A stretch of DNA of 64,000 bases. Origin: Burkholderiales bacterium (GTDB lineage Bacteria > Pseudomonadota > Gammaproteobacteria > Burkholderiales > SHXO01). The stretch spans positions 13,797-77,796 of the forward strand of contig DAIQQA010000003.1 in assembly GCA_036787045.1 (NCBI GenBank). The letters are read 5' to 3'. The notes beneath the pieces are model-generated. The model saw only the letters and a list, made by a program, of their open reading frames with translations. It did not search any database and was not told where the DNA came from. Of the stretch, positions 1 through 64,000 are shown one piece after another. The position numbers were made by a program, and so were the translations under genes. Every line of letters starts with the position of its first letter. The stretch's first letter is position 1.

Positions 1-3000
1 CCCGGCGGTCGACCCCGCCGGCCGCATCGAGCTGAGCCGTTACGACTTTCGCGCCGAGGTGGAGCGGCAGTACGCCCGCTATCTGGAGAGCGCGTGGCAG
101 CCGTGGGCCGAGGCCGAGCGTCGTCGCCGTCGTCTGGCGCGGCTGTACGTACAGCTCTTCACTTTGCACCAGGAGATGTCGGGCGCCATCTCCGAGGCAC
201 AGGTGGAGCTCGTGTGGGGCGTCGGTCTGGGCGTGTGGCGACACGAGGCGACCACGGTGGCCTATCCGCTGATCACGCGGTTGGTGGATCTGAGCTTCAA
301 TCCGCAGACTGGCGCCGCCGAGGTCAGGCCGCGCGACCTCGATCCGCGCCTGGAGCTGGACTTCTACGCCGCTGTGGACCGCCCCGGGGTCGCGCAGGCG
401 GAGAAGCTGGCACGCGAGTACCTCTCTCGCGCCACGACCACGCTGTCCCCCTTCGAGGCCGACACCTATGACCCCCTGCTCGACATCGCGAAGAGTTGCC
501 TGAACTCGGCCGGCGAGCTCGAGTCGGGCGCCATCCTGTTCGGCGATCTTGCGCTTGCGCAGCCCGACGATCAGCTCAAAGTGAGCCGATCCTGGGTCCT
601 GTTCGCGCGTCCGCGCAGCACCAACGTGCTGGTGCAGGATCTGGACAAGTTCACCTTACTCCTGCGCAACGCTTCGGACGCGCCGCTGCCGGAGGCCGTC
701 AGCTCGCTCGTCACCGAGCCTGCTGCACAGACTACGCCGGTCGTGTTACCGGCGTTCCGCGGCGTCAGCGCCGGGGCGACAGCAGCGGGCGACCTGTGCT
801 TCCCCAAGCCGTTCAACGACGAACAGGTGCGCGTGGTGCAGCTGCTCGAGACCCACGACGGCGTAGTGGTGCAGGGGCCGCCGGGGACCGGCAAGACGCA
901 TACGATTGCGAACATCATTTGCCACTGGCTGGCCAGTGGCCGGCGCGTGCTGGTGACCTCCATGCAGGAACCGGCGCTCGCTGTGCTGCGCGACCAGCTT
1001 CCCGAAGAGCTCCGGCCCCTCGCGATCGCACTGCTGGCCAGCGAGCACGAAGGCATGCAGCAGTTCGAGGAATCGATCCAGCGGATCGCCACCGGCGTGC
1101 AGAGCATCGACCCGGCGGTGACCGCCCGTGAGATCGCGCGCCTGCAGGAGACCATCGGAGCGCTGCACGTCCGCATTACGCGCATCGATACCGACGTAAG
1201 CCGCTGGGCGCGGCTGAACCTTCTGCCGATCGACCTGGGCGGAGACGTGGTGGACCCACTCGACGCCGCCCAGCAAGTTGTCGCTCAGGGCGGGGTGTTC
1301 GAGTGGCTGCCCGACCGGCTCGGCGCCGGTCCGCAGTACGCGCCGCGCTTCGACGATGAGGAGCTCGTGCAGCTGGAGCAGGCGCGGCAGCGCCTCGGCG
1401 AGGACGTCGCCTATGCGGCGTGCAGTCTGCCTTCGCCTGCGGCGTTTCCCGATACGGCGGTGCTGGTGCAAGCGCACCAGGACCTGTTGCGCTCGGGGCG
1501 GACCACCGAGGCACTGCGCAATGCCGAGCTGCCTGTGCGGGTCGATGCCGGCGCGGACGGGGCGGCCGATGCGCAGGCACTGGCAGGACAGATCGAGCGG
1601 GTGCGTGCGCTGCGTGTCGAGATCGCGGAGGTGGGCAAGAGCTGGGTGCCGGGGGTGCGCGAGCGCTTGCGTGCGGCAACAGCCGGGCACGAGTTCGGCC
1701 TGCTCGAAGGCCTGGGGCGCGAGCTCGACCAGGCGGGCCAGGCCCGGCGCGCGTATCTGGCCCGGCCCGTCACGGTGCCGCCGCCGGACGAGCTGGCCTC
1801 CGGGTTCGTTCAGGCGGTGGACAACCTCGCGCAGGGCAAGCGGCCGTTCGGCTTCGGCGGAGTGTTCGGGCGTGCAGCACAGACCAAACGGACCCTCGAT
1901 TCTGTACGGGTCGGGGGCCAGGTGGCGGTGGGCGCCGGAGACTGGCAACACGTGGCCGGATACCTCGCGCTGCAGAGCAAGTGGCGCGAGCTCGCGCAGC
2001 GCTGGAACACGCTCGCATCCGAGCTCGGGCTGGAGACCGTCGCCGCCGACGACCCCAACGGGGGGCTGGCGGCCTCGTCCCAATATGCGCTTTACAAGCG
2101 CGTGAAGGCCCTGGTGGCGGAGGAGGCCGAGCTGGTGCGGCAGGCCACACGGGTGTTTCCCGCCTGGGCGGCAGCGTACCGGCTGGACCAGGACCCAGCC
2201 GCGCTGGCCGAGCTGGAGCGCGTGTTGGTCCACCAGCAGGCCACGCAGCGGCTGTCGCAGGGGTGGGCGGTCAAGGAGCGCATGCAGCGGGCACTCGAGG
2301 GTACGGGCGGGCGTGTGATCGAAGACATCCGCGCGTTCGTCGCTGGCACGCTCGGCGATCCGGCGGTGGACGAAGGCGGTCTGCTGGCGCGCTGGTCGGC
2401 GCTGATGGCCGAGCTCGCGCGCGTGCATGCCCTGGCTCCGCAGCTCGCCGTAGTGACCGAGGTCACCCAGCGCGTCGCCGATTCGGGAGCGCCGCAGCTC
2501 GCGCAGCGCTTGCGCCGTCCGGCGGACACGCGCGAGGAGCCCTTGCAGCCCGAGCGCCTGCGTGCCGCGTGGCGGCTGCGGCGGTTGGCGACACACCTTG
2601 CCATGATCGATTCGCAGGACGAGTTCGAGAAGCTTGCGCGACTGCGCAGCGACCTGGAACACGATCTTGCCCGTGCGTACCACGATCTGGTAGTTGCGCG
2701 CACCTGGCTGAAACTGGCGGAGAATGCGACGCCCCACGTGCGCGCAGCGCTGCAGGCCTATCTGAACGCCGTGCAGAAGATCGGCAAGGGCACCGGCAAG
2801 CGCGCAGTGCGCTACCGGCAGGACGCGCGCGCCGCCGCGGCCGATGCCAACCACGCGGTGCCGTGCTGGATCATGCCGCACTACCGCGTCTCGGAGTCGC
2901 TCCCGGCCGAGCTGGGCTGCTTCGACCTGGTGATCATCGACGAGGCCTCGCAGTCCGATCTATCGGCGTTTCCGGCGCTGCTGCGCGCGCAGAAGATCCT

Positions 3001-4216
3001 GATCGTCGGCGACGACCGACAGGTCTCCCCGGAAGGGGTGGGGATGGAGGAGGAGAAGGTGAAGTCGCTCATGCAGCGCTTCCTCTCCGACCAGGTACCG
3101 CTGTACCGGGCGCAGATGTCGCCGGAGCGCTCGGTCTACGACCTGGCCAAGGTTGTGTTCGCGCGCAGCGGGGTGATGCTCAAGGAGCATTTCCGCTGCG
3201 TGGCGCCGATCATCGAGTACTCCAAGCGCGAGTTCTATCACCACGAGCTGCGGCCACTGCGCCTGCCGCGGCCGTCCGAGCGGCTGGACCCGCCGCTGGT
3301 CGACGTGTTCATCGAGGATGGCGAGCGCAAGGATGGGCTCAATCCAGCCGAGATCGAGTTCATCGTGCAGGAGATCGCGCGCATTGCCTCCGACCCGCGC
3401 ATGGCACGCCGCTCCATTGGCGTGGTTTCGCTGCTCGGTGAGGACCAGGCGCTGAAGGTATGGGACCGGCTCGCCGACGAGCTGGGGCCACAGGCGCTGC
3501 AGCGCCATGCCATCGCCTGTGGCGATGCGCGCACCTTCCAGGGCAAGGAGCGCGACATCATGTTCCTGTCCATGGTGTGCGCACCCAACGATGTGGGCGC
3601 ACCTCTGGCCCGGGAGATGTTCGCGCAGCGTTTCAATGTGGCGGGCTCGCGCGCGCGCGACCGCATGTACCTGGTGCGCTCGGTCGCCCTCGAGCACCTC
3701 TCGGAGTCCGACCGCCTGCGCCGCGGCCTGCTCGCGCACTTCTCGCGACCGTTCCTGGAGGAGGAGGCGAGGGTCGACGATCCGCGCGACCTGTGCAGCT
3801 CGTTCCTCGAGCGCGAGTTGTACGACTGGCTGCTCCTGCGGCGGTACCGGGTCACTCCGCAGGTGCGGGTAGGAGGCTACCGGATCGATCTGGTCGTTGA
3901 GGGTGCGAACAACGACGCGCGGCTGGCTGTGGAGTGCGATGGGGACAAGCATGGCGGCCCCGAGAGCTGGGCCGAGGAAGTGCGGCGGCAGCGCGTGCTG
4001 GAGCGCGCCGGCTGGCGCTTCTGGCGCTGCTTCGCCGCCAGCTTCGTGCGCCGCCGCGAGGCTGTGCTGGCCGACCTCACGGCCGCCCTGTCGGCCTGCG
4101 GCATCGAGCCGGATGGCATCGCCGGCGGGCAGCCCCTGGTGCTGGCCGAGGTGCGGCGTGTGCGCATGGGCGCAGCACCCCCGCAGCAACCTGTTGCCTC
4201 GCCCCTGAACGCGTGA
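1..4216 (+). CDS. SF1 (DNA2/NAM7/Upf1-like) helicase with C-terminal Vsr-like (MTES_1575-type) nuclease domain; 5' end outside window
   Basis: Frame is open from base 2 (PAVDPAGRIELSRYDF...). Walker A QGPPGTGKT, motif II IIDEASQ, VGDDRQ, TFQGKERD, RFNVAGSRAR; C-terminal RIDLVVEG..LAVECDG..RQRVLERAGWRFWR. Confidence 0.85.
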   Translation, partial: PAVDPAGRIELSRYDFRAEVERQYARYLESAWQPWAEAERRRRRLARLYVQLFTLHQEMSGAISEAQVELVWGVGLGVWRHEATTVAYPLITRLVDLSFNPQTGAAEVRPRDLDPRLELDFYAAVDRPGVAQAEKLAREYLSRATTTLSPFEADTYDPLLDIAKSCLNSAGELESGAILFGDLALAQPDDQLKVSRSWVLFARPRSTNVLVQDLDKFTLLLRNASDAPLPEAVSSLVTEPAAQTTPVVLPAFRGVSAGATAAGDLCFPKPFNDEQVRVVQLLETHDGVVVQGPPGTGKTHTIANIICHWLASGRRVLVTSMQEPALAVLRDQLPEELRPLAIALLASEHEGMQQFEESIQRIATGVQSIDPAVTAREIARLQETIGALHVRITRIDTDVSRWARLNLLPIDLGGDVVDPLDAAQQVVAQGGVFEWLPDRLGAGPQYAPRFDDEELVQLEQARQRLGEDVAYAACSLPSPAAFPDTAVLVQAHQDLLRSGRTTEALRNAELPVRVDAGADGAADAQALAGQIERVRALRVEIAEVGKSWVPGVRERLRAATAGHEFGLLEGLGRELDQAGQARRAYLARPVTVPPPDELASGFVQAVDNLAQGKRPFGFGGVFGRAAQTKRTLDSVRVGGQVAVGAGDWQHVAGYLALQSKWRELAQRWNTLASELGLETVAADDPNGGLAASSQYALYKRVKALVAEEAELVRQATRVFPAWAAAYRLDQDPAALAELERVLVHQQATQRLSQGWAVKERMQRALEGTGGRVIEDIRAFVAGTLGDPAVDEGGLLARWSALMAELARVHALAPQLAVVTEVTQRVADSGAPQLAQRLRRPADTREEPLQPERLRAAWRLRRLATHLAMIDSQDEFEKLARLRSDLEHDLARAYHDLVVARTWLKLAENATPHVRAALQAYLNAVQKIGKGTGKRAVRYRQDARAAAADANHAVPCWIMPHYRVSESLPAELGCFDLVIIDEASQSDLSAFPALLRAQKILIVGDDRQVSPEGVGMEEEKVKSLMQRFLSDQVPLYRAQMSPERSVYDLAKVVFARSGVMLKEHFRCVAPIIEYSKREFYHHELRPLRLPRPSERLDPPLVDVFIEDGERKDGLNPAEIEFIVQEIARIASDPRMARRSIGVVSLLGEDQALKVWDRLADELGPQALQRHAIACGDARTFQGKERDIMFLSMVCAPNDVGAPLAREMFAQRFNVAGSRARDRMYLVRSVALEHLSESDRLRRGLLAHFSRPFLEEEARVDDPRDLCSSFLERELYDWLLLRRYRVTPQVRVGGYRIDLVVEGANNDARLAVECDGDKHGGPESWAEEVRRQRVLERAGWRFWRCFAASFVRRREAVLADLTAALSACGIEPDGIAGGQPLVLAEVRRVRMGAAPPQQPVASPLNA

Positions 4217-4255
4217 CGCGGAAACGCCTTCTTACCCCTAGTTCCCTCCAGCGGG

Positions 4256-4344
4256 AACGCAAAGGACGGCAAGGGGACACGAGTCTCCCTTCGTGACCTT
4301 AGTGGTGAATGCGGTTCTGCTTCCTTCTCTGCGTCCTCTGCGAT
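4256..4344. repeat. Degenerate family-A palindromic repeat arms between convergent genes
   Basis: aacgcaaaggacggcaaggggacacgag (4256-4283), cttcgtgaccttagtggtgaa (4289-4309), ctctgcgtcctctgcgat (4327-4344) resemble the family-A arms elsewhere in the window. Confidence 0.55.
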
Positions 4345-4373
4345 AGAACAGGTTTGTTCTTGACAAATACGGG

Positions 4374-4685
4374 CTAGCCACGCTCCCACATCACATCCGC
4401 GTTCTTCTTCGCAGCGCGCTCGAGAAGCTCGATGAGAGGGTGGGCGCGCTGGCGCAGCGACACAGGCATGTGCCCTTCCCGGCGATCCTCCTCATCGGCT
4501 TGCGTAGCCGGCAGTGAGGCGCCCTGCTCCAGTGCGCGAGTGAGCCGCCCGATCGCTGCCGGGATGTCCGGGGCGAGGATGGCGCTGGGCACCGTGCCGG
4601 AATGCCCCATGAGCTTGAGCAGTTGCACGGCTACATCGCCGAACATCGTGAGTGTGCCGACCTTGCTGTCGAACTTTACGAGCAT
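4374..4685 (-). CDS. DUF1840-like small protein (103 aa)
   Basis: MLVKFDSKVGTLTMFGDVAVQLLKLMGHSGTVPSAILAPDIPAA...VSLRQRAHPLIELLERAAK; ATG at 4685 inside the longer 283-aa ORF call. Confidence 0.75.
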   Translation of the reverse strand: MLVKFDSKVGTLTMFGDVAVQLLKLMGHSGTVPSAILAPDIPAAIGRLTRALEQGASLPATQADEEDRREGHMPVSLRQRAHPLIELLERAAKKNADVMWERG

Positions 4686-4813
4686 GCGGGACTCCGGGGG
4701 AAGTCGTGGATGCGCACGAGTATAGGCCCAAGCGCCGCGTTGGTGCAGGCGCCGGCCGCACAGCGGGCTGCTGATCGCTGTGCCCGGCCCAGGTACTTCA
4801 ACCCGTTGATTCC

Positions 4814-4849
4814 ACCTCTCACCACGAAGGCACGAAGACACGAAGAAAA
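4814..4849. repeat. Solo family-A arm (CACGAAG type)
   Basis: acctctcaccacgaaggcacgaagacacgaagaa matches the reverse complement of the 32094-32127 arm at 32/34 positions; no partner arm seen nearby. Confidence 0.75.
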
Positions 4850-4956
4850 CCGAAAGGACGAGAACAGGTGCGCCTTGCCGATGTCCACGTCTGCCGGGCG
4901 ATGTTTCGCAAGGACTGTGTCGCTGTACTAGCGATCGATCCAGGGATGTGCAGCGT

Positions 4957-5406
4957 TCAGGCGGCGCCGCGTGCGCGTTGCCGAGCCAGCATGCACTGGA
5001 CGTGGGGCACGTAGAGCAGGTTCGAGATCTTGCGCACGAGGTGGTCCTCGTACTGATCGAGACCGCCGTCTGCGTAGGCCACCCGCCACAGGTGCTCGAC
5101 GAAGCGGATGCGTTGGTCCATCTCGAAGCGGCGGTTGATGACCGATACCTGCGCGTAGTAGGAAGTGAGGCGGCCGGACCGGTGTGCAGCGTCGCCCAGC
5201 AGGGCATCCGCCCGCGATGTATCAAGCCCGACCAAGTCGGCTAGAGCAGCGCGCGCTGCCGCCAGATCCTCCTGCCGGACCTCGGCGTCCATGCGGGTCA
5301 TCTCGTAGAGCAGCGTGGCGATTGCGCCTTCGAGCGCGTGCTGTTCGAATGCCGGTGATTGTGCTTCCCGGGGCCGCGCGAGCAGCCTGGCGAGGTTCTT
5401 GAGCAT
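4957..5406 (-). CDS. TerB-family (tellurite-resistance-like) protein
   Basis: ATLLYEMTRMD...LWRVAYADGGLDQYEDHLVRKISNLLYVPH pattern typical of TerB-like proteins. Confidence 0.8.
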   Translation of the reverse strand: MLKNLARLLARPREAQSPAFEQHALEGAIATLLYEMTRMDAEVRQEDLAAARAALADLVGLDTSRADALLGDAAHRSGRLTSYYAQVSVINRRFEMDQRIRFVEHLWRVAYADGGLDQYEDHLVRKISNLLYVPHVQCMLARQRARGAA

Positions 5407-5587
5407 GGGCGGAGCAGGACGGTGAATCGAGTTCGAATGCGTGTATATCAGAGCGCCTGGACGGCGGGTAGTTCGTGTGCAGAGTTGCGACGCCGGTCCG
5501 GGCGTTCGATGCTGGGGAATACCCGGTTCGGAAACGCGTCGTGAGGGTCTGACTGGGGTACCGGCGCCAGGAGGCTGGCGCGCGATG

Positions 5588-6037
5588 CTATCTGACCGCG
5601 TAGCCCAGGGCGTTCAGCTGCTCGTAGAGCTGGCGCCGTGTGGCTGCGACATCCGCTGGGCGGTTATCGCGGAAGCGTCTCGCCTCGTCGGCCGTGTAAG
5701 GCCGGAAGTCCTGGGGCAGGGACTCCCCTGCGAACGTCGTGACGACGTAGTTGGTTACTGCCGCGCGCCGGTCATCGGGCAGGCCAGCATTCATGAGCCC
5801 GGGTACCTGCATCAGGAAGGCACGTCCCTCGGGCAAACGCAGAAAATGGCCCACTTGGTCACGGAAATCCGGGACGCCGAACTCCGGATGGCCGCTGCCA
5901 TCCATCGAGTGGCAGCCGGAGCAGTGCAGCACGTAGTCGTGCTCGCTGCCCTGGTAGGTCTTGACGTCGGCCCGGCCGGCGAATGCAACGCAACCAAGCA
6001 GCGCACTCGCGATGATCAGTGCTGGCCGAGTGCTCAT
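5588..6037 (-). CDS. Periplasmic monoheme cytochrome c
   Basis: Signal peptide then CSGCH heme motif; start overlaps the upstream cytochrome stop. Confidence 0.85.
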   Translation of the reverse strand: MSTRPALIIASALLGCVAFAGRADVKTYQGSEHDYVLHCSGCHSMDGSGHPEFGVPDFRDQVGHFLRLPEGRAFLMQVPGLMNAGLPDDRRAAVTNYVVTTFAGESLPQDFRPYTADEARRFRDNRPADVAATRRQLYEQLNALGYAVR

Positions 6038-6498
6038 GGCGCGAGGATCTTGGTGCGCAGCTGACGCTGCTCGGTGCTCGCGTGCGGGGTCGCGCGCACG
6101 GACGCCATCTCCGCGGCATCGTACGGCTTCCAGTCGGGGGAGAGGTGCGCTGCGTTCAGCACGGAAGCCACGTGATTGGCCAGCCCGGCTACCTGCTCGT
6201 CGTTCAGCTGCCCTTGCGCGGGCATGCCACTGTTGAAGACCGCGTCGCCGACCCTGATCTGACCGGTGAGCCCGAAGGCGATCACGCGCGGCAGGTAGCT
6301 GCGCTCGGCGACCAGCTTCCGCCAGTGCGCGCCCTCGAGCGGCGGGGCCAGGCCCGGCGTGCCGCTGCCATCGGCCTGGTGGCAGGCGCTGCAGTTCTGA
6401 ACGAACAGGCTGGCGGTGGCGGGGTCCTGCGCGTTCGCCGCCGCCGTGGCGAACGCCAGTACTACCCAGGCAAATGCAGTGTGCCCGTCACGCCGCAT
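6034..6498 (-). CDS. Periplasmic class I monoheme cytochrome c
   Basis: Signal peptide, CSACH motif, GMP candidate distal Met; overlaps the mauA-like stop. Confidence 0.85.
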   Translation of the reverse strand: MRRDGHTAFAWVVLAFATAAANAQDPATASLFVQNCSACHQADGSGTPGLAPPLEGAHWRKLVAERSYLPRVIAFGLTGQIRVGDAVFNSGMPAQGQLNDEQVAGLANHVASVLNAAHLSPDWKPYDAAEMASVRATPHASTEQRQLRTKILAP

Positions 6499-7027
6499 CC
6501 GATACGCCGACGATCACCGACACCGTGCAGTGATACATGGTCGCCGTGTTGGCCATGCACCAGTTGATGTCGTTGAACACGCCCATGCGGTAGCCCGGGC
6601 GCTCGCGCTCGTTGAAGTTGCACAGGCAGCGGCCGCACGCGGTCTTGCCGCAGCAGTCGTTGTAGCTCACCAGGTAGTCCTTGCCGTCCTTCGGGTTCTT
6701 GCAGGTGCCCACCCAGGTGACCTTGGAGGCCTCGGCGCCGGGCGGGCAGGATGTGATCGACCCGCCGCAGCATCCGCACAGGAACCCGTCCAGCGCGCAA
6801 TTGCGCCAATACTCGCACGCCATCGGGTCGTTCGGCCCGCCGCCGCCACCGCCACCGTGCTGGGCGTAGGCCTTGCCGGAGCGGTCGAACGGGAGCATGG
6901 GCAGCACTGCGCTGCCCACCAGCGCAGCGCCGAGCTTGGCCACCGCACTGCGGCGGCTGGTGAGCTGCGCGGCGTGGCGCACGCGGCGCTCGGTGAAGCG
7001 ATCAAGCCATTTTTCGAAGAGCGTCAT
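6488..7027 (-). CDS. mauA: TTQ amine dehydrogenase light chain (MauA/AauA-like)
   Basis: Tat-like SRRSAVAKLG leader, Cys-rich core, TWVGTC and NDINWC carrying the two TTQ-forming Trp equivalents; GGAGG RBS before ATG 7027. Confidence 0.9.
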   Translation of the reverse strand: MTLFEKWLDRFTERRVRHAAQLTSRRSAVAKLGAALVGSAVLPMLPFDRSGKAYAQHGGGGGGGPNDPMACEYWRNCALDGFLCGCCGGSITSCPPGAEASKVTWVGTCKNPKDGKDYLVSYNDCCGKTACGRCLCNFNERERPGYRMGVFNDINWCMANTATMYHCTVSVIVGVSDAA

Positions 7028-7071
7028 GTTCACCCCTCCCTAGGTTGCAAATTCGGGCCTGCGTTGCGGAT

Positions 7072-7683
7072 TCAGGCAGTCTCACCAGGTTGCGTGGCTA
7101 CACGGTCGCGGATGTAGTCCTGGACGGTGCCGACCCCCAGCTCCTTGGCGTTGAACAGGCTTTCCAGGTGCTCGCGCGAATTGACGAGCCCCTTGGCGCG
7201 GATCACGCCGCGCTCGTCGATCAAGACGGCGTAGGGCAGTCGGCTCACCCGATAGGTCATTCCGAGGTCGGCCGACAGCACATACGGAAACTGCTGCAGC
7301 CTGGCGCTGCCATAGAAGCCCAGATGCTGGGTGGCCTCACCGTCGCTCGCCAGCACGACGTCGAGCCACTCGCGCTCCGCCTGCGAGGCGGATTTCAGCA
7401 CAGGCAGCAGCTTCTTGCAGACCGGGCAGGTGGGCGACAGGAAGAAGATCAGCTGGCTTTTCGGCTGTTCGCCGCCGATAGCCACCAGCGATCCGTTGAG
7501 CGCGGGCAGCTCGAAGCGCGGGGCCAGGTCGCCCAGCTTCGGTCCAGCGTCGGTGACCAACGCGCCCATCGGGGCGACGCGCTCGTACAGAATGCCCACC
7601 TGGCGCGCCAACGCCCACAGCGCCACGATCACCGCGAGCATCAGCACCCACAGCAGGGCGTTGGATATCATCAGACTAGTCAT
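7072..7683 (-). CDS. mauD: Methylamine dehydrogenase accessory protein MauD (thioredoxin fold)
   Basis: N-terminal TM helix, LARQVGILYERVAPMGAL, FLSPTCPVCKKL, KGLVNSREHLESL. Confidence 0.9.
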   Translation of the reverse strand: MTSLMISNALLWVLMLAVIVALWALARQVGILYERVAPMGALVTDAGPKLGDLAPRFELPALNGSLVAIGGEQPKSQLIFFLSPTCPVCKKLLPVLKSASQAEREWLDVVLASDGEATQHLGFYGSARLQQFPYVLSADLGMTYRVSRLPYAVLIDERGVIRAKGLVNSREHLESLFNAKELGVGTVQDYIRDRVATQPGETA

Positions 7684-7689
7684 GCCACC

Positions 7690-8247
7690 TCAACCCTGCT
7701 CGGACCGCTTGATCTGCGCCAGGCGGCTGGCCTGCCGCAGCAGCTCGTCGGCCATGAGATACAGCGCGTAGAACGCCAGAACGCCCAGCACCAGCGTCAG
7801 GGCATCCGTCCACTCCATGCTCCGCTCCACGGTCGGCCGGCTGGCGACGAGCGCCGCCGCCGCGAGCACGACGTTGCGTGCCACCAGCCCCCATGACAGC
7901 GGATGGGAGGCGCCCCCGCAGCCGCAGTCGATGTCGTGCCGCCCGCGCAGGAGATTGATGACCATCGCGACAGCGTACAGCACGACCAATGCAGCCAGCG
8001 CGAGCAACGCCGGCGGCCGCGTCACCGGCACCAGGATAGCGACCGCCAGCGCGACTTCGAGGATCGGCAGAAGTCGCGCCACCAGCGGCACCAGCGCTTG
8101 CGGCAGCAGGCCGTAGGCCGCCAGCGACCCGAAGAACACGTCGGGGTCGCTGAGCTTGTGCCAGGCGGCTGCGAGCATCACCAATGCTAATGCGCCGACG
8201 ATGGTCCCGACCGCGATCGGGTCGGCCGCAAACGTGGACAGCTCCAT
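7690..8247 (-). CDS. mauE: Methylamine utilisation membrane protein MauE
   Basis: Hydrophobic helices with IDCGCGG motif; lies between mauB and mauD; ATGA overlap with mauB. Confidence 0.9.
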   Translation of the reverse strand: MELSTFAADPIAVGTIVGALALVMLAAAWHKLSDPDVFFGSLAAYGLLPQALVPLVARLLPILEVALAVAILVPVTRPPALLALAALVVLYAVAMVINLLRGRHDIDCGCGGASHPLSWGLVARNVVLAAAALVASRPTVERSMEWTDALTLVLGVLAFYALYLMADELLRQASRLAQIKRSEQG

Positions 8248-9404
8248 CAGAACGTCTCGATCTGAGCGGGCACCGCGCCGATCTGCGTCTTGCTGTGGAC
8301 CTTCGGTTTCGCGCCCAGGTCGATGACCAGCAGCTCGGCCTTCATGATGTCGATGGCGTACAAGCGTTTGCCGTCCGGCGAGGGCTCCAGCGCAATGGTC
8401 GTGTGCCCGGGCATGCGCACCACCCGCTTCTTCGACTTGACATCGAAGCCCCAGATCTCCTCAGCCGGGTTCTTGTGGCTGCCCTCGGCGCCGTTGGAGT
8501 GCATGGTCACGTAGAGGCGCCCGGTCCCGGGATGCACGGCCAGCGGCTGATAGCCACCCGGGCGCCAGTTCTTCCTCTTGTCGGCCGCGGCCGTGACGAG
8601 CGACCAAGTGCCCGTCAGGTTGGCGCTGTCCCCACCGAGCTCCACTGAGGCGATGTTGCCTTGGAAGGAGACGAAGTGATAGGTGTCCCCGTCCTGCTCG
8701 CCCTGCATGAACCAGGCATCCTTGTCCGGATCGAACAGCTTGCCGCTGTTGGCGCGCGCGGCTTGCTCGCCATCGGCGTTCAGGGTGACGGTGACGATCG
8801 AGCCGTCGCCGCAAAGGGCGGAAAAGCGGTCCGACCGCGAGGCCGGCACGTAGATGCCCCAGCACCCCGGGGTTGCGATCTCCGATGCGACCTGCCGGTT
8901 GCGCATGTCGACGACGGTCACCGAAGTGGCCGGTGTGGCGTTTTGCACGAACAGCCAGCGCTTGTCAGCCGAGAGCCGCAACAGCCCTTCGTAGTTGAGC
9001 GCCATGGCGCGCTTGGGCGGGATGACGATCTCGTACTTGAACGACAGCGAATCCGCGTCCCACACCTCGACGATATCGGTGCGCTCGCCGCGCTGCCCGC
9101 GCGACAAATAGCCGGTGGCGATGATCAGCTCCCGCGTGTCGGCATTGAGGACGTACTGGCCAGTGAAGCCGGTGCCGACCACGCCCAGATAGTTGCCCGT
9201 ATCGGTATCGACCACGTGCAGCTTGCCGTCGGCGATGTAGTTGATCGCGACATCACCGACATAGGCGCGGTTCTTGGCCTTGATGGTGGGCTCGACCGTG
9301 AGCGTTTCGGTCGGCAGCTCGGCAAGCGCGGCAGCCGAAACAGCGATCCCCAGAGCAGCGGCAGCGCACGCCAGGCGCGGCGCACGCAGAAAGTCAGGCG
9401 TCAT
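8247..9404 (-). CDS. mauB: TTQ amine dehydrogenase heavy chain (MauB/AauB-like beta-propeller)
   Basis: Signal peptide from ATG 9404 with GGGAGGG RBS; TGYLSRGQRGERTD, VQNATPATSVTVVD, PGCWG, HKNPAEEIW motifs. Confidence 0.9.
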   Translation of the reverse strand: MTPDFLRAPRLACAAAALGIAVSAAALAELPTETLTVEPTIKAKNRAYVGDVAINYIADGKLHVVDTDTGNYLGVVGTGFTGQYVLNADTRELIIATGYLSRGQRGERTDIVEVWDADSLSFKYEIVIPPKRAMALNYEGLLRLSADKRWLFVQNATPATSVTVVDMRNRQVASEIATPGCWGIYVPASRSDRFSALCGDGSIVTVTLNADGEQAARANSGKLFDPDKDAWFMQGEQDGDTYHFVSFQGNIASVELGGDSANLTGTWSLVTAAADKRKNWRPGGYQPLAVHPGTGRLYVTMHSNGAEGSHKNPAEEIWGFDVKSKKRVVRMPGHTTIALEPSPDGKRLYAIDIMKAELLVIDLGAKPKVHSKTQIGAVPAQIETF

Positions 9405-9479
9405 TGTTCCCTCCCCGAGAGCGAGCGGGCCAGGCAGCCCGCCAAGCGGAACCGAGAGTACTACTGTCTCAGGCGGGCC

Positions 9480-9568
9480 GCAACTGGTCGGCCGTGAGCG
9501 CAGCCTGCGGAAGCCGTCGCGGACTGCGCCGCGCAACACCACCTACTGCGTTGCACCAAATCTGGTAA
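9480..9568 (-). promoter_or_regulatory. Possible sigma54 promoter with NtrC-like half-site upstream of mauB
   Basis: Minus strand CGGCCGACCAGTTGC (9480-9494) has GG and TTGC at -24/-12 spacing; TGCACCA half-site at 9552-9558. Imperfect match. Confidence 0.3.
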
Positions 9569-9602
9569 CTTGCGGTGCGTCCTCGACGAGCGCGGCACCG
9601 CT

Positions 9603-10613
9603 TCAGGGCAGCACCTGTACGGTCTTGAGCAACTCCAGGGTGTAGGCTTTTCGGTAGTCGACATCCTGCCTCACCAGTCCGGTGCTTGCCATGAACGCGA
9701 AGGTCTGTCCCCAGCGCCCGTCGGTCATGGTGAGGATTCCCCCTGTCCTTGCGTCGCCGCCGGTCACCAGGCCGTACTCCAGCATCTTCTTCAGCCCGAA
9801 GGCCATCAGCGCATCTTCCATCTGCGGGTTGTCGCGCCTGATGAGAGCGTTGCCGGGCGCCGGGTTAGCGAGGTAGCTCTTCCACCCTTCCGCGGTGGCC
9901 TGCAGAAAGCGGCGGATCACGTCGGGCTTGGCCTTGACCATGGTCTGCGTGGTGACGATGGTCTGGGCGTAGGGCGGGTACCCGGCGTCGGCAAGCAGGA
10001 ATACGGTGGGCTTGACGCCGCCTTTCTCGATGGAATAGGGCTCGGAGGTCGCGTAGCCCTGCTGGGCGATGCTCTTGTCCACCAGGAACTGCTGAACGCT
10101 GAACGCATAGGGGCGCTTCTGCGCGTCGGTGAAGCCGTATCTGGCCTTGAGCCAGGGCCAGAACGTCGTTTCGCTCGCCTGCCCGATCAGCAGGGTGCGG
10201 GTCTTGAGCTCGGTCATCGTCTTCACGTCGGGGTGGGCGATGATGACCGCGGGATCCTTCTGGAACGTGGCCCCGACGGTGATCACGGGTAAGCCCTGCT
10301 CTACCAGCTTGATGGTCTGCAGGTCGTAGCCCATGACCAGATCGGCCTGCCCCGCAAGCAACAGCTGCACGACGTTCACCTGGGGTCCACCCATGCGCAC
10401 ATCGACGTCGAGCCCGTGCTTGCGGTAGGTGCCTTCGGCCACGGCCTGGTAGAACCCGCCGTGCTCGGCCTGCGCCAGCCAGTTCGTAAGGAACACCACT
10501 TTCGGCAGGGTCTCGGCCCAGGCCGTCTGCGCAGCGAGCGCCAGCGCGAGCCAGGCGAACAGCCCCAAGGCCTTGCGACCCGAAGCGATGCGGGGGATGT
10601 GCGGGCTTTTCAT
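9603..10613 (-). CDS. ABC transporter substrate-binding protein, NMT1/THI5-like
   Basis: Signal peptide; TNWLAQAEHGGFYQA, GGPQVN, FQKDP motifs. Confidence 0.9.
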   Translation of the reverse strand: MKSPHIPRIASGRKALGLFAWLALALAAQTAWAETLPKVVFLTNWLAQAEHGGFYQAVAEGTYRKHGLDVDVRMGGPQVNVVQLLLAGQADLVMGYDLQTIKLVEQGLPVITVGATFQKDPAVIIAHPDVKTMTELKTRTLLIGQASETTFWPWLKARYGFTDAQKRPYAFSVQQFLVDKSIAQQGYATSEPYSIEKGGVKPTVFLLADAGYPPYAQTIVTTQTMVKAKPDVIRRFLQATAEGWKSYLANPAPGNALIRRDNPQMEDALMAFGLKKMLEYGLVTGGDARTGGILTMTDGRWGQTFAFMASTGLVRQDVDYRKAYTLELLKTVQVLP

Positions 10614-10832
10614 GATGGTGCTTCCCGAGACGGTGGTCGCGGCAGGTTAGCGGCAGGCGGGGCCCGGCGCAAGGCCGCGGGGCACGGCTCCAGCCCGCCG
10701 CACCCCTAACTTTCGATAGCTGCATCGGGCCGCCGGCCTGTGCGATTCTCCACGGCACGGGGGACGTACTCCCCGGAGCGCACCGAGCCGTGAGCCACGC
10801 CGTCGCGGCAGATCGACCATAGGGGAATCGAC

Positions 10833-11501
10833 ATGAAGGATCTGACCGAGTCGCAGGTCGCCGAGCTGCTCGAGCGCATGGCCGCGGGAGACGAGCGCAG
10901 CCTTCGCGTCCTGTACCGCGCCTATGGACGCCGGGTGTACGCCTTCGCGCTGAACACCCTGCGCGATCCGCACGAAGCCGAGCAGGTGTTGATCGATACG
11001 ATGTTCGAGGTGTGGCGGCAGGCCACGCGCTTCAACCATGCCTGCCGGTTCACCACTTGGCTGCTGGGCATCGCCCGGAACAAGGCGCTGCACGTGCTGC
11101 GCGCCCGCAGGCCCGAGCACGACGATCTCGCGGACATCGAGGCGCGGCTGGCCTGTGAGGACGGCGATCCTTATCTTGCGGCCTGGGAGCGCCAGCGACG
11201 CGAGCGTCTGATGCACTCGCTCGAGGAGTTGCCGCAGGCCCAGCGCGAATGCCTGCGGCTCGCGCTGCACGATGGCTTGTCGCTTGTCGAGATCGCGCGC
11301 ATCCAGGATTGCCCCGCGAACACCGCGAAGGCCCGGCTGTTCCGGGCCCGGCGGACGGTGCGCGCCAGCCTCGCACGCTTTCTGGACAGCGATGGCGCCT
11401 GGCTCGCCGAGCGCGAAGCAGCGCGCGACGAAACGGGTGGTGAGCCGGATCCGCGCTGGGCAGGGGCCAGCGCCTGCCTGCAGGAAGCGGCGCTCGCATG
11501 A
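10833..11501 (+). CDS. ECF RNA polymerase sigma factor
   Basis: Region 2 (LYRAYGRRVYAFA, FTTWLLGIARNKA) and region 4 (LPQAQRECLRL..GLSLVEIA..NTAKARLFRAR); AGGGG RBS. Confidence 0.9.
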   Translation: MKDLTESQVAELLERMAAGDERSLRVLYRAYGRRVYAFALNTLRDPHEAEQVLIDTMFEVWRQATRFNHACRFTTWLLGIARNKALHVLRARRPEHDDLADIEARLACEDGDPYLAAWERQRRERLMHSLEELPQAQRECLRLALHDGLSLVEIARIQDCPANTAKARLFRARRTVRASLARFLDSDGAWLAEREAARDETGGEPDPRWAGASACLQEAALA

Positions 11502-11534
11502 CCGGTCAGCCTGTCGCGATGCCGGAGACGCCTC

Positions 11535-12320
11535 TCAGTGGTCCGGTACGAGCTCGCTCTCGTGCCAGTGCCGCAAGGCCATGCGGGCGAGTCCGGACAC
11601 CAGGGAGAACAGCGCAACGCCCGCGAGCGTGATGAGCAGCAGCGCGGCGAACAGGCGCGGGATGTTGAGCTGCAGTCCGGACAGCAGGATCTGATAGGCC
11701 AGCCCGGACGCGGTGCCGCCAGTGCCGGCGACGAACTCCGCCACTACCGCCCCGATCAGCGCGAGGCCGCTGGAGACCTTCAAGCCCGCGAAGAAATACG
11801 GCAGCGCGCTGGGGATGCGCAGGCGCACCAGCGTCTGCCAGCGTGTGGCGCGGCTGAGCCGGAACAGGTCGAGGAGGTTGGGATCGACACTCCTCAGCCC
11901 CACGGTCGTGTTGGAGATTACCGGGAAGATGGCGACGATGGTGGCGCAGATGACCAGCGCCAGGGTCGGGTTCTTCACCCAGATGATGATCAGCGGGGCG
12001 ATCGCCACGATCGGGGTGACCTGCAGCAGGATGGCATAGGGCAGCAGGCTGGCTTCGATGACGCGGCTCTGCACGAACACGAAAGCGATCGACACCCCCA
12101 CAACGACTGCCAGACCAAGGGCGAGGACAGTGATGCGCAGCGTGGCCAGCAGCGACGCCCACAGCAGCGCCCAGTCCTGCAACAGCGTGCGCAGGACGAG
12201 CAGCGGCGAAGGCACCAGATAGCTTGGCACCTGGTAGGCGGTGACCAGGAGCTGCCATAGTCCCAAGGCCACCAGTCCGACGGCCATGGGCGCGGTATAG
12301 GTCAGGAGTCTGCGATTCAT
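11535..12320 (-). CDS. ABC transporter permease, NitT/TauT family
   Basis: TM helices; RLRIPSALPYFFAGLKVSSGLALIGAVVAEF EAA-type loop. Confidence 0.9.
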   Translation of the reverse strand: MNRRLLTYTAPMAVGLVALGLWQLLVTAYQVPSYLVPSPLLVLRTLLQDWALLWASLLATLRITVLALGLAVVVGVSIAFVFVQSRVIEASLLPYAILLQVTPIVAIAPLIIIWVKNPTLALVICATIVAIFPVISNTTVGLRSVDPNLLDLFRLSRATRWQTLVRLRIPSALPYFFAGLKVSSGLALIGAVVAEFVAGTGGTASGLAYQILLSGLQLNIPRLFAALLLITLAGVALFSLVSGLARMALRHWHESELVPDH

Positions 12321-12480
12321 CGAGGAAAGAAAACAGCCACAGGGGTCACACAGTGAGGAAGAAACGACGATGGTCCCGTCTCGTCACCGGTGCCTGGCCC
12401 CCTGACGCTGCCGGTACCCCCGTACCGAATGATCTTCTCCCTGTTCCTGTGCCCTCTGCGGCTCAACCAGTTTTTCGGGT

Positions 12481-13266
12481 TCATGCAGTGGCGGGCTCGG
12501 CGCTGCCCGCGGCCAGCAGCTCGGAGAGCCGCCGGCACCACTGCGCGTAGCGTTCGCTCATGCGGAAGGCCTCCGTGCGCGGATGCGGCTCGTCGATGGC
12601 CACCTCGCCGACGATGCGGCCGGGTCGGGCAGACAGGACAAGCACCCGCATGGACAGGAACACCGCCTCGTAGATGGAGTGGGTCACGAACACGACGGTG
12701 AGGTGCCGGCGCTCCCACAGATCCCGAATGTCACGGTCCAGCCGCGTACGCGTAATCTCATCCAGCGCACCGAACGGCTCGTCCATGAGCAGCAACCCGG
12801 GTGCCGTTACCAGCGCCCGGGCGATGGAAGTGCGCATCTGCATGCCGCCGGAGAGCTCGCGCGGGTAGCTGCTCTCGAAGCCGGTGAGTCCCACTAGCGC
12901 CAGAGCGTCGCGCACCCGCGCGTAGGCCTGCGCGCGGTCAGCCCCGGCGAGGTCCAACGGCAGTCGCACGTTCGCCGCCACGCTCGCCCAGGGCATGAGT
13001 GTGGGCTGCTGGAACACGAAGGCCACGGGACGCGCCGGCGCGCCGCCGCCGTGCAGGTGCAGCCGTCCGCTGCTGGGCGGTGTCAGTCCCGCGATCATGC
13101 GCAGCAGCGTGCTCTTGCCGCAGCCCGACGGGCCGAGCAGGGTGACGAACTCACCGTTGCGCACCGCGAGGTCGATCCGTTCCAGTGCGCGCACGCCGTT
13201 GGGGAACACTTTGTCGACGCCCTCGGCGGAGACGGCCAGCCCGGCAGGATCGTGCGTGGGGTCCAT
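12481..13266 (-). CDS. ABC transporter ATP-binding protein, NitT/TauT family
   Basis: GPSGCGKST, LSGGMQMR, LLLMDEPFGALD. Confidence 0.92.
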   Translation of the reverse strand: MDPTHDPAGLAVSAEGVDKVFPNGVRALERIDLAVRNGEFVTLLGPSGCGKSTLLRMIAGLTPPSSGRLHLHGGGAPARPVAFVFQQPTLMPWASVAANVRLPLDLAGADRAQAYARVRDALALVGLTGFESSYPRELSGGMQMRTSIARALVTAPGLLLMDEPFGALDEITRTRLDRDIRDLWERRHLTVVFVTHSIYEAVFLSMRVLVLSARPGRIVGEVAIDEPHPRTEAFRMSERYAQWCRRLSELLAAGSAEPATA

Positions 13267-13320
13267 GCCGTTACTCTAATCAGCCCGCGGGCGTGAGCAT
13301 GTTGTGTTGACGAACACCCT

Positions 13321-13506
13321 AACCACGGAGGATACGGGGACGCGGAGGAAACCGACTGTGTCCACGGCGCAAACCCGCCGACCCGGGACGCAGTCGTTTG
13401 TATCACTTCACGCCCGCACGGCCAGCTGTCCCGATGTCTGCTCTCCCGCCAGTTCTGGTGATTGGCTTCGGTCGCCCTCCGTGTCCACCGTGTTCTCCGT
13501 GGTGAA
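13321..13506. repeat. Family-A paired inverted element (CACGGAG type)
   Basis: Left arm aaccacggaggatacggggacgcggaggaaa (13321-13351); right arm ctccgtgtccaccgtgttctccgtggtgaa (13477-13506). Confidence 0.8.
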
Positions 13507-13535
13507 GGTCTTGCTTGAGGGCCTTGAGGACGGAC

Positions 13536-14678
13536 TTACCCCAACGCACTGGCGAGGGCCGTCTGGTCCACCTCCGCCACGCTCGCGCGCCCGAGCAGCG
13601 CGAGGGCCACGTCCAGCTCGACGCGGAAGATCTCGATGGCGCGGGCCACGCCTTGCTCGCCATCGCAGGCCAGCCCATAGAGGAACGGCCTGCCCGCCAT
13701 GCAGGCCCGCGCACCCAATGCAACCGCCTTGAGGATGTCGCTGCCGCGCCGTACGCCGCCGTCCAGAATCACCTCGGCGCGCCCCTCGACCGTGGCGGCG
13801 ATGAGAGGCAGCACGGCTGCTGCCGAGGGTGCTCCGTCGACCTGCCGGCCGCCGTGGTTGGAGACGATCACGGCGTCGGCACCGTGCTCGACGGCGAGGC
13901 GCGCATCGTCCGGCGTCAGAATGCCTTTGATTGCCAGTTTGCCCTTCCAGCGCGATCGGCACCAGTCGATGTGCGACCAATCGACGGTGAAGTCGTACTG
14001 CTCCTGAGCGAAGCGGGCGATGCTGATGATGTCGCTGCTGCCCACGAGGCTCCCGGCGAGGTTGGCGAACGTCACCCGCGGACCCAGGGCGACGTCGCAG
14101 AGCCAATGGATACGGCGTGCCAGGTCGAGCGCGTTGCGCCAGGTCACGCGCGGCGGGACGGTGAAGCCGTTTCGCACATCGCGCTCGCGCGGGCCCTGCG
14201 CTTTGGTATCCACCGTTACCACCAGCACCTCGCAGCCCGCCCGCGCCGCTCGTTGCAGCAGCGACTCGTTGATGCTGCGATCCTTGAGCAGGTAGGTCTG
14301 GAACCAGAACGGCTGGAGACTGCCCCGCTCGACGTCCTCGATGGCGCAGGCGGCCATCTGGCTCAGGCAGTAGGGGATGCCCGCGCGCTCCGCGGCGCGT
14401 GCTTCGGCGATCTCGCCGGCGCGGGCTACCAGCCCCGCCAGCCCAGTCGGCGCGACCACCAGGGGCAAGTCGATGCGCCTGCCCAGCAGCGTGGTGCCGA
14501 GGTCGCGGTCGGACACGTCGGTCAGCACGCGCGGCATGAGCGTCAGCCGGGCCAAGTCCTCGTGGTTGACGCGCAGGGTGATCTCGTCCTGCGCGCCACC
14601 GTCCACGAAGTCGAAGATCGCCTTGGGCAGGCGGCGACGTGCATGGAGGCGCAGGTCTTCGATGCAGGCTATCGACAT
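13536..14678 (-). CDS. FMN-dependent alpha-hydroxy-acid oxidase/dehydrogenase (LldD/MdlB family)
   Basis: MSIACIEDLR..RRLPKAIFDFVDGGA, VVAPTGL, VSNHGGRQ, DGGVRRGSDILKAVALGA. Confidence 0.92.
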   Translation of the reverse strand: MSIACIEDLRLHARRRLPKAIFDFVDGGAQDEITLRVNHEDLARLTLMPRVLTDVSDRDLGTTLLGRRIDLPLVVAPTGLAGLVARAGEIAEARAAERAGIPYCLSQMAACAIEDVERGSLQPFWFQTYLLKDRSINESLLQRAARAGCEVLVVTVDTKAQGPRERDVRNGFTVPPRVTWRNALDLARRIHWLCDVALGPRVTFANLAGSLVGSSDIISIARFAQEQYDFTVDWSHIDWCRSRWKGKLAIKGILTPDDARLAVEHGADAVIVSNHGGRQVDGAPSAAAVLPLIAATVEGRAEVILDGGVRRGSDILKAVALGARACMAGRPFLYGLACDGEQGVARAIEIFRVELDVALALLGRASVAEVDQTALASALG

Positions 14679-14836
14679 GTCCTGGAGGCGGGCAATGCTC
14701 GGATCCTCGAGCCCTGAGCGCGGCGGTTTTCGGTTGGCCCAATCCTGAGGCAAACCCGCGTGCAGCTCAAGGGCCTGGCCCGCTGCCCGGCAGCCGCGTA
14801 AACTCGCGCCCCTTCTGTAAGTCGATTCAGAGCACC

Positions 14837-16444
14837 ATGCATACACATGCAGGAGTTGTCAGATCGCTGCTCGCGGCTATCGCCGTTATGGCGGGCATTG
14901 CGGTCCCGCCGGCTGCGCTGGCGCAAACGGATGCGGTTGCAGTCATCCAGGCCCGCGTCGGGCAGTTGCGCAACGGGGTCGAAGTCAGGATCGGCCAGCA
15001 GTCCATCGCCTCGAGCGTGGTGCTGCCGGAATTCTACGAGCAGCGGGATTACCGGCCCGCCTGGGGCGACCCGCACAACCTCGAGGCGCTGCTCGCGGCC
15101 GTGCGCGCCAGCGGCGGGGACGGCCTCGATCCCGAGGACTACCACCTCTCCGCTCTGGGCCAACTGCGCGCAGGGGCGCAGGGTGGGGAGCGGGATGCCG
15201 ACCTGGACCTGCTGGCCACCGACGCCCTGATCCGGCTCGCCTATCACCTGCGCTTCGGCAAAGTGGATGCGGCGAGCTTCGATCCGCACTGGAACTTCCG
15301 CCGCGACTACGACGCGGTACGGGCGGCGGCGCCGGCCGCGGCGATCCAGCGCGCCCTCGACATGGGGCACGTGGCGGAGCAACTGGACGCACTGCGTCCG
15401 CACCATCCATTCTATGACGGGTTGCGCACGGCGTTGGAGAAGTACCGGCAGATCCAGGCCGCCGGTGGCTGGAACCCCCTTCCGGGTGGGCGGTCCCTCA
15501 AGCCGGGAGCCGCCGATCCCCGCGTGCCTGCGCTGCGCGAGCGCCTCAGGGTGGAAGGCGATCTGGGCGCGGCCGGGGGAGAGGGCGACGAGTACGACGA
15601 GGGCGTGGTGGCTGCGCTGCAGGCATTCCAGGAGCGGCACGGGCTCAAGCCCGATGGCATATTGGGCGTGCGGACGCTGCGCGCGCTCAACGTGCCCGTG
15701 ACCCAGCGCATCGACGAGATCCGGCTTTCGCTCGACCGCAGCCGCCAGCTGTTGCACGATCTCCCCGAGCGCGTGGTCGTGGTCAACGTGCCGGCGTTCC
15801 GCGTCTACTACGCGGATGCATCGGGTCGGCGGTTCGCCGCCAACGTGGTGGTCGGCAAGCCCTACGCCCCGACGCCTATCTTTCGCGCGGAGATCACGCA
15901 TGTGGTGCTCAACCCCACTTGGGTGGTGCCGCCCGGCATCTTGGAGCGCGACATCCTGCCGGGGTTGCGCAAGGACCCCGACTACCTGCGCAAGAAAGGC
16001 CTGAGGCGGGTTGGCGGGCAGGTCGTACAGGACCCGGGACCCAACAATGCGCTCGGGCGCATCAAGCTGATGTTTCCCAACCCGCATCTGGTGTACCTGC
16101 ACGACACACCCCAGAAGGACCTGTTCGAGGCCGACGGCCGGACGTTCAGCAGCGGCTGCATCCGGGTGCAGAACGTGTTCGATCTGGCGGCTCTGGTGAT
16201 CGACGATCCGGAGCGCTGGTCGAAGGACAAGCTGCTGGAGGCGGTGGACACGGGTGACACGCGCACCGTCGTCCTCAAGCACAAGGTGCCGGTGCTGGTG
16301 ACCTATTGGACCAGCGCGGTCGCGCCGGACGGGCGTGTGCACTTCTACGAGGACGTGTACGAGCGTGACCCCGCCAGCCTGGCAGCCCTGGATGCGCCCT
16401 TCAGCTTCCCGCGCGCCGCGGTTCGAGCGGCCGGGGGCAGGTGA
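14837..16444 (+). CDS. Murein L,D-transpeptidase (YcbB/LdtD-like)
   Basis: Signal peptide from ATG 14837, scaffold and PG-binding domains (FQERHGLKPDGILG), YkuD motif YLHDTP..FSSGCIRV. Confidence 0.9.
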   Translation: MHTHAGVVRSLLAAIAVMAGIAVPPAALAQTDAVAVIQARVGQLRNGVEVRIGQQSIASSVVLPEFYEQRDYRPAWGDPHNLEALLAAVRASGGDGLDPEDYHLSALGQLRAGAQGGERDADLDLLATDALIRLAYHLRFGKVDAASFDPHWNFRRDYDAVRAAAPAAAIQRALDMGHVAEQLDALRPHHPFYDGLRTALEKYRQIQAAGGWNPLPGGRSLKPGAADPRVPALRERLRVEGDLGAAGGEGDEYDEGVVAALQAFQERHGLKPDGILGVRTLRALNVPVTQRIDEIRLSLDRSRQLLHDLPERVVVVNVPAFRVYYADASGRRFAANVVVGKPYAPTPIFRAEITHVVLNPTWVVPPGILERDILPGLRKDPDYLRKKGLRRVGGQVVQDPGPNNALGRIKLMFPNPHLVYLHDTPQKDLFEADGRTFSSGCIRVQNVFDLAALVIDDPERWSKDKLLEAVDTGDTRTVVLKHKVPVLVTYWTSAVAPDGRVHFYEDVYERDPASLAALDAPFSFPRAAVRAAGGR

Positions 16445-16462
16445 ACACCTTGCAAACAAGTG

Positions 16463-16647
16463 GAACCACGGAGGACACGGAGGAAAGTCGATGTGGCTCC
16501 AAGATCGCGAAGCTGCCCGGACCCTTGCAGGCAGCTGTGCATACGTCACGCGAAGTGAATTGATGTGCATCCGCTGCCGCCCGGCACGAACGATCCAGGC
16601 ACGCACATCTTCGAGCTCTCGCCTTCCTCCGTGTCCACCGCGGTTCA
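16463..16647. repeat. Family-A paired inverted element (CACGGAG type)
   Basis: Left gaaccacggaggacacggaggaaag (16463-16487); right ttcctccgtgtccaccgcggttca (16624-16647), whose terminal TCA is the TetR stop codon. Confidence 0.8.
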
Positions 16648-17331
16648 CGCTCTTGAGGGTAAGGCGACGTGGTCCAGCATCACGCTGGTGATGTGCTCGA
16701 GCCAGTGCTCGCGCCGCGCCGGCGTCATGAGATCCACGCCCAGAAAGCGCGTGAGCGTGTAACGGTTGGAGAGGTAGAAGTAGGCCAGTGCGGCGATGGT
16801 GATGTAGATGTCCAGCGGATCGAGGCCGCCGCGGAAGCGGCCCTCCGCGGCGCCGCGCTCGAGCAGGCCGGTCAGGACCGACAGCAGGGGGAAGGACAGC
16901 GACTTCACGCGCCGCGACTTCTTCACGTGCTCGCCCCGGTACAGGTTCTCGCTGTTGAGCAGCCGAATGAACTCCGGGTGCGCCAGGTAGTGGTTCCACG
17001 TAAAGGCGATGAGCTGTCGCATTCCCTCGAGCGCATCGACTCCCGACAGATCGAGCTGCTGTTCGGCGCGGCCGAGCTTCTCGTAGCTGTCTTCGAGCAC
17101 GGCGCGGAACAGCCCGTCCTTGCTGCCGAAGTAGTAGTAGAGCATGCGGTCCACCGTGCGGGCGCGGCGGCTGATCCGCTCGACCCGCGCGCCGCCGAAG
17201 CCGCTGGTGGCGAACTCGGCGGTGGCGGCATCCAGGATGCGGCGCTGCATGCCGGCCGGATCGCGCTTGGCCGCCGCGGCCCGCTGGGGCTTGCGCGCGG
17301 CGCTGCGGGCGGGCTTGCGGCTGACTGCCAT
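16645..17331 (-). CDS. TetR-family regulator, NicS/RutR-like C-terminal domain
   Basis: HTH (ILDAATAEFATSGFGGARVERIS..MLYYYFGSKDGLF); C-terminal HPEFIRLLNSENL, YFYLSNRYTL. Confidence 0.88.
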   Translation of the reverse strand: MAVSRKPARSAARKPQRAAAAKRDPAGMQRRILDAATAEFATSGFGGARVERISRRARTVDRMLYYYFGSKDGLFRAVLEDSYEKLGRAEQQLDLSGVDALEGMRQLIAFTWNHYLAHPEFIRLLNSENLYRGEHVKKSRRVKSLSFPLLSVLTGLLERGAAEGRFRGGLDPLDIYITIAALAYFYLSNRYTLTRFLGVDLMTPARREHWLEHITSVMLDHVALPSRA

Positions 17332-17352
17332 GGGCGGCGCGCCGCGGTGCCT

Positions 17353-17676
17353 TCAGCGTTCCAGGTACTGCAGCTTGTCCTTCACGTCCTTCCACTCGTC
17401 GGCGTCGGGCGGGGCCGGCTTCTTGTCGGTGATTGACGGGAAGGTCTTGCACAGCTGCGCGTTGAGCTCGGTGAAATGCTGCTGGTCGCGCGGCAGGTCC
17501 ACGTCCGCGTAGATCGCGTTCACCGGGCACTCGGGGATGCACACGGCGCAATCGATGCACTCGTCCGGGTCGATCACCAGCATGTTCGGCCCCTCGCGGA
17601 AGCAGTCCACCGGGCATACGTCCACGCAGTCGGTGTACTTGCACTTGATGCACGATTCGGTCACGACGTGGGTCAT
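17353..17676 (-). CDS. fdxA: 7Fe ferredoxin (FdxA type)
   Basis: [42 protein letters not shown]. Confidence 0.95.
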
Positions 17677-17726
17677 GGAGTTTCCCAGGCTCGAAAATTG
17701 CGATATTAGCGGAACGGGGGGCGGGG

Positions 17727-17755
17727 TTGAAAGTTGCCGTTGCCTAGGATATGTT
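17727..17755 (+). promoter_or_regulatory. Putative sigma70 promoter for the Mo-hydroxylase operon
   Basis: TTGAAA (17727-17732), 17-bp spacer, TATGTT (17750-17755) in an AT-richer divergent intergenic region. Confidence 0.45.
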
Positions 17756-17869
17756 GCCGCGAAAGCGGGAGTAAAGTGGTTTCTTCAAACTTTGTAGCAA
17801 TTACTCCACACCCGTTCGAGCCGGGCAGCCATGAGCCGGCCGCTGGAACCGGAGGAGGCACGAAGGCCT

Positions 17870-18712
17870 GTGCAACACCCGCTGTATCTGCGCCCGGCCG
17901 GGCTGGATGACGCGCTGGCTGCGCTGGCCGGTCGTGCCCTCACGGTGCTGGCCGGTGGCACGGATTATTATCCGGCGCGCGTAGGGCAGCCGCTGCGCGA
18001 GGACGTTCTCGACATCACCGGTCTGGCGGCTCTGCGCGGCATCCGCCGTGCCAATGGCATGTGGCGCGTCGGGGCGCTCACGACCTGGTCCGATATCCTG
18101 CGCGAGCCGCTCCCCTCGCTGTTCGACGCGCTCAAGCTCGCTGCCCGCGAGATCGGGGGCCTGCAGATCCAGAATGCCGGCACGCTGGGCGGGAACATAT
18201 GCAACGCCTCGCCTGCCGCCGATGGTGTGCCGTGTCTCCTCGCGCTGGACGCCGAGGTGGAGCTTGCCAGCACCCACGGCAGCCGCCGCGTGCCGCTCGC
18301 CGGCTTTATCACGGGCGGGCGGCAGACCGGGCGTCGGCCAGACGAGCTGGTCACCGCCGTTCTGATCTCCGAGCGCAGCACCCGGGCGCGCTCCACCTTC
18401 CTCAAGCTGGGCGCACGGCGCTACCTGGTGATCTCCATCGTGATGGTCGCGGTGGTGCTCGATGTGGACGAAGGCGGCGCGGTAGTGAGCGCCGCCGTTT
18501 CGGTTGGCGCGTGCTCGCCGGTGGCGCAGCGTCTCCATGCTCTCGAGGCGAGGCTCACGGGCCGCGCCGCCGAGGGGCTGGCAGGCGAGGTGCGCGCGAG
18601 CGATTTCTCAGTGCTGGCGCCGATCGACGATGTGCGGGGGACGGCTGCCTACCGGCTGGACGCGGCCCAACGTCTTACCCAGCGCGCTCTTCGGGAGCTC
18701 GGCGAGGAATAA
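17870..18712 (+). CDS. Molybdenum hydroxylase FAD-binding subunit (CoxM/NdhF-like; probable nicotinate dehydrogenase)
   Basis: LAGGTD, QIQNAGTLGGNICNASPAADG, IDDVRGTAAYR; GTG 17870 follows GGAGGAGG (alternative ATG 17831). Confidence 0.85.
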   Translation: MQHPLYLRPAGLDDALAALAGRALTVLAGGTDYYPARVGQPLREDVLDITGLAALRGIRRANGMWRVGALTTWSDILREPLPSLFDALKLAAREIGGLQIQNAGTLGGNICNASPAADGVPCLLALDAEVELASTHGSRRVPLAGFITGGRQTGRRPDELVTAVLISERSTRARSTFLKLGARRYLVISIVMVAVVLDVDEGGAVVSAAVSVGACSPVAQRLHALEARLTGRAAEGLAGEVRASDFSVLAPIDDVRGTAAYRLDAAQRLTQRALRELGEE

Positions 18713-18714
18713 GC

Positions 18715-21471
18715 GTGCGCGCCGAGATGGAGCTCGCTTTCGAACTGAACGGGCGGTCCTGCCGCATCGCGGCCCCTCCCGGCGAGCGGTTGTCGGACGT
18801 TCTGCGCGACCGCCTGGGGCTCACCGGCACCAAGGTCGGCTGCAGCGCCGGGGATTGCGGCGCCTGTACCGTGCTCCTCGACGGGCAGCAGGTGTGCGCC
18901 TGTCTGGTGGCTGCCGGTCAGGTCCAGGGGCGGCGCGTGACCACCGTGGAGGGGCTGGCCAACGGCGCCGAGCTGTCGCGCCTGCAGCAGACCTTCCTTG
19001 CCCACGGCGCGGCGCAGTGCGGCATCTGCACGCCGGGCATGCTCATGGCCGCGGCGGACGTCTTGGCCCGCCATCCCGCACCGACCGAAGCGCAGGTGCG
19101 CGATGGCCTGGGCGGTGTGCTATGCCGCTGTACCGGTTACCGCAAGATCGTCGAGGCCGTGCTCGCCGCGCCGCACGGCGCCGTCGAGGCCCCGCGGCCG
19201 GAGGCGGGGCGGGCCGTGGGGGCACGTATCTCGAAGCTGGACGGCGTGCCGAAGGTGACCGGGCGCGAGCGCTTCGGCGCGGACGCTGCCCCGCCCGACG
19301 CCGCTTGGCTGCGGGTGATCCGCTCGCCTCATGCGCGAGCGCGGTTCAGCCTCGGGAGCTTCGCGCCGCTCAAGCGGCGGCACCCCGGGTTGCTCGACGT
19401 GCTGACCGCCAGTGACGTGCCAGAGAACAGCTTCGGCATCTTTCCCCAGGTGAAGGACCAGCCCGTGCTCGCGGCCGGCCGGGTGCGCTTCATGGGCGAA
19501 GCGGTTCTGGCCTTGGTCGGTGACTACGAGTCTGTGATGGCGATCGCTGAGGCGGAGCTGCCGATCGAGTGGCAGCCGGAGCAGCCGGTGCTCGAGATGG
19601 ACCGCGCGCTCAGCTCGGGGACGCCGCTGCACGAGTTTGCGCCGGACAACGTGCTGATCCGGGGCCGCGTGGTGAAGGGCGACGTAGACGCAGCGCTGGC
19701 GGCAGCCCCGCACATGGCGGAGGGCACCTTCACCACCAGCTTCGTCGAGCATGCCTACATCGAGCCGGAAGCGGGCTATGCCGAGCGCATCGGCGAGCGC
19801 ATCCGCATATTCGCCTGCACACAGACGCCGTACATGGACCGCGAGGAGATCGCACGGGTACTGAAGCTGCGCGAGGACCAGGTGCACATCGTCCCCTCGG
19901 CCATCGGCGGCGGCTTCGGCGGAAAGCTGGACATCTCCATCCAGCCGTTGCTGGCGGTCGCGGCCTGGAAGCTCCAGCGCCCGGTGCGCTGTATCTACAC
20001 CCGGCCCGAATCGATGCTGTCCACGCCCAAGCGCCATCCGGCTCGCATGCATGCGCGCCTCGCCTGCGACGGGGAAGGCCGGCTGCTGGCGGCAGACTTC
20101 TTCGGCGACTTCAATACCGGCGCTTATGCCTCGTGGGGCAACACGGTGGCCAACCGCGTGCCGATCCACGCCAGCGGCCCGTACTTCGTGCCCAATGTGC
20201 GCGCGCTGACCCGTGCCATCTATACCAATGGGCCAATCGCCGGCGCCTTCCGCGGGTTCGGTGTCCCGCAGTCCACTATCGTGCACGAGGCGTTGCTCGA
20301 CGACCTCGCCGAGCAGACCGGCATCGACCGTCTGGAGCTGCGCCTGCGCAATGCCATCCGCGCGGGCCAGGCCACCGCCACCGGCCAGGTGCTCCAGGCA
20401 AGCGCGGGGCTCGCCCTGTGTCTGACCGCAGTCAAGCCGGCCTGGGAGCAGGCGCTGTCCGCGGTTGCCGGGTTCAACGCCTGTCAGCATGCGCTTACCG
20501 GGTCGCGGCGCGGCAAACGGCGAGGGGTGGGCATCGCCTGCATGTGGTACGGCATCGGCAACACCGTGATCGCCAACCCCTCCACGATCCGCGTGGGTTT
20601 GCGCCGCGATGGGCGGGTGTTTCTCTACAATGGCGCGGTCGACATCGGGCAGGGTTCCAACACCATCCTGCCGCAGATTTGCGCGGACGCGCTCGGTTTG
20701 CCGGTGGCGCTGTTCGACCAGGTGATGGGCGACACCGATCTGACTGCCGACGCGGGCAAGTCCTCGGCGTCGCGCCAGACCTTCGTGTCCGGCAACGCCG
20801 CGCGCTTTGCGGGCGAGGCACTGCGCCGCCGGCTGGTCGAGCTGCTGCGCGCGCCGGGCGATGCCAGGCTCGCCGTGGAGGATGGACAACTGGTGGCCCG
20901 CACCGGCGCACGGGAGTGGCGTACAGAGCTGAGCGCGCTCGCGGTGGATCCCAATGGGGATGTCGCCGTGGGCGAAGGCTATTTCGATCCGCCCACCACC
21001 CCACTCGACGAAAACGGTCAGGGCGTCCCTTATGCCACCTATGGGTTTGCGGCGCAGACCGCTGAGGTCGAAGTGGACCTCGATCTTGGCACGGTCAAGG
21101 TGCTGAAGATCCACGCCGCGCACGACGTCGGACGCGCGGTCAATCCGACCCAGGTTGAAGGGCAGATCCACGGTGGCATCGCCCAGGGCCTGGGCATGGC
21201 GCTGATGGAGGAGTATCACGCCGGCAGGACCGACAACTTGCACGACTACCTCATTCCGACCGTGGGCGATATCCCGCCGATCGTGGTGCACATCATCGAG
21301 GACCCGGAGCCCATCGGGCCCTACGGTGCGAAGGGCGTGGGCGAGCCTGCGCTCATCCCGACTGCGCCGGCCATCCTCAACGCCATCCGCCACGCGACGG
21401 GCGTGCGCATCACGCATGTCCCCGCCACGCCGGATCGCGTGCGCAAGGCGATTCTCGACCAGTCGCGGTGA
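18715..21471 (+). CDS. Molybdenum hydroxylase, fused 2Fe-2S and molybdopterin subunits (probable nicotinate dehydrogenase by context)
   Basis: GTKVGCSAGDCGACTV, QCGICTPG, LCRCTGY; GGGFGGK, AFRGFGVPQ, GQIHGGIAQGLG, GAKGVGEP. Confidence 0.9.
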   Translation: MRAEMELAFELNGRSCRIAAPPGERLSDVLRDRLGLTGTKVGCSAGDCGACTVLLDGQQVCACLVAAGQVQGRRVTTVEGLANGAELSRLQQTFLAHGAAQCGICTPGMLMAAADVLARHPAPTEAQVRDGLGGVLCRCTGYRKIVEAVLAAPHGAVEAPRPEAGRAVGARISKLDGVPKVTGRERFGADAAPPDAAWLRVIRSPHARARFSLGSFAPLKRRHPGLLDVLTASDVPENSFGIFPQVKDQPVLAAGRVRFMGEAVLALVGDYESVMAIAEAELPIEWQPEQPVLEMDRALSSGTPLHEFAPDNVLIRGRVVKGDVDAALAAAPHMAEGTFTTSFVEHAYIEPEAGYAERIGERIRIFACTQTPYMDREEIARVLKLREDQVHIVPSAIGGGFGGKLDISIQPLLAVAAWKLQRPVRCIYTRPESMLSTPKRHPARMHARLACDGEGRLLAADFFGDFNTGAYASWGNTVANRVPIHASGPYFVPNVRALTRAIYTNGPIAGAFRGFGVPQSTIVHEALLDDLAEQTGIDRLELRLRNAIRAGQATATGQVLQASAGLALCLTAVKPAWEQALSAVAGFNACQHALTGSRRGKRRGVGIACMWYGIGNTVIANPSTIRVGLRRDGRVFLYNGAVDIGQGSNTILPQICADALGLPVALFDQVMGDTDLTADAGKSSASRQTFVSGNAARFAGEALRRRLVELLRAPGDARLAVEDGQLVARTGAREWRTELSALAVDPNGDVAVGEGYFDPPTTPLDENGQGVPYATYGFAAQTAEVEVDLDLGTVKVLKIHAAHDVGRAVNPTQVEGQIHGGIAQGLGMALMEEYHAGRTDNLHDYLIPTVGDIPPIVVHIIEDPEPIGPYGAKGVGEPALIPTAPAILNAIRHATGVRITHVPATPDRVRKAILDQSR

Positions 21472-21483
21472 CTGCAACCGGAT

Positions 21484-21516
21484 TGAACCGCAGAGACGCA
21501 GAGAGCGCGGAGGAAA
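21484..21516. repeat. Family-A arm (CGCAGAG type), solo
   Basis: tgaaccgcagagacgcagagagcgcggaggaaa. Confidence 0.75.
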
Positions 21517-21531
21517 TGCGAAACGCAGGCT

Positions 21532-21711
21532 CTAGCAGGCTGTTGAAAAATGCCGCCAACCAGTCCCCTCTCCCCTTGCGGGAGAGGGGTAGGGTGACGG
21601 GTCAGAACCGGATGCCGTGGAGACATGCCGTTGGAATGAGACGCCTGAGCGTTCACCCTCCCTCCGACCCTCTCCCGTCGGGAGAGAGGGCGCTTTTCAA
21701 CACCCCGCCAG
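21532..21711. mobile_element. MITE-like element, family D (CTAGCAGGCTGTTGAAAA termini), containing a family-B palindrome pair
   Basis: Left end ctagcaggctgttgaaaa; right end ttttcaacaccccgccag (15/18 inverted match). Inside: cccctctccccttgcgggagaggggtagggtgacggg (21565-21601) and ccctccctccgaccctctcccgtcgggagagaggg (21656-21690). Confidence 0.75.
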
Positions 21712-21752
21712 CCGGCAAGGCTCCTAGGATGGCGGGGAAACGCCAATTGGGC

Positions 21753-21802
21753 CGCCAAGACACCAAGGGGCCAACGGGTTTCCTTCGTGTCCTTCGTGGT
21801 AA
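21753..21802. repeat. Short family-A-like element
   Basis: cgccaagacaccaagggg ... tccttcgtgtccttcgtggtaa. Confidence 0.55.
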
Positions 21803-21835
21803 CCGAGGTTTGATTGCGTCTTGAGTAGCGATGCG

Positions 21836-23293
21836 ATGAGCGAAACCCCTGCGCCGGGCAAAGTGATCTGCGATGCGTGCCCGGTGCTGTGCCAGATCAG
21901 CGAGGGGCGTACCGGGGCGTGCGACCGCTGGGGGAACTTCGGCGGCAAGCTGACGCGGGTGGACCCGGTCGTGCTGTTCAGGAAGGTCGTGGGCGAGTCG
22001 GGGCAGGTTACCGAGTTCCTCGAGCAGAAGGACTGGGACGGGACCCCGATCTCGGACGCGCCGGTATTCGTGTCCGGCGTGGGCTCCGGCACCACTTACC
22101 CGGACTACAAGCCGGCACCCTTCATCGTCGGATCCCGCCACGAGGGCGTGGACATGGTCACGGTCGTGACCGAGGGCATCTTCAGCTACTGCAGCTTCAA
22201 GATCAAGATCGACACCGACCGCTGGCTCGGCCCGGAGCAAGCCACGGTGCGCTGCAAGGGCGAGGCGGCGGGTCACGTCACCACGATCGAGTACGGATCG
22301 CAGATGCTGTCGCTGGGCGGGGTGCACCACCTCACCGGCGGCAGCAAGAGGGAAGGTCGCGTCACCTGCGACATGATGATGGACCTCGGCAACAAGAAGC
22401 CGGTCGAGGTCGAAGTCGAGGGCGGCGCGCATGTGGTGATTCAGGCCGGCAAGGCGCCCATCGTCAACGGTGTGGAAGAGCAGCGCATGCGCGTGGGCTG
22501 CGGCTCGGCCACCATCGGGATCTTCGCCAAGCAGTGGCACGGCCACGTCGACGAGGTAGTCGTGGTGGACGATCACATCACCGGCATCCTCACCGAGCAC
22601 CAGGCAGGAAGGTTCCTCGCCATGCCGCCTTCCGGGATCAGGATCAAAGGCCGCAAGTCCACTCCGGGCCGCTACTTCCAGGTGGCCAACCCGGGCACCG
22701 GCTGGGGCGGTACCGACATCACCGACCCGCTGACCATCGTCACCGGCTTCGAGCCCAAGCTGGCGCGGCCCGGCAGCCGCATTCTGATGGTGTCCACCAC
22801 GGGGGAGGACTCTGCCTACTTCATCCTCGACGACAAACTGCGCATGACGCCCGCCGAGATGCCGGACGCGGTACGGAAGGTGGTCGAGCGCATCGGGGAG
22901 AACTGCGAGCCAGCGCTGTGCACGGTGCTGTTTCTCGCCGGCGCAGGCGGGAGCCTGCGCGCAGGTGTCACGGAGAACCCCGTGCGCCTCACGCGCTCGA
23001 TCAAGGATCTGCTGACCAAGGTGACCTGTGGCGGCGCGCCGGTGTACGTATGGCCGGGCGGCGGCATCACGGTGATGGTGGATGTCACGCGCATGCCCGA
23101 CAACTCCTTCGGCTGGGTGCCAACGCCTGCGATCGTCGCGCCCATCGAGTTCACCATGCGCCTGTCCGACTACGCTACATTGGGCGGGCATATGGACCGC
23201 GTGCGCACCGTCGAAGACGTGCTCAAGAGCGAGCGCGTGCGCGTGGTCGGCTGGGACGGGCTGAATCCGTGGCCGGTTGGGCGTGAGGCGTGA
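21836..23293 (+). CDS. hnr: 6-hydroxynicotinate reductase (Fe-S flavoprotein)
   Basis: N-terminal CDACPVLC..GACDRW cluster, PDYKPAPFIV, VTEGIFSYC, RMRVGCGSATIG, ENCEP; next to Mo-hydroxylase and in the same cluster as enamidase. Confidence 0.85.
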   Translation: MSETPAPGKVICDACPVLCQISEGRTGACDRWGNFGGKLTRVDPVVLFRKVVGESGQVTEFLEQKDWDGTPISDAPVFVSGVGSGTTYPDYKPAPFIVGSRHEGVDMVTVVTEGIFSYCSFKIKIDTDRWLGPEQATVRCKGEAAGHVTTIEYGSQMLSLGGVHHLTGGSKREGRVTCDMMMDLGNKKPVEVEVEGGAHVVIQAGKAPIVNGVEEQRMRVGCGSATIGIFAKQWHGHVDEVVVVDDHITGILTEHQAGRFLAMPPSGIRIKGRKSTPGRYFQVANPGTGWGGTDITDPLTIVTGFEPKLARPGSRILMVSTTGEDSAYFILDDKLRMTPAEMPDAVRKVVERIGENCEPALCTVLFLAGAGGSLRAGVTENPVRLTRSIKDLLTKVTCGGAPVYVWPGGGITVMVDVTRMPDNSFGWVPTPAIVAPIEFTMRLSDYATLGGHMDRVRTVEDVLKSERVRVVGWDGLNPWPVGREA

Positions 23294-23475
23294 GGCGTGA
23301 GGCGTGAGGCGTGAGGCGTGAGGCGTTCGATGATATGGCGAACCAAATAGCATACTCCCTCTCTCCCGCGAGCGGGGGAGAGGGCTGGGGTGAGAGGGAC
23401 CCCTCGCCCCTCACGCCTCATACCTCACCCACGGGATGCGGAGACGCTTACCGCCTCCCGCCTCCAGCCTCACCG
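23284..23475. repeat. Family-C heptamer element: (TGAGGCG)x6 left arm, inverted heptamer right arm, internal family-B palindrome
   Basis: Six perfect TGAGGCG copies (23284-23325); ctccctctctcccgcgagcgggggagagggctggggtgagaggg (23356-23398); inverted heptamers at 23405-23430 and 23452-23472. Confidence 0.9.
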
Positions 23476-24354
23476 AGCGGCGCCACGCGCGCGCGCTTCC
23501 CTGACGGCCGCCTACACTTCCACCACGGCCCGATCGATCTCGTCATCGGCGCAACCGGCGCGCCGGCGGCCATCGAAGCGGGGATGGAGCAGGCGTGGAC
23601 GCGATTCGAGTCGGTTCTGAGTGAACTGGTCGGCGAGTTGACGCTGCTGCGCACGCCGGTGCAGCACTCGCTTGGCGTCCGCGGGCCGATCGCACAGCGT
23701 ATGGTCGCAGCCTGCTTTCCTCATCGCGCGCAGTTCATCACCCCCATGGCGGCAGTGGCGGGCGCGGTCGCGGACGAGATCATCGAGTTCTTTCGCGCTC
23801 AGGCGGGTGTGCGCAGCGCGTACGTGAACAATGGCGGCGACATCGCCCTGCATCTGGCACACGATGACTGCTACCGGGTGGGCCTGCTTGCCGATCTGGG
23901 TCGGGTCAGGCCGCTCGAGCCCTGGCGGCTCGACGGCGATTTCGAGCTGCGGGCCGAGTCACCCGTGCGCGGTGTGGCTACCAGCGGCTGGCGCGGCCGC
24001 AGCTTCAGTCTGGGTATCGCAGACAGCGTCACCGTGCTGGCACGCAGCGCCGCCGAGGCGGATGCGGCCGCGACTATGATTGCCAACGCCGTAAACGTTG
24101 CAGACCCGGCGATCGTGCGCAAGCCTGCCTGTGACCTCAAAGACGACACTGATCTGGGAGACAGGCTGGTGACAGTCGAGGTCGGAGCGCTGTCGCATCG
24201 GCAGATCGACGCTGCGCTGACGGCCGGAGAGCAGCTCGCGCAACGTCTGCGAGAAGAAGGTACTATCGCGGCTGCCGTCTTGTGTCTGCAAGGTGCGGCG
24301 CAGGTGTGCGGGACCGGCGCAACACTGGGCGCGCGCAACGACTGCTGGGTTTGA
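23335..24354 (+). CDS. UPF0280 family / ApbE-like protein
   Basis: PDGRLHFHHGPIDL, FITPMAAVAGAVAD, YVNNGGDIA, GVATSGWRGRSFSLGIADSVTV, AATMIANAV. Start uncertain: the only in-frame starts lie inside the repeat element. Confidence 0.8.
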   Translation: MANQIAYSLSPASGGEGWGERDPSPLTPHTSPTGCGDAYRLPPPASPSGATRARFPDGRLHFHHGPIDLVIGATGAPAAIEAGMEQAWTRFESVLSELVGELTLLRTPVQHSLGVRGPIAQRMVAACFPHRAQFITPMAAVAGAVADEIIEFFRAQAGVRSAYVNNGGDIALHLAHDDCYRVGLLADLGRVRPLEPWRLDGDFELRAESPVRGVATSGWRGRSFSLGIADSVTVLARSAAEADAAATMIANAVNVADPAIVRKPACDLKDDTDLGDRLVTVEVGALSHRQIDAALTAGEQLAQRLREEGTIAAAVLCLQGAAQVCGTGATLGARNDCWV

Positions 24355-24433
24355 CTCGAGCGGTGCCGGCGCCGCCGTGCGGTTCCTCGCGGTCTGTGCG
24401 CCCCTGTGCCGAGGTGTGCTGAGTCAGCAGCGG

Positions 24434-25012
24434 ATGATCGAGATACGCGAAGTCTTCACCCAGGTGGAAGAGATCTTCCACGAGTTCGGCCCGCCCACGC
24501 AGCGGCCGCTCAAGCGTGGCGCCGTTGCAGCCGTGCTCACCAACCCCTTCGCGGGGCGCTACGAGCCGAACATCGTGCCGATGATGGAAGCACTTAGTCC
24601 ATTGGGTTTGGACATGTCGCGTCGGCTTCTCGCGGCCATGGCCGTGACGCCCGAGCAGATCGAGGGCTACGGCAAGGGCGCAATCGTGGGCGCCGCCGGC
24701 GAGCTCGAGCATGGTGCGCTCTGGCACGTCCCGGGCGGCTATGCGATGCGCGAGCTCCTGGGCGGCGCGAAAGCCATCGTGCCGTCCGCCAAGAAGGTGG
24801 GCGCCCCCGGAACCAAGCTCGACGTGCCGGTGACGCACATCAACGCGAGCTACGTCCGCAGCCACTTCGACGCGATGGAGGTGTACGTTCCCGGCGCACC
24901 GGCGGCCGACGAGTTGATCACCATCCTGGTGATGACCACCGGGCCGCGCGTGCACGAGCGGGTGGGCGGCTTGCGGGCGTCCGAGATCAAGGGCGCCGAC
25001 GGCCTGCGGTGA
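24434..25012 (+). CDS. AA_synth (DUF1185) family protein
   Basis: AAVLTNPFAGRY, EGYGKGAIVGAAGELEHGA, INASYVRSHFDAME, GPRVHERVGGL. Confidence 0.88.
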   Translation: MIEIREVFTQVEEIFHEFGPPTQRPLKRGAVAAVLTNPFAGRYEPNIVPMMEALSPLGLDMSRRLLAAMAVTPEQIEGYGKGAIVGAAGELEHGALWHVPGGYAMRELLGGAKAIVPSAKKVGAPGTKLDVPVTHINASYVRSHFDAMEVYVPGAPAADELITILVMTTGPRVHERVGGLRASEIKGADGLR

Positions 25013-25033
25013 GGTTCAGACAATGTAACACCC

Positions 25034-25234
25034 CAACGCAGGGGCGCAGAGAACGCGGAGGACGCAGAGGAAGAAGCCATGAAGAGGGACAGACGATAGG
25101 ACCAAGTCTGCGCGAAGACCAGCAACCGGGCGCCACGTAGGAGCATGGCTGACCGAAAGTGCAACCGAATAATATGCATGCGCAATAGAGTCATGCACGT
25201 GAATCGCTCTGCGTTCTCTGCGCCTCTGCGTTGA
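25034..25234. repeat. Family-A paired inverted element (CGCAGAG type)
   Basis: Left caacgcaggggcgcagagaacgcggaggacgcagag (from 25034); right ctctgcgttctctgcgcctctgcgttga (25207-25234). Confidence 0.85.
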
Positions 25235-25250
25235 GATTCTGGGGGGGAGA

Positions 25251-25835
25251 ATGAAAGCGAGCATCAGGAAAATCGTCGTCCAGGTGGACGAAATCCGTCA
25301 CGAGATGGGCCGCGATGTGAACCCGCCCACGCGGCGTGCTGTGGCGATGGCAGTCATTGCCAATCCCTTCGCTGCGCGCTACCAGGAGGACCTCACCGAG
25401 CTGATGGATATCGGCGAGGAGCTGGGCGGGCTGCTGGGAGAGCGCTGCGTGCAGGCGCTGGGGATCCAGCCGGCACAGGCGGAAAGCTACGGCAAAGCAG
25501 CCATTGTGGGCGAAGGCGGTGAGCTGGAGCACGCGGCCGCGATCCTGCACCCGAAGCTCGGTGCCCCGCTGCGCAAGGCCGTCGAGAGAGGTGCGGCGCT
25601 GGTACCCTCGGCCAAGAAGATGGGGACGTTGGGAACGGCCATCGACGTGCCCCTGGGGCACAAGGATGCGGCCTACGTCCGCAGCCACTTCGACGCGGTC
25701 GAGGCGCGAGTAAGCGACGCGCCGCGGCCGAACGAGATCGTGGTGGCGGTGGCCGTCACCGACAGCGGCCGGCCGCTGGCACGCGTGGGCGGGCTGTCCA
25801 AGCACGAGATTAAGGGCCAGGACGGGTTGCGCTGA
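25251..25835 (+). CDS. AA_synth (DUF1185) family protein, second paralogue
   Basis: AVIANPFAARY, ESYGKAAIVGEGGELEHAA, KDAAYVRSHFDAVE, GRPLARVGGL. Confidence 0.88.
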   Translation: MKASIRKIVVQVDEIRHEMGRDVNPPTRRAVAMAVIANPFAARYQEDLTELMDIGEELGGLLGERCVQALGIQPAQAESYGKAAIVGEGGELEHAAAILHPKLGAPLRKAVERGAALVPSAKKMGTLGTAIDVPLGHKDAAYVRSHFDAVEARVSDAPRPNEIVVAVAVTDSGRPLARVGGLSKHEIKGQDGLR

Positions 25836-25863
25836 CGTTCCCGACCGCAGAGGAATCCAGCCG

Positions 25864-27549
25864 ATGACCACCGGTATCGATGCCAAGCCGTGGCTGAAGA
25901 GCTACCCGCCCGGTGTGCCCGCCGAGCTGAAACCGTTGGAGTTCCAGTCGATTCCGCAGATGCTCGAGGCGAGCGTCAAGCGCTACCGCAACCAGCCCGC
26001 CTTCGAGAGCTTCGGCGTTCAGATCACGTTCGGCGAGCTCGACCGCCTCTCGCGGGACTTCGCCGCCTACCTGCAGAGCAAGCTGGGGCTGAAGAAAGGC
26101 GACCGCATCGCTGTCATGATGCCCAACATCCTCCAGTACCCGGTCGCGGTCTACGGGATCCTGCGCGCCGGGCTGGTGGTGGTCAGCGTGAACCCGCTGT
26201 ACACCGCGCGCGAGCTGGAGCATCAGCTCAAAGACTCCGGCGCCGTCGCGATCGTGATCTTCGAGAGCGCGGCGCACACTCTTCAGGAGGTCATCGCGCG
26301 CACCCCGGTCAGGCACGTCATCGTGGCTTCTGTCGGCGACATGCTGGGTTTTATCAAAGGCGGCCTGATCAACCTGGTGTTCCGCCAGGTCAAGAAGATG
26401 GTCAAGCCCTGGAGCATTCCCGGCGCAGTACGCTTTCCGCAAGCGCTCGCCGACGGCGCCGGAGCGCCCATGAATGCTTCGGCCCTGGCGGCGGACGACC
26501 TGGCCTTCCTGCAGTACACCGGGGGCACCACCGGGGTGTCGAAGGGGGCGATGCTGCAGCACCGCCACGTCCTGTCCAACGTCGAGCAGGTTCTTGCCTA
26601 CACCGGAAACACCGTGCGCCCGGGGCAGGAGGTCGCGATCGCACCCCTGCCTTTCTATCACATCCTGGCGCTGGTGCTGAACTGCATGATGTTCGTGCGC
26701 GGGGGCGGGTTGCAGATCCTGATTGCCAACCCGCGGGATATCCCGAATCTGGTCAAGACCCTGGGCAGCAGCCGCTTCACGTTCTTCGTCGGCGTCAACA
26801 CGCTGTTCAACGCGCTGATCCACAACGAGGCGTTCGCGAAAGTGGACTTCACCCACCTGCGCATGGCCGGGGGTGGCGGCGCGCCAGTTCAGTTGGCTGT
26901 GGCCAAGCGCTGGAAGGAGATTACCGGGCGGGTGCTCTCGGAAGGCTACGGCCTCACCGAAACGTCGGGCGCCGTGTCCATCAACCGGCAGGACATCGAG
27001 GAGCACACCGGCACGACCGGTCTGCCGCTGCCGGGCACGGAGGTCGAGATCCGCGATGAGGTCGAGCGCGCGCTGCCGCACGGCGCGGTCGGACAGGTGT
27101 TCGTGCGCGGACCGCAGGTCATGGCCGGCTACTGGCAGCGGCCGGACGAGACCGCGAAGGTGCTGCGCTCCGACGGCTGGCTCGCCACCGGCGACATGGG
27201 CCTGATCACACCGGAGGGCTATCTCAAGATCGTGGACCGCGTGAAGGACATGATCCTGGTGTCCGGCTTCAACGTCTACCCGAACGAGATCGAGGATGTG
27301 GTTGCGATGCACCCGGGCGTGCTGGAGGCCTGTGCCATCGGCGTGCCGGACGAGAACACCGGCGAGGGGGTCAAGCTGTTCGTGGTGCGCAAGGATCCCG
27401 CGCTCACTGCGCAGTCCTTGATCCAGCACTGTCGCGAGAATCTCACCGGCTACAAGGTCCCGCGGCATGTCGAGTTCCGCGACGCGCTGCCCAAGAGCCC
27501 GGTGGGGAAGATCCTGCGGCGCGAGCTGCGCGACGCACCTAAGGCGTGA
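25864..27549 (+). CDS. Acyl-CoA synthetase (FadD-like AMP-binding enzyme)
   Basis: YTGGTTGVSKG, EGYGLTET, TGDMG, DRVKDMILVSGFNVYPNEIE, PKSPVGKILRR. Confidence 0.92.
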   Translation: MTTGIDAKPWLKSYPPGVPAELKPLEFQSIPQMLEASVKRYRNQPAFESFGVQITFGELDRLSRDFAAYLQSKLGLKKGDRIAVMMPNILQYPVAVYGILRAGLVVVSVNPLYTARELEHQLKDSGAVAIVIFESAAHTLQEVIARTPVRHVIVASVGDMLGFIKGGLINLVFRQVKKMVKPWSIPGAVRFPQALADGAGAPMNASALAADDLAFLQYTGGTTGVSKGAMLQHRHVLSNVEQVLAYTGNTVRPGQEVAIAPLPFYHILALVLNCMMFVRGGGLQILIANPRDIPNLVKTLGSSRFTFFVGVNTLFNALIHNEAFAKVDFTHLRMAGGGGAPVQLAVAKRWKEITGRVLSEGYGLTETSGAVSINRQDIEEHTGTTGLPLPGTEVEIRDEVERALPHGAVGQVFVRGPQVMAGYWQRPDETAKVLRSDGWLATGDMGLITPEGYLKIVDRVKDMILVSGFNVYPNEIEDVVAMHPGVLEACAIGVPDENTGEGVKLFVVRKDPALTAQSLIQHCRENLTGYKVPRHVEFRDALPKSPVGKILRRELRDAPKA

Positions 27550-27555
27550 AAATCT

Positions 27556-27754
27556 TGAACCACGGAGGACACGGTGGACACGGAGGAAAGCTCGTGTTTG
27601 CGTTTTTTGCTGCACGCTGGCGACCCAGGGTCGAGCCTCGATTGATCCCGAGCGGAGCGTCGCCATCGTAGCCATAGCTAAGCTGCGCCCTCCAACTCCC
27701 GTCCTTCTCACGAATCAGGGTTTCCTCCGTGCCCACCGTGTCCTACGTGGTTCA
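27556..27754. repeat. Family-A paired inverted element (CACGGAG type)
   Basis: Left tgaaccacggaggacacggtggacacggaggaaa (27556-27589) and right arm 27721-27754 are reverse complements at 32/34 positions. Confidence 0.9.
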
Positions 27755-28946
27755 GAAGTTCCTGTTCATGGCAGCTGTGGCAATGCTTGCGTTGCCTGCA
27801 GCCGCCCAGCAGCCGATCCGTATCGGGGAGATCAGCAGCTACTCCGCGGTACCGGCGTTCACCATTCCCTATCGCAACGGCTGGGAGCTGGCCGTCGAGG
27901 AGGTGAACGCAGCAGGCGGGGTGCTGGGGCGCAAGCTGGAGGTGATCTCGCGCGACGACGGCGGCAAGCCGGACGATGCCACCCGGCATGCCAACGAGCT
28001 GCTCACCAGCCACAAGGTCGATCTGTTGGCGGGCACTTTCCTCTCCAACGTCGGCCTGGCTGTCGGCGACATCGCCCGGCGCAACAAGGTGGTGTTCGTG
28101 GCGGCCGAGCCCCTGACCGACGCGCTGGTCTGGGAGCAGGGCAACCGCTACACGTTCCGGCTGCGGCCGAGCACCTACATGCAGGCCGCCATGCTGGCCG
28201 AGGAAGCAGCCAAGCTGCCGGCTAAGCGCTGGGTGACGCTGGCGCCCAACTACGAGTATGGGCAATCGGCGGTGGCGAGCTTCAAGGAGCTGCTAAAGGC
28301 GAAGCGACCCGACGTCGAGTTCGTCGGGGAGCAATGGCCGGCGCTGGGCAAGCTCGAGGCGGGGGCGACTGTGCAAGCGCTCTCCGCGGCCAGGCCGGAG
28401 GCGATCTTCAACGTCACCTTCGGTGCGGACCTGACCAAGTTCGTGCGCGAGGGGAACCTGCGCGGGCTGTTCGAAGACCGCGCCGTAGTCAGCATGCTGT
28501 CCGGCGAGCCGGAATACCTCGACCCGCTCAAGGACGAGACGCCGGTGGGATGGATCGTCACCGGCTATCCGTGGGAGCAGATCAAGCTGCCGGCGCACGA
28601 GAAGTTCGTCCAGGCCTACGAGAAGCGCTTCGAGGATACGCCCCGGCTCGGTTCGGTGGTCGGTTATACCACCTTCATGGCGATCGCCGGAGCCCTGAAG
28701 AAGGCCGGCTCGACCGACAGCGAGAAACTGATCACGGCCTTCCGCGGCCTCGAGGTGCAAAGCGTGTTCGGTCCGATCACGTTCCGCGCCATCGATCAGC
28801 AGTCCACGCTGGGCGCCTTCGTCGGCAGGCTCGACCTCAGGGGCCGCAAGGGTGTGATGGTGGACTGGCGGTATGCGGACGGCAAGGACTACATGCCGCC
28901 GGATGCCGTGGTGAGGAAGAAGCGGCCGGCGGAAGCGATGAAGTAA
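27747..28946 (+). CDS. Branched-chain-amino-acid-type ABC substrate-binding protein
   Basis: Signal peptide MVQKFLFMAAVAMLALPAAA (GTG 27747 or ATG 27768); NGWELAVEEVNAAGGVLGRK, APNYEYGQSA, TGYPW. Confidence 0.9.
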   Translation: MVQKFLFMAAVAMLALPAAAQQPIRIGEISSYSAVPAFTIPYRNGWELAVEEVNAAGGVLGRKLEVISRDDGGKPDDATRHANELLTSHKVDLLAGTFLSNVGLAVGDIARRNKVVFVAAEPLTDALVWEQGNRYTFRLRPSTYMQAAMLAEEAAKLPAKRWVTLAPNYEYGQSAVASFKELLKAKRPDVEFVGEQWPALGKLEAGATVQALSAARPEAIFNVTFGADLTKFVREGNLRGLFEDRAVVSMLSGEPEYLDPLKDETPVGWIVTGYPWEQIKLPAHEKFVQAYEKRFEDTPRLGSVVGYTTFMAIAGALKKAGSTDSEKLITAFRGLEVQSVFGPITFRAIDQQSTLGAFVGRLDLRGRKGVMVDWRYADGKDYMPPDAVVRKKRPAEAMK

Positions 28947-28949
28947 TCG

Positions 28950-29146
28950 TGAGGCGCGAGGCGAGAGGCGTGAGGCGAGCGGTGCCGCCGCGCAGCATCC
29001 GCGCATTCCGGGGCGTCGCAGGGGGCGGACTGCACAGCGTTTCGGCTGCGACCGTCGCGTACCTGGGCCACGCGTTGCGGCGCCACCCGTCGGAAGCCAA
29101 CGCAGCGCAAGGCTTTCGCCTCACGCCTCGCGCCTCATGCCTCACG
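28950..29146. repeat. Family-C heptamer inverted element
   Basis: tgaggcg cgaggcg agaggcg tgaggcg (28950-28977) versus cgcctcacgcctcgcgcctcatgcctcacg (29117-29146). Confidence 0.85.
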
Positions 29147-30996
29147 CAGACGTGACCGTCTACCTCATCCAGTTCCTCACCGGCCTGTCCCACGCTGCGA
29201 CCCTCTTCCTGGTCGCGTCGGGCCTGTCCATCATCTTCGGCGTGACCCGCATCGTGAACTTCGCGCACGGGTCGTTTTACATGCTGGGCGCCTACGCAGC
29301 CTACAGCGCGACCGAGCTCCTGATGGAGCGGCTCGGCGCGCCGCTGGGTTTCTGGTCCGGGATTGTGGTGGCTGCTGTAGCGGTAGGTCTGGTCGGCGTG
29401 GTGATGGAAGTCCTGTTGCTGCGCCGGATCTACCGCGCACCCGAGCTGTTCCAGCTGCTCGCGACCTTCGGCGTGGTGCTGGTGGTGCAGGATGTCGCGT
29501 TGGCGATCTGGGGCCGGGAGGACTTGTTCGCCCCCCGCGCGCCGGGTTTGAAGGGGACGGTGGAGATTCTGGGCGAGCGCTTCCCGCAGTATCACCTGTT
29601 CCTGATCGTGCTGGGACCGATCGTGCTGGGGCTGCTGTGGCTACTGTTCCACCGCTCGCGCTGGGGTGTGCTGGTACGGGCTGCGACCCAGGACCGCGAG
29701 ATGGCCGGTGCACTGGGTGTCAACGAGCGATGGCTGTTCACGAGCGTGCTGTTCCTCGGCTCGTTCCTGGCCGGGCTGGGGGGCGCGCTGCAGATCCCCA
29801 AGGAGGCCGTGAACCTGCAGATGGACATCCACATCATCGCCGAGGCATTCGTGGTGGTAGTGATCGGCGGGATGGGCAGCGTGACCGGTGCTTTTCTCGC
29901 GTCCCTGCTGGTGGGTCTGCTGTCGGCCTTCGGGATCCTCATATTCCCGCAGGTGACGCTCGTGCTGACCTTTCTGGTGATGGCGGTGGTGCTGGTCATC
30001 CGGCCGTACGGACTGCTGGGGAAGCCGGAGGGACGCACGCGGGTCTCTGCGCAGTCGGCCGAGCTGCCCATCCGTCCTGCGAGCCGGCCGCTGCTGGGCG
30101 GCGCGGCGGCGTTGCTTGGCCTTCTCCTGCTGCTGCCGGCGCTGACTGGCGAGTACGCGCAGCTGATCGCCATCGAGATCCTCATCCTCGCGCTTTTCGC
30201 CGCCAGCCTGCACTTCATCATGAGCATCGGTGGGCTGGTGTCCTTCGGTCACGCCGTCTACTTCGGCATCGGCGCCTATGCCTGTGCACTGCTGGTGAAG
30301 CACTTGGCCTCGCCGATGCCCATCAACCTGGTCGCGGCGCCGCTCGCCGCGGCAGCGGTCGCGGTCCTGTTCGGCTGGTTCTGCATCCGGCTGTCGGGCG
30401 TCTATCTCGCCATGCTCACGCTCGCCTTCGCCCAGATCGTCTGGTCGGTGGCTTTCACGTCGGGCTGGACCGGAGGCGACAACGGCGTTCTGGGCGTCTG
30501 GCCTCCGGCCTGGCTCGGGTCGAAGACGGCCTACTACTATTTCACGCTGCTCCTAGTCGCCGGGGGTCTGCTGCTGCTCCGGCGCGTGATCTTTTCGCCG
30601 TTCGGCTACGCACTGCGCGCCGGCCGGGACTCGCCGCTGCGCTCGGATGCGATCGGCATCGACGTGCGCCGCCAGCAGTGGGCAGCGTTCGTGCTGGCCG
30701 GTGCCGCGGCCGCGCTGGCCGGCGCTCTGCACGCCTACCACAAAGGCAGCGTATTCCCCGCCGTGCTCGCCATCCCGCAGTCGGTGGACGCGCTGGTCAT
30801 GGTGCTGCTCGGCGGGGTGCAGACGCTCAGCGGCCCGGTCGTGGGAGCCGCCGTCTATCATGCCCTCCAGACCGAAGTGATGCGAAGCACCGACTACTGG
30901 AGGTTCATTCTCGGGGCCGTGATCATTCTTCTGGTGGTGGCGTTCCCGCAGGGGATCGCAGGGTTCGCGCAGCGCTTCGTGAGGCGTGAGGCGTGA
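29137..30996 (+). CDS. Fused LivH-LivM ABC permease
   Basis: SIIFGVTRIVNFAHGSFYMLGAY (LivH part) and GLVSFGHAVYFGIGAY, RLSGVYLAMLTLAFAQ (LivM part) in one 619-aa ORF. Confidence 0.9.
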   Translation: MPHADVTVYLIQFLTGLSHAATLFLVASGLSIIFGVTRIVNFAHGSFYMLGAYAAYSATELLMERLGAPLGFWSGIVVAAVAVGLVGVVMEVLLLRRIYRAPELFQLLATFGVVLVVQDVALAIWGREDLFAPRAPGLKGTVEILGERFPQYHLFLIVLGPIVLGLLWLLFHRSRWGVLVRAATQDREMAGALGVNERWLFTSVLFLGSFLAGLGGALQIPKEAVNLQMDIHIIAEAFVVVVIGGMGSVTGAFLASLLVGLLSAFGILIFPQVTLVLTFLVMAVVLVIRPYGLLGKPEGRTRVSAQSAELPIRPASRPLLGGAAALLGLLLLLPALTGEYAQLIAIEILILALFAASLHFIMSIGGLVSFGHAVYFGIGAYACALLVKHLASPMPINLVAAPLAAAAVAVLFGWFCIRLSGVYLAMLTLAFAQIVWSVAFTSGWTGGDNGVLGVWPPAWLGSKTAYYYFTLLLVAGGLLLLRRVIFSPFGYALRAGRDSPLRSDAIGIDVRRQQWAAFVLAGAAAALAGALHAYHKGSVFPAVLAIPQSVDALVMVLLGGVQTLSGPVVGAAVYHALQTEVMRSTDYWRFILGAVIILLVVAFPQGIAGFAQRFVRREA

Positions 30997-31162
30997 GGCG
31001 TCAGGCGGGAGGTGTTCAATGGTACTGGGTAACGCAATAGATGACTCCCTCTCCCCCGCATGCGGGGGAGAGGGCTGGGGTGGCGGGTACACCTCCCACC
31101 TCCCGCCTCTCGCGTCACTGCAGGCACGGGGGCGCGCCTTACGCCTCACGGCTTTCGCCTCA
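30980..31162. repeat. Family-C heptamer element with internal family-B palindrome (sister of 23284-23475)
   Basis: (TGAGGCG)x3 plus TCAGGCG (30980-31007); ctccctctcccccgcatgcgggggagagggctggggtggcggg (31045-31087); inverted heptamers to 31162. Confidence 0.88.
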
Positions 31163-31170
31163 TCAGAACG

Positions 31171-31941
31171 ATGCCGCTGCTAGCTGTCACAAACCTCAGC
31201 AAATCCTTCGGCGGCGTACAGGCGGTGCGCGACGTCTCCTTCGCGCTCGAACGTGGGCAGCTGCTGGCGCTGATCGGGCCGAACGGCGCGGGCAAGTCCA
31301 CGTGCTTCAATATGCTCAACGGTCAGCTCACGCCGGACAGCGGCACGGTTACTCTCGAAGGCATCGACGTTACCGGCCATCCACCGCGCGAGATCTGGAA
31401 GCGCGGCGTGGGCCGCACTTTTCAGGTGGCGGCCACCTACGGGTCGATGACGGTGCGCGAAAACGTCCAGATGGTCCTGCTGTCTCGTGCGAGGCAGCTG
31501 TTCGACCTGTGGTCTCGCGCCAGCGAGCGCTATCGCGACGAAGCGCTTGCGCTGCTGGGGCAGGTCGGGATGGCGGAGCAGGCCGAGCGTCCCTGCGGCA
31601 TGCTCGCCTATGGCGACGTCAAGCGTGTCGAGCTCGCGATGGCGCTGGCGAACGACCCGAAGCTGCTGTTGATGGACGAGCCCACTGCCGGCATGGCGCC
31701 AAAGGAGCGCAACGACCTGATGGTGCTCACCGCGGAGCTGGCGCGCGAGCGCAACCTCGGCGTGCTGTTCACCGAGCACAGCATGGACGTCGTCTTCACC
31801 TACGCACAGCATGTGCTGGTGCTGACGCGGGGCCGGATCATCGCCCAGGGCTCGCCGGCGCAGGTGCGCGACGATCCCCAGGTTCAGGCGGTATATCTGG
31901 GCACCGGGGCGACGTTCCACGCGCACGCGGCGCTTTCGTGA
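31171..31941 (+). CDS. LivG-type ABC ATP-binding protein
   Basis: [27 protein letters not shown]; ATG 31171 just after the repeat. Confidence 0.9.
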   Translation: MPLLAVTNLSKSFGGVQAVRDVSFALERGQLLALIGPNGAGKSTCFNMLNGQLTPDSGTVTLEGIDVTGHPPREIWKRGVGRTFQVAATYGSMTVRENVQMVLLSRARQLFDLWSRASERYRDEALALLGQVGMAEQAERPCGMLAYGDVKRVELAMALANDPKLLLMDEPTAGMAPKERNDLMVLTAELARERNLGVLFTEHSMDVVFTYAQHVLVLTRGRIIAQGSPAQVRDDPQVQAVYLGTGATFHAHAALS

Positions 31942-31960
31942 TAGCCACGACTCAAGACCT

Positions 31961-32127
31961 ACCGCTCACTACGAAGACACGAAGACACGAAGAAGGACAG
32001 TGCAGCATGGACTGGCCGTGTGTGTCTCAAAGGGATAGCTAGATCGGTTCGAGACGCTACGACACTCACACCATGCAACATTTCCTATTGGTTTTCTTCG
32101 TGCCTTCGTGTCTTCGTGGTGAGAGGT
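31961..32127. repeat. Family-A paired inverted element (CACGAAG type)
   Basis: Arms 31961-31994 and 32094-32127 are reverse complements at 31/34 positions. Confidence 0.9.
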
Positions 32128-32133
32128 AGTGCT

Positions 32134-32844
32134 TTGGAGCCGTTGCTTGTGGTGAGAGGCCTGAGCGCCTGGTACGGCCGGGCGCAGATCCTGTTCGACG
32201 TGTCGCTGGAGGTGGCGCGCGGCGAGGTGGTCGCGCTCATGGGCCGCAATGGTGCGGGTAAGTCGACCACACTGAAGGCCATCATGGGTCTGGTGGACCG
32301 CGTGGGCGGTACAGTGAGCTTCCGCGACCAGCCGCTGCGCGGGCGCAAGCCCTTCGAGGTCGCGCGCCTGGGCCTTGGCTACGTGCCCGAGGACCGGCGG
32401 ATCTTCAGCGAGCTCTCGGTGCTGGAGAATCTCGAGGTCGGCAGACAGCCCGAGCGGGAGGGCGCGCCCACGTGGACGGCGGAGAAGCTGTTCCGCGTGT
32501 TTCCGAATCTCGCCGAAATGCGTGAGCGGCCCGCCGGGCGGATGAGCGGCGGCGAACAGCAGATGCTCACGGTCGCCCGCACACTTATGGGCAATCCGTA
32601 TCTGGTGCTTCTGGACGAACCGTCGGAAGGGATCGCGCCGAAGATCGTGGAGGACATGGCCAACATGATCCTCGAGCTGAAGCAGGAAGGCCTGGCGGTC
32701 GTGCTTTCGGAGCAAAACCTGCACTTCGCGCGGCTGGTGAGTGACCGCGCCTACGTTATCGAGAAGGGTCAGATCCGCTTTCAAGGAGGGCTGGCGGAGC
32801 TCGAAGGAAACGAAGAGGTGAAGAGGGAGTATCTTTCCGTGTAA
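32134..32844 (+). CDS. LivF-type ABC ATP-binding protein
   Basis: GRNGAGKST, YVPEDRRIF, MSGGEQQML, LDEPSEG; likely TTG start at 32134. Confidence 0.88.
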   Translation: MEPLLVVRGLSAWYGRAQILFDVSLEVARGEVVALMGRNGAGKSTTLKAIMGLVDRVGGTVSFRDQPLRGRKPFEVARLGLGYVPEDRRIFSELSVLENLEVGRQPEREGAPTWTAEKLFRVFPNLAEMRERPAGRMSGGEQQMLTVARTLMGNPYLVLLDEPSEGIAPKIVEDMANMILELKQEGLAVVLSEQNLHFARLVSDRAYVIEKGQIRFQGGLAELEGNEEVKREYLSV

Positions 32845-32931
32845 CGGTTGCTACGCTCTCCGCAGAACACGTCTCTCAGGGCGTGAAGCGCAGCGGAGGC
32901 ATAGCAACAGTAACGACTAGCGAGGTACGGC

Positions 32932-34128
32932 ATGGCAGTCGACACCACCGCCAGCCCCAAGGGCAGGCTCGTCATCCGCAACATCGGCCTGCTGCTGTCC
33001 GGGGATCTCGCCCGGCCGATCCTCGACGCCGACACCGTCGTAGCCGTCGACGGCGTTATCAGGCAGGTCGGCAAGGCGAAGGACTGCGACACTGCGCAGC
33101 CCGACACCCTGATCGACGCGAAGGGTGTGGCGCTCGCCCCAGGGCTCATCGACAGCCATGTGCATCCGGTGTTTGGCGACTGGACACCGCGCCAAAGTCA
33201 GATCGGCTGGATCGATTCGACGCTCAACGGCGGTGTCACGACGATGATCTCGGCGGGCGAGGTGCATCTGCCCGGTCGGCCGAAGGACATCGTGGGACTG
33301 AAGGCGCTGGCGATCACTGCACAGCGGGCCTTCCACAACTTCCGTCCTGCTGGCGTGAAGGTGCTGGCCGGCGCGCCGGTGATCGAAAAGGGCATGACGG
33401 AGACCGACTTCGCCGAGCTCGCAGCGGCGGGCGTTACCCTGCTGGGCGAGGTGGGTCTGGGCTCGGTGAAGGCGGGAGCGGAGGCACAGCAGATGGTGGC
33501 CTGGGCGCGCAAGCACGGCATCCAGAGCACCATCCACACCGGCGGGCCGTCCATTCCGGGCTCAGGGCTGATCGACAAGGACGTGGTGCTGGAAGCCGAT
33601 GCGGACGTGATCGGCCACATCAACGGAGGCCACACCGCGCTCCCGGAGGCGCACGTGTGCGAGCTGTGCGAGCGCTCCCGCCGTGCCATCGAGATCGTGC
33701 ACAACGGAAATGAGAAGATCGCGGTCGCTGCGGTGCAGGCTGCGCGCGACGGCAAGTGTCTGCACCGGGTGATCCTCGGCACGGACGGTCCGGCCGGCTC
33801 CGGCGTTCAGCCGCTCGGGATCCTGCGCGTGATCGCTCTGCTGTCGAGCCTGGGCGGCATCCCGGCGGAGCAGGCGCTCTGCTTCGCCACCGGCAATACT
33901 GCCCGTATCCGCAAGCTCGACTGCGGCCTGATCGAGCCGGGCAGAGTGGCGGACTTCGTGTTCCTCGACTGTGCCCAGCATACTGCCGGGCGGACGTTGC
34001 TGGAGAGCGTGGCGCTGGGCGACATCCCCGGGGTCGGCATGGTGGTGATCGATGGCGCGGTGCGTTGCGGCCGCAGTCGGAACACACCCCCGGCGACCGA
34101 GATACCCGTCGTCGTCCACGGCCAGTGA
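32932..34128 (+). CDS. ena: Enamidase (amidohydrolase of nicotinate catabolism)
   Basis: PGLIDSHVH, GDWTPRQ, GGVTTMISAG, PGRPKDIVGLKALAIT, HTGGPSIPGS, HINGG, GDIPGVGMV, SRNTPPA recall the Eubacterium barkeri enamidase. Confidence 0.88.
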   Translation: MAVDTTASPKGRLVIRNIGLLLSGDLARPILDADTVVAVDGVIRQVGKAKDCDTAQPDTLIDAKGVALAPGLIDSHVHPVFGDWTPRQSQIGWIDSTLNGGVTTMISAGEVHLPGRPKDIVGLKALAITAQRAFHNFRPAGVKVLAGAPVIEKGMTETDFAELAAAGVTLLGEVGLGSVKAGAEAQQMVAWARKHGIQSTIHTGGPSIPGSGLIDKDVVLEADADVIGHINGGHTALPEAHVCELCERSRRAIEIVHNGNEKIAVAAVQAARDGKCLHRVILGTDGPAGSGVQPLGILRVIALLSSLGGIPAEQALCFATGNTARIRKLDCGLIEPGRVADFVFLDCAQHTAGRTLLESVALGDIPGVGMVVIDGAVRCGRSRNTPPATEIPVVVHGQ

Positions 34129-34253
34129 GCCGGCAATAGGCGGAGGCAAAGCCCGGTGCTAAACTCATTGCGAATCCGGCGCATCGCGGGAACCTCGGGG
34201 GCTCGTGCGACGGGTGCAGCAAACCTAAACGGGATATGTCTCTGGAGGGAGCG

Positions 34254-34988
34254 ATGACGAGATCGAACAGAAGGGAGTTCCTCAAGGCCGCCGGTGGCAT
34301 GGCGGTGGCCGCCGCAACGGCGGGCCTGGGCCTGCGCGAGGCGCTGGCGATGGGCAAGTTCAAGGTCGGCGACACCGACGGACTGCTGGTGATCGACGTG
34401 CAGAACTGCTTCATTCCAGGCGGCACGCTGCCAGTGCCGGATGGGGCGGCAGTGGTGCCGCTGATCAACGATATCGCCGGGAAGTTCAAGTGCGTGGTGA
34501 TGACCCAGGACTGGCATACCCCCGGCCACATCTCGTTCGCTTCGACCCATGGCAAGGAGCCGTTCTCGGTCATCAAGCTGCCCTACGGCGACCAGGTCAT
34601 GTGGCCAGACCACTGCGTGCAGGGTACCGACGATGCCAATCTGCATAGCGACCTCGACCTCACCAAGGCTCAGCTCATCCTGCGCAAGGGGTTCAACCCG
34701 AACGTCGACGGCTACTCGGCCTTCTACGACAACGACAAGAAGACCCCGACGGGACTGGCTGGGTATCTCAAGGCGCGCGGGGTCAAGCGCGTGTTCGTGT
34801 GCGGCCTGGCTACCGACTTCTGCGTGATGTGGTCCTCGGTGGATGCGCGCAAGGCCGGATTCAAGACCGTGGTGATCGAGGATCTGAGCCGCGGCATCGA
34901 CGTGCGCGGCTCCATGGAAGCAGCCTGGAAAGAGATGACCAAGGCCGGTGTGCAGCGCGTGATGTCGCGGGACATCGAGTTCGTGTAG
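34254..34988 (+). CDS. pncA: Nicotinamidase/pyrazinamidase with Tat signal peptide
   Basis: NRREFLK Tat motif; IDVQNCF, TQDWH..H, WPDHCVQ, RKG, GLATDFCV catalytic motifs; GGAGGGA RBS. Confidence 0.9.
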   Translation: MTRSNRREFLKAAGGMAVAAATAGLGLREALAMGKFKVGDTDGLLVIDVQNCFIPGGTLPVPDGAAVVPLINDIAGKFKCVVMTQDWHTPGHISFASTHGKEPFSVIKLPYGDQVMWPDHCVQGTDDANLHSDLDLTKAQLILRKGFNPNVDGYSAFYDNDKKTPTGLAGYLKARGVKRVFVCGLATDFCVMWSSVDARKAGFKTVVIEDLSRGIDVRGSMEAAWKEMTKAGVQRVMSRDIEFV

Positions 34989-35134
34989 GCCATGCGACAA
35001 CCGGTTCGGCCACGACCAGTCTGCCGCAGGGGCGGCGGGCGCAGAAACTGCCGTAGCAATGGCGCAGAGCTGTCACGTATGCCGGTCGAGCGTGGCCGAG
35101 CCGGAGCTCGAGTTGCCCGCGCAGGTGACCAGCC

Positions 35135-35548
35135 ATGGGGGACGTAACCGTCACCGTTGGAGGGCTGCGCTTCTCGGCCCGGTTCGAAGAGACGGTCGCG
35201 CCGCGGACATGTGCCGCCTTCCGCGCGATGCTGCCATTCACCGGTTCGCTGATTCAGGCGCGCTGGAGCGGCGAAGCCGCCTGGGTGCCGCTGGGCGCGC
35301 TGCATCTGGACATCCCCGCTGAGAATGCGACCAGTCATCCGTCGCGCGGCGATATCCTGCTCTACCCCGGCGGGGCGAGCGAGACCGAGATCCTGGTTCC
35401 TTACGGCAGCACCTGCTTCGCAAGCAAGGTCGGGCAGCTCGCGGGCAACCACTTCCTCACCCTGACCACCGGGTTGGACTCGTTGGCCGAGCTCGGCCGG
35501 CGGGTGCTCTGGGAGGGCGCCCAACCTCTGCGCATCGAGCTGGCGTGA
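35135..35548 (+). CDS. DUF3830 family protein (cyclophilin-like fold)
   Basis: APRTCAAF, QARWSGEAAWVP, ENATSHPSRGDILLYPGGASETEIL, FASKVGQLAGNHF. Confidence 0.82.
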   Translation: MGDVTVTVGGLRFSARFEETVAPRTCAAFRAMLPFTGSLIQARWSGEAAWVPLGALHLDIPAENATSHPSRGDILLYPGGASETEILVPYGSTCFASKVGQLAGNHFLTLTTGLDSLAELGRRVLWEGAQPLRIELA

Positions 35549-35571
35549 CTATCGGCCAACTTCATCGCGCC

Positions 35572-35701
35572 AACCACCCCGTCGCCTCAGCCTGCCTCGG
35601 GCAGTGACCCGGGGGCGCCCCCTCCTTGGAAAGGAGGGGAGAAGAAGACTCCTCCCCTCCTCCCTGAGGAGGGGTGGCAGCGAAGCTGCCGGGGTGGTGG
35701 G
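35572..35701. repeat. Family-F inverted pair of REP-like hairpins
   Basis: accaccccg...cccctccttggaaaggagggga faces tcccctcctccctgaggaggggtggcagcgaagctgccggggtggt. Confidence 0.8.
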
Positions 35702-35736
35702 GGTGTGCGGGCCAGAAATCCGAAGTGTGCAAGCCA

Positions 35737-36321
35737 ATGCCGATGTCTACCCCGCAGCAACTCCTGGAACGCTACGCCGAGGCCAAGGACTTCACGCGCC
35801 CCGATCTGATGCGCGAGATCTACCGCTCCGACGCAGTGCTGACCTACGCCATCGCGACCGACGACATCCGTTTCCCGGCCCGGATCGAGGGCATCGAGGC
35901 GCTTGCCCGGACGCTGGTCAGCGATTTCGCGCTGAGCTTCGACCGCTGTCGGACCTACTACGTGTGCGATGCACCGCCTGGCGCTGCGCAGCATGTCGCC
36001 TTCGTGCCTTGGCTGGTCGTGATGCGTGAGCGGGACGTCGGCCTGCTGAGGATGGGCCAGGGGTTCTACCGCTGGAGCTTCGAGCCGGACGGCGAGGGCG
36101 CGCTGCGGGTATCAGCGATGCATATTCATATCCATCGCATGGACCGGGTCCAGGATCCACGAGCGGAGCTGCTGGAAGCCGTGCAGCACGGTCTGCCCTA
36201 TCCCTGGCTGACCCCCGCATTCCTGCGCGACGCCTTCGAGGCGCGCAGTCGCAGCAGGCGCGACCTCGCGTTCCTGCGCGAGCTTGCAGCGCCGTTGCCG
36301 CCGGAGTCGGGCAGCGACTGA
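35737..36321 (+). CDS. Hypothetical protein (possible NTF2/SnoaL-like fold)
   Basis: Clean ORF (LLERYAEAKD..RIEGIEALARTL..CRTYY..GFYRWSF); fold is a guess from pattern only. Confidence 0.55.
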   Translation: MPMSTPQQLLERYAEAKDFTRPDLMREIYRSDAVLTYAIATDDIRFPARIEGIEALARTLVSDFALSFDRCRTYYVCDAPPGAAQHVAFVPWLVVMRERDVGLLRMGQGFYRWSFEPDGEGALRVSAMHIHIHRMDRVQDPRAELLEAVQHGLPYPWLTPAFLRDAFEARSRSRRDLAFLRELAAPLPPESGSD

Positions 36322-36374
36322 CCGCGCCGGTGTGCGAGCCGCCGCAGATTGCCGACTCCACGTCCGCGGCGATA

Positions 36375-36502
36375 AGACCACGCGTGGTGCGGGTGCTGCG
36401 AGTTGACGCACTGAATCGGTGCGGATCATAATCGGTGCAACGAGAACAAGCGTTAAGCTTCAAGCCGTTGCCGGCGCTGCCGGGGTTGGCATGGCGGCTG
36501 CA
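36375..36502 (+). promoter_or_regulatory. Putative sigma54 promoter with upstream NtrC-like sites
   Basis: TGGCATGGCGGCTGCA (36487-36502) fits TGGCAC-N5-TTGC spacing; CGCACTGAATCGGTGCG (36407-36423) plus GGTGC half-sites ending 36390 and 36438 resemble TGCACC-N5-GGTGCA. Confidence 0.55.
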
Positions 36503-36640
36503 AAGGGGTGGCCGTCGACGGACCTCCCCTCCCGTTGTCGGAAAGCGACGTGCCGGCCGAGTTTGCGGCGGTGTCGGCTCGCAAATCTTTCGCATCTCTC
36601 GATAGACTCGCTACACGAGTTCACCAAGAAGGAGGAGACA

Positions 36641-37522
36641 GTGGCTAAGGAGATCTTTTGCGCGTTCGGCGTGGATGTGGACGCAGTCGCTGGCTGGATC
36701 GGCTCTTACGGCGGCGAAGACTCGCCGGACGACATCTCGCGCGGCATGTTCGCGGGCGAGGTCGGGATGCCGCGGCTGGTGAACCTGTTCAAGCGGCTGG
36801 ACATCAAGACCACCTGGTTCATTCCCGGCCACTCGATCGAGACCTTCCCGGAGCAGACCGCGATGGTGGTCGATGCCGGTCACGAGATCGGCATCCACGG
36901 CTACACCCATGAGAACCCGATCGCAATGACGCCCGAGCAGGAAGAAGCCGTGCTCGACAAGTGTATCGAGCTGGTCACCAAGGTGTCGGGCCGCCGGCCG
37001 ACCGGCTACGTGGCGCCGTGGTGGGAGTTCAGCCCGGTCACCAACGAGATGCTGCTCAAGAAAGGCATCAAGTACGACCACAGCCTGATGCACAACGACT
37101 ACACACCCTATTACGTGCGCGTCGGCGACAAGTGGACCAACATCGACTACTCCAAGCATCCCCAGGAGTGGATGGTGCCGCTCACCCGCGGCAAGGAAAC
37201 CGATCTGATCGAGATCCCCGGCAGCTGGTATCTGGACGACCTGCCGCCGATGATGTTCATCAAGAAGGCGCCCAACTCGCACGGCTTCGTCAATCCGCGC
37301 CACTTGGAGGAGATGTGGCGCGACCAGTTCGACTGGGTCTATCGCGAGATGGACTACGCGGTGTTCACCTTCACCATCCATCCGGACGTATCGGGCCGGC
37401 CGCAGGTGCTGCTGATGCTCGAGCGTTTGTTCAACCACGTCATCCGGCACCCGGGAGTGAAGTTCACCACCTTCGACGACATCGCCAACGATTTCGCCCG
37501 CCGCTCCCCGCGCAAGAAGTAG
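36641..37522 (+). CDS. Polysaccharide deacetylase family protein (CE4; HP0310/PuuE-like)
   Basis: [48 protein letters not shown]; GTG 36641 after GGAGGAG. Confidence 0.88.
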
Positions 37523-37529
37523 CGGCTGC

Positions 37530-37730
37530 GCAGCTGTCGCGACGGAGGGTCACTGCGCGGAGATCGGCGAGGTGATCATAGGCAAGAAGAAAGGGCGCAC
37601 GTCCGATGCGGAGGTCACGCTGTTCGACTCCACCGGCATCGCCCTGCAGGATTCCGCCAGCATCCCGCTCGAGCATGAGTGCGCGCTGGCGGCCGGAGTA
37701 GGCATCGAGAAGAAGATGATTTCGACTTGA
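37530..37730 (+). pseudogene. C-terminal remnant of an ornithine cyclodeaminase/mu-crystallin family gene
   Basis: Start-less frame AEIGEVIIGKKKGRTSDAEVTLFDSTGIALQDSAS..ALAAGVG ending TGA 37728-37730; not in the ORF track. Confidence 0.75.
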
Positions 37731-37762
37731 GTTGGAGTTGGTTCCCTACAGAGGAGACGACC

Positions 37763-39091
37763 ATGGTGAAGAAAGTAGAAGACAACAACCCCGCCAGCAG
37801 CGAGACGGCCGCGCCGGTCTCGGGCGGACGGCGCAAGTTCCTCAAGACCGCTGCAGTCACGGCGGGGGCGGCGGCCAGCACCGGCCTGATCGACGGCTTC
37901 CCGCTGGTCTGGTCGCAGACCACGAAAGACATCAAGCTGGTGCAGGTGGGCGGCTCGTACTCGGCGATCAAGGACATCGCCGACCAGGCCACCAAGGACC
38001 TCGGCTTCACCGTCGAAATGCAGACCGCGCCGCACGATGCCTTGCTCAACCGCTTGGTGACGCAGCCGCAGTCGATCGACATCGCAGACATCGAGTACTT
38101 CTTCCAGCTCTACATGCTGCCGCGCGGGACGCTGCACCCGATCGACCTGAAGAAGATCAAGCTGTGGGACAAGGTCGTGCCGATCTTCACCAGGGGCGAG
38201 TACCCGGACGGGCGCAAGGTTTCCAACCAGGGCGTGCTGCCGTTCGAGGTCCAGTACATCGAGAAGCCCGGCGACAAGAAGTTCGCCACCAAGCCGACCG
38301 GCTACGCCACCGGCATCCCCACCGTCTACAACGCCGACACCCTGGGTATGCGTCCCGATCTGGTCAAGCGCAAGATCGAGAGCTGGGCCGAGCTGCTCAA
38401 TCCCGAGTGGAAAGGCAAGACCTCGATCGTGTCGGTGCCCGGCATCGGCATCATGGATGCGGCGATGGCCATCGAGGCGCGTGGCGACATCAAGTACAAA
38501 GACAAGGGCAACATGACCAAGCAGGAGATCGACAAGACCATCGAGATCCTGATCAAGGCGAAGAAGGCCGGCCAGTTCCGTGCCTTCTGGGCGACGTTCG
38601 ACGAGTCGGTGAACCTGATGGCCGCGGGCGAGACGGTGGTGCAGTCGATGTGGTCGCCGGCGGTGACGGCGGTGCGCTCGCGCGGCATCCCCTGCTACTA
38701 CGCGCCGCTGAAGGAAGGCTATCGCGCCTGGGCGAGCTGCATCGCCCCGATGGCGCACCTGACGGGCGCGAAACTGGACGCCGCCTACGAGTACCTGAAC
38801 TGGTACATGGCCGGCTGGCAGGGCGGGTTCATCGCCAAGCAGGGCTACTACAGCTCCATTCCCGAGACCGCGAAGAAGTTCATGAGCGCGGACGAGTACG
38901 GTTTCTGGTACGAGGGCAAGGCAGCCAAGGGCGAGATCAAGGATCCTTATGGCAACCTGATGGAGAAGCCGGGTGCGGTCCGCGACGGCGGCGCCTTCTG
39001 GGATCGCATGGGCCAGGTCGCCTGCTGGAACACGCTGATGGACGAGAACCGCTACATGGTCGCCAAGTGGAATGAGTTCCTCGCCTCATAA
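37763..39091 (+). CDS. PotD/PotF-like ABC substrate-binding protein with Tat signal
   Basis: GRRKFLKTA Tat motif; YNADTLG, SWAELL, VVQSMWSPAV, KEGYRAW. Confidence 0.88.
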   Translation: MVKKVEDNNPASSETAAPVSGGRRKFLKTAAVTAGAAASTGLIDGFPLVWSQTTKDIKLVQVGGSYSAIKDIADQATKDLGFTVEMQTAPHDALLNRLVTQPQSIDIADIEYFFQLYMLPRGTLHPIDLKKIKLWDKVVPIFTRGEYPDGRKVSNQGVLPFEVQYIEKPGDKKFATKPTGYATGIPTVYNADTLGMRPDLVKRKIESWAELLNPEWKGKTSIVSVPGIGIMDAAMAIEARGDIKYKDKGNMTKQEIDKTIEILIKAKKAGQFRAFWATFDESVNLMAAGETVVQSMWSPAVTAVRSRGIPCYYAPLKEGYRAWASCIAPMAHLTGAKLDAAYEYLNWYMAGWQGGFIAKQGYYSSIPETAKKFMSADEYGFWYEGKAAKGEIKDPYGNLMEKPGAVRDGGAFWDRMGQVACWNTLMDENRYMVAKWNEFLAS

Positions 39092-39199
39092 GGCAAGCGT
39101 CTCGCTCCCGTAGCGCGCTGCAAGGACGCGCGGCGCGGGCCCTGCGGGCTCGCGTCGCCGCGTACCGCATTCCCGACTACAAGAAGGGCATCCGCTCGA

Positions 39200-40060
39200 G
39201 TGAAGCTCTCACCCACGCTCAGCTCCTACCTGCAAGTGGCGCCGATGGCCCTGGTGCTGCTGCTGTTCTTCGGTATCCCGCTGCTGGTGGTGATCGCCTT
39301 CAGCTTCTTCGACTTCGACGGCATCAGCACTGTGCCGGCATTCGTGTGGGCCAACTACGCCGAGCTGTTCGCCTCCAGGGTTACGCTGTCGCTTTACTTC
39401 CAGACCATCTACTTCGCCGTGATCGTGTGGGCGATCACGCTGGCGATCGGCTTCACCGTCGCCTACTTCCTCGTGTTCCATGTGCGCAACATCATCTGGC
39501 AGATGGCTCTGTTCCTGCTGTGCACGGTGCCGTTCTGGACCTCGAACATCATCCGCATGATCTCGTGGATCCCGTTCCTCGGCCGCAACGGAATCTTCAA
39601 CGAGGCGCTGATGCAGGCCGGCCTCATCCAGGAGCCGCTAGAGTTCCTGCTGTTCTCGGACTTCGCCGTGATCGTGGCCTATGTCCATCTGTTCACGCTG
39701 TTCATGATCGTGCCGATCTTCAACTCGATGGCGCGCATCGACCGCTCCATTATCGAGGCCGCCGTCGACGCCGGCAGCAGCCGCCTGCGGATCATCTGGG
39801 ATATCGTGATCCCACTGTCGAAGACCGGCATTGCGCTCGGCTCGATCTTCGTCCTCACGCTGGTGATGGGCGACTTCTTCGTGGTGAAGGTGATGAGCGG
39901 CAGCCACACCGCCTCGGTCGCCTCCGCGATGATGAACCAGATCGCCATGGTGCAGTATCCGCCCGCGGCCGCGAGCGCGGTGATCCTGCTGATCATCGTC
40001 GGCCTGATGGTGGCCGCGATTCTGCGCATCGTCGACGTGCGCAGGGAACTGGTGAGGTAA
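39200..40060 (+). CDS. PotB-like ABC permease
   Basis: TM helices, PFWTSNIIRMISW, EAAVDAGS loop. Confidence 0.9.
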   Translation: MKLSPTLSSYLQVAPMALVLLLFFGIPLLVVIAFSFFDFDGISTVPAFVWANYAELFASRVTLSLYFQTIYFAVIVWAITLAIGFTVAYFLVFHVRNIIWQMALFLLCTVPFWTSNIIRMISWIPFLGRNGIFNEALMQAGLIQEPLEFLLFSDFAVIVAYVHLFTLFMIVPIFNSMARIDRSIIEAAVDAGSSRLRIIWDIVIPLSKTGIALGSIFVLTLVMGDFFVVKVMSGSHTASVASAMMNQIAMVQYPPAAASAVILLIIVGLMVAAILRIVDVRRELVR

Positions 40061-40064
40061 CCGC

Positions 40065-40940
40065 ATGGCTGGAGCGAGCCACAAGGACTACGGCAAGCGC
40101 CCCTGGACGTTCTACGCGCTGGCGGCGTTCTTCACGCTGTTCGTGCTGTTCCTGTACGGGCCGATGTCGGCGATCTATATTCTGTCTTTCCAGGGGCCGA
40201 CCGGAGGGCTCACCTTCCCGATGCAGGGGACTTCGCTGCACTGGTTCCATGCGCTGTTCGCGCAGGAGCGCACGGGGGATTTCGCCGGCGCGTTCGCCCG
40301 CTCGATCGTGCTCGCCCTGATCGTGCTGACGCTCACAGTGGCCTTCTCGGTGCTGGCGGGGCTCGCGTTCCGGCGGCGCTTTCCGGGGTCGAGCCTGGTG
40401 TTCTACCTGGCGGTCGCCAGCCTCATCATGCCCGGCATTCTGGTCGGACTGGGCGTGGGGCTTACCTTCCAGCTGTTCGAAGTCCAGACCCGCTGGTACC
40501 TCTCGGCGCTCGGCGCGCAGCTCACCTGGACGCTGCCGTTCGGCCTGCTGATCATGTTCGCGGTGCTGAGCCGCTTCAACCGCGCCTACGAGGAGGCCGG
40601 GCGCGACCTGGGGGCGAGCAACTGGCAGATCTTCTGGATGGTGGTGGTGCCGATCGTTCTGCCGGGCATCATCGGGGTGGCGCTGTTCGGTTTCACGCTG
40701 TCCTACGACGAGTTTCCGCGCTCGCTGTTGACCGCCGGGGCGCAGAATACCCTGCCGATGGAGATCTGGGGCATGACCACCAATGTGACGTCGCCGGCGC
40801 TCTACGCGCTTGGCACGGTCACCACCCTGGTGTCGTTCGCAGTGATTGCGTTGGCGCTCGGGTCCATCGCGCTGATCCAACGCCGGCGTGCGCAACGGGT
40901 CGTGCCTGCCGGGCAGGCTGCTGCGGGGCCGCAGGCGTGA
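40065..40940 (+). CDS. PotC-like ABC permease
   Basis: TM helices, EEAGRDLGAS, FTLSYDEF. Confidence 0.9.
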   Translation: MAGASHKDYGKRPWTFYALAAFFTLFVLFLYGPMSAIYILSFQGPTGGLTFPMQGTSLHWFHALFAQERTGDFAGAFARSIVLALIVLTLTVAFSVLAGLAFRRRFPGSSLVFYLAVASLIMPGILVGLGVGLTFQLFEVQTRWYLSALGAQLTWTLPFGLLIMFAVLSRFNRAYEEAGRDLGASNWQIFWMVVVPIVLPGIIGVALFGFTLSYDEFPRSLLTAGAQNTLPMEIWGMTTNVTSPALYALGTVTTLVSFAVIALALGSIALIQRRRAQRVVPAGQAAAGPQA

Positions 40941-40975
40941 CGGCCGCCGCGCCGTTGCACGCGCCTTGAACTGGA

Positions 40976-42136
40976 GTGACCATGGAACCAGGAAAGAAGA
41001 ACGCTAGCGCCCGCGGCGGGATCGAGCTAGTCGGTGTCACCAAGCGCTTCGGGGACACCGTGGCGGTGCGCAACATCGACCTGAAGATTCCGGCGGGCGC
41101 GTACTGTTGCCTGCTCGGTCCGTCGGGGTGCGGTAAGACCACCATCCTGCGCATGATCGCGGGTCACGAGCAGCCGACCGAAGGCGCGGTGCTGATCGAC
41201 GGGCAGAACGTGCTGGGCGCGCCGCCGGTGGCGCGCGGTACCGCGATGATGTTCCAGAGCTATGCCTTGTTTCCGCATCTGAGCTGCCTGGACAACGTTG
41301 CCTTCAATCTCAAGGTGCGTGGGGTCGGTAAGGCCGAACGGCACGTGCGGGCGGCCGAAATGCTCGCCCGGGTACACATGCGCGAGTTCGCAGAGCGCTT
41401 GCCGGCACAGCTCTCCGGCGGCCAGCAGCAGCGCATCGCCCTGGCGCGCGCGCTCATCACCAATCCGCGCGTCCTGCTGCTGGACGAGCCGTTGTCGGCG
41501 CTGGACGAGTTTCTGCGTCTGCAGATGCGCGGCGAGCTGCGGCGTATCCAGAACGAGTTCGGCATCAGTTTCATCCACGTCACGCACACGCAGATGGAGG
41601 CGATCGCGCTCGCCGATATGGTGGTAGTGATGGACCAGGGCCACATCGAGCAGGCCGCCTCGGCCCGCGACGTGTTCGACCGTCCGCGCACCCCGTACGT
41701 GGCGCGCTTTCTCGGCGGGCAGAACGTGCTCTCGGGCACGGTCACCGACACCGGTGCCGGTGTGGTCACCATCGACAGCGGCGGGCAACGCATTCGCATC
41801 AGTGCGCCCGACCCGGCACCCGCAGTGGGCGCCAGGTTCCAGGTCGCGGTACGCCGCGACCGCGTCCGGCTGCAACGGCCGCGCGGCGAACCGCTGGGTG
41901 TGAACATGGTGAGCGGGCGCGTCAGCGCGGTGGAGTACCAGGGCTTCTGGCTCAAGATCACGCTCGAGGAGGCGAGCGGCGAGGAGTTCGTGGTCAACCA
42001 GAGCGACAGCACCTTCTTCGCCGATCCGCTGGAGGTCGGCGACGAAGTCGTGGTGCAGTGGCAACCGGAGGAAGTGCACTACCTGACCGTTGGCGAGCAG
42101 ACCGGGGCCGCGCGGGTCGCCGTGGGAGCGCACTGA
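40976..42136 (+). CDS. PotA-like ABC ATP-binding protein with TOBE domain
   Basis: GPSGCGKTT, LSGGQQQR, LLLDEPLSALD. Confidence 0.92.
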   Translation: MTMEPGKKNASARGGIELVGVTKRFGDTVAVRNIDLKIPAGAYCCLLGPSGCGKTTILRMIAGHEQPTEGAVLIDGQNVLGAPPVARGTAMMFQSYALFPHLSCLDNVAFNLKVRGVGKAERHVRAAEMLARVHMREFAERLPAQLSGGQQQRIALARALITNPRVLLLDEPLSALDEFLRLQMRGELRRIQNEFGISFIHVTHTQMEAIALADMVVVMDQGHIEQAASARDVFDRPRTPYVARFLGGQNVLSGTVTDTGAGVVTIDSGGQRIRISAPDPAPAVGARFQVAVRRDRVRLQRPRGEPLGVNMVSGRVSAVEYQGFWLKITLEEASGEEFVVNQSDSTFFADPLEVGDEVVVQWQPEEVHYLTVGEQTGAARVAVGAH

Positions 42137-42447
42137 TGTGCGGCATGTGCGGCGTGTTCCTGGGCGAGTCGAACTGGAGCGACACGACTGTCACTTCGGT
42201 GACGGGCGGAGGCCGCACGCGCCGGCACGAGCGCCTGCATCGGGTGGCGCTCACCAATCGGATCCTCAAGCACTGCGCGCTCAAGGTGTCCGACTGGAAC
42301 GGCGTCTCCTACGTGCTGAGCAGCGCCACCGGCCAGACGGCGATCGTCGACAGCATCGCCGCAGTGTGGCCGGTTGCCGAGCAGCTGCGCAAGCGACCGA
42401 TCGATCCGCTCGACGAGCGGCTGATCGCCGCCCTCGAGCGCGGGTGA
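42136..42447 (+). CDS. Small hypothetical protein with N-terminal CxxC (MCGMCG)
   Basis: ATG overlaps the potA-like TGA; 103 aa; directly precedes the CobW GTPase. Confidence 0.7.
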   Translation: MCGMCGVFLGESNWSDTTVTSVTGGGRTRRHERLHRVALTNRILKHCALKVSDWNGVSYVLSSATGQTAIVDSIAAVWPVAEQLRKRPIDPLDERLIAALERG

Positions 42448-42463
42448 GGAGCGGGGCGCCGCC

Positions 42464-43516
42464 GTGACCTCGCAGGCCAGCGCACACACGCCGGTCAATC
42501 TGGTGACCGGCTTTCTCGGCAGCGGCAAGACCACGCTGCTGCAGCGTCTGCTGCGCTCGCCGCAGATGAGCCGCACCGCGGTGCTGATCAACGAGCTCGG
42601 CGAAGTCGGCCTCGACCACCTCCTGGTGCAGCAGGTGGACGAGCCGGTGGTGTTGCTGGAAAGCGGCTGCATCTGCTGCACGATCCGCAGCGATCTGAGT
42701 AGCGCCCTGCGGGATCTGCTCGGGCGGCGCGAGCGTGGCGAGATTCCCGCCTTCAACCGGGTGGTGATCGAGACCACCGGCCTGGCCGACCCGGGTCCGA
42801 TTCTCTACACGCTGCTGAGCGAGCGGGTGATCCAGCATCATTTCCGGCTCGGCAACGTCATCGCCACGGTGGACGCGGTGAACGCGGCGCTGCACCTGGC
42901 CGACAACCCGGAAGGGATCAAGCAGGTGGCGGCCGCCGACCGGTTGTTGATCACCAAGACCGATCTGGCCGAGCCGGCGCAGGTGGCGGCGGTGCGCCAG
43001 GTGCTGGCGCAGATCAATCCATCCGCGGAAGTGTGGGATGCCTTGCAGGATCCCTGGGACGCGGATGCGCTGCTCGAGGTGCGGCCCGCGGCCCGTTCGG
43101 TGATGCCCGAGCTGACGCGCTTCACCGCCGCGACGGAGGACGGAGCGAGCGCGGCTGCGCAGCCGTACGTAAAGGCGCTGCGGCGGCACAGCGAGCAGGT
43201 GGCAAGCTTCAGCCTGGTGCTCGAGCAGCCGCTCGACTGGACCGCCTTCGGCATCTGGCTCAGCATGCTCCTGAACCGCTACGGCAACGATGTGCTGCGG
43301 GTGAAAGGGATCCTGCAGGTGCAGGGCAGCGATGCACCGGTATTCATCAACGCCGTGCAGCACATCGTTCACCCGCCGCAGCACCTGGAGCGCTGGCCCA
43401 GCCAGGACCAGCGCTCGCGCATCGTTTTCATCACCCGCGGGATGGATCATGCGCGGCTGCGGCGCTCGCTGGAGGCGTTCTGCGGCGCGCGGGTGGCCGA
43501 GCTGTCGGTGGCCTGA
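42464..43516 (+). CDS. CobW/COG0523 family GTPase (metallochaperone)
   Basis: GFLGSGKTT, NELGEVGLD, GCICC, IETTGLADP, TKTD, LRVKG. Confidence 0.92.
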   Translation: MTSQASAHTPVNLVTGFLGSGKTTLLQRLLRSPQMSRTAVLINELGEVGLDHLLVQQVDEPVVLLESGCICCTIRSDLSSALRDLLGRRERGEIPAFNRVVIETTGLADPGPILYTLLSERVIQHHFRLGNVIATVDAVNAALHLADNPEGIKQVAAADRLLITKTDLAEPAQVAAVRQVLAQINPSAEVWDALQDPWDADALLEVRPAARSVMPELTRFTAATEDGASAAAQPYVKALRRHSEQVASFSLVLEQPLDWTAFGIWLSMLLNRYGNDVLRVKGILQVQGSDAPVFINAVQHIVHPPQHLERWPSQDQRSRIVFITRGMDHARLRRSLEAFCGARVAELSVA

Positions 43517-43559
43517 GCAAGACGCAACGTACAGCGCACAGCGAGAGGAGATTGGTGCA

Positions 43560-44945
43560 GTGGATGACGGCGAAGGCAAGGCAGCGGCCGGTGCGCCAGG
43601 CATCGCCACCGGGCGGCTGACGCCCGAGGCGTACGCGCGCAACTTCGGCGAAGCGCATCCGCCGCTCACGCATCAGCAGGCGCTGAACGAAAGCGATCGC
43701 TGCCTGTTCTGTTATGCCGCGCCGTGCGTGCAGGCCTGCCCGACTGCGATCGACATACCCAGCTTCATCCGCAAGATCGCCACCGGCAACGTGAAAGGTT
43801 CGGCGCACGACATCCTGCGCCAGAATCCGATGGGTGCGGTATGCGCCCGGGTGTGCCCGACGGAGGTCCTGTGCGAGGGGGCGTGCGTGCGCAATCACCA
43901 GGAGCATCGGCCGGTGGCGATCGGCGCCTTGCAGCGCTATGCCACCGACTGGGTGTTCGACCGCAACGTCCAGCTCTTCTCGCGCGGGCCGGCCAGCGGC
44001 AAGCGCATAGCCGTGGTCGGGGGCGGGCCGGCCGGGCTGTCGTGCGCGCATCGTCTGGCCACGCTCGGGCATGCCGTCACCGTGTTCGAAGCGCGCGACA
44101 AGCTGGGCGGACTGAACGAGTACGGCGTGGCGGCCTACAAGGTGGCCGGCGGCATCGCGCAGCGCGAAGTGGACTATCTGCTCGCGGTAGGCGGCATCGA
44201 GGTCGCCCTGGGAAAACGCCTGGGCCGCGATCTGACGTTGGCTGCGCTACGGCGCGACTTCGACGCGGTGTTCCTCGGCATCGGGCTGGGCGCGGTCAAC
44301 GACCTCGGCATCGACACGCCGGCGCTGAGCGGCGTGTACGACGCCATCGACTACATCGGCACGCTGCGCCAGACGCAGAATCTGAGCACGCTGCCGGTGG
44401 GCAGTCGTGTCGTGGTGATCGGCGGCGGCATGACCGCTATCGACATCGCCACGCAGAGCAAGCGCCTGGGCAGCGAGGACGTCACCATTGTCTATCGGCG
44501 CGGGGCCGAGCAGATGGGGGCGAGTCGCAAGGAGCAGGACTGGGCGCAGACCAACGGGGTGCGCATCAAGCACTGGGCACGCCCGGTGCGCCTGCTCGGC
44601 CGCGATGGCGCGCTCGCGGCAGTCGAGTTCGAGACCACGTGCATCGACGCGCAAGGCGCGCTCGCCGGCACCGGCGAGCGGTTCTCGGTGGAAGCGGACA
44701 TGCTATTCAAGGCGATCGGCCAGGTGCTGGTCCAGGATGCGGTGGCGGGCGCCGTTTCCCTGCTCGACACGCGTGCCGGACGCATCGCGGTGAATGCTCA
44801 GCGCCGCACCTCGCTGCCGGATGTGTGGGCGGGTGGGGACTGCGTGGCGGGCGGGGAGGATTTGACGGTCGTGGCGGTGGAGGACGGCAAGCGTGCCGCG
44901 CTGTCGATAAATCAGCACCTGCGCGCGGCGCCGGCAACGGGGTGA
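43560..44945 (+). CDS. preT: Dihydropyrimidine dehydrogenase subunit A (PreT-like)
   Basis: RCLFCYAAPCVQACP, CARVCP..CEGAC, GGGPAGL, GGGMTAID; GTG 43560 after GAGGAG; adjacent to preA. Confidence 0.9.
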   Translation: MDDGEGKAAAGAPGIATGRLTPEAYARNFGEAHPPLTHQQALNESDRCLFCYAAPCVQACPTAIDIPSFIRKIATGNVKGSAHDILRQNPMGAVCARVCPTEVLCEGACVRNHQEHRPVAIGALQRYATDWVFDRNVQLFSRGPASGKRIAVVGGGPAGLSCAHRLATLGHAVTVFEARDKLGGLNEYGVAAYKVAGGIAQREVDYLLAVGGIEVALGKRLGRDLTLAALRRDFDAVFLGIGLGAVNDLGIDTPALSGVYDAIDYIGTLRQTQNLSTLPVGSRVVVIGGGMTAIDIATQSKRLGSEDVTIVYRRGAEQMGASRKEQDWAQTNGVRIKHWARPVRLLGRDGALAAVEFETTCIDAQGALAGTGERFSVEADMLFKAIGQVLVQDAVAGAVSLLDTRAGRIAVNAQRRTSLPDVWAGGDCVAGGEDLTVVAVEDGKRAALSINQHLRAAPATG

Positions 44946-44948
44946 ACC

Positions 44949-46262
44949 ATGGCTGACCTCACCAGCAGCTTCCTCGGCATTCGTTCGCCGAATCCATTCT
45001 GGCTCGCCTCGGCGCCGCCCACCGACAAGGCCAACAACGTCAACCGCGCATTCGAAGCGGGGTGGGGCGGCGTGGTGTGGAAGACGCTGGGGGAAGATCC
45101 GCCGATCGTCAATGTGAACGGCCCGCGCTATGGCGCACTGCTGGGGACGGCGCGCAACCTGATCGGCTTCAACAACATCGAACTGATCACCGACCGTCTG
45201 CTCGACGTGAACTTGCGTGAGATCCGGCAGGTGAAGCGCGACTGGCCGGATCGGGCCCTGGTGGTGTCGCTGATGGTGCCGTGCGAGGAGCGTGCCTGGA
45301 AAGCGATCCTGCCGATGGTGGAGGACACCGGGGCCGATGGCATCGAGTTGAACTTCGGCTGTCCGCACGGCATGTCGGAGCGGGGCATGGGCTCGGCCGT
45401 CGGCCAGGTTCCAGAGTACGTCGAGATGGTGGCGCGCTGGTGCAAGGAGAACACGCGGCTGCCGGTGATCGTGAAGCTCACGCCGAACGTCACCAATATT
45501 CTCGCGCCGGCGCGGGCGGCGCGGCGCGGGGGCGCGGATGCCGTCTCGCTGATCAACACCGTCAGTTCGATCATGAGCGTGGACCTCGAGGCGATGGCGC
45601 CCAGCCCCAGCATCGATGGGCGCGGAGCGCACGGCGGCTACTGCGGGCCGGCGGTCAAGCCGATCGCGTTGCGCATGGTGGGCGAGATTGCCCGCGACCG
45701 CGAATGCGCCGGCATGCCGATCTCCGGGATCGGCGGCATCGCGACCTGGCGCGACGCGGCCGAGTTCATGGCGCTGGGGGCGAGCAACGTCCAGGTGTGC
45801 ACGGCCGCCATGGTGTACGGCTTCAAAGTGGTGGAAGACATGATCGACGGGCTGGCCAACTGGATGGACAGCAAGGGCTACCGGAGCGTGGCCGACTTCG
45901 TCGGCAAGGCGGTGTCCAACTTCGTCGACTGGGAGCACCTCAACCTCAACTATACGGTGAAGGCGCGCATCGACCAGGCGCTGTGCATCCAGTGCGGACG
46001 CTGCTACATCGCCTGCGAGGACACCTCGCACCAGGCGATCACGCGCGAGCAGGACGGTCGGCGCCACTTCGAAGTCATCGACGCCGAGTGCGTCGGCTGC
46101 AATCTGTGCGTGAATGTGTGTCCGGTGGACAACTGCATCACGCTGGTGCCGCTCCCGGTGGGCAGCCGCGATCCCCGCACCGGGCAGCCGGTCGGGAGCT
46201 ATGCCGACTGGACCACGCATCCGAACAATCCCGCAGCCACGGTGCCCGCCGCGACGAAATGA
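44949..46262 (+). CDS. preA: Dihydropyrimidine dehydrogenase subunit B
   Basis: NPFWLASAPP, NNIELI, LNFGCPHG, KLTPN, GGYCGPAVKP, C-terminal 2x[4Fe-4S] (CIQCGRC, CVGCNLC). Confidence 0.95.
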   Translation: MADLTSSFLGIRSPNPFWLASAPPTDKANNVNRAFEAGWGGVVWKTLGEDPPIVNVNGPRYGALLGTARNLIGFNNIELITDRLLDVNLREIRQVKRDWPDRALVVSLMVPCEERAWKAILPMVEDTGADGIELNFGCPHGMSERGMGSAVGQVPEYVEMVARWCKENTRLPVIVKLTPNVTNILAPARAARRGGADAVSLINTVSSIMSVDLEAMAPSPSIDGRGAHGGYCGPAVKPIALRMVGEIARDRECAGMPISGIGGIATWRDAAEFMALGASNVQVCTAAMVYGFKVVEDMIDGLANWMDSKGYRSVADFVGKAVSNFVDWEHLNLNYTVKARIDQALCIQCGRCYIACEDTSHQAITREQDGRRHFEVIDAECVGCNLCVNVCPVDNCITLVPLPVGSRDPRTGQPVGSYADWTTHPNNPAATVPAATK

Positions 46263-46312
46263 CGATCGCGCACGAACCGGGCTCGACTGCATCGCGAAGG
46301 AGGTAACGAGCT

Positions 46313-47551
46313 ATGAATGCACCCGCCATCAATGCGCAACGGCTGTGGAACTCGCTGATGGAGCTGGCCAGGATCGGTGCCACCGAAAAAGGCGGTGTGC
46401 GGCGGCTCGCCCTGTCCGAGCTGGACGGCAAGGGCCGCGACCTCTTCACCCGCTGGTGCAAGGAGGCCGGTTGCACGGTGAAGGTCGACGGCATCGGCAA
46501 CATCTTCGCCCGCCGCCCGGGGAAGAACCCGAGCCTGCCCCCGATCATCAGCGGCAGTCATCTCGACACCCAACCTTCGGGCGGCAAGTTCGACGGCAAC
46601 TACGGCGTGCTGGCCGGGCTCGAGGTGGTGCGCACGCTGAACGACCACAAGATCCAGACCGAGGCCCCGATCGAAGTCGCGGTGTGGACCAACGAGGAGG
46701 GCTCGCGCTTCACGCCGGTGATGATGGGCTCGGGCGCGTTCATCGGCGAGTTCACGCTGGCGGCCATGCTCGAGCGTGCGGACATCGACGGCATCAAGGT
46801 GGGTGACGCGTTGAAGCAGATCGGCTACCAGGGGGCGGAACCGGTGGGCGGGCGGCCGGTGGGCGCCTATTTCGAGGCCCACATCGAGCAGGGACCGATT
46901 CTGGAGGACGAGCGCAAGGTGATCGGTGTGGTGGTCGGCGCGCTGGGCCTGCGCTGGTACGACGTGGTGATCAGTGGTCAGGATGCGCATGCGGGCCCCA
47001 CCCCGATGCGGTTGCGCAAAGACGCCATGGTCGCAGCCGCCAACGCAGTGATCGAGGTCAACGCCATCGCCCAGCGTTTCCAGCCGAATGGGCGCGGCAC
47101 GGTGGGCTTCATGCAGGTCAAGCCGAACTCGCGCAATGTGGTGCCGGGCGAGGTGCGCTTCTCCGTCGACCTGCGCCACGCCGAGGACGGCGAGCTCGAG
47201 CGTATGGAGCAGGAGATGCGCGCGGCCTGCGAGCGGCACGCGAAGGCGCAGAACTGCACCGCCTCGGTCGAGCGGGTGGCCAACTATCCGGCCTGCAAGT
47301 TCGACAGCGGCTGCGTGTCCGGCGTGCGCAACGCCGCCGCGAGGCTGGGCTTGGCGCATATGGAAATCGTCAGCGGGGCCGGCCACGACGCCATTTACAT
47401 GGCGCGGGTGTGCCCGACCAGCATGATCTTCGTGCCCTGCGAGGGCGGCATCAGCCACAACGAGATCGAGAACGCCAAGCCGGAGGACCTGGCGGCGGGC
47501 TGCAACGTGCTGCTCAACGTCATCCTCGAGCGGGCGCGGGTCGGCGCGTGA
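46313..47551 (+). CDS. beta-ureidopropionase / N-carbamoyl-amino-acid hydrolase (M20, PydC-like)
   Basis: GSHLDTQPSGGKFDG, WTNEEG, EAHIEQGP, HAG, SGAGHDA, GISHN. Confidence 0.9.
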   Translation: MNAPAINAQRLWNSLMELARIGATEKGGVRRLALSELDGKGRDLFTRWCKEAGCTVKVDGIGNIFARRPGKNPSLPPIISGSHLDTQPSGGKFDGNYGVLAGLEVVRTLNDHKIQTEAPIEVAVWTNEEGSRFTPVMMGSGAFIGEFTLAAMLERADIDGIKVGDALKQIGYQGAEPVGGRPVGAYFEAHIEQGPILEDERKVIGVVVGALGLRWYDVVISGQDAHAGPTPMRLRKDAMVAAANAVIEVNAIAQRFQPNGRGTVGFMQVKPNSRNVVPGEVRFSVDLRHAEDGELERMEQEMRAACERHAKAQNCTASVERVANYPACKFDSGCVSGVRNAAARLGLAHMEIVSGAGHDAIYMARVCPTSMIFVPCEGGISHNEIENAKPEDLAAGCNVLLNVILERARVGA

Positions 47552-48540
47552 GTGTGCAGGCGAAAGTCGCCCTGCTCGCCACCGGCGGCACCATCGCCTC
47601 GCGCTACGATCCGGCGCTGCGCCGCACGGTGGCTTCGCAGCGCGCGGAAGATCTGCTGGTGATGCTGCCGCAGGCCGCGGCCGTTGCGACGCTCGAAGTG
47701 GTGGACTTCGCCACCATTCCCAGCTTCGACATGAGCGTGCAGTTCGCCTTCGGCATGGCCCAGCGGGTCAACCAGCTGCTCGCGCGCGCGGACGTCGACG
47801 GCGTGGTGATCACGCACGGCACCGACACGATGGAGGAGACCAGCTACCTCACCGATCTGTTGCTCGCCGCCGACAAGCCGGTGGTGTTCACCGGCGCGCA
47901 GCGCGCCCATGACGACCCACAGTCGGACGGGCCGTTCAACCTGCTCAATGCGCTGCGGGTTGCGACTGCGCCGGCGGCGCGTGGGTTGGGCGCGTTGGTG
48001 TGCTTCAACGGCACCATCCATGCTGCGCGCGACGTGACCAAGGTGCACGCGAGCGCGGTGGAGACGTTTCAGTCGTTGGGGCACGGTGCGCTGGGGGAAG
48101 TGGACGGGGAGCGCGTCGTCATCCATCGGCGGCCGCTGCTGCGGCAGACGTTCCCGGTCGAACGCCTCGAGGATCGGGTCGAGCTGTTCCGGCTCACGCT
48201 CGGCCCCGACCTGCGCGGCCTCGAGCTCGCCATCGAACGCGGTGTCGCCGGGCTGGTAATCGAATGCTTCGGGCGCGGCAACGGCCCGACCGGGCTCACC
48301 GCCCTGGTGCGGCGTGCCAGCGACAAGGGCATCCCGGTGCTGGTGACCTCGCGCTGCCCCGAGGGGCGTGTGCAGGCGATCTATGGCGGCGGCGGAGGCG
48401 GGCGCGACCTGGCCGATGCGGGGGCGATCTTCACCGGCGACCTGAAGGGCCCGAAGGCCAGGCTGCTGCTGATGGTGCTGCTGTCGGCCCTGCACACCCG
48501 CTCACGGATTGCGCAAACCGTGGCGGCGCTGGCTCCTTGA
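47548..48540 (+). CDS. Asparaginase-family amidohydrolase (cytoplasmic)
   Basis: ATGGTIA, HGTDTMEE, FTGAQR, TKVH; GTGA overlap with upstream gene; no signal peptide. Confidence 0.88.
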   Translation: MSVQAKVALLATGGTIASRYDPALRRTVASQRAEDLLVMLPQAAAVATLEVVDFATIPSFDMSVQFAFGMAQRVNQLLARADVDGVVITHGTDTMEETSYLTDLLLAADKPVVFTGAQRAHDDPQSDGPFNLLNALRVATAPAARGLGALVCFNGTIHAARDVTKVHASAVETFQSLGHGALGEVDGERVVIHRRPLLRQTFPVERLEDRVELFRLTLGPDLRGLELAIERGVAGLVIECFGRGNGPTGLTALVRRASDKGIPVLVTSRCPEGRVQAIYGGGGGGRDLADAGAIFTGDLKGPKARLLLMVLLSALHTRSRIAQTVAALAP

Positions 48541-48590
48541 GCCCGCCGCGCCGCGCGAACGAATACGACAACTCAACGGAGGAGCACGAC

Positions 48591-49997
48591 ATGGCTACGC
48601 TGATCAAGAACGGGCGCATCGTCACCGCGGTGGATGACTACACCGCCGACATCCTCATCGACAATGGGGTGGTCCAGACCATCGGACGCAACCTGAGCGC
48701 GGGCGCCGATGTGCAGGTGCACGACGCCAACGGCCTGCTGGTGCTGCCCGGCGGCATCGATGTGCACACCCATCTGGACTGGGAGTTCGGGCCCACGCAC
48801 ACGGTGGACACCTTCGGCACGGGAACCAAATCGGCGGCGTTCGGCGGCACCACCACGCTGATCGATTTCTGCAACCAGACCGTGGGGCAGAGCCCGCTCA
48901 CCGGCCTGGAGAACTGGCACAAGCGGCGCGAGAGCGCCTGCGTGGACGTCGGCGCGCACATGATCATGCTCGATGTCAACGCACAGAGCCTGGCGGACAT
49001 GAAGACGCTGATCCAGCGCGAGGGCGTGACCAGCTTCAAGCTGTTCATGGCCTACCCCGGCGTGCTGATGGTGGACGACGGCGCGTTGTTCAAAGCCATG
49101 CGCGTGGCCGGCAACAACGGCGCCATGACCTGTATCCATGCCGAGAATGGCCAGGTCATCCAGGTGCTGGTGCAGGAGGCGGTAGAGCAGGGGCTGCGCG
49201 CGCCGAAGTATCACGCCACCACCCGCCCTTCCATTCTCGAAGGCGAGGCCACCCATCGGGCGATCCGCCTGGCGGAGCTGGCGGGCACGCCGCTGTACAT
49301 CGTGCACCTGTCGGCCGGCGAGGCGCTCGCCGCGGTGACCGAGGCGCGTGATCGAGGCATCCCGATCCACGCCGAGACCTGCCCGCACTACCTGTTCCTC
49401 ACCGCTGAGGACTACGAGCGGCCCGGCTTCGAGGGCGCCAAGTACGTGATGACGCCGCCGCTGCGCGACCACCACCATCAGCACCAGCTGTGGCGGGGCC
49501 TGCGCACCGACGATCTGCAGGTGGTGTCCACCGACCACTGCCCGTTCTGCTTCAACGAGCAGCCTTACGGCATGAAGTACTCCAAGCAGCAGGGGGTGGA
49601 CAGCTTCAGCAAGATCCCCAACGGGGCGCCCGGGGTGGAGACGCGGCTGCCGCTGATCTTCGACGGCGCGGTGCGCAAGCATGGCATGTCCATCAACCGC
49701 TTCGTCGAGATCACCTCGACTGCGCCGGCCAAGCTGTTCGGCCTGTTCCCGAAAAAGGGGAGCATCGCGGTGGGCACCGACGGCGACATCGTGCTGTTCA
49801 ATCCGAACGAGCAGTGGACCATCCGCGCGGCCGAGCAGCACAGCCGCATCGACTACACCTTGTTCGAGGGCCGGCAGGTCACCGGCCGGGTGAAGAAGGT
49901 TTTCCTGCGCGGACAGTGCATCGTGGACGGCCAGAACTGGCTCGGCCGCGAGGGGATGGGGCAGTATCTGAGGCGGGGCGAGGCGGGCAGAGTCTAG
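48591..49997 (+). CDS. hydA: Dihydropyrimidinase
   Basis: PGGIDVHTH, SFKLFMAY, HAENG, VHLS, ETCPHYL, STDHCPF, IPNGAPGVETR; GGAGGAG RBS. Confidence 0.93.
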   Translation: MATLIKNGRIVTAVDDYTADILIDNGVVQTIGRNLSAGADVQVHDANGLLVLPGGIDVHTHLDWEFGPTHTVDTFGTGTKSAAFGGTTTLIDFCNQTVGQSPLTGLENWHKRRESACVDVGAHMIMLDVNAQSLADMKTLIQREGVTSFKLFMAYPGVLMVDDGALFKAMRVAGNNGAMTCIHAENGQVIQVLVQEAVEQGLRAPKYHATTRPSILEGEATHRAIRLAELAGTPLYIVHLSAGEALAAVTEARDRGIPIHAETCPHYLFLTAEDYERPGFEGAKYVMTPPLRDHHHQHQLWRGLRTDDLQVVSTDHCPFCFNEQPYGMKYSKQQGVDSFSKIPNGAPGVETRLPLIFDGAVRKHGMSINRFVEITSTAPAKLFGLFPKKGSIAVGTDGDIVLFNPNEQWTIRAAEQHSRIDYTLFEGRQVTGRVKKVFLRGQCIVDGQNWLGREGMGQYLRRGEAGRV

Positions 49998-50018
49998 CGA
50001 GCCGGGCGGCACATTCGC

Positions 50019-50503
50019 GTGGCCGCACCACTGCATACCGTCCGCTGTCACCCGCTGACCGCGCAGGCCTTCGCCCGGTACGGCGATGTGCTGGCGCCGC
50101 CGCGGGAGATGCGCCAGATCGACTTCGCGGGTCAGTTGCGCAACGCCCGCGCGGGGGCGCGAGCGAACCTGGCGGTCAGCCGTATCGAGCCGGTGACGCT
50201 GCCCTACGCGGCGCCGGTCCTCGAGCGGCACGAGCACTCTTCGCAGCTGTTCGTGCCGATCGCTGGTGCGCGCTGCTGCTCGTGTGCCTGCCGGCCGGCG
50301 ACGGTCCGCCCGGGCTGGACACCATCGGGGCGTTCCTGGGCGATGGCGGCGCGGGGATCAATTACCACCTGGGGGTGTGGCACCATCCGATGCGCGTCAT
50401 CGACGGCCCGGGCGAGTTCGTCATGCTGCGCTGGGACGACGGCTCCGACGTGGACACGACCTGGTATCGGCTGCAGCGGCCGCTGCCGGTCCTGCTGGAG
50501 TGA
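50019..50503 (+). pseudogene. allA: Ureidoglycolate lyase (AllA-like) with an apparent 1-bp frameshift
   Basis: First half PLTAQAFARYGDV..LERHEHSSQLFVP in one frame, second half AFLGDGGAGINYHLGVWHHP in another; the switch is near 50265-50280; span of 485 nt is one short of a multiple of 3. Confidence 0.75.
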
Positions 50504-50517
50504 TCCATCTGCGCCGA

Positions 50518-51168
50518 TCAGTTCCGCGTGCCGAACATGCGATCCCCGGCGTCCCCCAGGCCGGGCACGATGTAGTCGTGCTTATCGAGTCGGTCGTCGA
50601 GCGCTGCGACGAACATCGGCACGTCGGGATGGCGCTCCTGGTAGACCTGCACGCCCTCGGGCGCGGCCACCAGCGCGAGGAACAGGATGTCCTGCGCTGG
50701 GACCCCGCGTTCCTTCAGCACGCTGACCGCATGGGCGGAGGAATAGCCGGTCCCGATCATTGGATCGCACACGATGAAGTGACGGCCCTCCAGCTCGGGC
50801 AGGCGCACCACGTACTCGACCGGCCGGTGCGTCTCGTCGCGATACAGACCGATGTGCCCCACGCGCGCGGACGGGATCAGCTCCAGCAACCCCTCGGCCA
50901 TGACGATGCCGGCGCGCAGCACGGGCACGATTGCGAGCTTCCTGCCGGCGATCACCGGGGCCTCCATCGTGGTGAGCGGGGTCTCGATCGTGCGCGTGGT
51001 GAGCGGGAGGTTGCGGGTCACCTCGTAGCCCATCAGCAGCGTGATCTCCCGCAGCAGCTGCCGGAACGTGCGGGTGGAGGTGGTCTTGTCACGCATGTGC
51101 GTGAGCTTGTGCTGGATCAGCGGGTGGTCGAGGATGAACAGATTAGGAAAGGGGGCGTGCTGCTTCAT
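50518..51168 (-). CDS. upp: Uracil phosphoribosyltransferase
   Basis: [48 protein letters not shown]. Confidence 0.95.
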
Positions 51169-51393
51169 GGTGGTCAACCGGGGGCAGGTTCTCGTGGGAA
51201 TCCCGGACGTCTAGGCGTCGCGTAGCTTCCGGGCGATTTCGGCGGCCTCGGTCGGAAGTACCGGTAGTTGGCATGGTGCTCTGCATTTCGAGGCGTCGCT
51301 ACATCAATTAGGGTACGGGGCGGTTGGATCTCGTGCAACTGAACCTCGAGCGCGAGCCCGAGGTACTGCCGGCCGAGACTGGCGACGAGTCGG

Positions 51394-51783
51394 TCAGCCC
51401 GCCTTCGCGATCGCGAACGCGAGCAACGCCCAGCTTGCGATGAGAGCCGTCCCGCCGATAGGTGTGATCGCTCCAAGCCAGCGCGCGCCGGTGATCGCCA
51501 GCAGGTAAAGGCTGCCCGAGAAGATCACCATCCCCGCCAGCATCAGCCACCCCGCCCATTTCAATGGCGCCGATGTCGGCAGGTATAGGGAGACGATCCC
51601 GATCGCGAGCAGACCGAGGGCGTGCCAGAAGTGGTACTGCACCGCGGTCTGATAGATCGCGACGAGGTCGGCCGTCAGCTTTCCGCGCAGCGCGTGCGCA
51701 CCGAAGGCGCCCAGCAGCACGGCGAGCAGGCAGGCGAGGGCGCCGAGGAACAGGAACAGCCGGGCCAACGCTGGCATGGTCAT
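51394..51783 (-). CDS. DUF423 (YgdD/TMEM256) membrane protein
   Basis: LGAFGAHAL, QTAVQYHFWHA, FSGSLY, GAITPIGG. Confidence 0.9.
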   Translation of the reverse strand: MTMPALARLFLFLGALACLLAVLLGAFGAHALRGKLTADLVAIYQTAVQYHFWHALGLLAIGIVSLYLPTSAPLKWAGWLMLAGMVIFSGSLYLLAITGARWLGAITPIGGTALIASWALLAFAIAKAG

Positions 51784-51967
51784 GACGAGTGTCGATATGC
51801 AGCAGCCGATACCCTACCAGCTTCTCATCGCCTTTCTCGAGTCGCTGTAGCCGGCCACCGTAAGGAGTGACCTGGTCTGCCAGGGCAGCCTGATTTGCTA
51901 GGGAACCAGCAAGACACCCCGGTTCCCCGCTCGGAGAACCGTAGGGTAACGGTGCAACGCGAGGCCG

Positions 51968-52003
51968 CCCCCTGCCCTAGCCCTCTCCCGCAAGGAGAGG
52001 GGA
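51968..52003. repeat. Solo family-B palindrome
   Basis: cccctgccctagccctctcccgcaaggagagggga, 8 bp from the Uma2 stop. Confidence 0.75.
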
Positions 52004-52010
52004 CTCTCGC

Positions 52011-52565
52011 TCAAGCCGCGAACAGTTCCCTCACCGGCATGCTCCAGCCGGGCACTACGTCCCCGGCTTTGAGCGTGTCGTCCTCGTTGAGGATGTGCAC
52101 CGTGCAGGGCGAGCGGAAGGTCGTGACCGTGCGCTGCTGAGGGCTGATCACGATCACCAGGCGCGTGCCAGCCGCAAGCCAGTCGAGCACCTTCTCTTCG
52201 ACGTCGGCGAAAGTGTCGCTCTGTGCGATGACTTCTACCGCCAGATCCGGAGCGCCCGGCCAGAAGCCGTTGATGTCGCCGACCGCCAGGACGCGTTCGC
52301 GCTGCACGAAGGCGACGTCGGGGCCGCGCACATGGTCGGGATTGGACGCGAGCTGAAAACCGGTCGAGGCGGGAAAGACTTCGCCGAGATTGTGCGCCGA
52401 GACGTGCTCGAACAAGGATAGCGTGATCCGGGCGGCGATGCGGCCTTGCAGATGCGTCAGAGGGGAGGACTTCTTGAGTCGGCCGCGGACCAGCTCATAG
52501 CGATGGCCGTCATCGGGCATTCCCAGCAGTCCCTGGGCGCTGGTGCAGGTCTCTGTGGTCTCCAT
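52011..52565 (-). CDS. Uma2 family endonuclease-fold protein
   Basis: HRYELVRG, RGPDVAF, APDLAVEVI, EEKVLDWLAAG, VVPGWSMPVRELF. Confidence 0.88.
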   Translation of the reverse strand: METTETCTSAQGLLGMPDDGHRYELVRGRLKKSSPLTHLQGRIAARITLSLFEHVSAHNLGEVFPASTGFQLASNPDHVRGPDVAFVQRERVLAVGDINGFWPGAPDLAVEVIAQSDTFADVEEKVLDWLAAGTRLVIVISPQQRTVTTFRSPCTVHILNEDDTLKAGDVVPGWSMPVRELFAA

Positions 52566-52682
52566 GGCCTCTTCCGCGAGCGGCACTGTAGTGACGGGGA
52601 CTATACCCCCATCGCCTCATTTGCAATAGTGACAGGGTGGAGACAGTTGACGTTCCTTTGACTGGTCCGACGCCCGGTCGCC

Positions 52683-53546
52683 TTACACCGACACGACCAG
52701 CTCGCGCCGGCATCCCCGGCACTCGAGCTCGACCTCCGCGCCAACGATCGGCGGGCGCGCGTGGTGCACCCGGATGCCGCGGGCGGCCGCGCCCTGCAGG
52801 CCCGGCACGACCACCGAGTCCATCAGCCCGGGGATGTCGTTGACCACGCACAGGTCGATATGGGTGGCCGCGCTCCAGGTGAGCTCGAGCATGGCCAGGC
52901 GCTCGGTGATCACCTCCACGCAGTGCTGGAGCCGCGCTTTCATGCCCGTGGGGGAAACGTCGCCTTCCGCGACGATCTTGCCGCGCGCATCGATGTCCGC
53001 GGTACCCGACACGCAGAACGTGGTGCCTTTGTGGTCAGACGGCACGCAGAACGAAAAGGCGTGCACGGAGGGCTCGGTCGGTGCGTCTCGCGCCGGGACG
53101 ACGTTGGTGCGGCATACCGCGCTGTAGCGCCCGAGGAGCAGGTTCCACTTCTCGAGCTGCGCCGCATAGGGCTGATTGAAGGCGCGGAACTCGTCGAAGG
53201 TGAGCTGCTGGGGGATGCGCAGCTCCATGCCGCAGAGCGCCTGGACGGGACGGCCCAGGCCTTTGAGATACCCCTCGATGAAGCCCCACGCGTCCTTCAG
53301 AGGTACCCAGGGGTGCAGGAGCGCGTGCACGACCTCGTGGCCTTCGAGCGGCGTCACACCGCCGCAGAAGACGCCGCCCGCAGGGAGCACACGGTAGCCG
53401 CCGGCGCTGTTCTCGAGCAGCGCCGGAGGATTGATGCGCGCCGCCATGGCACGCGGCGCCAGTAGCTGCGTCGCCGGGAGTGCAGCCGCAGCCGCCAGAA
53501 ACCGGCGGCGCGAGATCAGGTGGGCAGGTTCGACGGAGCCAGGCAC
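52683..53546 (-). CDS. CnbZ-like (2-amino-5-chloromuconate deaminase-like) protein with Tat signal
   Basis: SRRRFL leader; GGYRVLP, LCGMELR, FRAFNQPY, RTNVVP, HAFSF, HARPPIVG.EVELECRG recall the CnbZ family. Confidence 0.65.
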   Translation of the reverse strand: MPGSVEPAHLISRRRFLAAAAALPATQLLAPRAMAARINPPALLENSAGGYRVLPAGGVFCGGVTPLEGHEVVHALLHPWVPLKDAWGFIEGYLKGLGRPVQALCGMELRIPQQLTFDEFRAFNQPYAAQLEKWNLLLGRYSAVCRTNVVPARDAPTEPSVHAFSFCVPSDHKGTTFCVSGTADIDARGKIVAEGDVSPTGMKARLQHCVEVITERLAMLELTWSAATHIDLCVVNDIPGLMDSVVVPGLQGAAARGIRVHHARPPIVGAEVELECRGCRRELVVSV

Positions 53547-53656
53547 GGGGATCTCCTCTGGTGTCGTGTCGGTTGTAACACTGGGCGGCAGCTTGTCAGC
53601 GTTAGAATTATAGGCGGAACCGGCAGAACTCTTCCCCGTAACGAAAGACTCGTTCG

Positions 53657-54529
53657 ATGCGTGCCCGTCACATCCTGTTGTCGATTTTGTTGCTCGCGTT
53701 CCTGGCGTCCTGCAGTGCGGTGCGCGTCTCGTACGACAACGCCGACTGGGTGCTCACCCGCATGGCCGGCAGCTACGTGGACATGGACCGCCGCCAGGCC
53801 CAGGCGCTCAAGGTGCGGCTCGGCGAGCTGCATGCCTGGCATCGCAGCGCGGAGCTGCCGCGGTACGCCGAGATGCTGGAGACCGCTGCGGCCCGCCTCG
53901 AGAGGGGGATGTCGCAGGACGACGTGGTGTGGGCGGTCGGGGCCGTTCGTGCGCGCTACAAGGTGCTGGGCCGTGAAGCCGCCGAGAACCTCGCGCCGCT
54001 GCTGATGACGCTGACCGACGGCCAGGTCGATCGGCTGGAGCAGCGTTTCGCCGACGACAACCGCAAGTTCTATGCAGCCAAGCTCCCCAAGGATCCCGAG
54101 GAGGCGGTCCGGGCCCGCGCCGACTGGATCTGCGACCGGCTGGGCGACTGGACCGGCGAGCTGACGCCGGCGCAGCGACAGCGCGTCGAGGACCTGGCGC
54201 GTGCCTTCCCGCAGATCCCGGCGTTGCGGCTGGAGGACCGCAAGCGGCGTCAGGCCCAGTTGCTGACTGCGCTTCGCGCGCGCGCCGAGGATCCGCAGAC
54301 CCAGGCGCAGCTCGTCACGCTGTTGGCCGACCCGGATGCCGGACGTAGCGAGCGCTACCGGCTGACGCTGGTTGCCTGGGAAGCCCGCTTCATCGATGTC
54401 ATGGTGGAGCTCGAGCGCGGTCTCACTCCGCGCCAGCGCGCGATGGCTGTGGAGCGTCTGCGGCGCTACGCGGAAGAGTTTCGCAGCATGGCGGGGCAGC
54501 GCGTAGCCTTCGCGGGCGCAGGGGGCTAG
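53657..54529 (+). CDS. DUF6279-like lipoprotein
   Basis: Lipobox LASC, then CSAVRVSYDNADW, WHRSAELPRY; helical. Confidence 0.75.
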   Translation: MRARHILLSILLLAFLASCSAVRVSYDNADWVLTRMAGSYVDMDRRQAQALKVRLGELHAWHRSAELPRYAEMLETAAARLERGMSQDDVVWAVGAVRARYKVLGREAAENLAPLLMTLTDGQVDRLEQRFADDNRKFYAAKLPKDPEEAVRARADWICDRLGDWTGELTPAQRQRVEDLARAFPQIPALRLEDRKRRQAQLLTALRARAEDPQTQAQLVTLLADPDAGRSERYRLTLVAWEARFIDVMVELERGLTPRQRAMAVERLRRYAEEFRSMAGQRVAFAGAGG

Positions 54530-54674
54530 CAGGCTGTTGAAAAACCTGCTTCGCGGCGCGCCTCCGGCTTTATCGGTGGCGCACCCGCGCAGCAACTGCT
54601 TGATTGAGCGTGACCAGACATTGGTTAGGCGGCCGGGTCAGGGTGTGATAGTGGCTTTTTCAACACCCTGCTAG
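54526..54674. mobile_element. MITE-like element, family D, CTAG-bounded
   Basis: CTAGCAGGCTGTTGAAAAA ... TTTTTCAACACCCTGCTAG (18/19 inverted match), 149 bp, same termini as 21532-21711. Confidence 0.85.
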
Positions 54675-55408
54675 GTGCTGGCTTCCTGTTTCTTCGCGGC
54701 AAAGCCCAGATAGGTTTCGATCACCCGCGGATCCTCTGCGAGCTTCGTCGCTGGGCCTTCCAGCGCCAGCGCGCCCGTCTCCAGCACGTAGGCATAGTCG
54801 GCGAGCTGCAGGGCGGCGCGCGCATTCTGCTCGACCAGCAGAATGGACACGCCGGCGGTCTTGAGCTCGCGGATGATGTGGAAGATCTCCTGCACAATGA
54901 GCGGCGCCAGCCCGAGGCTGGGTTCGTCGAGCATGAGTAGCCGGGGCTTGGACATCAGGGCCCGGCCGAGGGCGAGCATCTGGCGCTCACCGCCGGACAG
55001 AGTGGCCGCGAGCTGGCGCTGCCGGTCCTTCAGCCGCGGGAAGCGCTGGTAGACCGCAGCCAGCTCTGTCTCGAAGCGGCACTCGCGGCGGCGGTGAAAG
55101 GCGCCCAGCAACAGGTTGTCGGTCACGCTCATGCTGCCGAACAGCTCGCGGCGCTCCGGCACCAGGGCGAGTCCGCGGGCGACGCGCGCTTCCGGCTCCA
55201 TGCCGTCGAGCCTGTCGCCGGCATAGAGCACGTCCCCTCGGCACGGCAGCAGGCCGACCAGCGCGTTCAGCAGAGTCGTCTTCCCCGCACCGTTGGCGCC
55301 GATGACCGTGACGATGGTGCCTTGCTCCACGCGCAGGCTGACGCCCTGCACGGCCTCGACCTTGCCGTAGGACACGTGGAGGTTGCTGGCTTCGAGCAGG
55401 AGGGGCAC
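54671..55408 (-). CDS. LivF-type ABC ATP-binding protein
   Basis: [37 protein letters not shown]. Confidence 0.92.
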
Positions 55409-55427
55409 GGGGATCGCGGGCGGAATC

Positions 55428-55457
55428 GTAGGGCCGGTCAGCGCAGCGTAACCCGCC
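55428..55457 (+). repeat. GTAG-type REP-like palindrome
   Basis: gtagggccggtcagcgcagcgtaacccgcc: GTAG tetranucleotide followed by an imperfect hairpin. Confidence 0.65.
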
Positions 55458-55463
55458 GGATAC

Positions 55464-55713
55464 CTAGCCCGGATAGTTCACCAGACCACCCCCGGTTAGC
55501 TCCGAGATCCGCGGCAGCAGCCAGTCGTGGGCTCATTCACGTAGCGTGCAGTTTGGAGGTCGGGGTTACGCGGATTCTGGCGGGTCCTGGGCGGCCATAT
55601 CGGACATGCCCGTCTTGCCAATAGAGTGATCTATTGGCTGCGCCGGTCGAGCCCGATCTGTCTCGCCCAGTCCTCCGCCATAATGCCGCGTCCTGATGAA
55701 GTATCCGGGCTAG
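55464..55713. mobile_element. MITE-like element, family G, CTAG-bounded
   Basis: ctagcccggatagttca (55464-55480) and tgaagtatccgggctag (55697-55713) are reverse complements at 16/17 positions; 250 bp; no coding ORF recognised. Confidence 0.75.
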
Positions 55714-55768
55714 CGCAAAGCATGCGGCGCAATAGGCTGCGCTGTTGCACCCTGGAGGAGCCGTTGCA

Positions 55769-55793
55769 TTTCCTCCGCGTGCTCTGCGGTGAA
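55769..55793. repeat. Solo family-A right arm
   Basis: tttcctccgcgtgctctgcggtgaa. Confidence 0.6.
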
Positions 55794-55811
55794 CAGCGTT
55801 TCTCCAGGGGA

Positions 55812-57572
55812 TCATGCGACCCCACCCAGATAGGCTTCGAGCACCTGCGGGTTGCGCTGGATCTCTTCGGGCAGGCCTTCGGCCAGCTTGACGCCGAAGT
55901 CCAGCACGACCAGCCGGTCGGTGAGCCCCATGACGAAGTCCATATCGTGCTCGACCAGCAGGATGGTCATGCCTTCGCTCCGCAGCTTCGCGAGCAGCGC
56001 GGCCAGGTCCTGCTTCTCCTTGTAGCGCAGTCCGGCGGCGGGCTCATCGAGGAGCAGCAGCACGGGATCGGCTGCCAGCGCACGCGCGACCTCCACGACC
56101 CGTTGCTTGCCCAGCGGCAGGCTGCCGGCGGGCAGCAGCATCTCTGGCCCAAGCCCGACACGCTCGATCTGGCGTGCGGCCTCCGCAACCAGCCTGCGCT
56201 CCTGCGCCCGCTCAAGGTGGAAGAGACAGCGCAGGAAGCCGGCATCGCTGCGCAGGTGCGCGCCAATCGCTACGTTGTCCAGCACGCTCATCGCCGGCAG
56301 CAGCTTCACGTGCTGGAACGTGCGGCTCACGCCGAGCCGCGCGACACGCTGCGGTGGCAGTCCCGCGAGCCGCTGCCCGCGGAAGCGAACGTCGCCTGCG
56401 GTGAGGTCGAGCAGGCCGGTGATCAGATTGAACGTCGTGCTCTTTCCGGCACCGTTGGGCCCGATGAGGCCGACGATCTCGCCGCTGCGCACCTCGAAGC
56501 TCACGTCGTTGACCGCCACCAGCCCGCCGAAGGCTTTCCGCACCGCAGAAACCTCCAGCAGCGGGCCGGCGACCGGTGCACGCAGGTGCGTCGGCGGTGG
56601 CGGTGCCGTGGGGGTGACAGGGGGGCGGGTCCAGTGCTGCACGCGCGGGGCGACCCACGCCCATATCCCATCGCGCGCCCGATGCAACACGAGCACCATT
56701 GCAATCCCGAACAGCACGATCTCGTACTGCGCGCTCGCGCCGAGCAGATCGGGGAGCAAGATCTGCAGCAACTGCTTGGCTACGGTGATCAGGGCCGCAC
56801 CGAGCAGGGCGCCCCAGACGTAACCGGCGCCGCCCACCACGGCCATGAACAGATACTCCATCCCCACATGCAGGCCGAAGGGCGTGGGGTTCACGAAGCG
56901 TTGCATGTGCGCGTACAGCCAGCCGGACAGCGCAGCGACGATAGCGGCAAAGACGAACACCTGCACCTTCAGGAGCCGGGTATTCACGCCGAAGCTCTCG
57001 GCCATCACCACGCCGCCCCGAAGTGCGCGGATGGCGCGCCCCATGCGCGAGGCGAGCAGGAACTGAATCAGAACCAGTGCGGCGAACACGCAAACCCAGA
57101 TCAGGTAGTAATAGGCTCGCGTGTCCTTCAGTTCGAAGCCGAGCAGACTGAGCGTGGGGATGCCGGACAGCCCCGTGAATCCGCCGAGGAACTCCAGGTT
57201 TCCGAACAGGTAGTACAGAGCGATGCCCCAGGCAATGGTGGATAGCGGCAGGTAGTGGCCGGACAGGCGCGTGGTTACCAGGCCGAGCACCAGTGCGAAC
57301 ACACCGGTGACGGCAAAGCCCGCGAGCAGCCCTAGCCACGGCGAGAGCCCGTGAGCAGTGGAGAGCCACGCAGTTGCATAGGCGCCCAGCCCGACGAAGG
57401 CGGCCTGGCCGAACGAAACCTGCCCTGCGATCCCGGTCAACAGGCAGATACCCAGCACCACCAGGCTGTAGAGGCCGATATAGCTCCCCAGCGTGATCCA
57501 GTACTCGGGGGCGAGCACCGGCGCAACGGCGAGCAGCGCGAGCAGGATGCCGACTGCCACGCGTGACCTCAC
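55812..57572 (-). CDS. Fused LivM permease-LivG ATPase
   Basis: [24 protein letters not shown], then [24 protein letters not shown]; GTG 57572 overlaps the livH stop. Confidence 0.9.
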
Positions 57573-58606
57573 TCCTCCTCCTCGTCGTGATGGGTGCGCA
57601 GCGACAGCCAGAGTAGCACCGGGATGATCAGCGTGAAGACGATCACCTCCTTGTAGGCGCTGGCGTAGAAGGAGGCAAAGGACTCGAGCAGCCCAACGAA
57701 CAGGGCTCCGGCGACGGCGATCGGATAGCTGGCGAGCGCGCCGATGATCGCCCCGACGAAGCCCTTCAGGCCCACCAGGAAACCGGTGTCGTAATAGATC
57801 GTGGTGAGCGGGCCGATCAGCACGCCGGAGGCCACACCGATCAGCGCGGCGAGGAAGAAGCATGTCTTGCCCGCAAACGCTGTGCGGATACCGGAGAGCT
57901 TGGCGCCAGCACGGTTGACCGCGGTGGCGCGCAGGGCCTTGCCGAACAGCGTCCGCCCGAAGAAGACGTACAACGCACCGGCCAGCAGCACGCTGCCGCC
58001 ATACACCCACAGGCTCTGGCCCGGCAGCGGCAGGAAACCGATCTCGAGCGTGGCCTCGCTGAAGGCAGGCGTGCGAGAGCCCTCGGCGCCGAACAGGACC
58101 AGGCCGATTCCCGACAGCGCCAGGTGCACGGCGAAGGACACGATCAGCAGTACCAGCACCGGTGCTTCGGCGATCGGCTGATAGACGATTCGATACAGCA
58201 GCGGCCCCAGCGGTACTACCAGCAGGAACGTTAGTGCGATGCGGGCCGGCAGCGGTAGCTCGAGCGGTGCAAGCCAGACGGCGAGCCCGGTGATGGCCGC
58301 CGGCAATGCCAAGTTCCACAGGGCCGCAGGCAGCAGGGCCCTTGGTCGCCGCCGAATGACCGCAACTGCGGCGTCGATGAGGAATGCGACTGCGCCGAAG
58401 ACCAGCAACAACCAGATCGTCCCTGGTACCGTTTCGGTCTGCAGCGTTGCCAGCGTGAGCGCGCCGAAGGCCAGAAACTCGCCCTGTGGGATGAAGACGA
58501 CGCGCGTCACGCTGAACACCAGCACCAGCGCGAGCGCCATCAGCGCGTAGATGGCGCCGTTCGTGAGCCCGTCCTGGGCGAGGAGGGTGGCGATCTGGAA
58601 GTCCAC
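57569..58606 (-). CDS. LivH-type ABC permease
   Basis: [44 protein letters not shown]; GTG 58606. Confidence 0.9.
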
Positions 58607-58609
58607 GTA

Positions 58610-58690
58610 TGAGGCGGGAGGGTCGAGGCGCGAGGCACGAGGGTCGAGGCGCAAGGCCAAGTCGCAAGGCTCGAGCCTCGAGCCTTGCCG
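58610..58690. repeat. Degenerate family-C element
   Basis: tgaggcgggagggtcgaggcgcgaggcacgagggtcgaggcg ... ctcgagcctcgagccttg. Confidence 0.6.
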
Positions 58691-58697
58691 CCCGACG

Positions 58698-59690
58698 TCA
58701 GTCGGGCGGGGTGTACCGCTGTACCTCCTGATCGATGGCGCCGAAGATCGAGTTGCCGTCGGCGTCCCGCATCTCGATGCGCACGCGATCGCCGAAGCGC
58801 AGGAAAGGTGTGACGGGCTTGCCGGTCTCGATCGTCTCCAGCATGCGCTTCTCGGCGATGCAGGCGGAGCCGCGGCTGCGATCGACGTTGGAGATGGTGC
58901 CGGAGCCGATGATCGTGCCGGCGGCCAGAGGGCGCGTCTTCGCCGCATGAGCGATGAGCCGCGGGAAATCGAAGGTCATGTCCTCGCCCGCGTCGGGTTC
59001 TCCGAACTGGCTGCCGTTGATGTAGACCATCACAGGCAGGTTGAGCTTCCTCCCGTCCCACGCATCTCCCAGCTCGTCGGGAGTCACGGCCACCGGGGAG
59101 AAGGCGCTCGAGGGTTTGCTCTGGAAGAACCCGAAGCCCTTGCCCAGCTCGTTGGGGATGAGATTGCGCAGGCTCACATCGTTGACCAGCATGACCAGGC
59201 GTATGCGCGCAGCGGCAGCGTCGGGCTGAGCCCCCATCGGCACATCGTCGGTGATCACCGCAACCTCGGCTTCGAGGTCGATGCCCCAGTCCTCGCTCTG
59301 CGCCGGGATCGGGTCGCAGGGGCCCAGGAAGCTGTCCGACCCACCCTGGTACATGAGCGGATCGGTCCAGAAGGAAGGCGGCATCTCGGCACCGCGCGCC
59401 TTGCGCACTAGCTCCACGTGGTTGACGTAGGCCGAACCGTCGGCCCACTGGTAAGCCCGCGGCAACGGCGACGCGCAGCGGTTGGGGTCGAAGTCGAAGG
59501 CGTCGGCGGCGCGCTCGGCGTTGAGCGCGGCCGACAGCTGCGCGAGCTTCGGCGCCTTGGTGTGCCAGTCGTCCAGCACCGCCTGCAGGCTCGGCGCCAC
59601 CTCCGATGCAGCGACGGCGCGCTTGAGATCCCGGCTGACGATGATGAGCCTGCCGTCGCGTCCGCCGGTCTTCAGCGTGGCGAGTTTCAC
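58698..59690 (-). CDS. Fumarylacetoacetate hydrolase family protein
   Basis: [57 protein letters not shown]. Confidence 0.92.
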
Positions 59691-59726
59691 TTGGCTTGCC
59701 TCCCGTGTGTCGTCTTGCTACTGCGG

Positions 59727-60341
59727 TCAAGCTGCATGCTGTTGCGCCGTCGCGGTCTCGGTCACCCCGCGCAGGAAGATCTCCGACACGACCTGCGCCA
59801 TGTCCTCGTAGGTCAGCGGCCCCTCGGATCGCAGCCAGGTGAAGGTCCAGTTGATCATGCCGAACAGGATCATCGCCAACGGCACCCGCAAGGCCCTCCT
59901 GCGGAAGCGCGGCCGAAGCGCTGCGATGGCCTGCGCGAAGGCGTCCACCACCTCGCGCTCCTTTCCCGTCACCTGCGCGCGCTGCAAGTCTGCCAGGAAC
60001 TTGACGTCCTGTACCAGCACCATGTGCTGTGCCTGGGAGTGCTGGTACTCCTGCATGAAGCGCGCGATCAGCGCACGCAGGTTCTCCTCTGCCGGCAGCT
60101 TGCGGGCGCGCACCTCCGCGACGATTGCCAGCAACCGGTCCATGTAGCTGTCGGCGATGTCGAGCAGGATGTGCTGCTTGTCGCGGTAGTAATGGTATAG
60201 CAGCGGCTTGGAGACCCCGCATGCCTGGGCCAACTCGGCCATGGACGCGCCCTCGAAGCCGCGCTCGGCGAACAGCCGCGCTGCCGCCCGCAGGATGCTG
60301 GCGCGTTGCTGGTCGAACGTAGGTGCTCTGGTTCTGGCCAT
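59727..60341 (-). CDS. TetR-family regulator (next to paa genes)
   Basis: ILRAAARLFAERGFEGASMAELA..KPLLYHYY; LFGMINWTFTW. Confidence 0.9.
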   Translation of the reverse strand: MARTRAPTFDQQRASILRAAARLFAERGFEGASMAELAQACGVSKPLLYHYYRDKQHILLDIADSYMDRLLAIVAEVRARKLPAEENLRALIARFMQEYQHSQAQHMVLVQDVKFLADLQRAQVTGKEREVVDAFAQAIAALRPRFRRRALRVPLAMILFGMINWTFTWLRSEGPLTYEDMAQVVSEIFLRGVTETATAQQHAA

Positions 60342-60356
60342 GGCTACTGCAACAGC

Positions 60357-60531
60357 TCAACGCAAAGACGCAAAGGACGCAAAGAGAAGCGAGAGCACGC
60401 CAGGCTCTCGGCTGGCTTTCTTGGGGCGTCGCGTGCACGCCGAGACCGCGGCGAGGAGTCGGTCGTCGTGCCACGTTGTCCTTGCATCGCTTTCCTTTGC
60501 GGCCTTTGCGCTCTTTGCGCCTTTGCGTTGA
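60357..60531. repeat. Family-A paired inverted element (CGCAAAG type)
   Basis: Left tcaacgcaaagacgcaaaggacgcaaagag (60357-60386); right ctttgcggcctttgcgctctttgcgcctttgcgttga (60495-60531). Confidence 0.88.
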
Positions 60532-60545
60532 GATGTAAGGGGTAT

Positions 60546-61613
60546 TCAGCGCTCGTCGTAACTGAGCACGACCCGGTCGGTGAGCGGATGCGCTTGGCAG
60601 GTCAGCACGAAGCCGGCATCGAGGTCGCGCTGCTCCAGGCTGTAGTTCTTGTCCATGCGGACCTTGCCCTCGAGCACCTTCGCGCGGCAGGTGCAGCACA
60701 TGCCGCCCTTGCATGAGTAGGGCAGGTCCAGACCCTCGCGCAGGGCAGCGTCGAGCAGCGATGGATCGTCCCGATGGAACTCCACCTCACGCCGGCCGCC
60801 GTCGAGGATCACGGTGACGCGGGCTTGTGCGGCATCGCCCGGTTCCACGTGATGCGCAGGCCCGGTACCAGGCACTCCAAAGCGCTCCAAGTGGATGTGC
60901 CCCGGGGGCATGCCCAGCTCGCGCAGGGCGGCCTCGACCTCGTCGAGCATGGCACCGGGCCCGCAGACGAACGCCTCGTCCATGGTGTCCACGGGCAGCA
61001 GGGTGTCGGCGAACGCCTTCACCTTCGCGGCGTCGAGGCGGCCGTTGAACAGCTCGACGTCCTGGTGCTCGCGGCTGAACAGGTTGTAGAGGATGAGGCG
61101 GCCGAGGTAGCGGTCCTTGAGGTCCTCCAGCCCCTCCTGGAACATGGTCGTCGCCAGGCGCCGGTTGCCGTACAGCAGCGTGAAGCGGCTGCGCGGCTCG
61201 CGCTTGAGCGTGGTCTTGATGAGCGAGAGCACCGGCGTGATGCCGCTGCCGGCGGCGAAGGCGACGTAGTGCTTGGCGTTGGCCGGGTTCAGCGCGGTGT
61301 GGAAGCGCCCCTCTGGAGTGAGCACGTCGACGGCGTCGCCGGCCTTCAGACTGGCGTTGGCGTAAGTCGAGAACACACCGCCGGGGACTTTCTTGATCGC
61401 CACGCGCAGCTCGGCGTCGTCGACCCCTGCGCAGATCGAGTAAGAGCGGCGCAGCTCCTGTCCATCCAGATGCGTGCGCAGCGTGATGTGCTGGCCCTGG
61501 ACGAAGGCGTACTCGGGAGCGAGCTCCTTGGGAACCGCGAAGCGAAGGCTCACAGCCTCCGGGGTTTCGCGACGGACTTCGGCGATGCGCAGGGTATGGA
61601 ACTTTGGCGTCAT
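60546..61613 (-). CDS. paaE: Phenylacetyl-CoA epoxidase reductase subunit
   Basis: QGQHITL, RRSYSIC, AAGSGITP, AFVCGP, C-terminal YSCKGGMCCTC..LTCQ. Confidence 0.95.
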   Translation of the reverse strand: MTPKFHTLRIAEVRRETPEAVSLRFAVPKELAPEYAFVQGQHITLRTHLDGQELRRSYSICAGVDDAELRVAIKKVPGGVFSTYANASLKAGDAVDVLTPEGRFHTALNPANAKHYVAFAAGSGITPVLSLIKTTLKREPRSRFTLLYGNRRLATTMFQEGLEDLKDRYLGRLILYNLFSREHQDVELFNGRLDAAKVKAFADTLLPVDTMDEAFVCGPGAMLDEVEAALRELGMPPGHIHLERFGVPGTGPAHHVEPGDAAQARVTVILDGGRREVEFHRDDPSLLDAALREGLDLPYSCKGGMCCTCRAKVLEGKVRMDKNYSLEQRDLDAGFVLTCQAHPLTDRVVLSYDER

Positions 61614-61643
61614 TTACTGCTTACTCAAGCCCAGGAAGCGCGC

Positions 61644-61823
61644 TCACCACGAAGGACACGAAGGACACGAAGAAAAACAAGCGGAGGGGCACTACGCTGA
61701 GCGGGAGTCGGTTGACGTGGCTTCCACGCGGTGGCTTGCATTACCACACTTGCCAACCCGTCAAGGAGGAACCTGAGCTTCCCTGGGCCTTCCTTCGTGT
61801 TCCTTCGTGTCCTTCGTGGTTCA
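61644..61823. repeat. Family-A paired inverted element (CACGAAG type)
   Basis: Left tcaccacgaaggacacgaaggacacgaagaa (61644-61674); right ccttcgtgttccttcgtgtccttcgtggttca (61792-61823). Confidence 0.88.
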
Positions 61824-61840
61824 CGCGGTTCGCAGTCGAG

Positions 61841-62326
61841 CTAAATGGGTTTGAAGTACTCGAAGGGCTCGCGGCAGTCGAGGCAGCGATAAGTGGCCTT
61901 GCACGCGGTGGAGCCGAACTCCGACAGCCGCTCGGTCTGCTGCGAGCCGCAGCGCGGGCAGGCGAGACGGGGGACGAAGTGCAGCGGGCGTGGTCCCGCC
62001 GGTGCGACGCCGCTCGGGGGCACGATGCCGTAGGCCCGCAGCCTCTCGGCGGCCTCCGGGGCGATCCAGTCCGTGGTCCAGGGAGGCGAAAGGCGCGTCT
62101 CGATATCAACGTGCTCAACCCCTGCCTGCAGCAAGGCGTCGCGGATGGACGTCGCGATCACTTCGGTTGCGGGACAGCCCGAGTAGGTCGGCGTGACCAC
62201 GACCGTGACGGCGTTTGCGTCGGCGCGGATTTCGCGCACGATGCCGAGCTCGCACACCGAGATCACCGGGATCTCCGGGTCGGGCACAGCGCGCAGCGCA
62301 TCCCATGCCTGGGCTTCCGTTACCAC
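61841..62326 (-). CDS. paaD: Phenylacetyl-CoA epoxidase subunit D
   Basis: VPDPEIPVISVCELG, TPTYSGCPA, SPPWTTDW, CPRCGS, FGSTACKA.YRC..C.EPFEYFKPI. Confidence 0.93.
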   Translation of the reverse strand: MVTEAQAWDALRAVPDPEIPVISVCELGIVREIRADANAVTVVVTPTYSGCPATEVIATSIRDALLQAGVEHVDIETRLSPPWTTDWIAPEAAERLRAYGIVPPSGVAPAGPRPLHFVPRLACPRCGSQQTERLSEFGSTACKATYRCLDCREPFEYFKPI

Positions 62327-62333
62327 TGGTGCC

Positions 62334-63086
62334 TCACCACTGTAGGCCAGGATAGGTGCGCTGCATGTACTGCATCTCGGCCAAGAGATGTCCCATGTGC
62401 TCGCTGTGCATGCCGCCCTTGCCGCGGGAACGGAAAGGCGTGGGTTCGGGGATACGCAGCGTGGCCTCTCCCAGGACGGGGCGCACCGTGTCCTCCCATG
62501 GACCTTGGAGTGAGCCGGCCGGAACGCCGAACCCGTCGGCGGCAGCAGCCTCGTCCAGCGCATCCGCCGCGAAGAACTCGCCGGTGTAGGGCCACAGTAA
62601 ATCGAGCGCAGCCTGCATGCGCGCATGGGACTCCTCGGTGCCGTCGCCCAGGCGTACGGTCCAGTCCACCGCGTGGCGCAGGTGGTAGCGGCTCTCCTTG
62701 ATGCTCTTCCCGGCGATCGCCGCCAGCTCGCTGTCGCGGGACCGCTGCAGCGCTTCCCATAGGTGCAGCTGGTAGGCACCGAAAAGCAGATTGCGCGTCA
62801 CGGTCCTGCCGAAGTCGCCGTTGGGCAGCTCCACCAGCGTGAAGTTGCGATACTCGGACTCCGCACGCAGGAAGGCGAGCTGGTCTTCGCCGCGTCCTTT
62901 GCCTTCCAGCTTGCCGGCATGGGCGAGCAGCAACCGCGCCTGGCCGATCAGATCGAGCGCGACGTTGGTGAGCGCGAGATCCTCCTCCAGCACCGGACCG
63001 TGCCCGCACCACTCCGACAGGCGCTGGCCGAGGATCAGAGGGTTGTCGGCGAGGCAAAGTACGTAGTCGAATCGAGTGGTTGACAT
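62334..63086 (-). CDS. paaC: Phenylacetyl-CoA epoxidase subunit C
   Basis: LGQRLSEWCGHGPVLEED, ELPNGDF, KESRYH, GDGTEESH, HSEHMGHLLAEMQ. Confidence 0.95.
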   Translation of the reverse strand: MSTTRFDYVLCLADNPLILGQRLSEWCGHGPVLEEDLALTNVALDLIGQARLLLAHAGKLEGKGRGEDQLAFLRAESEYRNFTLVELPNGDFGRTVTRNLLFGAYQLHLWEALQRSRDSELAAIAGKSIKESRYHLRHAVDWTVRLGDGTEESHARMQAALDLLWPYTGEFFAADALDEAAAADGFGVPAGSLQGPWEDTVRPVLGEATLRIPEPTPFRSRGKGGMHSEHMGHLLAEMQYMQRTYPGLQW

Positions 63087-63118
63087 CTAGATTGCTCAGA
63101 AGAACGCCGCCTGGCCCC

Positions 63119-63406
63119 TCACATGTGATCCACTTCATCCGGCAGCTTGTAGAAGGTCGGATGCCGATAGATCTTGTCTTCCGCCGGATCGAACATCTCC
63201 GGCTTGGCGTCCGGGTCGGAAGCGTGGATATGATCTGCGCGCACCACCCAGATGCTCACCCCTTCCAGCCTGCGCGTGTAGATGTCGCGGGCGTTCTGCA
63301 GCGCCAACTTCGCGTCGGGCGCGTGCAGGCTGCCGCAGTGCTTGTGATCCAGGCCGTTCTTGCTGCGGATGAAGACTTCCCACAGCGGCCATTCCTTTCT
63401 ATCCAT
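63119..63406 (-). CDS. paaB: Phenylacetyl-CoA epoxidase subunit B
   Basis: WPLWEVFIR..GLDHKHCGSLHA, ARDIYTRR.EGVSIWVV, YRHPTFY. Confidence 0.95.
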   Translation of the reverse strand: MDRKEWPLWEVFIRSKNGLDHKHCGSLHAPDAKLALQNARDIYTRRLEGVSIWVVRADHIHASDPDAKPEMFDPAEDKIYRHPTFYKLPDEVDHM

Positions 63407-63433
63407 TGGTTCCCTTTCTAATGCTGCTAACCA

Positions 63434-63592
63434 TCACCGCAAAGACGCAAAGGCGCAAAGGAGTCGCAAAGAAGGCAACCAGTTAGGCGTACCTCATGCA
63501 TCCAGTCAGGGGATTGCGCATGCCCTTTGGCCACCCTGGTGATCGGAGTCATCCTTGGCGTTTCCTTTGCGTCTTCGCGCCTTTGCGGTTCA
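63434..63592. repeat. Family-A paired inverted element (CGCAAAG type)
   Basis: Left tcaccgcaaagacgcaaaggcgcaaagg (from 63434); right ccttggcgtttcctttgcgtcttcgcgcctttgcggttca (63553-63592). Confidence 0.85.
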
Positions 63593-63600
63593 GTAGTAGT

Positions 63601-64000
63601 TCAAGCAGCGCGAAGCCGCTGCTCCTGCTTGCGCGCGTAAGCGAGCGCCGCCTCGCGCACCCAGGCCCCGTTCTCGTGCGCATTCACGCGTTCTGCGAGC
63701 CGCTCCCGATTGCACGGGCCATGGCCGTTCACCACGGCCCAGAACTCGTCCCAGTCGATCTCGCCGAAGTCCCAGTGACCGCGCGCTTCGTTCCACCTCA
63801 GATGCGGGTCCGGCAGGGTGACGCCCAGCACCTGGGCCTGGGGTGCGGTGGCGTCCACGAACTTCTGGCGCAGGTCGTCGTTGGAGATGCGCTTGATGCC
63901 CCACTGGCTGCTCTGCGCGCTGTGCTGGGAATCCTTGTCGTGCGGGCCGAACATCATCAGCGACGGCCACCACCAGCGGTTCACCGCGTCCTGCACCAGG
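63601..64000 (-). CDS. paaA: Phenylacetyl-CoA epoxidase subunit A (3' part; start outside window)
   Basis: [55 protein letters not shown]. Confidence 0.95.

Follow-up and report, generated by a model that had tools for sequence, protein, structure and literature searches.

Intergenic inverted elements of a Burkholderiales genome as probable gene-less members of the GxxExxY cassette family

The window, a 64-kb stretch of a Burkholderiales genome with 66.9% G+C, contains eight complete copies of an intergenic inverted element (family A) together with solo and degenerate arms; the initial annotation had described this set, and every member was found at its position. The first of the complete elements, which are assigned no strand, lies between two minus-strand genes (13316-13512), with the cores CACGGAG/TACGGGG/CGCGGAG in its left arm and the reverse complement of CACGGAG/CACGGTG/CACGGAG in its right arm; a second, with CACGGAG cores and arms 138 nt apart (16463-16646), abuts both stop codons of the convergent genes on either side. 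An element with CGCAGAG cores separates two AA_synth genes (25031-25238), and one whose CACGGAG cores surround a mirrored CACGGTG middle unit (27556-27754) is flanked by an AMP-binding gene and a periplasmic binding-protein gene. CACGAAG cores are found in the elements between two ABC ATPase genes (31954-32134) and between two minus-strand genes (61640-61826; 3 + 3 cores), and CGCAAAG cores in those at 60352-60536 (3 + 4 cores per arm, between two minus-strand genes) and 63433-63592 (4 + 4).

The degenerate composite at 4256-4345 (no strand) has outer arms of the CGCAAAG and CGCAGAG types with a short inner hairpin, CACGAG...CTTCGTG...GTGAA, inside them. On the plus strand are a solo purine arm lacking a downstream partner (4814-4850; CTCAC, then three CACGAAG cores) and a second purine arm (21484-21512; CGCAGAG, CGCAGAG, CGCGGAG), whose nearest pyrimidine arm is 270 nt off and of another variant, with a different inverted-repeat element in between. 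Pyrimidine arms on the minus strand are located just upstream of the gene at 21821 (21774-21805; reverse complement of two CACGAAG cores) and, as a solo arm, at 55764-55792 (reverse complement of CGCAGAG and CGCGGAG). Clean family-A arms are all intergenic in the window, and the two-unit near-matches within its genes look like chance. A second family (family B), which the initial annotation did not include, has the same architecture with the heptamer core GTGAGGC; its elements, likewise without strand, occupy 23275-23429, the spacer between the binding-protein and permease genes (28948-29146), and that between the permease and ATPase genes (30980-31162).

A family-A arm in the window carries two to four 7-nt cores of the form C-R-C-R-R-A-G, preceded by a TTMAC end motif, and all eight complete elements have a purine arm 5′ and a pyrimidine arm 3′, each with at least two CRCRRAG cores at a period of 8-10 nt. 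The two-unit pattern has 36 matches in the window, as compared with 6.5 ± 2.7 in 100 dinucleotide shuffles, none of which reaches 36. Directly outside the outermost core stands TTMAC or, at the opposite end, GTKAA; the window ends read GAAC, TCAC, TCAA, and TAAC, and pooling 154 ends gives the profile T T M A C. The arms form terminal inverted repeats of 23-41 nt that are 80-94% complementary, enclose interiors of 93-144 nt, and are often continued by a stem that extends 6-12 nt outward in element-specific sequence. Several features reported initially hold on reanalysis: complementarity reaches 32/34 (94% over 34 nt, in the element at 27556); the unit period of 8-9 nt is confirmed by TRF and arises because the 7-nt cores carry spacers of 1-2 nt; and the interiors, described as unrelated and AT-richer, show no mutual alignment and have 50-67% G+C. 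The two arms also use the same predominant core variant, as claimed, in 8/8 complete elements (three CACGGAG, two CACGAAG, two CGCAAAG, and one CGCAGAG), an agreement that random pairing of arms would give with a probability of 3!*2!*2!*1!/8! = 6e-4.

A GTDB genome scan with a two-unit family-A pattern returned more than 119 stretches, in phyla that include Acidobacteriota, Planctomycetota, Gemmatimonadota, Chloroflexota, Bacteroidota, Pseudomonadota, Spirochaetes, and cyanobacteria. Arm order is maintained across these loci (79 purine-to-pyrimidine pairs versus 5 reverse), interiors range from 12 to 376 nt, and six GxxExxY genes lie exactly between the arms or directly against them (L047, L049, L055, L070, L108, and L109). 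Five of these six were scored and match TIGR04256 with E values of 1e-36 to 1e-44, and two of the five match PF13366; the L049 protein falls in PF13366 cluster P0121. The reverse test covered 73 metagenome GxxExxY genes flanked by 100 nt or more of sequence at both ends; strict arms are present on both sides of 42/73 and on one side of 17/73. In at least 59/73 of the sampled genes (PF13366, PD-(D/E)XK), arms abut the start codon, the stop codon, or both. The 80 GxxExxY loci show the highest similarity to queries that already had arms, so this 80% may not hold family-wide; several of the remaining 14/73 carry other unit types. Cassettes with arms also occur in Lacimicrobium alkaliphilum (cultured; closed genome) and in the cultured isolates Bacteroides finegoldii and Sphingomonas parapaucimobilis, in the last of which the cassette lies between fabD and fabG. 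The link between arms and GxxExxY genes that was suggested initially is real and strong.

The GxxExxY product is about 120 aa long and has D67, E77 (90% or more), and K79 as conserved residues. Its predicted fold is an alpha-alpha-beta-beta-beta-alpha-beta PD-(D/E)XK core (pLDDT 81.6), whose structural neighbors are weak (E ≥ 0.02) and all belong to PD-(D/E)XK-superfamily nucleases. Metagenomes hold at least 8000 clusters of the gene. Protein clade predicts the core variant weakly (the nearest neighbor has the same variant in 24/70 cases versus ~21% expected; permutation p ~0.02), and no specificity-determining residue stood out beyond phylogeny. Arms likewise occur with no intact gene between them: a mini-element in L108, beside a full cassette, is a deletion derivative whose interior retains part of the 3′ end of such a gene, and dispersed gene-less copies share related non-coding interiors (L080, twice, L046, L064, and L077). 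Nested copies were found in L038, L094, and L125. Neither a GxxExxY gene nor a remnant of one was found in the 64-kb window, its eight interiors included (best six-frame HMM E = 1.6), and the Burkholderiales loci examined contain no GxxExxY gene.

Family-A cores vary at three purine positions only, and by transitions only. In 122 elements from many phyla these variable positions match between arms at 91-93%, versus 55-65% for shuffled partners, and the observed agreement is reached in 0/1000 shuffles; the proposal that arm variants pair non-randomly is thus supported. A vertically inherited cassette (L134, L135, and L140) shows 5/6 cores switched between A and G together. Inter-core spacers match between arms at 43-62%, versus 37-58% when shuffled, which is the chance level. 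The initial reading that pairing, not sequence, is conserved therefore survives only in part: the cores co-vary and some pairing signal remains, given the outward extension of the stem, but the core keeps one skeleton, C-C--AG, from Bacteroides to Burkholderiales, the TTMAC end motif is likewise shared by different phyla, and inter-core sequence shows no co-variation.

Relatives have orthologous operons, with an AMP-binding protein 79-91% identical to that of the window. L210 and/or L212 lack an element at three junctions that are occupied in the window, so that empty-site polymorphisms, which the initial annotation had looked to as a mark of mobility, are present: the 31954-32134 site is empty in L210 (an 11-nt spacer) and L212 (an ATGA overlap), as are the family-B sites 28948-29146, which has an element in L211, and 30980-31162. 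Each empty orthologous site contains a single core-like sequence: GGCGTGA in the two cases where family B is missing and CACGGTA where family A is. The junction at 25031-25238 has an orthologous element in L209-L212 as well. At the 27556-27754 junction, between the AMP-binding and binding-protein genes, the element found in relatives has CACAGAG cores and an interior unrelated to that of the window copy; third-codon-position identity there is 0.70-0.72 and interior identity 0.48, the shuffled level, which together with the different core variant indicates that this copy has been replaced.

The family-A elements of the window are very probably gene-less arms of the GxxExxY type. With moderate confidence we propose the fuller statement that they are gene-less members of the GxxExxY cassette family and that a GxxExxY nuclease acts in trans to spread or convert them, for which we infer nuclease activity, binding to the cores, and mobilization of elements in trans. 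A full cassette comprises TTMAC and two to five CRCRRAG cores (each followed by a spacer of 1-3 nt), the GxxExxY gene, and the same cores inverted and followed by GTKAA; in the window copies the gene would have been lost or would never have been present. A nuclease encoded elsewhere in the genome may be responsible for the gain, replacement, and homogenization of these copies. It would recognize the repeated heptamer cores on both arms, in double-stranded DNA or in a strand folded back on itself, and cleave close to the element's outer boundary. The break would then be repaired from another copy, in a homing-like conversion, or the element would reinsert, and either route would bring it into intergenic spacers. 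Since both ends must fit one nuclease specificity, all cores would be of one variant while spacers drift. The presence of four family-A variants and family B in one window means that the model needs several nuclease specificities or a tolerant one.

It is unlikely that the gene-less copies are instead scars, in which only complete GxxExxY cassettes insert and the gene is later deleted in place, with no mobilization in trans. The L108 mini-element, which retains a gene 3′ end beside a full cassette, and the continuous distribution of interior lengths would fit such a process, but it accords poorly with the lack of a remnant in any of the eight window interiors, with a density of about one arm-bearing site per 4 kb (families A and B counted) in a window that has no gene, and with gene-less copies that have a common non-coding interior at different sites.

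A structured RNA element, the other possibility raised initially, is slightly less likely again and is disfavored by our analysis. The elements would be kept for pairing, as REP-like mRNA stabilizers, RNase III sites, or translational-coupling attenuators, and the nuclease gene would be incidental; hairpins of -70 to -125 kcal/mol are predicted on either strand, the stems run outward in element-specific complementary sequence, and every copy falls in a transcribed spacer downstream of a gene, divergent genes flanking none of the window copies and none of 13 listed pairs in Geobacter metallireducens. However, the within-arm spacers show no co-variation, the core is identical across phyla beyond what pairing requires, the same operon junctions in close relatives have no elements, and there is no Rfam match. 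Core mismatches number 11 G.T and 14 A.C in cassettes read in the mRNA sense, and 35 G.T and 23 A.C in the gene-less set; there is no clear strand-specific G:U excess in either, which does not favor a structured RNA.

Local origin of immobile elements, by slippage that expands a seed heptamer and template switching that makes the inverted copy, is improbable. The left arm of the family-B element at 23275-23429 does vary by -2 to +2 heptamers among metagenome contigs that are 99.8-100% identical, and the single core-like sequence in the empty orthologous sites could serve as a seed. Within one arm, though, neighboring cores agree at 89-92% of variable positions but neighboring spacers are identical in only 14-33% of cases, a pattern that simple recent duplication of units would not leave, and one end motif and core recur in many phyla around one particular gene family.

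The IHF consensus is WATCAANNNNTTR, to which the family-A cores are dissimilar. Paired binding sites for a host nucleoid protein or global regulator such as IHF or HU are the least probable explanation; 21 pairs with the consensus TCTCCGTS[Y] were annotated as putative IHF/HU sites in G. metallireducens (Aklujkar et al. 2009; PMC2700814), but that proposal is a suggestion without data, and the elements are gained and lost between close relatives inside one conserved operon and surround GxxExxY genes across phyla. These Class 2 "putative global-regulator (IHF/HU) binding sites" are opposite-strand pairs at variable spacing, each of three tandem repeats (the reverse complement of CACGGAGA) lying between consecutive genes, and are apparently the same thing as family-A arms; they are the only precedent we found for the repeats, described in one genome, read as protein-binding sites, and unconnected to GxxExxY or mobility (PMC2700814).

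The family-A elements and their GxxExxY cassettes have a close parallel in the REP/REPIN-RAYT system, which shares short intergenic inverted repeats of high copy number, arms that co-vary, a single small nuclease gene flanked by repeats and far outnumbered by gene-less copies, no target-site duplication, and avoidance of divergent promoter regions. REPs are also targeted by IS110-family elements, and in G. metallireducens an IS110-family element targets a sister class of the repeats. Family A nevertheless differs in gene and unit, and was rejected as a REP/REPIN-RAYT system on both grounds: the flanked genes score as PF13366 / TIGR04256 (PD-(D/E)XK) only, with no Y1 HUH transposase (RAYT, PF01797), and the arms are tandem heptamer arrays with neither a GTAG nor a CGTC head at their ends, in contrast to a single imperfect REP palindrome of 20-40 nt with one of these heads. 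A core common to many phyla and a gene with thousands of metagenome clusters are further differences. DDE-type MITEs resemble family A in terminal inverted repeats, origin by internal deletion from a parent that carries a gene, nested insertions, and insertion polymorphism; this assignment was also rejected, as the ends are tandem arrays, there is no DDE transposase, and no target-site duplication of fixed length was found (48/77 elements have no flanking direct repeat, and in the others it is short and of mixed length). Integron attC sites (RYYYAAC ... GTTRRRY, around promoterless cassettes) were set aside; the ends resemble AAC/GTT only in part (CTTGAAC and GTTCAGA at 27556, for example), and the flanked genes make up a coherent Liv-type operon. 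Rfam gave no hits at gathering score, and the sole hit with E ≤ 1 was unrelated (35619-35674). The description of a non-autonomous family not catalogued as REP, MITE, or Rfam entry is accordingly supported.

I-Ssp6803I is a free-standing PD-(D/E)XK homing endonuclease, and homing genes reside in introns or at one target site. GxxExxY cassettes resemble them in having a small PD-(D/E)XK nuclease as the sole gene of a selfish element, with cleavage here a proposal, and differ in their repeat arms and gene-less derivatives; spreading by break and copy would explain the replaced resident copy at the AMP-binding/binding-protein junction. The intergenic 7-nt arrays of cyanobacterial STRR and of Xanthomonas are similar to family A but have another unit and no known associated gene; the Xanthomonas GGGAATC arrays form 70-75 convergent inverted pairs per genome, vary in length between species, and have been studied as G-quadruplex formers (Rehm et al. 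2015; PMC4692102).

The cassette in which such arms enclose a GxxExxY gene, present in many phyla but little studied, probably represents an undescribed kind of selfish DNA element. More tentatively, this may be an unrecognized multi-phylum element whose sole gene encodes a PD-(D/E)XK nuclease of ~120 aa and whose ends are heptamer recognition arrays, with nuclease-driven copying and replacement, large gene-less populations in some genomes, and three variable purines that would act as a specificity code keeping sub-families private.

The source of the window is a Burkholderiales population sampled in metagenomes of freshwater or wetland sediment. The window sequence is matched by nine independent contigs, one of them from NCBI MAG GCA_964470675.1, at 99.7-100% identity over the parts they cover, and the nearest named protein homologues come from Burkholderiales MAGs. 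An assembly artefact was ruled out (same sequence in nine independent assemblies; also long-read MAGs and closed isolate genomes). Every family-A element (dispersed inverted elements with arms of tandem heptamer cores) listed in the initial annotation is found in the window. The outer end of each complete copy is a short motif (GAAC, TCAC, TCAA, or TAAC), followed by an arm of 2-4 cores of the form C-R-C-R-R-A-G with 1-2 nt between them, a purine-rich inner border (GGAAA), an interior of 93-144 nt, and the mirrored arm; complementarity of the arms is 80-94%. The two-unit pattern has 36 matches in the window vs 6.5 +/- 2.7 in shuffles. All clean arms are intergenic and fill their spacers tightly, often with their start 5-20 nt from a stop codon. 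Of the eight complete copies, seven have neighboring genes on the same strand, one has convergent neighbors, and none has divergent neighbors. The two arms share their predominant core variant in all eight (p = 6e-4 under random pairing), and in a window of 67% G+C (66.9%) the interiors are somewhat AT-richer (G+C 0.50-0.67 vs 0.669) and show no mutual alignment, both as originally described. A search of Rfam (gathering score and E <= 1) gave no match on the window elements.

Family A is not lineage-specific. A scan of species-representative genomes for CACGRAGGACACGRAGGA returned at least 119 stretches, from several classes of Pseudomonadota and from Acidobacteriota, Planctomycetota, Gemmatimonadota, Chloroflexota, Bacteroidota, Spirochaetes, a cyanobacterium, and others; some single matches are chance occurrences in coding sequence (e.g., in Pseudarthrobacter), and most have the family-A layout. 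Among arms of at least two cores lying within 400 nt of each other, 79 pairs run purine then pyrimidine vs 5 in the reverse order, with interior lengths that are continuous from 12 to 376 nt. A profile of 154 ends places T-T-M-A-C directly outside the outermost core, and the inverted repeat often extends 6-12 nt further outward in element-specific sequence; no consistent target-site duplication was found at the element ends. Integron attC sites were ruled out, as the end motifs and gene content do not fit.

In three of the loci collected for comparison (L047, L049, and L109), arms 376-480 nt apart enclose an ORF of ~120 amino acids, and in three others (L055, L070, and L108) an ORF of this kind lies directly against an arm. 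Five of the six proteins were scored, and all match TIGR04256 ("GxxExxY protein") with E values of 1e-36 to 1e-44; two of the five match Pfam PF13366 (PDDEXK_3), and the sixth (L049) was placed in a PF13366 protein cluster (P0121). With respect to the gene, the purine arm ends 1 to ~40 nt (in some cases >40 nt) upstream of the start codon, and the pyrimidine arm starts a few nucleotides downstream of the stop codon. An RAGGA-like stretch is present in all cores; Shine-Dalgarno mimicry and CsrA sites were dropped as explanations because the spacing between the last core and the start codon of the GxxExxY gene varies from ~1 to >40 nt.

A reverse test used 80 metagenomic GxxExxY loci, picked by protein similarity regardless of repeats and representing those most similar to queries already associated with arms. 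Strict arms occur on both sides of the gene in 42 of the 73 loci with at least 100 nt of flank on each side, on one side in 17, and on neither in 14; several of these 14 bear other units (CATGAAG, CACCAAGG, and CACAGAT). Another of these units, GTGAGGC plus one spacer base, flanks the GxxExxY genes of L150 and L152; it is the core of family B, a window family with the same arm architecture. The cassette of Lacimicrobium alkaliphilum (CP013650) reads TTCAC, three CACGAAG cores, ATG to TAA, three inverted cores, and GTGAA. In Bacteroides finegoldii (L214, OY725952), a complete cassette has radA on one side and the gene of an FAD-dependent protein on the other, and in Sphingomonas parapaucimobilis (L215, CP155749) one separates fabD from fabG, both neighborhoods consisting of conserved housekeeping genes of cultured strains. 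The link between such arms and GxxExxY genes, put forward in the initial annotation, is correct, with arms at 59 of the 73 reverse-test genes and in closed and isolate genomes. No GxxExxY ORF or remnant was found in the 64-kb window (best six-frame HMM match, E = 1.6), and its elements are very probably gene-less versions of the GxxExxY cassette.

The GxxExxY proteins show the PD-(D/E)XK signature, with D67 and K79 invariant and E77 present in 90% or more of the sequences; the N-terminal G-x-x-E-x-x-Y is also kept. An AlphaFold model (pLDDT 81.6, pTM 0.77) has an alpha-alpha-beta-beta-beta-alpha-beta core, and Foldseek against the PDB gives weak, superfamily-level matches (E >= 0.02, TM <= 0.48), nearly all to PD-(D/E)XK nucleases; the neighbors include PvuRts1I, Cas4 SSO0001, the R2 endonuclease domain, Bax1, and a protein annotated as fdxN-element excision-controlling factor. 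A sequence search of the PDB found no GxxExxY homologue. The GxxExxY/PDDEXK_3 family comprises at least 8000 clusters; a 2012 survey gave the function of PDDEXK_3 as unknown and reported "multiple transfers" between divisions (PMC3424549). The gene is rarely plasmid-borne (8 of 72,556 plasmid records) and occurs in none of the phage records, and plasmid or phage carriage was rejected on these counts. Protein clade predicts the core variant weakly; mutual information between protein and core revealed no convincing specificity residue, and its signals track phylogeny, chiefly at the N-terminus of the CACGAAG clade.

Co-variation of the arms was analyzed in 79 gene-less elements and 43 cassettes. 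In paired cores, 91% (gene-less) and 93% (cassettes) of variable purine positions agree vs 65% and 55% with shuffled partners, a level reached in 0 of 1000 shuffles; the inter-core spacers, with 62% and 43% agreement vs 58% and 37%, are indistinguishable from shuffled ones. Within a single arm, neighboring cores match at 92% and 89% of their variable positions, but no more than 33% and 14% of neighboring spacers are identical. Cores vary by transitions only, and their mismatches are G.T vs A.C in 11 vs 14 instances in the cassettes (mRNA sense) and 35 vs 23 in the gene-less elements. In a vertically inherited cassette present in three lineages (gene 72-80% identical, flanks 73-83%), five of the six cores are A/G-switched at one position in one lineage, with the other core positions unchanged. 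Since cores co-vary and spacers agree at chance level, the conserved unit is the heptamer core on both arms, not a continuous stem, and the pattern fits repeated recognition sites that would all suit one trans-acting specificity. Selection for pairing alone fits poorly; pairing may still contribute, given that the outward stem extension co-varies and a purine always stands opposite a pyrimidine. The original interpretation holds in respect of a non-autonomous family and of the GxxExxY link; its proposal that pairing, not sequence, is conserved does not stand as worded.

The gene cluster in window segment 24293-37549 (L001) contains two AA_synth genes, an AMP-binding ligase gene, the genes of an ABC transporter of the Liv type (binding protein, fused permease, and two ATPases), and amidohydrolase, isochorismatase, and DUF3830 genes. 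A family-A or family-B element is found in five of the six intergenic spacers between the second AA_synth gene and the second ATPase gene.

Orthologous operons of relatives (L209, L210, L211, and L212, with AMP-binding proteins 91, 89, 88, and 79% identical to that of the window, respectively) were compared with the window. Called genes in L210 and L211, both from ENA long-read assemblies, are fragmented (the permease, binding-protein, and MoCoBD genes are each split) in a manner that looks like assembly frameshift errors; therefore, only spacer lengths and sequences were used from these two loci. The ATPase-ATPase junction holds a family-A element in the window (31954-32134), an 11-nt spacer in L210, and an ATGA overlap in L212; neither of the two family-B junctions is filled in L210 or L212, and one of the two is filled in L211. 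The three empty sites carry one core-like sequence each (GGCGTGA twice, CACGGTA once), which hints, from three cases only, at a target preference or seed. An element is present in all five genomes at the junction of the AMP-binding and binding-protein genes, with CACGGAG cores in the window vs CACAGAG in the relatives. The interiors of the relatives are 63-65% identical to one another, and that of the window has 48% identity to them, no more than shuffled sequence gives; for third codon positions in the adjacent gene the identity is 70-72%. This copy has been replaced, arms and interior together.

Elements are nested within the interiors of others in L038, L094, and L125, and an interior of ~140 nt is common to copies at different loci, in either orientation, in some Betaproteobacteria (L080, L046, L064, and L077); no conserved interior was found among the window copies. 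A mini-element in L108 keeps the 3' end of a GxxExxY gene and is therefore a deletion derivative. On the most likely explanation, the window elements belong to the GxxExxY-nuclease cassette family as gene-less members, and their gain, replacement, and uniformity would be due to the nuclease acting in trans, a mechanism to which we give an even chance or slightly better.

Family-B elements, with a GTGAGGC core and the same purine-arm, interior, and pyrimidine-arm layout, are located at 23275-23429, 28948-29146, and 30980-31162 in the window; another with this core is found in a relative (L211, 7586-7716). The left arm at 23280-23326 differs by -2, +1, or +2 heptamers (GGCGTGA) among contigs otherwise 99.8-100% identical; arms therefore also change by slippage. 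This array starts at the 3' end of ORF 21877-23286, and ORF 23311-24354 begins inside it. At 58608-58690, about nine GAGGC-type heptamers (CGAGGCG, CGAGGCA, and CGAGGGT) form a solo array that adjoins a minus-strand start codon; after it come a short hairpin (CAAGGCTCGAG/CTCGAGCCTTG) and a GC-rich stem (CCGCCCGAC...GTCGGGCGG). A distinct hairpin module (CCCTCTCCC-loop-GGGAGAGGG and then TGGGGTGAG) is listed at 23355-23400, 31045-31085, and 21545-21700 (pattern: five overlapping matches at two places vs 0.23 expected); it is nested within the interiors of two family-B elements, and two copies of it, inverted relative to each other, stand between the mismatched family-A arms at 21484 and 21774. 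A CCTCC-rich palindrome at 35619-35674 is a relative of this module. In other phyla, further tandem short-unit arrays adjoin family-A arms (TTTCACG/TTTCACT, CACGAAT/CACGAGT, GCCGAAG, and GACGCAAAA); the loci are L010 (1380-1470), L026 (5270-5360), L021 (3250-3900, a tandemly repeated composite of ~150 nt), and L119 (7900-7950), which suggests a wider range of unit types.

Comparable repeats have been described in other bacteria. Geobacter metallireducens has 21 opposite-strand site pairs with variable spacing, each site consisting of three tandem TCTCCGTS[Y] units, named "class 2" putative IHF/HU-binding sites; every listed pair is located between two consecutive genes, and a sister class is the target of the IS110-family element ISGme8 (Aklujkar et al. 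2009, PMC2700814). This is the one earlier record of the repeat type that surrounds GxxExxY genes, read there as possible regulator sites. In Xanthomonas, arrays of GGGAATC form 70-75 inverted pairs (Rehm et al. 2015, PMC4692102). In open-access full text, no relevant paper on the repeat sequences themselves was found; GxxExxY, PF13366, and TIGR04256 appear in only five papers, in passing or as table entries, with nothing on repeats, and no paper joins such arms to GxxExxY genes or mobility. The closest analogue is the REP/REPIN-RAYT system, to which the window family does not belong because of its enzyme and repeat architecture; there is a fair chance that it represents a distinct class of element.

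The association of arms with GxxExxY genes offers a testable function for a very large protein family and accounts for a type of intergenic repeat that is common in soil and sediment bacteria; it would also set a PD-(D/E)XK system beside the REP-RAYT one. Short GxxExxY contigs in metagenome assemblies are probably due in part to the elements, which could affect MAG quality. Those located inside conserved operons (liv-type transporters, fabD-fabG) could affect operon expression. If the core variants encode nuclease specificity, the family would provide a compact natural model of the co-evolution of a protein and its DNA sites.

Follow-up and report, generated by a model that had tools for sequence, protein, structure and literature searches.

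A monohaem cytochrome c family with a lost Met-ligand loop as a candidate TTQ maturation factor in mauG-less amine dehydrogenase operons

Results

Six genes, all on the minus strand, occupy positions 5588-9404 of the DNA analysed here (a stretch of 64 kb, hereafter the window) in the order aauB-aauE-aauD-aauA-cyt1-cyt2. The aauB-like gene (8247-9404) encodes a heavy (alpha) subunit of 385 aa, the length also given by the JGI gene call, with a signal peptide and a match to PF06433 (3.6e-37). Its stop overlaps by 1 nt the start of an aauE/mauE-like gene for a membrane accessory protein (7690-8247, 185 aa; PF07291, 1.1e-30), which is followed by an aauD/mauD-like gene for a thioredoxin-fold accessory protein (7072-7683, 203 aa) that carries a CPVC motif and matched Redoxin/Thioredoxin_2 as well as the NCBIfam MauD model TIGR02661 (209.7 bits, cut-off 188.6). 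The aauA-like gene for the small (beta) subunit lies at 6488-7033 (PF02975, 1.4e-53), and its product, which has a Tat-like SRRS leader, measures 181 aa from the GTG at 7033 or 179 aa from the ATG at 7027. The last two genes encode periplasmic monohaem cytochromes c, Cyt1 (6034-6498, 154 aa, CSACH) and Cyt2 (5588-6037, 149 aa, CSGCH); in the sequence, cyt1 shares 11 nt with aauA and 4 nt (ATGA) with cyt2.

In an alignment with the small chain of Alcaligenes faecalis AADH (2AGL_D), W107 (codon at 6713-6715, minus strand) is the equivalent of the quinone-bearing beta-Trp109 and W158 (codon at 6560-6562, minus strand, also read in the sequence) that of the cross-linked beta-Trp160, while D126 and T170 align with Asp128beta and Thr172beta. 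We take these four positions to be the TTQ and catalytic residues of the A. faecalis structure. Both TTQ tryptophans and the mauB-E-D-A order of the original prediction were thus confirmed by this alignment and by the Pfam and NCBIfam matches, and the two overlapping cytochrome genes after the small subunit were found as claimed. Homology identifies AauB and AauA as the two subunits of a predicted periplasmic TTQ amine dehydrogenase, and AauE and AauD as predicted conserved maturation proteins for its small subunit.

As to the type of dehydrogenase, a phmmer search of the PDB gave the A. faecalis AADH heavy chain as best match of the heavy subunit (1.4e-84), with MADH heavy chains at 2.6e-30 or weaker. 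The small subunit matched the AADH small chain at 1.6e-52 versus 1.5e-36 for the Paracoccus denitrificans-type MADH; the P. versutus MADH precursor, aligned over a longer stretch, gave 8.8e-46. Both subunits stayed under the cut-offs of the NCBIfam MADH equivalog pair TIGR02658/TIGR02659 (138.3 vs 454.45 bits for the heavy and 172.2 vs 196.85 bits for the small one). These sequence criteria assign the TTQ operon to the aau type (aromatic/aralkylamine dehydrogenase type) and not to the MADH type. The prediction of a TTQ dehydrogenase operon without mauG holds, but the operon is not of an unknown kind: it belongs to the aau type, known since 2001, and contains an orthologue of orf-2, although, unlike A. 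faecalis aau, it ends in two related cytochrome c genes.

No dihaem ORF was found in the 64 kb, where CXXCH occurs in three ORFs only, with one motif in each. When a Paracoccus versutus-like mau cluster was used as tblastn query, MauB, MauE, MauD and MauA all matched the window, and MauF, MauC (amicyanin), MauJ, MauG, MauM and MauN gave no match there, in 80 related loci or in A. faecalis. The CXXCH count and tblastn thus bear out the predicted absence of mauG, mauF and amicyanin from the window. Moreover, a cupredoxin ligand motif was not present in the plausible coding ORFs of the 64 kb, a hand-written azurin query sequence had no tblastn match in it, and none of the Cyt-type loci was found to encode a cupredoxin. 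MADH-type loci often carry amicyanin or azurin besides MauG.

Cyt1 matched PF00034 (1.4e-11) and PF13442, and its best PDB match was Thermus thermophilus c552 (2e-18). Its Met ligand lies in a GMP motif and is invariant in 54 of 54 Cyt1-type family members, and by sequence Cyt1 is a canonical His/Met cytochrome of the Thermus c552 type and a paralogue of Cyt2. The latter scored 18.8 bits against PF00034, under the 21.3 cut-off, and reached the cut-off of no Pfam or NCBIfam family; c552 was also the best fold match of its AF2 model (pLDDT 87). Cyt2 is 36% identical (1e-30) to the 166-aa product of A. faecalis orf-2, which shares 24% identity with Cyt1, and sequence similarity assigns it as the orthologue of orf-2. 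When the two families were compared by hhalign, they aligned with a probability of 99.6% (E 3.7e-24). A C-terminal motif is common to both proteins, as KPYDAAE in Cyt1 and RPYTADE in Cyt2. These comparisons place Cyt1 and Cyt2 as paralogous class I cytochromes within the Thermus c552 family; next in similarity come the tethered cytochrome domain in the nitrite reductase of Ralstonia pickettii and, from membrane dehydrogenases, the cytochrome subunits.

The same hhalign comparison placed a 16-residue gap of the Cyt2 family opposite Cyt1 'TGQIRVGDAVFNSGMP', so that the MP loop is gone, and the Cyt2 profile aligned with c552 in two pieces that skipped c552 residues 52-68. A conserved distal ligand was found neither in 78 nor in 380 Cyt2 family members: besides CXXCH, no Met, His, Lys or Cys column exceeded 45% in the 380 distinct Cyt2-type domains. 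Of these 380, 16 had a Met in the alignment column of the c552 Met ligand, 22 had no Met after CXXCH, and six had neither Met nor His. The Cyt2 of the window does have a Met at that column (Met82), and this particular protein may therefore be His/Met. For the Cyt2/orf-2 family as aligned here, we report as a new finding the loss of the Met-ligand loop with no conserved replacement ligand, from which we infer that the sixth position of the haem would be open. Class I cytochromes c that lack the Met show peroxidase activity, and a monohaem protein that lacks a conserved sixth ligand and serves purely as an electron carrier is not known to us.

The distribution of these genes was then compared across TTQ loci. 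A Cyt2-type gene directly follows aauA in 77 of 79 assessable loci, 50 of which have the Cyt1 and Cyt2 pair and 27 Cyt2 only; the remaining two (L020 and L075) have Cyt1 only, and the Cyt1 type was found in 52 of the 80 related loci. Sampling in the reverse direction, six of six Cyt2-containing proteins were encoded directly after heavy-MauE-MauD-light. Co-occurrence with mauG-less mauBEDA clusters, suggested in the original prediction as a test of the cytochrome pair, holds for Cyt2 but extends to the pair in only 50/79, and the unit conserved with the mauG-less operons is Cyt2 alone. A dihaem ORF was present within 3.5 kb of mauA in 50/50 MADH-type loci versus 0/70 aau-type loci (the two sampled from MADH-type loci were both CCP_MauG by Pfam), and Cyt1 and Cyt2 had no match in 76 MADH-type loci. 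MauG and Cyt2 occurred together in none of the loci, so that the Cyt2 family and linked MauG are mutually exclusive at locus level among those sampled. An NJ tree placed the MauG clade inside Cyt2-bearing lineages.

Of the top 150 representatives, about 25 were fusions of a Cyt1-like domain (with invariant MP) to a Cyt2-like one (with VPG), and such fusions formed about 60 clusters when grouped at 90% identity. They have the domain order of the cyt1 and cyt2 genes described here, with the Cyt2-like domain C-terminal, and the same position in the operon; in three fused loci a convergent multicopper oxidase gene adjoins. The Cyt1-like domain of one fusion superimposed on c552 with a TM of 0.9 and 40% identity. 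The AF2 model of a fusion (pTM 0.67) had a disordered linker and an inter-domain geometry without confidence.

Discussion

How TTQ is formed in aromatic amine dehydrogenase, with no MauG in the cluster, has been an open question since the aau sequence of 2001. A review from 2025 on protein-derived cofactors treats TTQ biogenesis via MauG and MADH only (PMC11951088). The alternative posed by the original prediction, that the cytochromes are either the electron acceptor or a MauG-independent maturation module, still stands, and the comparative results raise the second option. We lean slightly, with a probability of roughly 40%, to the view that Cyt1 carries electrons and Cyt2 replaces MauG in TTQ maturation. 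If the work is divided in this way, electrons would pass from reduced TTQ via Cyt1, wherever it is present, to the respiratory chain; in Cyt2-only operons an unlinked carrier would take them, a role filled in A. faecalis by azurin. Cyt2, with an open or weakly ligated haem, would act on the dehydrogenase itself and, with peroxide or oxygen, carry out the oxidative TTQ-forming steps that are MauG's job in methylamine dehydrogenase. Cyt1 plus Cyt2 would then make a two-haem unit (one His/Met, one open), analogous but not homologous to the MauG/CCP dihaem peroxidases.

The lost Met loop, the operon association, the exclusion of MauG, the fusions and the lack of a cupredoxin all count for Cyt2 as the maturase, and the two loci with Cyt1 only count against it, as does the dissimilarity of both cytochromes to MauG and CCP in sequence and fold. 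Small cytochromes encoded beside periplasmic dehydrogenase genes are usually electron acceptors, which also argues against it. So do the Met82 of the Cyt2 in the window and the possibility that one replacement event in evolution accounts for the mutual exclusion. That Cyt2 stands alone in about one in three loci, A. faecalis among them, speaks against a MauG-like role, and the fusion model, in which the two domains have no confident relative geometry, against a two-haem unit. The bis-Fe(IV) state of MauG itself depends on the presence of two hemes (PMC11951088).

A close contender, itself short of even odds, is that both cytochromes form a dedicated electron chain, from TTQ to Cyt2 and/or Cyt1 and on to a terminal oxidase, in the place of amicyanin or azurin, and that TTQ maturation falls to an unlinked peroxidase of the MauG/CCP type or to a route without these genes. 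Both are small periplasmic class I cytochromes nearest to T. thermophilus c552, which is an electron donor to terminal oxidases, and their genes take the position of mauC in many mau clusters at loci that encode no cupredoxin. The occurrence of either paralogue alone (27 and two loci) fits one generic function, fused pairs of carrier domains are common (cytochrome c4-like), the multicopper oxidase adjoining the three fused loci could be the terminal acceptor, and the Cyt2 of the window has its Met at the canonical position. However, no sixth ligand is conserved in the Cyt2 family taken as a whole, and A. faecalis has orf-2 only, yet the accepted acceptor of its AADH (EC 1.4.9.2) is azurin, whose gene lies outside the aau cluster. 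An electron chain would moreover mean that no sampled mauG-less lineage, in any of several phyla, has its specialised TTQ-forming enzyme linked, although mauE and mauD are always linked and MauG is linked in all 50 MADH loci.

We consider it improbable that Cyt2 is an auxiliary small-ligand-binding or peroxide-reducing haem protein (a sink for electrons to H2O2 or O2, a protector of TTQ or of the thiol-rich small subunit, or a sensor) and neither main acceptor nor TTQ-forming enzyme: the open distal position deduced from the loss of the Met loop would suit it, as would the pairing or fusion of a His/Met haem with an open one, which is the layout of peroxide-reducing bacterial dihaem peroxidases (PMC6405878), but no neighbouring gene points to peroxide or NO metabolism, and the near-obligate link to the structural genes (77/79 and 6/6) is above expectation for an auxiliary protein.

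Returning to Cyt2 as maturase, a wider and more tentative extension, which we would not expect to hold in full, is that the orf-2/Cyt2 family represents an unrecognised class of haem enzyme, Met-less and probably five-coordinate, that makes TTQ in all non-MADH TTQ dehydrogenases, acting by itself or with a c552-type partner that is either separate or fused to it; Cyt2 would be ancestral and would have given way to MauG a single time, at the root of the MADH clade. Cyt2, for which there is no curated family, offers one specific, small and easily expressed candidate. Were it the maturase, it would represent a new route to a protein-derived quinone and a minimal haem catalyst of protein oxidation at long range; were it a carrier only, it would be an unusual one, and the TTQ-forming enzyme would have to be sought elsewhere.

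Among known systems, the closest is the aau cluster of A. faecalis, which Chistoserdov is said to have described in 2001 in Microbiology 147:2195 as orf-1, aauBEDA, orf-2, orf-3, orf-4 and hemE. At that locus (L081/L082) we found Aldedh, the porin-like orf-1, aauBEDA, a 166-aa protein without Pfam match, AraC, orf-4 and hemE. The B-E-D-A order is that of the window, both subunits have their nearest match in the A. faecalis enzyme of known structure, and mauF, G, L, M, N, C and J are missing from both. The window differs in its extra c552-type Cyt1 between aauA and the orf-2 homologue, in the lack of the adjoining aldehyde dehydrogenase, porin-like orf-1 and AraC regulator, and in a small subunit that is only 55% identical.

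The mau clusters, mauFBEDA(CJ)G(L)MN, share homologues of the heavy subunit, MauE, MauD and the small subunit, their order and the TTQ tryptophans, but have the CCP_MauG dihaem gene within 3.5 kb (50/50) and never Cyt1- or Cyt2-type cytochromes. With the bCCP/MauG superfamily (PF03150), Cyt1 plus Cyt2, or the fusions, would share the ligand layout by analogy only. Active bCCP has one His/Met haem and one haem without distal ligand (PMC6405878). Here, unlike in bCCP/MauG, the domain order is different, many operons have the single Cyt2 haem, and a fixed haem-haem geometry is not evident. A module split from MauG by descent, one sense of the original prediction, was rejected: each protein is a c552-family class I cytochrome with one CXXCH, neither matched CCP_MauG, and no member of that family was among their PDB sequence or fold matches.

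T. thermophilus c552 (PDB 1C52) was the top sequence and fold match for both cytochromes. Its C-terminal extension with FKPFTAEEVKKLR is the PY(D/T)AxE motif common to Cyt1 and Cyt2, so that this motif, although present in both as predicted, is a hallmark of the c552 family rather than a signature of the pair. Unlike Thermus c552, Cyt2-type proteins lack c552 residues 52-68 and the Met ligand, and their genes are operon-linked to a TTQ dehydrogenase and not to a terminal oxidase.

Results

Six closely packed genes were read on the minus strand of the window at 5588-9404. They encode a heavy subunit (8247-9404, PF06433), a MauE homologue (7690-8247, PF07291), a MauD homologue (7072-7683, a thioredoxin fold scoring above the NCBIfam MauD cut-off), a small subunit (6488-7033, PF02975) and two monohaem cytochromes c, Cyt1 (6034-6498, CSACH) and Cyt2 (5588-6037, CSGCH). 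The small-subunit gene aauA shares 11 nt with cyt1, and cyt1 shares ATGA with cyt2; both cytochromes carry a signal peptide and a PY(D/T)AxE motif. In the small subunit, alignment with the solved Alcaligenes faecalis enzyme assigned W107 and W158 to the TTQ tryptophan pair, and D126 and T170 to the catalytic Asp and Thr. The B-E-D-A order, both TTQ tryptophans, the overlapping cytochromes and their common motif are thus as described in the original prediction. A scan of 4800-10800 disclosed no sigma-70 promoter or intrinsic terminator. The heavy chain matched A. faecalis aromatic amine dehydrogenase (AADH) at 1.4e-84 versus 2.6e-30 for methylamine dehydrogenase (MADH), and the small chain at 1.6e-52 versus about 1e-36. 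Since both subunits are far nearer to AADH and score below the NCBI MADH equivalog cut-offs, MADH proper was ruled out and the operon, judged by sequence, belongs to the aau type, which is already known.

The remaining genes of the window are unrelated (helicase-nuclease, ABC transporters, ECF sigma factor, FMN dehydrogenase, pyrimidine catabolism). The large helicase-nuclease gene (1-4216, plus strand; 1532 aa in JGI calls, truncated here by the start of the window) is convergent with the aau side; in its product, AAA_11/AAA_12 superfamily-1 helicase domains are joined by a MTES_1575/DUF559 restriction-endonuclease-like domain at the C-terminus. Immediately beyond cyt2, a TerB-domain gene (4957-5406) and a DUF1840 gene (4374-4685) continue on its strand; in L001, the nearest relative of the window, TerB likewise comes after the cytochromes, and in several Zoogloea/Azoarcus loci it is about 7 kb off. 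A gene for an NMT1/THI5-type ABC substrate-binding protein (9603-10613, minus), also found in L001, precedes aauB in the same orientation at a distance of 198 nt. An ECF sigma factor gene of opposite orientation (10833-11501, plus) separates it from its permease and ATPase genes (11535-13266, minus). An FMN-dependent alpha-hydroxy-acid dehydrogenase (13536-14846, minus; PF01070, 5.8e-136) might connect with the metabolism of aromatic compounds or hydroxy acids. Further on, a 496-aa ORF (21803-23293, plus) has a strong coding signal (GC3 0.89) and no Pfam match at E<=0.001, and a polysaccharide deacetylase and a sugar-type ABC transporter precede what looks like a reductive pyrimidine catabolism cluster (42425-47551, plus), with a CobW-family GTPase, PreT/PreA-like dihydropyrimidine dehydrogenase subunits and an M20 amidohydrolase.

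A small-subunit scan with one genome per species yielded more than 553 relatives, the best 80 loci of which were examined. All 80 displayed B-E-D-A followed by cytochromes, which fell into two orthologous groups, the Cyt1 and Cyt2 types. Within this best 80, co-occurrence with mauG-less clusters, proposed originally as a check on the cytochrome pair, held for Cyt2, which was near-constant (77 of 79 assessable loci), but the full pair was present in just 50 loci, always in the order Cyt1-Cyt2, and Cyt1 in 52. L001 showed the same layout as the window, and the next eight relatives carried Cyt2 only. No ORF with two haem motifs was found within 10 kb in any of the 80. In an alphaproteobacterial locus (L034, 2489-4800), aauA is followed by three cytochromes, two of the Cyt1 type and one of the Cyt2 type, and then by a tetrahaem class III cytochrome c. 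Frequent neighbours of aau operons elsewhere (e.g. L004, L020, L021, L024, L025 and L010) are a divergent AraC regulator (40 loci) and an aldehyde dehydrogenase (33 loci), as well as a DUF1329/DUF1302/BNR/MMPL-RND set; Cupriavidus also has an amidase. The operon of the window adjoins none of them.

We carried out tblastn searches for the missing mau genes with queries taken from the control locus L088, whose mau cluster is P. versutus-like. While MauB, E, D and A of this cluster all matched the window, the 80 related loci and the A. faecalis locus, MauF, amicyanin, MauJ, MauG, MauM and MauN gave no match in any of them. CXXCH occurred in just three ORFs of the 64-kb window and twice in none, so that the predicted absence of mauG, mauF and amicyanin from the window was borne out. 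A ligand-motif scan and tblastn with amicyanin and azurin found no cupredoxin acceptor in the window or the related loci.

As a control, 76 MADH-type loci (L088-L163) were collected by scanning metagenomes with the MADH small subunit of P. versutus. A dihaem ORF followed mauA in all 50 of those with at least 3.5 kb downstream, and in none of 70 aau-type loci under the same test; two that were sampled belonged to CCP_MauG in Pfam. Neither Cyt1 nor Cyt2 had a match in any of the 76, and HMM classification of all loci revealed none with MauG and a Cyt1/Cyt2-type gene together. Amicyanin or azurin was also frequent in the MADH-type loci. These presented two architectures, one with approximately 1.1-1.4 kb (amicyanin, mauJ) between mauA and mauG, the other with mauG immediately 3' of mauA; 13 loci of the latter kind also have an azurin gene close by, in most of them some 3 kb beyond mauA. 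A neighbour-joining tree of the small subunits, drawn without support values, placed the MauG-bearing clade inside Cyt2-bearing lineages.

Both cytochromes had Thermus thermophilus cytochrome c552 as their top similarity. As this likeness takes in the C-terminal extension FKPFTAEEVKKLR, PY(D/T)AxE is a hallmark of the c552 family, kept just loosely across the Cyt1 family, and the idea that it marks this pair in particular was rejected. By hhalign, the Cyt1 and Cyt2 families are homologues (probability 99.6%, E 3.7e-24), and the alignment placed in Cyt2 a 16-residue deletion that takes out the Cyt1 segment TGQIRVGDAVFNSGMP, the axial-Met loop. The axial Met was retained in 54 of 54 Cyt1-type proteins. 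In the Cyt2 family (78 locus-derived sequences and 380 distinct domains from protein searches) there was no conserved Met, His, Lys or Cys column besides CXXCH, and a nearly invariant VPG replaces the loop. The column aligned with the c552 Met was Met in only 16 of the 380 domains; 22 had no Met at all after the haem motif and six neither Met nor His. The window Cyt2 is among the few with Met at this position (M82), where 53 of 72 close homologues have Leu. Cyt2 fell below the cut-off of every Pfam and NCBIfam family, and its AF2 model, of good confidence (pLDDT 87), resembled only c552-like cytochromes. Pfam, PDB sequence/profile and fold searches gave no CCP_MauG signal, so that the "split" maturation module of the original prediction, if read as a split MauG by homology, was discarded. 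As far as sequence can tell, Cyt2 is a c552 derivative without a normal sixth ligand and a constant companion of aau-type TTQ operons; in the window it is preceded by its canonical paralogue Cyt1, to which the Cyt2 type is fused elsewhere.

Such fusions emerged from an exhaustive Cyt2 profile search, which at E<1e-10 gave 1035 representatives. Among the top 150 of these, about 25 were 280-370 aa long and began with a Cyt1-like domain, in which MP is invariant, followed at the C-terminus by a Cyt2-like domain that has VPG and lacks Met. This order repeats that of cyt1 and cyt2 in the window, and about 60 clusters of fusions were found. Four fusions and two single distant Cyt2-type proteins, Myxococcota included, were all (6/6) encoded directly after heavy-MauE-MauD-light, with no CCP_MauG within 8 kb. 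Since the small subunits of these six loci share just about 45-50% identity with AADH and with MADH alike, the association of Cyt2 reaches past the AADH clade. The AF2 model of a natural fusion (pTM 0.67) had confident domains, the N-terminal one superposing on c552 with a TM of 0.9, and a disordered linker; it found no CCP-like or c4-like match for the whole protein, its inter-domain geometry being of low confidence. In three loci with a fused cytochrome, a convergent multicopper oxidase gene (minus strand; L164, 8878-10119; L165, 8884-10257; L166, 8947-10353) overlaps the 3' end of the fusion gene, and two of them have a multihaem cytochrome and a cytochrome b upstream; this set may represent a periplasmic electron sink of the clade.

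Discussion

We tentatively propose (probability about 0.40) a division of labour in which Cyt1 would be an electron carrier and Cyt2 would act in TTQ maturation in place of MauG. A maturation role is favoured by a haem without a conserved sixth ligand, typical of catalytic or ligand-binding hemes; we know of no monohaem carrier of this kind. It is almost as probable, however, that both proteins are plain electron carriers, as are the relatives of their family, and the window Cyt2 does have Met82. The cytochrome genes also occupy the place held by mauC in mau clusters, and two loci carry Cyt1 only. On the other hand, the strict exclusion between Cyt2 and MauG at the sampled loci argues for maturation, as does the fact that maturation genes (mauE and mauD, plus mauG in MADH) are otherwise always linked; moreover, an operon of patchy distribution should supply its own cofactor formation, while acceptors can be generic. 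Against a substitute for MauG, the chemistry of this enzyme uses two hemes, whereas many operons have Cyt2 alone. Some other auxiliary haem function of Cyt2 is improbable.

In the accessible literature, which did not include the 2001 and 2005 aau papers, we found no account of the family-wide disappearance of the Met loop, of variants with two cytochromes or a fused one, or of how strictly the family and MauG complement each other. A 2025 review covers TTQ biogenesis via MauG only (PMC11951088). The same literature, which also excluded a 2013 TTQ review, yielded nothing on the function of orf-2, the cytochrome gene after aauA in A. faecalis.

The A. faecalis locus was recovered via its small subunit. 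Its order is aldehyde dehydrogenase, porin-like orf-1, aauBEDA, a 166-aa protein without a Pfam match (orf-2), an AraC regulator, orf-4 and hemE, and we take it to be the published aau cluster. The orf-2 product lacks a canonical Met and is of the Cyt2 type (36% identity and 1e-30 to the window Cyt2); by this similarity, Cyt2 is the known but uncharacterised orf-2. A. faecalis has orf-2 only, and its characterised electron acceptor is an unlinked azurin (EC 1.4.9.2), which again favours a maturation role for Cyt2.

Follow-up and report, generated by a model that had tools for sequence, protein, structure and literature searches.

The window analysed here is a stretch of 64,000 nucleotides from an uncultured soil Burkholderiales bacterium, in which three small, non-coding, hairpin-forming repeats (E1, E2 and E3, about 185-200 bp each) lie at gene junctions of the hnr-liv operon. 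Heptamer microsatellites form their terminal inverted repeats, with (TGAGGCG)n on the 5' side and (CGCCTCA)n on the 3' side. The features concerned are the following, with strand given for the genes.

21821-23293, plus strand: hnr, a 6-hydroxynicotinate-reductase-like gene (translation, homologue names, orthologue tails)
23280-23326: E1 left arm, (TGAGGCG)6.7 (repeat search with TRF; unit number polymorphic among strains)
23311-24354, plus strand: UPF0280/ApbE-like gene (conserved N-terminus from near 23480)
23327-23354: E1 conserved spacer TTCGATGATATGGCGAACCAAATAGCATA (copy alignment; ATG 23335 inside, in frame with the downstream gene)
23355-23398: E1 core palindrome and G-rich tail CTCCCTCTCTCCCGCGAGCGGGGGAGAGGGCTGGGGTGAGAGGG (TMECO-type intrastrand triplex motif, cf. 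Table 1 of PMC4666352)
23399-23428: E1 inner right arm, degenerate (CNCCTCA)4 (repeat search, fold)
23445-23473: E1 outer right arm, (CCGCCTC)-type units (repeat search, fold)
27729-28946, plus strand: livK-like substrate-binding protein gene (TAA 28944-28946, 1-2 nt 5' of E3)
28948-29147: E3, between livK stop and livHM start; left arm 28948-28984, unrelated interior 28985-29116, right arm 29117-29147
29152-30996, plus strand: livHM, a fused permease gene (translation, homologue comparison)
30978-31162: E2 composite (copy alignment, triplex-motif comparison, fold); left arm 30978-31014, spacer 31015-31044, triplex-type palindrome 31045-31087, inner right arm 31089-31118, outer right arm 31135-31162
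31171-31941, plus strand: livG, ATPase gene (ATG 8 nt 3' of E2)
58611-58660: fourth array, a degenerate solo array of GAGGCGN-type units

Perfect or near-perfect (TGAGGCG)n arrays start at 23280, 28948 and 30978, and each is followed 70-140 nt further 3' by an inverse (CGCCTCA)n array. The left arm of E1 is 100% perfect (TRF score 94). Heptamer dimers with at most one mismatch number 15 in the window, where 0.13 would be expected; this count is reached in 0/100 shuffles, and all 15 fall within the four places named by a first-pass annotation of this DNA; the arrays and inverse arms described there are thus real. E1 measures ~192 bp and E2 ~185 bp. The fourth array, read on the minus strand, is a CGCCTC-type tract; 4 nt separate its end from the start codon, GTG, of a second livH-like gene, and no partner arm was found for it. 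With a period of seven (7 mod 3 = 1), successive copies put TGA in all three frames, and this holds for the arrays here. E1-E3 fold with minimum free energies of -116 to -123 kcal/mol (z-scores -4.7 to -6.8), the base of the stem being flanked by the upstream stop and downstream start codons. No promoter-like sites were found in E1-E3, which are not terminator-like either, and no Rfam family match was found for the elements.

Alignment of E1 and E2 with three copies from other contigs gives ~80 invariant columns, with the layout GTTCRATGRTA..AATAG..ACTCCCTCTC.CCCG....CGGGGGAGAGGG.TGGGGTG, in agreement with the common interior that the annotation had described for the two copies. Cores of this type with heptamer arms also occur at two more unrelated junctions, between a response regulator gene and livHM in L124 and between BatA-like and VWA genes in L127, a contig of the same sample series as L137, which encodes a protein identical to the LivHM of the window. 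The presence of the composite at four unrelated junctions, or more, fits its dispersal as a unit, as had been suspected. To judge from this comparison, E1 and E2 are one dispersed composite family, whose loop combines a conserved spacer with a putative TMECO-type triplex palindrome. The interior of E3 is unrelated to this core, as the annotation had noted for its third copy. L127 also holds a second element, with conserved termini as in the window element at 60352. The core palindrome of E1 corresponds to the "family B" of the annotation; the window also has a TMECO-type inverted pair at 21566-21690.

At the orthologous junctions of sister genomes the elements are cleanly absent, and the insertion boundaries are sharp; this comparison covers one operon neighbourhood. 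L002 is empty at the junctions of E1, E3 and E2 (J1, J4 and J5, respectively), L125 at J4 and J5, and L001 at J5, where the livHM stop and livG start overlap as TGATG. The empty E3 site reads AAGTAGGCGTGACC in L002 and L125. Furthermore, one or two heptamer-like units (GGCGTGA) are already present at the empty sites, exactly at the stop or start codon, these proto-units being CGAGGCGGGAGGCGTGA, GTGAGGCGCGCGGCGTGAGG or AGGCGTGAGGCGTGA at J5 and TAGGCGTGACC at J4. No clear target-site duplication was found at the elements; GTGA/CGTGA alone recurs at both E3 junctions and is indistinguishable from the arm unit. Among near-identical strains the left array of E1 has 2, 4, 6 or 7 units with the rest of the sequence identical, which points to replication slippage, and E2 in L123 has one unit fewer than in the window. 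Between the window and L123, identity is 99% for E2 and 90.9% for livHM third codon positions, a difference that could reflect constraint or function instead of neutrality. The reverse holds for E1, with 92.4% element identity against 95.3% at third codon positions.

The architecture of E1-E3 recurs, with other repeat units, in at least nine more hairpins of the window, among them the following.

25034-25233: unit ACGCAGAGG, termini CAACGCAG...CTGCGTTG, between two AA_synth genes
27556-27754: unit CACGGAGGA, between the AMP-ligase gene and livK
31954-32134: unit ACGAAGAC, between livG and livF
60352-60536: unit ACGCAAAGG, termini CTCAACGCAAAG...CTTTGCGTTGAG, paa region, minus strand
61635-61831: unit CACGAAGGA, between paaE-like and paaD-like genes
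63436-63589: unit CGCAAAGG, adjoining paaB

Most of these sister elements have conserved termini and unrelated interiors, and termini of ~30 nt reaching beyond the repeat units are shared within other families (for example CTCAACGCAAAG and TGAACCACGG). The left arms all contain GAGG, AGGA or AAGG. The element at 27556-27754 also occurs in L001, with a different interior there, whereas the same AMP-ligase/livK junction (J3) of L002 carries a CACAGAGGR-armed element in place of CACGGAGGA. This joint change of both arms at J3, together with the proto-units at the targets, the unit-number polymorphism and the unique interiors and locus-specific units of most elements, is consistent with an origin in place, whereby short ancestral stem-loops or TGAGG stop/Shine-Dalgarno junctions would have been expanded by polymerase slippage without transposition, template switching at the quasi-palindrome keeping the two arms complementary. 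Heptamers are, moreover, the most abundant class of long simple sequence repeats (SSRs), for which slippage has been proposed, and (TGAGGCG)3 is found in many phyla. Such a process, however, cannot yield homologous cores in E1, E2, L124 and L127 at four unrelated junctions, and the ~30-nt common termini and sharp boundaries against empty sites also argue against it, so that an origin in place appears improbable.

Regarding the flanking genes, Hnr ends ...WPVGREA*, with its TGA (23291-23293) in the second unit of the E1 array, and LivHM ends ...RFVRREA*, with its TGA (30994-30996) in the third unit of E2; both stops lie inside arrays, as first reported. On the annotation's reading, orthologues without the element would not end in REA. 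This is borne out for Hnr, which gained REA from E1, because its closest orthologues end WPVG*, but fails for LivHM: orthologues at empty sites (L001, L125, L002, P0004 and P0007) already end RREA* or RRAA*, the RREA* tail being encoded by two heptamer-like units (...AGGCGTGAGGCGTGA-like sequence), and E2 thus cost LivHM nothing. The true start of livHM is GTG 29152, as homologue N-termini (MTVYLIQ) indicate. For the UPF0280 gene, upstream in-frame starts are limited to a GTG within the array (23311) and an ATG within the spacer (23335). The ancestral overlapping start (TTG 4577 in L002) is equivalent to GTG 23268 of the window, from which the reading frame now meets TGA 23284 in E1; the all-frame stops have severed it, and consequently the present start must be inside E1. 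In L124, a solo, stop-free right arm stands in place of the last LivHM residues. The annotation's expectation of insertion with little damage thus does not hold at E1, given the severed UPF0280 start, and the L124 LivHM does not fit it either.

Among the matches listed, 17 of 51 arrays with a co-directional gene at most 150 nt upstream contain the stop of that gene and 11 of the 51 begin 0-5 nt past it, which places arrays at or over stops far above uniform placement, as the annotation had anticipated. In a separate analysis, 23 of 117 sampled arrays (~20%, again among the matches listed) provide the stop of a plausible upstream gene. The annotation regarded such stops as a design, that is, an adaptive all-frame cassette for landing in gene 3' ends. 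Although these frequencies, the three-frame TGA, the gain of only REA by Hnr and the addition of at most VRREA to an invaded reading frame agree with this idea, three-frame stops are automatic for any 7-mer with a stop triplet, as noted for TAACTGA (PMC4679880). Furthermore, the end of LivHM is ancestral, and stop codons are absent from the 8- and 9-mer arms of sister elements in this operon, so that three-frame stops are no design feature of the class. One strain has no more than two units, E1 harmed the start of the gene that follows it, and in L124 a stop-free arm replaced the LivHM C-terminus. The cassette idea is weakened accordingly and is now very improbable.

Such a hairpin is present at all junctions of the hnr-liv operon and at several paa-region junctions, and the hairpins must therefore be transcribed through. 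After insertion, livHM and livG are without a nearby Shine-Dalgarno sequence, in contrast to the empty sites, where GGAGG or GAGG lies 6-11 nt upstream. These features raise the possibility, rather unlikely on balance, of functional intercistronic RNA hairpins that are co-transcribed with the operon and stabilise or process the mRNA or couple translation, in one variant by holding stop and start together while the Shine-Dalgarno-like 5' arm retains terminating ribosomes. REP between malE and malF and RNase III sites in Correia elements are precedents for mRNA stabilisation and processing, and E3 lies after a binding-protein gene as REP does after malE. The very stable stems with stop and start codons at their base, the purine motifs and constant polarity of the left arms, and the conservation of E2 above synonymous sites would also suit such a role. 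Against this, the stems show no transcribed-strand excess of G.U over A.C mismatches (13 sense G.U, 12 antisense G.U, 26 other), so that no evidence of selection on RNA structure was found in the mismatch comparison. Moreover, the same junctions lack elements in sister genomes, arm unit number drifts among strains, interiors are not conserved, and E1 has changed more quickly than synonymous sites.

With their conserved ends, their variable middles and their position between genes of like orientation, the elements resemble attC, and one sister family begins GCTCAAC (fitting RYYYAAC) and ends GTTGAGA. It is nevertheless extremely unlikely that the arms are site-specific recombination sites, integron attC-like or similar, or flank cargo such as 23S IVS-type four-helix-bundle genes. 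The flanking genes are syntenic operon genes rather than cassettes, the TGAGGCG family is without AAC/GTT cores, and no integrase or transposase is among the 25 of 73 Pfam families listed for the window. The annotation's statement that such arms also flank four-helix-bundle genes is contradicted by the survey of 150 ORFs at most 120 nt from arrays, in which none (0/150) matches PF05635 and no cargo gene or shared small ORF family was found; the one long arm 'pair' tested encloses the housekeeping gene maf. The cargo proposal is thereby largely refuted.

The explanation preferred here, with about an even chance of being correct, is that E1-E3 are MITE-like, non-autonomous hairpin repeats with microsatellite arms, tolerated at gene junctions. 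An element would be copied into a site with heptamer microhomology, probably by template switching or recombination at the tracts or by a transposase acting in trans, and its arms would subsequently grow and shrink by replication slippage. Because the unit holds TGA, GAGG and GTG, each frame may be given a stop, a start and a Shine-Dalgarno-like motif, and folding of the stem would bring the upstream stop close to the downstream start again; operon junctions would therefore tolerate insertions, with at most five residues (VRREA) added to the upstream protein. The 'stop cassette' would then be no device and would reflect survivorship, given a 7-mer that contains a stop. Most likely the elements are selfish or neutral passengers, with occasional collateral effects such as the new UPF0280 start and the L124 C-terminal replacement. 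No mobilising enzyme was identified for the elements. Among the matches listed (125 arrays, 119 genome loci), TGAGGCG precedes CGCCTCA in 22 cases against 1 in the opposite order. This strictly 5' position of the purine-rich arm counts against the neutral-passenger reading, being unexplained by pure neutrality, and unrelated interiors behind conserved termini, unusual for MITEs, count against the MITE-like one.

The all-frame stop is a by-product of a 7-base repeat, and such repeats have already been described in other bacteria, both as inverted heptamer arrays (Xanthomonas) and as all-frame-stop heptamers (TAACTGA). Small hairpin repeats include MITEs, REPINs, Correia/NEMIS, ERIC, REP/BIME and MIRU. 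Like these, the present elements are non-coding and shorter than 300 bp, have terminal inverted repeats, lie in intergenic or intercistronic positions and are co-transcribed. They also exist as multiple dispersed copies whose presence varies from relative to relative and, as MIRUs do, they lie between operon genes with stop/start overlaps. Their termini, in contrast, are tandem microsatellites of drifting copy number, most sister elements share termini rather than interiors, and no target-site duplication, transposase or RAYT is demonstrated here.

In Xanthomonas, inverted heptameric SSR pairs, (GGGAATC)n...(GATTCCC)n, form 70-75 convergent pairs per genome able to fold into a stem-loop; these arrays, whose length differs from one relative to another, are transcribed (Rehm et al. 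2015, PMC4692102). The arrays described here are likewise tandem heptamers, mostly intergenic and near a neighbouring ORF, and occur as two convergent arrays for which a stem-loop is possible, but their unit sequence differs; since TGAGGCG is without G-tracts, no G-quadruplex is expected. Unlike in Xanthomonas, one subfamily carries a spacer and a putative triplex motif in its loop and appears to be dispersed as a unit, and empty sites and insertion boundaries are defined. The TAACTGA repeats are intergenic direct repeats of Beggiatoaceae, Cyanobacteria and Bacteroidetes, 13-14 sets of which overlap upstream ORF ends, and they lie few nucleotides from starts without a Shine-Dalgarno sequence (MacGregor 2015, PMC4679880). 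Both repeats in forward orientation stop all three frames, overlap only the last ORF codons and have a wide, patchy phyletic spread. Whereas the TAACTGA sets are almost all direct (one is inverted), the proteobacterial arrays are paired into hairpins, and the arm beside the start codon is the stop-free inverse arm.

TMECOs, or intrastrand triplex motifs (Holder et al. 2015, PMC4666352; Hoyne et al. 2000), are intergenic, often inverted pairs linked to local instability. The E1/E2 core, CCCTCTC.CCC-loop-GGGGGAGAGGG-CT-GGGGTGAGAGGG, matches the E. coli TMECO in layout and has nearly identical blocks, as in CCCTCTCCCTGTGGGAGAGGGCCGGGGTGAGGGC (PMC4666352). Here, unlike in TMECOs, the predicted triplex motif lies within the loop of a hairpin with heptamer arms and moves together with it. 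Finally, long SSRs with 5-11-nt units were surveyed in Burkholderia and others by Mrazek et al. (2007), with heptamers the commonest and slippage proposed, according to the accounts in PMC4679880 and PMC4692102. The present Burkholderiales genome is similarly rich in arrays of 7-9-nt units; in that survey, as recounted there, arrays are treated singly, whereas those described here form paired hairpins and an apparently dispersed composite.

The repeat elements lie in and around an hnr-liv operon on the plus strand of the window, whose G+C content is 66.9%; the closest named protein relatives belong to uncultured Burkholderiales. Three of the elements (E1 to E3) have arms of the type (TGAGGCG)n and (CGCCTCA)n, and J1, J3, J4 and J5 denote gene junctions of the operon. 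The relevant features are the following.

Genes and hairpin elements of the window
21821-23293, plus strand: hnr, 6-hydroxynicotinate-reductase-like gene, first gene of the listed operon
23280-23473: E1, at the hnr/UPF0280 junction (J1)
after hnr, plus strand: UPF0280/ApbE-like gene, two AA_synth genes, AMP-ligase gene
ending at 28946, plus strand: livK-like binding protein gene
28948-29147: E3, at the livK/livHM junction (J4)
29152-30996, plus strand: fused livHM permease gene
30978-31162: E2, at the livHM/livG junction (J5)
31171-31941, plus strand: livG, then livF and an amidohydrolase gene
13313-13512: further hairpin
16463-16646: further hairpin
25034-25233: further hairpin
27556-27754: further hairpin
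31954-32134: further hairpin
60352-60536: further hairpin
61635-61831: further hairpin
63436-63589: further hairpin
4823-4848: partial hairpin

The heptamer arrays are as the first-pass annotation described them. The left array of E1 (23280-23326) is a perfect (TGAGGCG)6.7 by TRF, arrays of 4-5 units occupy 28948-28984 and 30978-31014, and a degenerate heptamer tract lies at 58611-58660; the TRF copy numbers in the window are 6.7, 4.1 and 5.0, and the TGAGGCG dimer occurs 15 times versus 0.13 expected. The first three arrays each have an inverse (CGCCTCA)n-type arm 70-140 nt further on, in convergent orientation. Single-strand folds of E1-E3 give long hairpins (-116 to -123 kcal/mol, z-scores -4.7 to -6.8), with stem bases a few nucleotides from the upstream stop and the downstream start. 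The translations also confirm that hnr and livHM both terminate inside an array, at the second and the third unit, respectively. The stop-free inverse arm adjoins starts, with arm end 29147 followed by GTG 29152 and arm end 31162 by ATG 31171. At 58540-58700 (minus strand), a second livH-like gene starts 4 nt past a CGCCTC-type array, as at livHM, with a small palindrome upstream and the stop codon of an FAA-hydrolase gene within a GC-rich hairpin loop. The window further contains a 1385-aa ORF (59-4213) with superfamily-1 helicase domains (AAA_11/AAA_12) and a C-terminal MTES_1575/DUF559 endonuclease domain, and a Uma2-family endonuclease ORF.

At least nine further hairpins in the window have arms made of tandem 8-9-mer Shine-Dalgarno-like units (CACGGAGGA, CACGAAGGA, ACGCAGAGG, ACGCAAAGG, ACGAAGAC), and nearly all of them occupy the spaces that separate co-oriented genes in the hnr-liv and paa operons. 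Within a family the termini are conserved and reach past the repeat units (CTCAACGCAAAG..., TGAACCACGG...), while the interiors are unrelated. The polarity is the same in every element of the window, the purine-rich Shine-Dalgarno-like arm (GAGG/AGGA) standing 5' and the CCTC-type arm 3', and it recurs in 22 of the 23 paired arrays of the genome sample, among the matches listed. The 8-9-mer units contain no stop codons; consequently, all-frame termination is not a property of the class.

Contigs covering the operon from several samples encode the same LivHM, and their elements are identical or differ by one base apart from array length: the E1 left array has six units in the window, seven in contig L136 and four in contig L138. 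This variation is apparent slippage of a perfect microsatellite. In L135, a relative with a 98% identical Hnr, only two units are present, so that three units, and hence all-frame stops, are not maintained. TGA does fall in all three frames, as the first-pass annotation states, but its reading of the all-frame stop as a design is weakened by the stop-free sister units and by the two-unit array. The arms themselves also differ between relatives. At J4 they are of the TGAGGCG type in the window and GTGAAGG in L123, and L124 has the composite described below; at the AMP-ligase/livK junction (J3) they are CACGGAGGA in the window and L001, and CACAGAGGR in L002. L001 carries, in addition, a 1.3-kb insertion between livK and livHM (2663-3993) with direct repeats of about 180 bp, GGAGGAGCT/GGAGGGTCA-type arrays and a 70-aa ORF without a Pfam match.

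The elements are absent at the same junctions in L001 and L002 (relatives with operons of 83-87% nucleotide identity) and in a third relative, L125, and the alignments with the window break precisely at the arms. The empty J5 site reads as follows.

Empty J5 sites
L001: ...CGCGAGGCGGGAGGCGTGATG
L125: ...AGCAGGCGTGAGGCGTGAAGGGATG
L002: ...GTGAGGCGCGCGGCGTGAGGTCGAGCCCATG

In these sites RREA* is built from two heptamer-like units, in which TGA is the stop codon and GAGG/AAGG provides livG with its ribosome-binding site. Since the empty sites already encode RREA* (RRAA* in L002), the LivHM terminus is ancestral, and E2 left LivHM unchanged; more distant orthologues end in RRDAH, RREAR and similar sequences. 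The empty J4 site, AAGTAGGCGTGACC, contains a single unit that overlaps the GTG start, and the filled site is TAATCGTGAGGCG...CGCAGACGTGACC. At J1, L002 reads ...CCGGTGGGGTAAGCGG, and its Hnr ends WPVG*. The core conserved across 118 Hnr homologues closes with NPWP[VIL]G, where the closest homologues stop; the tails are hypervariable, and REA endings occur only in the window, in the homologue P0121 and in two others. E1 thus added three residues to Hnr. The idea that the REA ending comes from the element is accordingly supported for Hnr, whereas for LivHM it fails, as does the expectation that orthologues lacking the element should not end in REA.

The downstream side of the insertions is less benign, and the claim that the element inserts with little damage does not always hold. 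The UPF0280 gene of L002 has a TTG start codon that overlaps the end of hnr; the equivalent frame of the window, from GTG 23268, runs five codons into the first array TGA. The comparison indicates that E1 has cut the UPF0280/ApbE-like gene off from its ancestral start, which overlapped hnr. In the ORF beginning at GTG 23311, the alignment to NCBIfam NF003322 begins at residue 58, and upstream of the conserved N-terminus there are only two in-frame starts, one in the array (GTG 23311) and one in the spacer (ATG 23335). Unless the protein is truncated, its start must therefore lie within E1, and translation would then run through the triplex motif and the right arm, adding about 45-55 residues. 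In line with these two possible forms, public gene calls disagree (347 aa, starting in the array, vs a truncated 256 aa). Gene callers are misled at livHM as well, placing its start inside the right arm. In L124, a solo right arm is left at J5, fused into livHM, whose native end is replaced by the stop-free strand of the arm, read as ...AVRLTPHSSRTSCC / RLTPHSSRTSCC. In this contig (1-445, 2200-2339; LivHM 95% identical), an OmpR-type regulator gene rather than livK precedes livHM, an order that could reflect rearrangement or chimeric assembly through the arrays; metagenome contigs can break or join at such tracts.

E1 and E2 belong to a composite family. By alignment, they and three further copies have the same layout, namely a heptamer arm, a spacer (consensus GTTCRATGRTA..AATAG), a palindrome with a G-rich tail and the inverse arm, the palindrome with its tail being CTCCCTCTC.CCCG-loop-CGGGGGAGAGGG.TGGGGTG.

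Further copies of the composite
L123: orthologous to E2, one unit fewer, in a relative with LivHM 96% identical
L124: between an OmpR-type response-regulator gene (ending ...FVPARREA*) and livHM
L127: between a BatA-like gene and a VWA gene

The homologous core at four unrelated junctions indicates that the composite is copied around as a unit, which bears out the proposal made from its two copies in the window. L127 shares its sample series with L137, a contig encoding a LivHM identical to that of the window, and also carries an element with the termini of the window element at 60352. A metagenome scan for the composite returned nine pattern matches, of which only L127 is a true copy and the others are due to chance. 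Related interiors within the window are confined to E1 and E2. CGTGA is found at both E3 junctions vs a single copy in the empty site, and it belongs to the arm unit; no clean target-site duplication was found for the E2 and L127 insertions. No transposase or integrase was found among 25 of the 73 Pfam families of the window, nor any parent insertion sequence or transposase with the same termini between the long-range arm pairs examined.

The palindrome (family B of the first-pass annotation) at 23355-23398 and 31045-31087 matches the TMECO layout when compared with Table 1 of PMC4666352, with a pyrimidine block, a loop, a complementary purine block, a short linker and a G-rich third-strand block in this order. 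On this match, it is recognizable as an intrastrand triplex motif of the known TMECO type. Such triplex-type palindromes are conserved and tied to local instability, and the E. coli copies read CCCTCTCCCTGTGGGAGAGGGCCGGGGTGAGGGC (PMC4666352). The motif also moves without the arms: it is present inside a CACGGAGGA-armed element of L001 and absent from its window orthologue. Furthermore, an inverted doublet of the palindrome, with copies about 80 nt apart, lies upstream of hnr at 21566-21690 in a REPIN-like arrangement. Four inverted TMECO-type doublets of the same spacing and arrangement occur in L019, a betaproteobacterial MAG contig, at about 400-1100 and 5900-6600.

A scan for (TGAGGCG)3 with one genome per species gave at least 119 loci with 125 arrays, and the listed loci span many phyla. 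Among the matches listed, a CGCCTCA-type partner lies downstream of 22 of the 125 arrays and upstream of one; most paired arrays come from Beta- and Gammaproteobacteria, and their loops measure about 18-260 nt. Where a co-directional gene stops at most 150 nt upstream (51 arrays among the matches listed), the stop lies inside the array in 17 cases and 0-5 nt before it in 11, with VRREA*, EA* or an immediate stop as tails. These fractions tie the arrays to stop codons beyond uniform placement, as the first-pass annotation anticipated. In Bacteroidota, Chloroflexota and Verrucomicrobiota, the listed TGAGGCG arrays lie within mosaics of other TGANNCG-type heptamers. Mosaics near the array in Bacteroidota, Chloroflexota and relatives (L007, L008, L028, L046, L062, L064, L079, L099, L116) contain TGAGACG, TGAATCG, TAAATCG, GCAAAGG and GTTGGCA, some of which form hairpins of their own.

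The further suggestion that heptamer arms flank four-helix-bundle genes is not sustained by the same sample. In the 119 listed loci, 150 ORFs of 85-190 aa lie no more than 120 nt from an array; none of them matches PF05635 in Pfam, the neighbours being housekeeping genes, and an all-against-all BLASTP of 1168 small ORFs gave no family common to more than two loci. Long-range arm pairs were likewise rejected as cargo carriers; those of L077 enclose maf, and the 'partner' arm of L040 adjoins, by eye, a tRNA-like sequence. Small PD-(D/E)XK genes accompany 23S-IVS-type elements. One such gene (PDDEXK_3) lies at L033 4273-4653, about 1.1 kb from a TGAGGCG array, with a related ORF in one other locus.

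An RNA-level role of the elements in operon expression is a less likely but still viable alternative. Known signals are not in evidence: no sigma-70-like promoter was found at E1-E3, the three are absent from the terminator-like list (GC-rich stem plus T-run), the tRNA search found none, and Rfam 15 gave no match at gathering score, a permissive scan of 23000-32300 returning only chance-level hits (E at least 1.8). Among the stem mismatches, 13 are G.U on the strand that is transcribed, 12 are G.U on the opposite strand and 26 are of other types; such symmetric G.U counts give no detectable sign of selection on the stems at the RNA level. Between the window and L123, E2 shows 99% identity, compared with 90.9% at livHM third positions, whereas E1 is 92.4% identical to that of L135, compared with 95.3% at hnr third positions; these divergences are contradictory and show no consistent constraint. 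After insertion, livHM and livG have no Shine-Dalgarno sequence in reach of their starts, and GAGG motifs occur no nearer than the left arm. The modelled stem would bring these motifs beside the start, which would be compatible with either tolerated or preserved coupling.

A further, rather unlikely reading takes the elements as 're-coupling' modules, one family of a wider undescribed hairpin class with arms of tandem 7-9-nt Shine-Dalgarno-like units and the purine-rich arm always 5'. Hairpins of this class would have spread to nearly all gaps between operon genes in this Burkholderiales lineage, and the stem would keep the upstream stop close to the downstream start. Ribosomes might then terminate and re-engage in any frame on the repeated stop/SD/GTG unit, so that genes about 200 nt apart would keep coupled translation, and slippage of the repeat arms would tune stem length and register.

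The most likely reading, given about even confidence, is that the elements are non-autonomous, MITE-like hairpin repeats ending in microsatellites, which are copied into junctions resembling the heptamer and then reshaped by slippage; the all-frame stop would be a by-product of survivorship. Overall, the first-pass observation is confirmed and its interpretation partly supported. Empty and filled sites of a heptamer-armed hairpin are now available at base-pair resolution; the triplex motif and the hairpin are seen to travel together with a stop-containing microsatellite, strain-level slippage is documented, and E1 would donate a start codon and an N-terminal extension to the conserved UPF0280 gene. 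If the hairpins keep translational coupling or shape mRNA stability, they would represent compact natural insulation of operon junctions; if not, they would offer a clean model for the survival of selfish repeats in tightly packed operons.

By comparison with published repeats, the elements combine known ingredients: heptamer SSRs, convergent pairs, all-frame stops and TMECO. A literature search on the bare heptamer gave only primer matches, and no description was found of a dispersed composite of SSR arms and triplex core, of base-pair-level target sites or of start-codon donation to a conserved gene. According to the summary of Mrazek 2007 in PMC4679880, no long SSRs are more abundant than heptamers, and Burkholderia ranks with the richest genera. 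Xanthomonas has 70-75 convergent (GGGAATC)n pairs able to form stem-loops (PMC4692102); E1-E3 likewise have 7-nt tandem arrays (at least three copies) with a convergent reverse-complement array, but the TGAGGCG unit lacks a GGG run and G-quadruplex-capable G-tracts. TAACTGA arrays provide all-frame stops, overlap the ends of 13-14 ORFs and lie directly beside start codons (PMC4679880). TGAGGCG similarly gives stops in three frames and overlaps ORF ends only; unlike the TAACTGA direct repeats, its arrays are paired, and the inverse stop-free arm adjoins the start codons. The heptamer mosaics of the Bacteroidota and Chloroflexota loci resemble cyanobacterial STRR in organisation. Integron attC sites were rejected, as the TGAGGCG family has no AAC/GTT cores, the flanks are syntenic operon genes and no integrase was found in 25 of the 73 Pfam families. 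REP/REPIN-RAYT systems combine inverted doublets of a 20-40-bp palindrome with a RAYT gene; the window (21566-21690) and L019 contain doublets of the triplex-type palindrome. Finally, E3 and the other families differ from MITEs in having no homologous interiors, whereas the composite is like them in its terminal inverted repeats, its size below about 300 bp, its lack of an ORF and its dispersed copies with a homologous interior.
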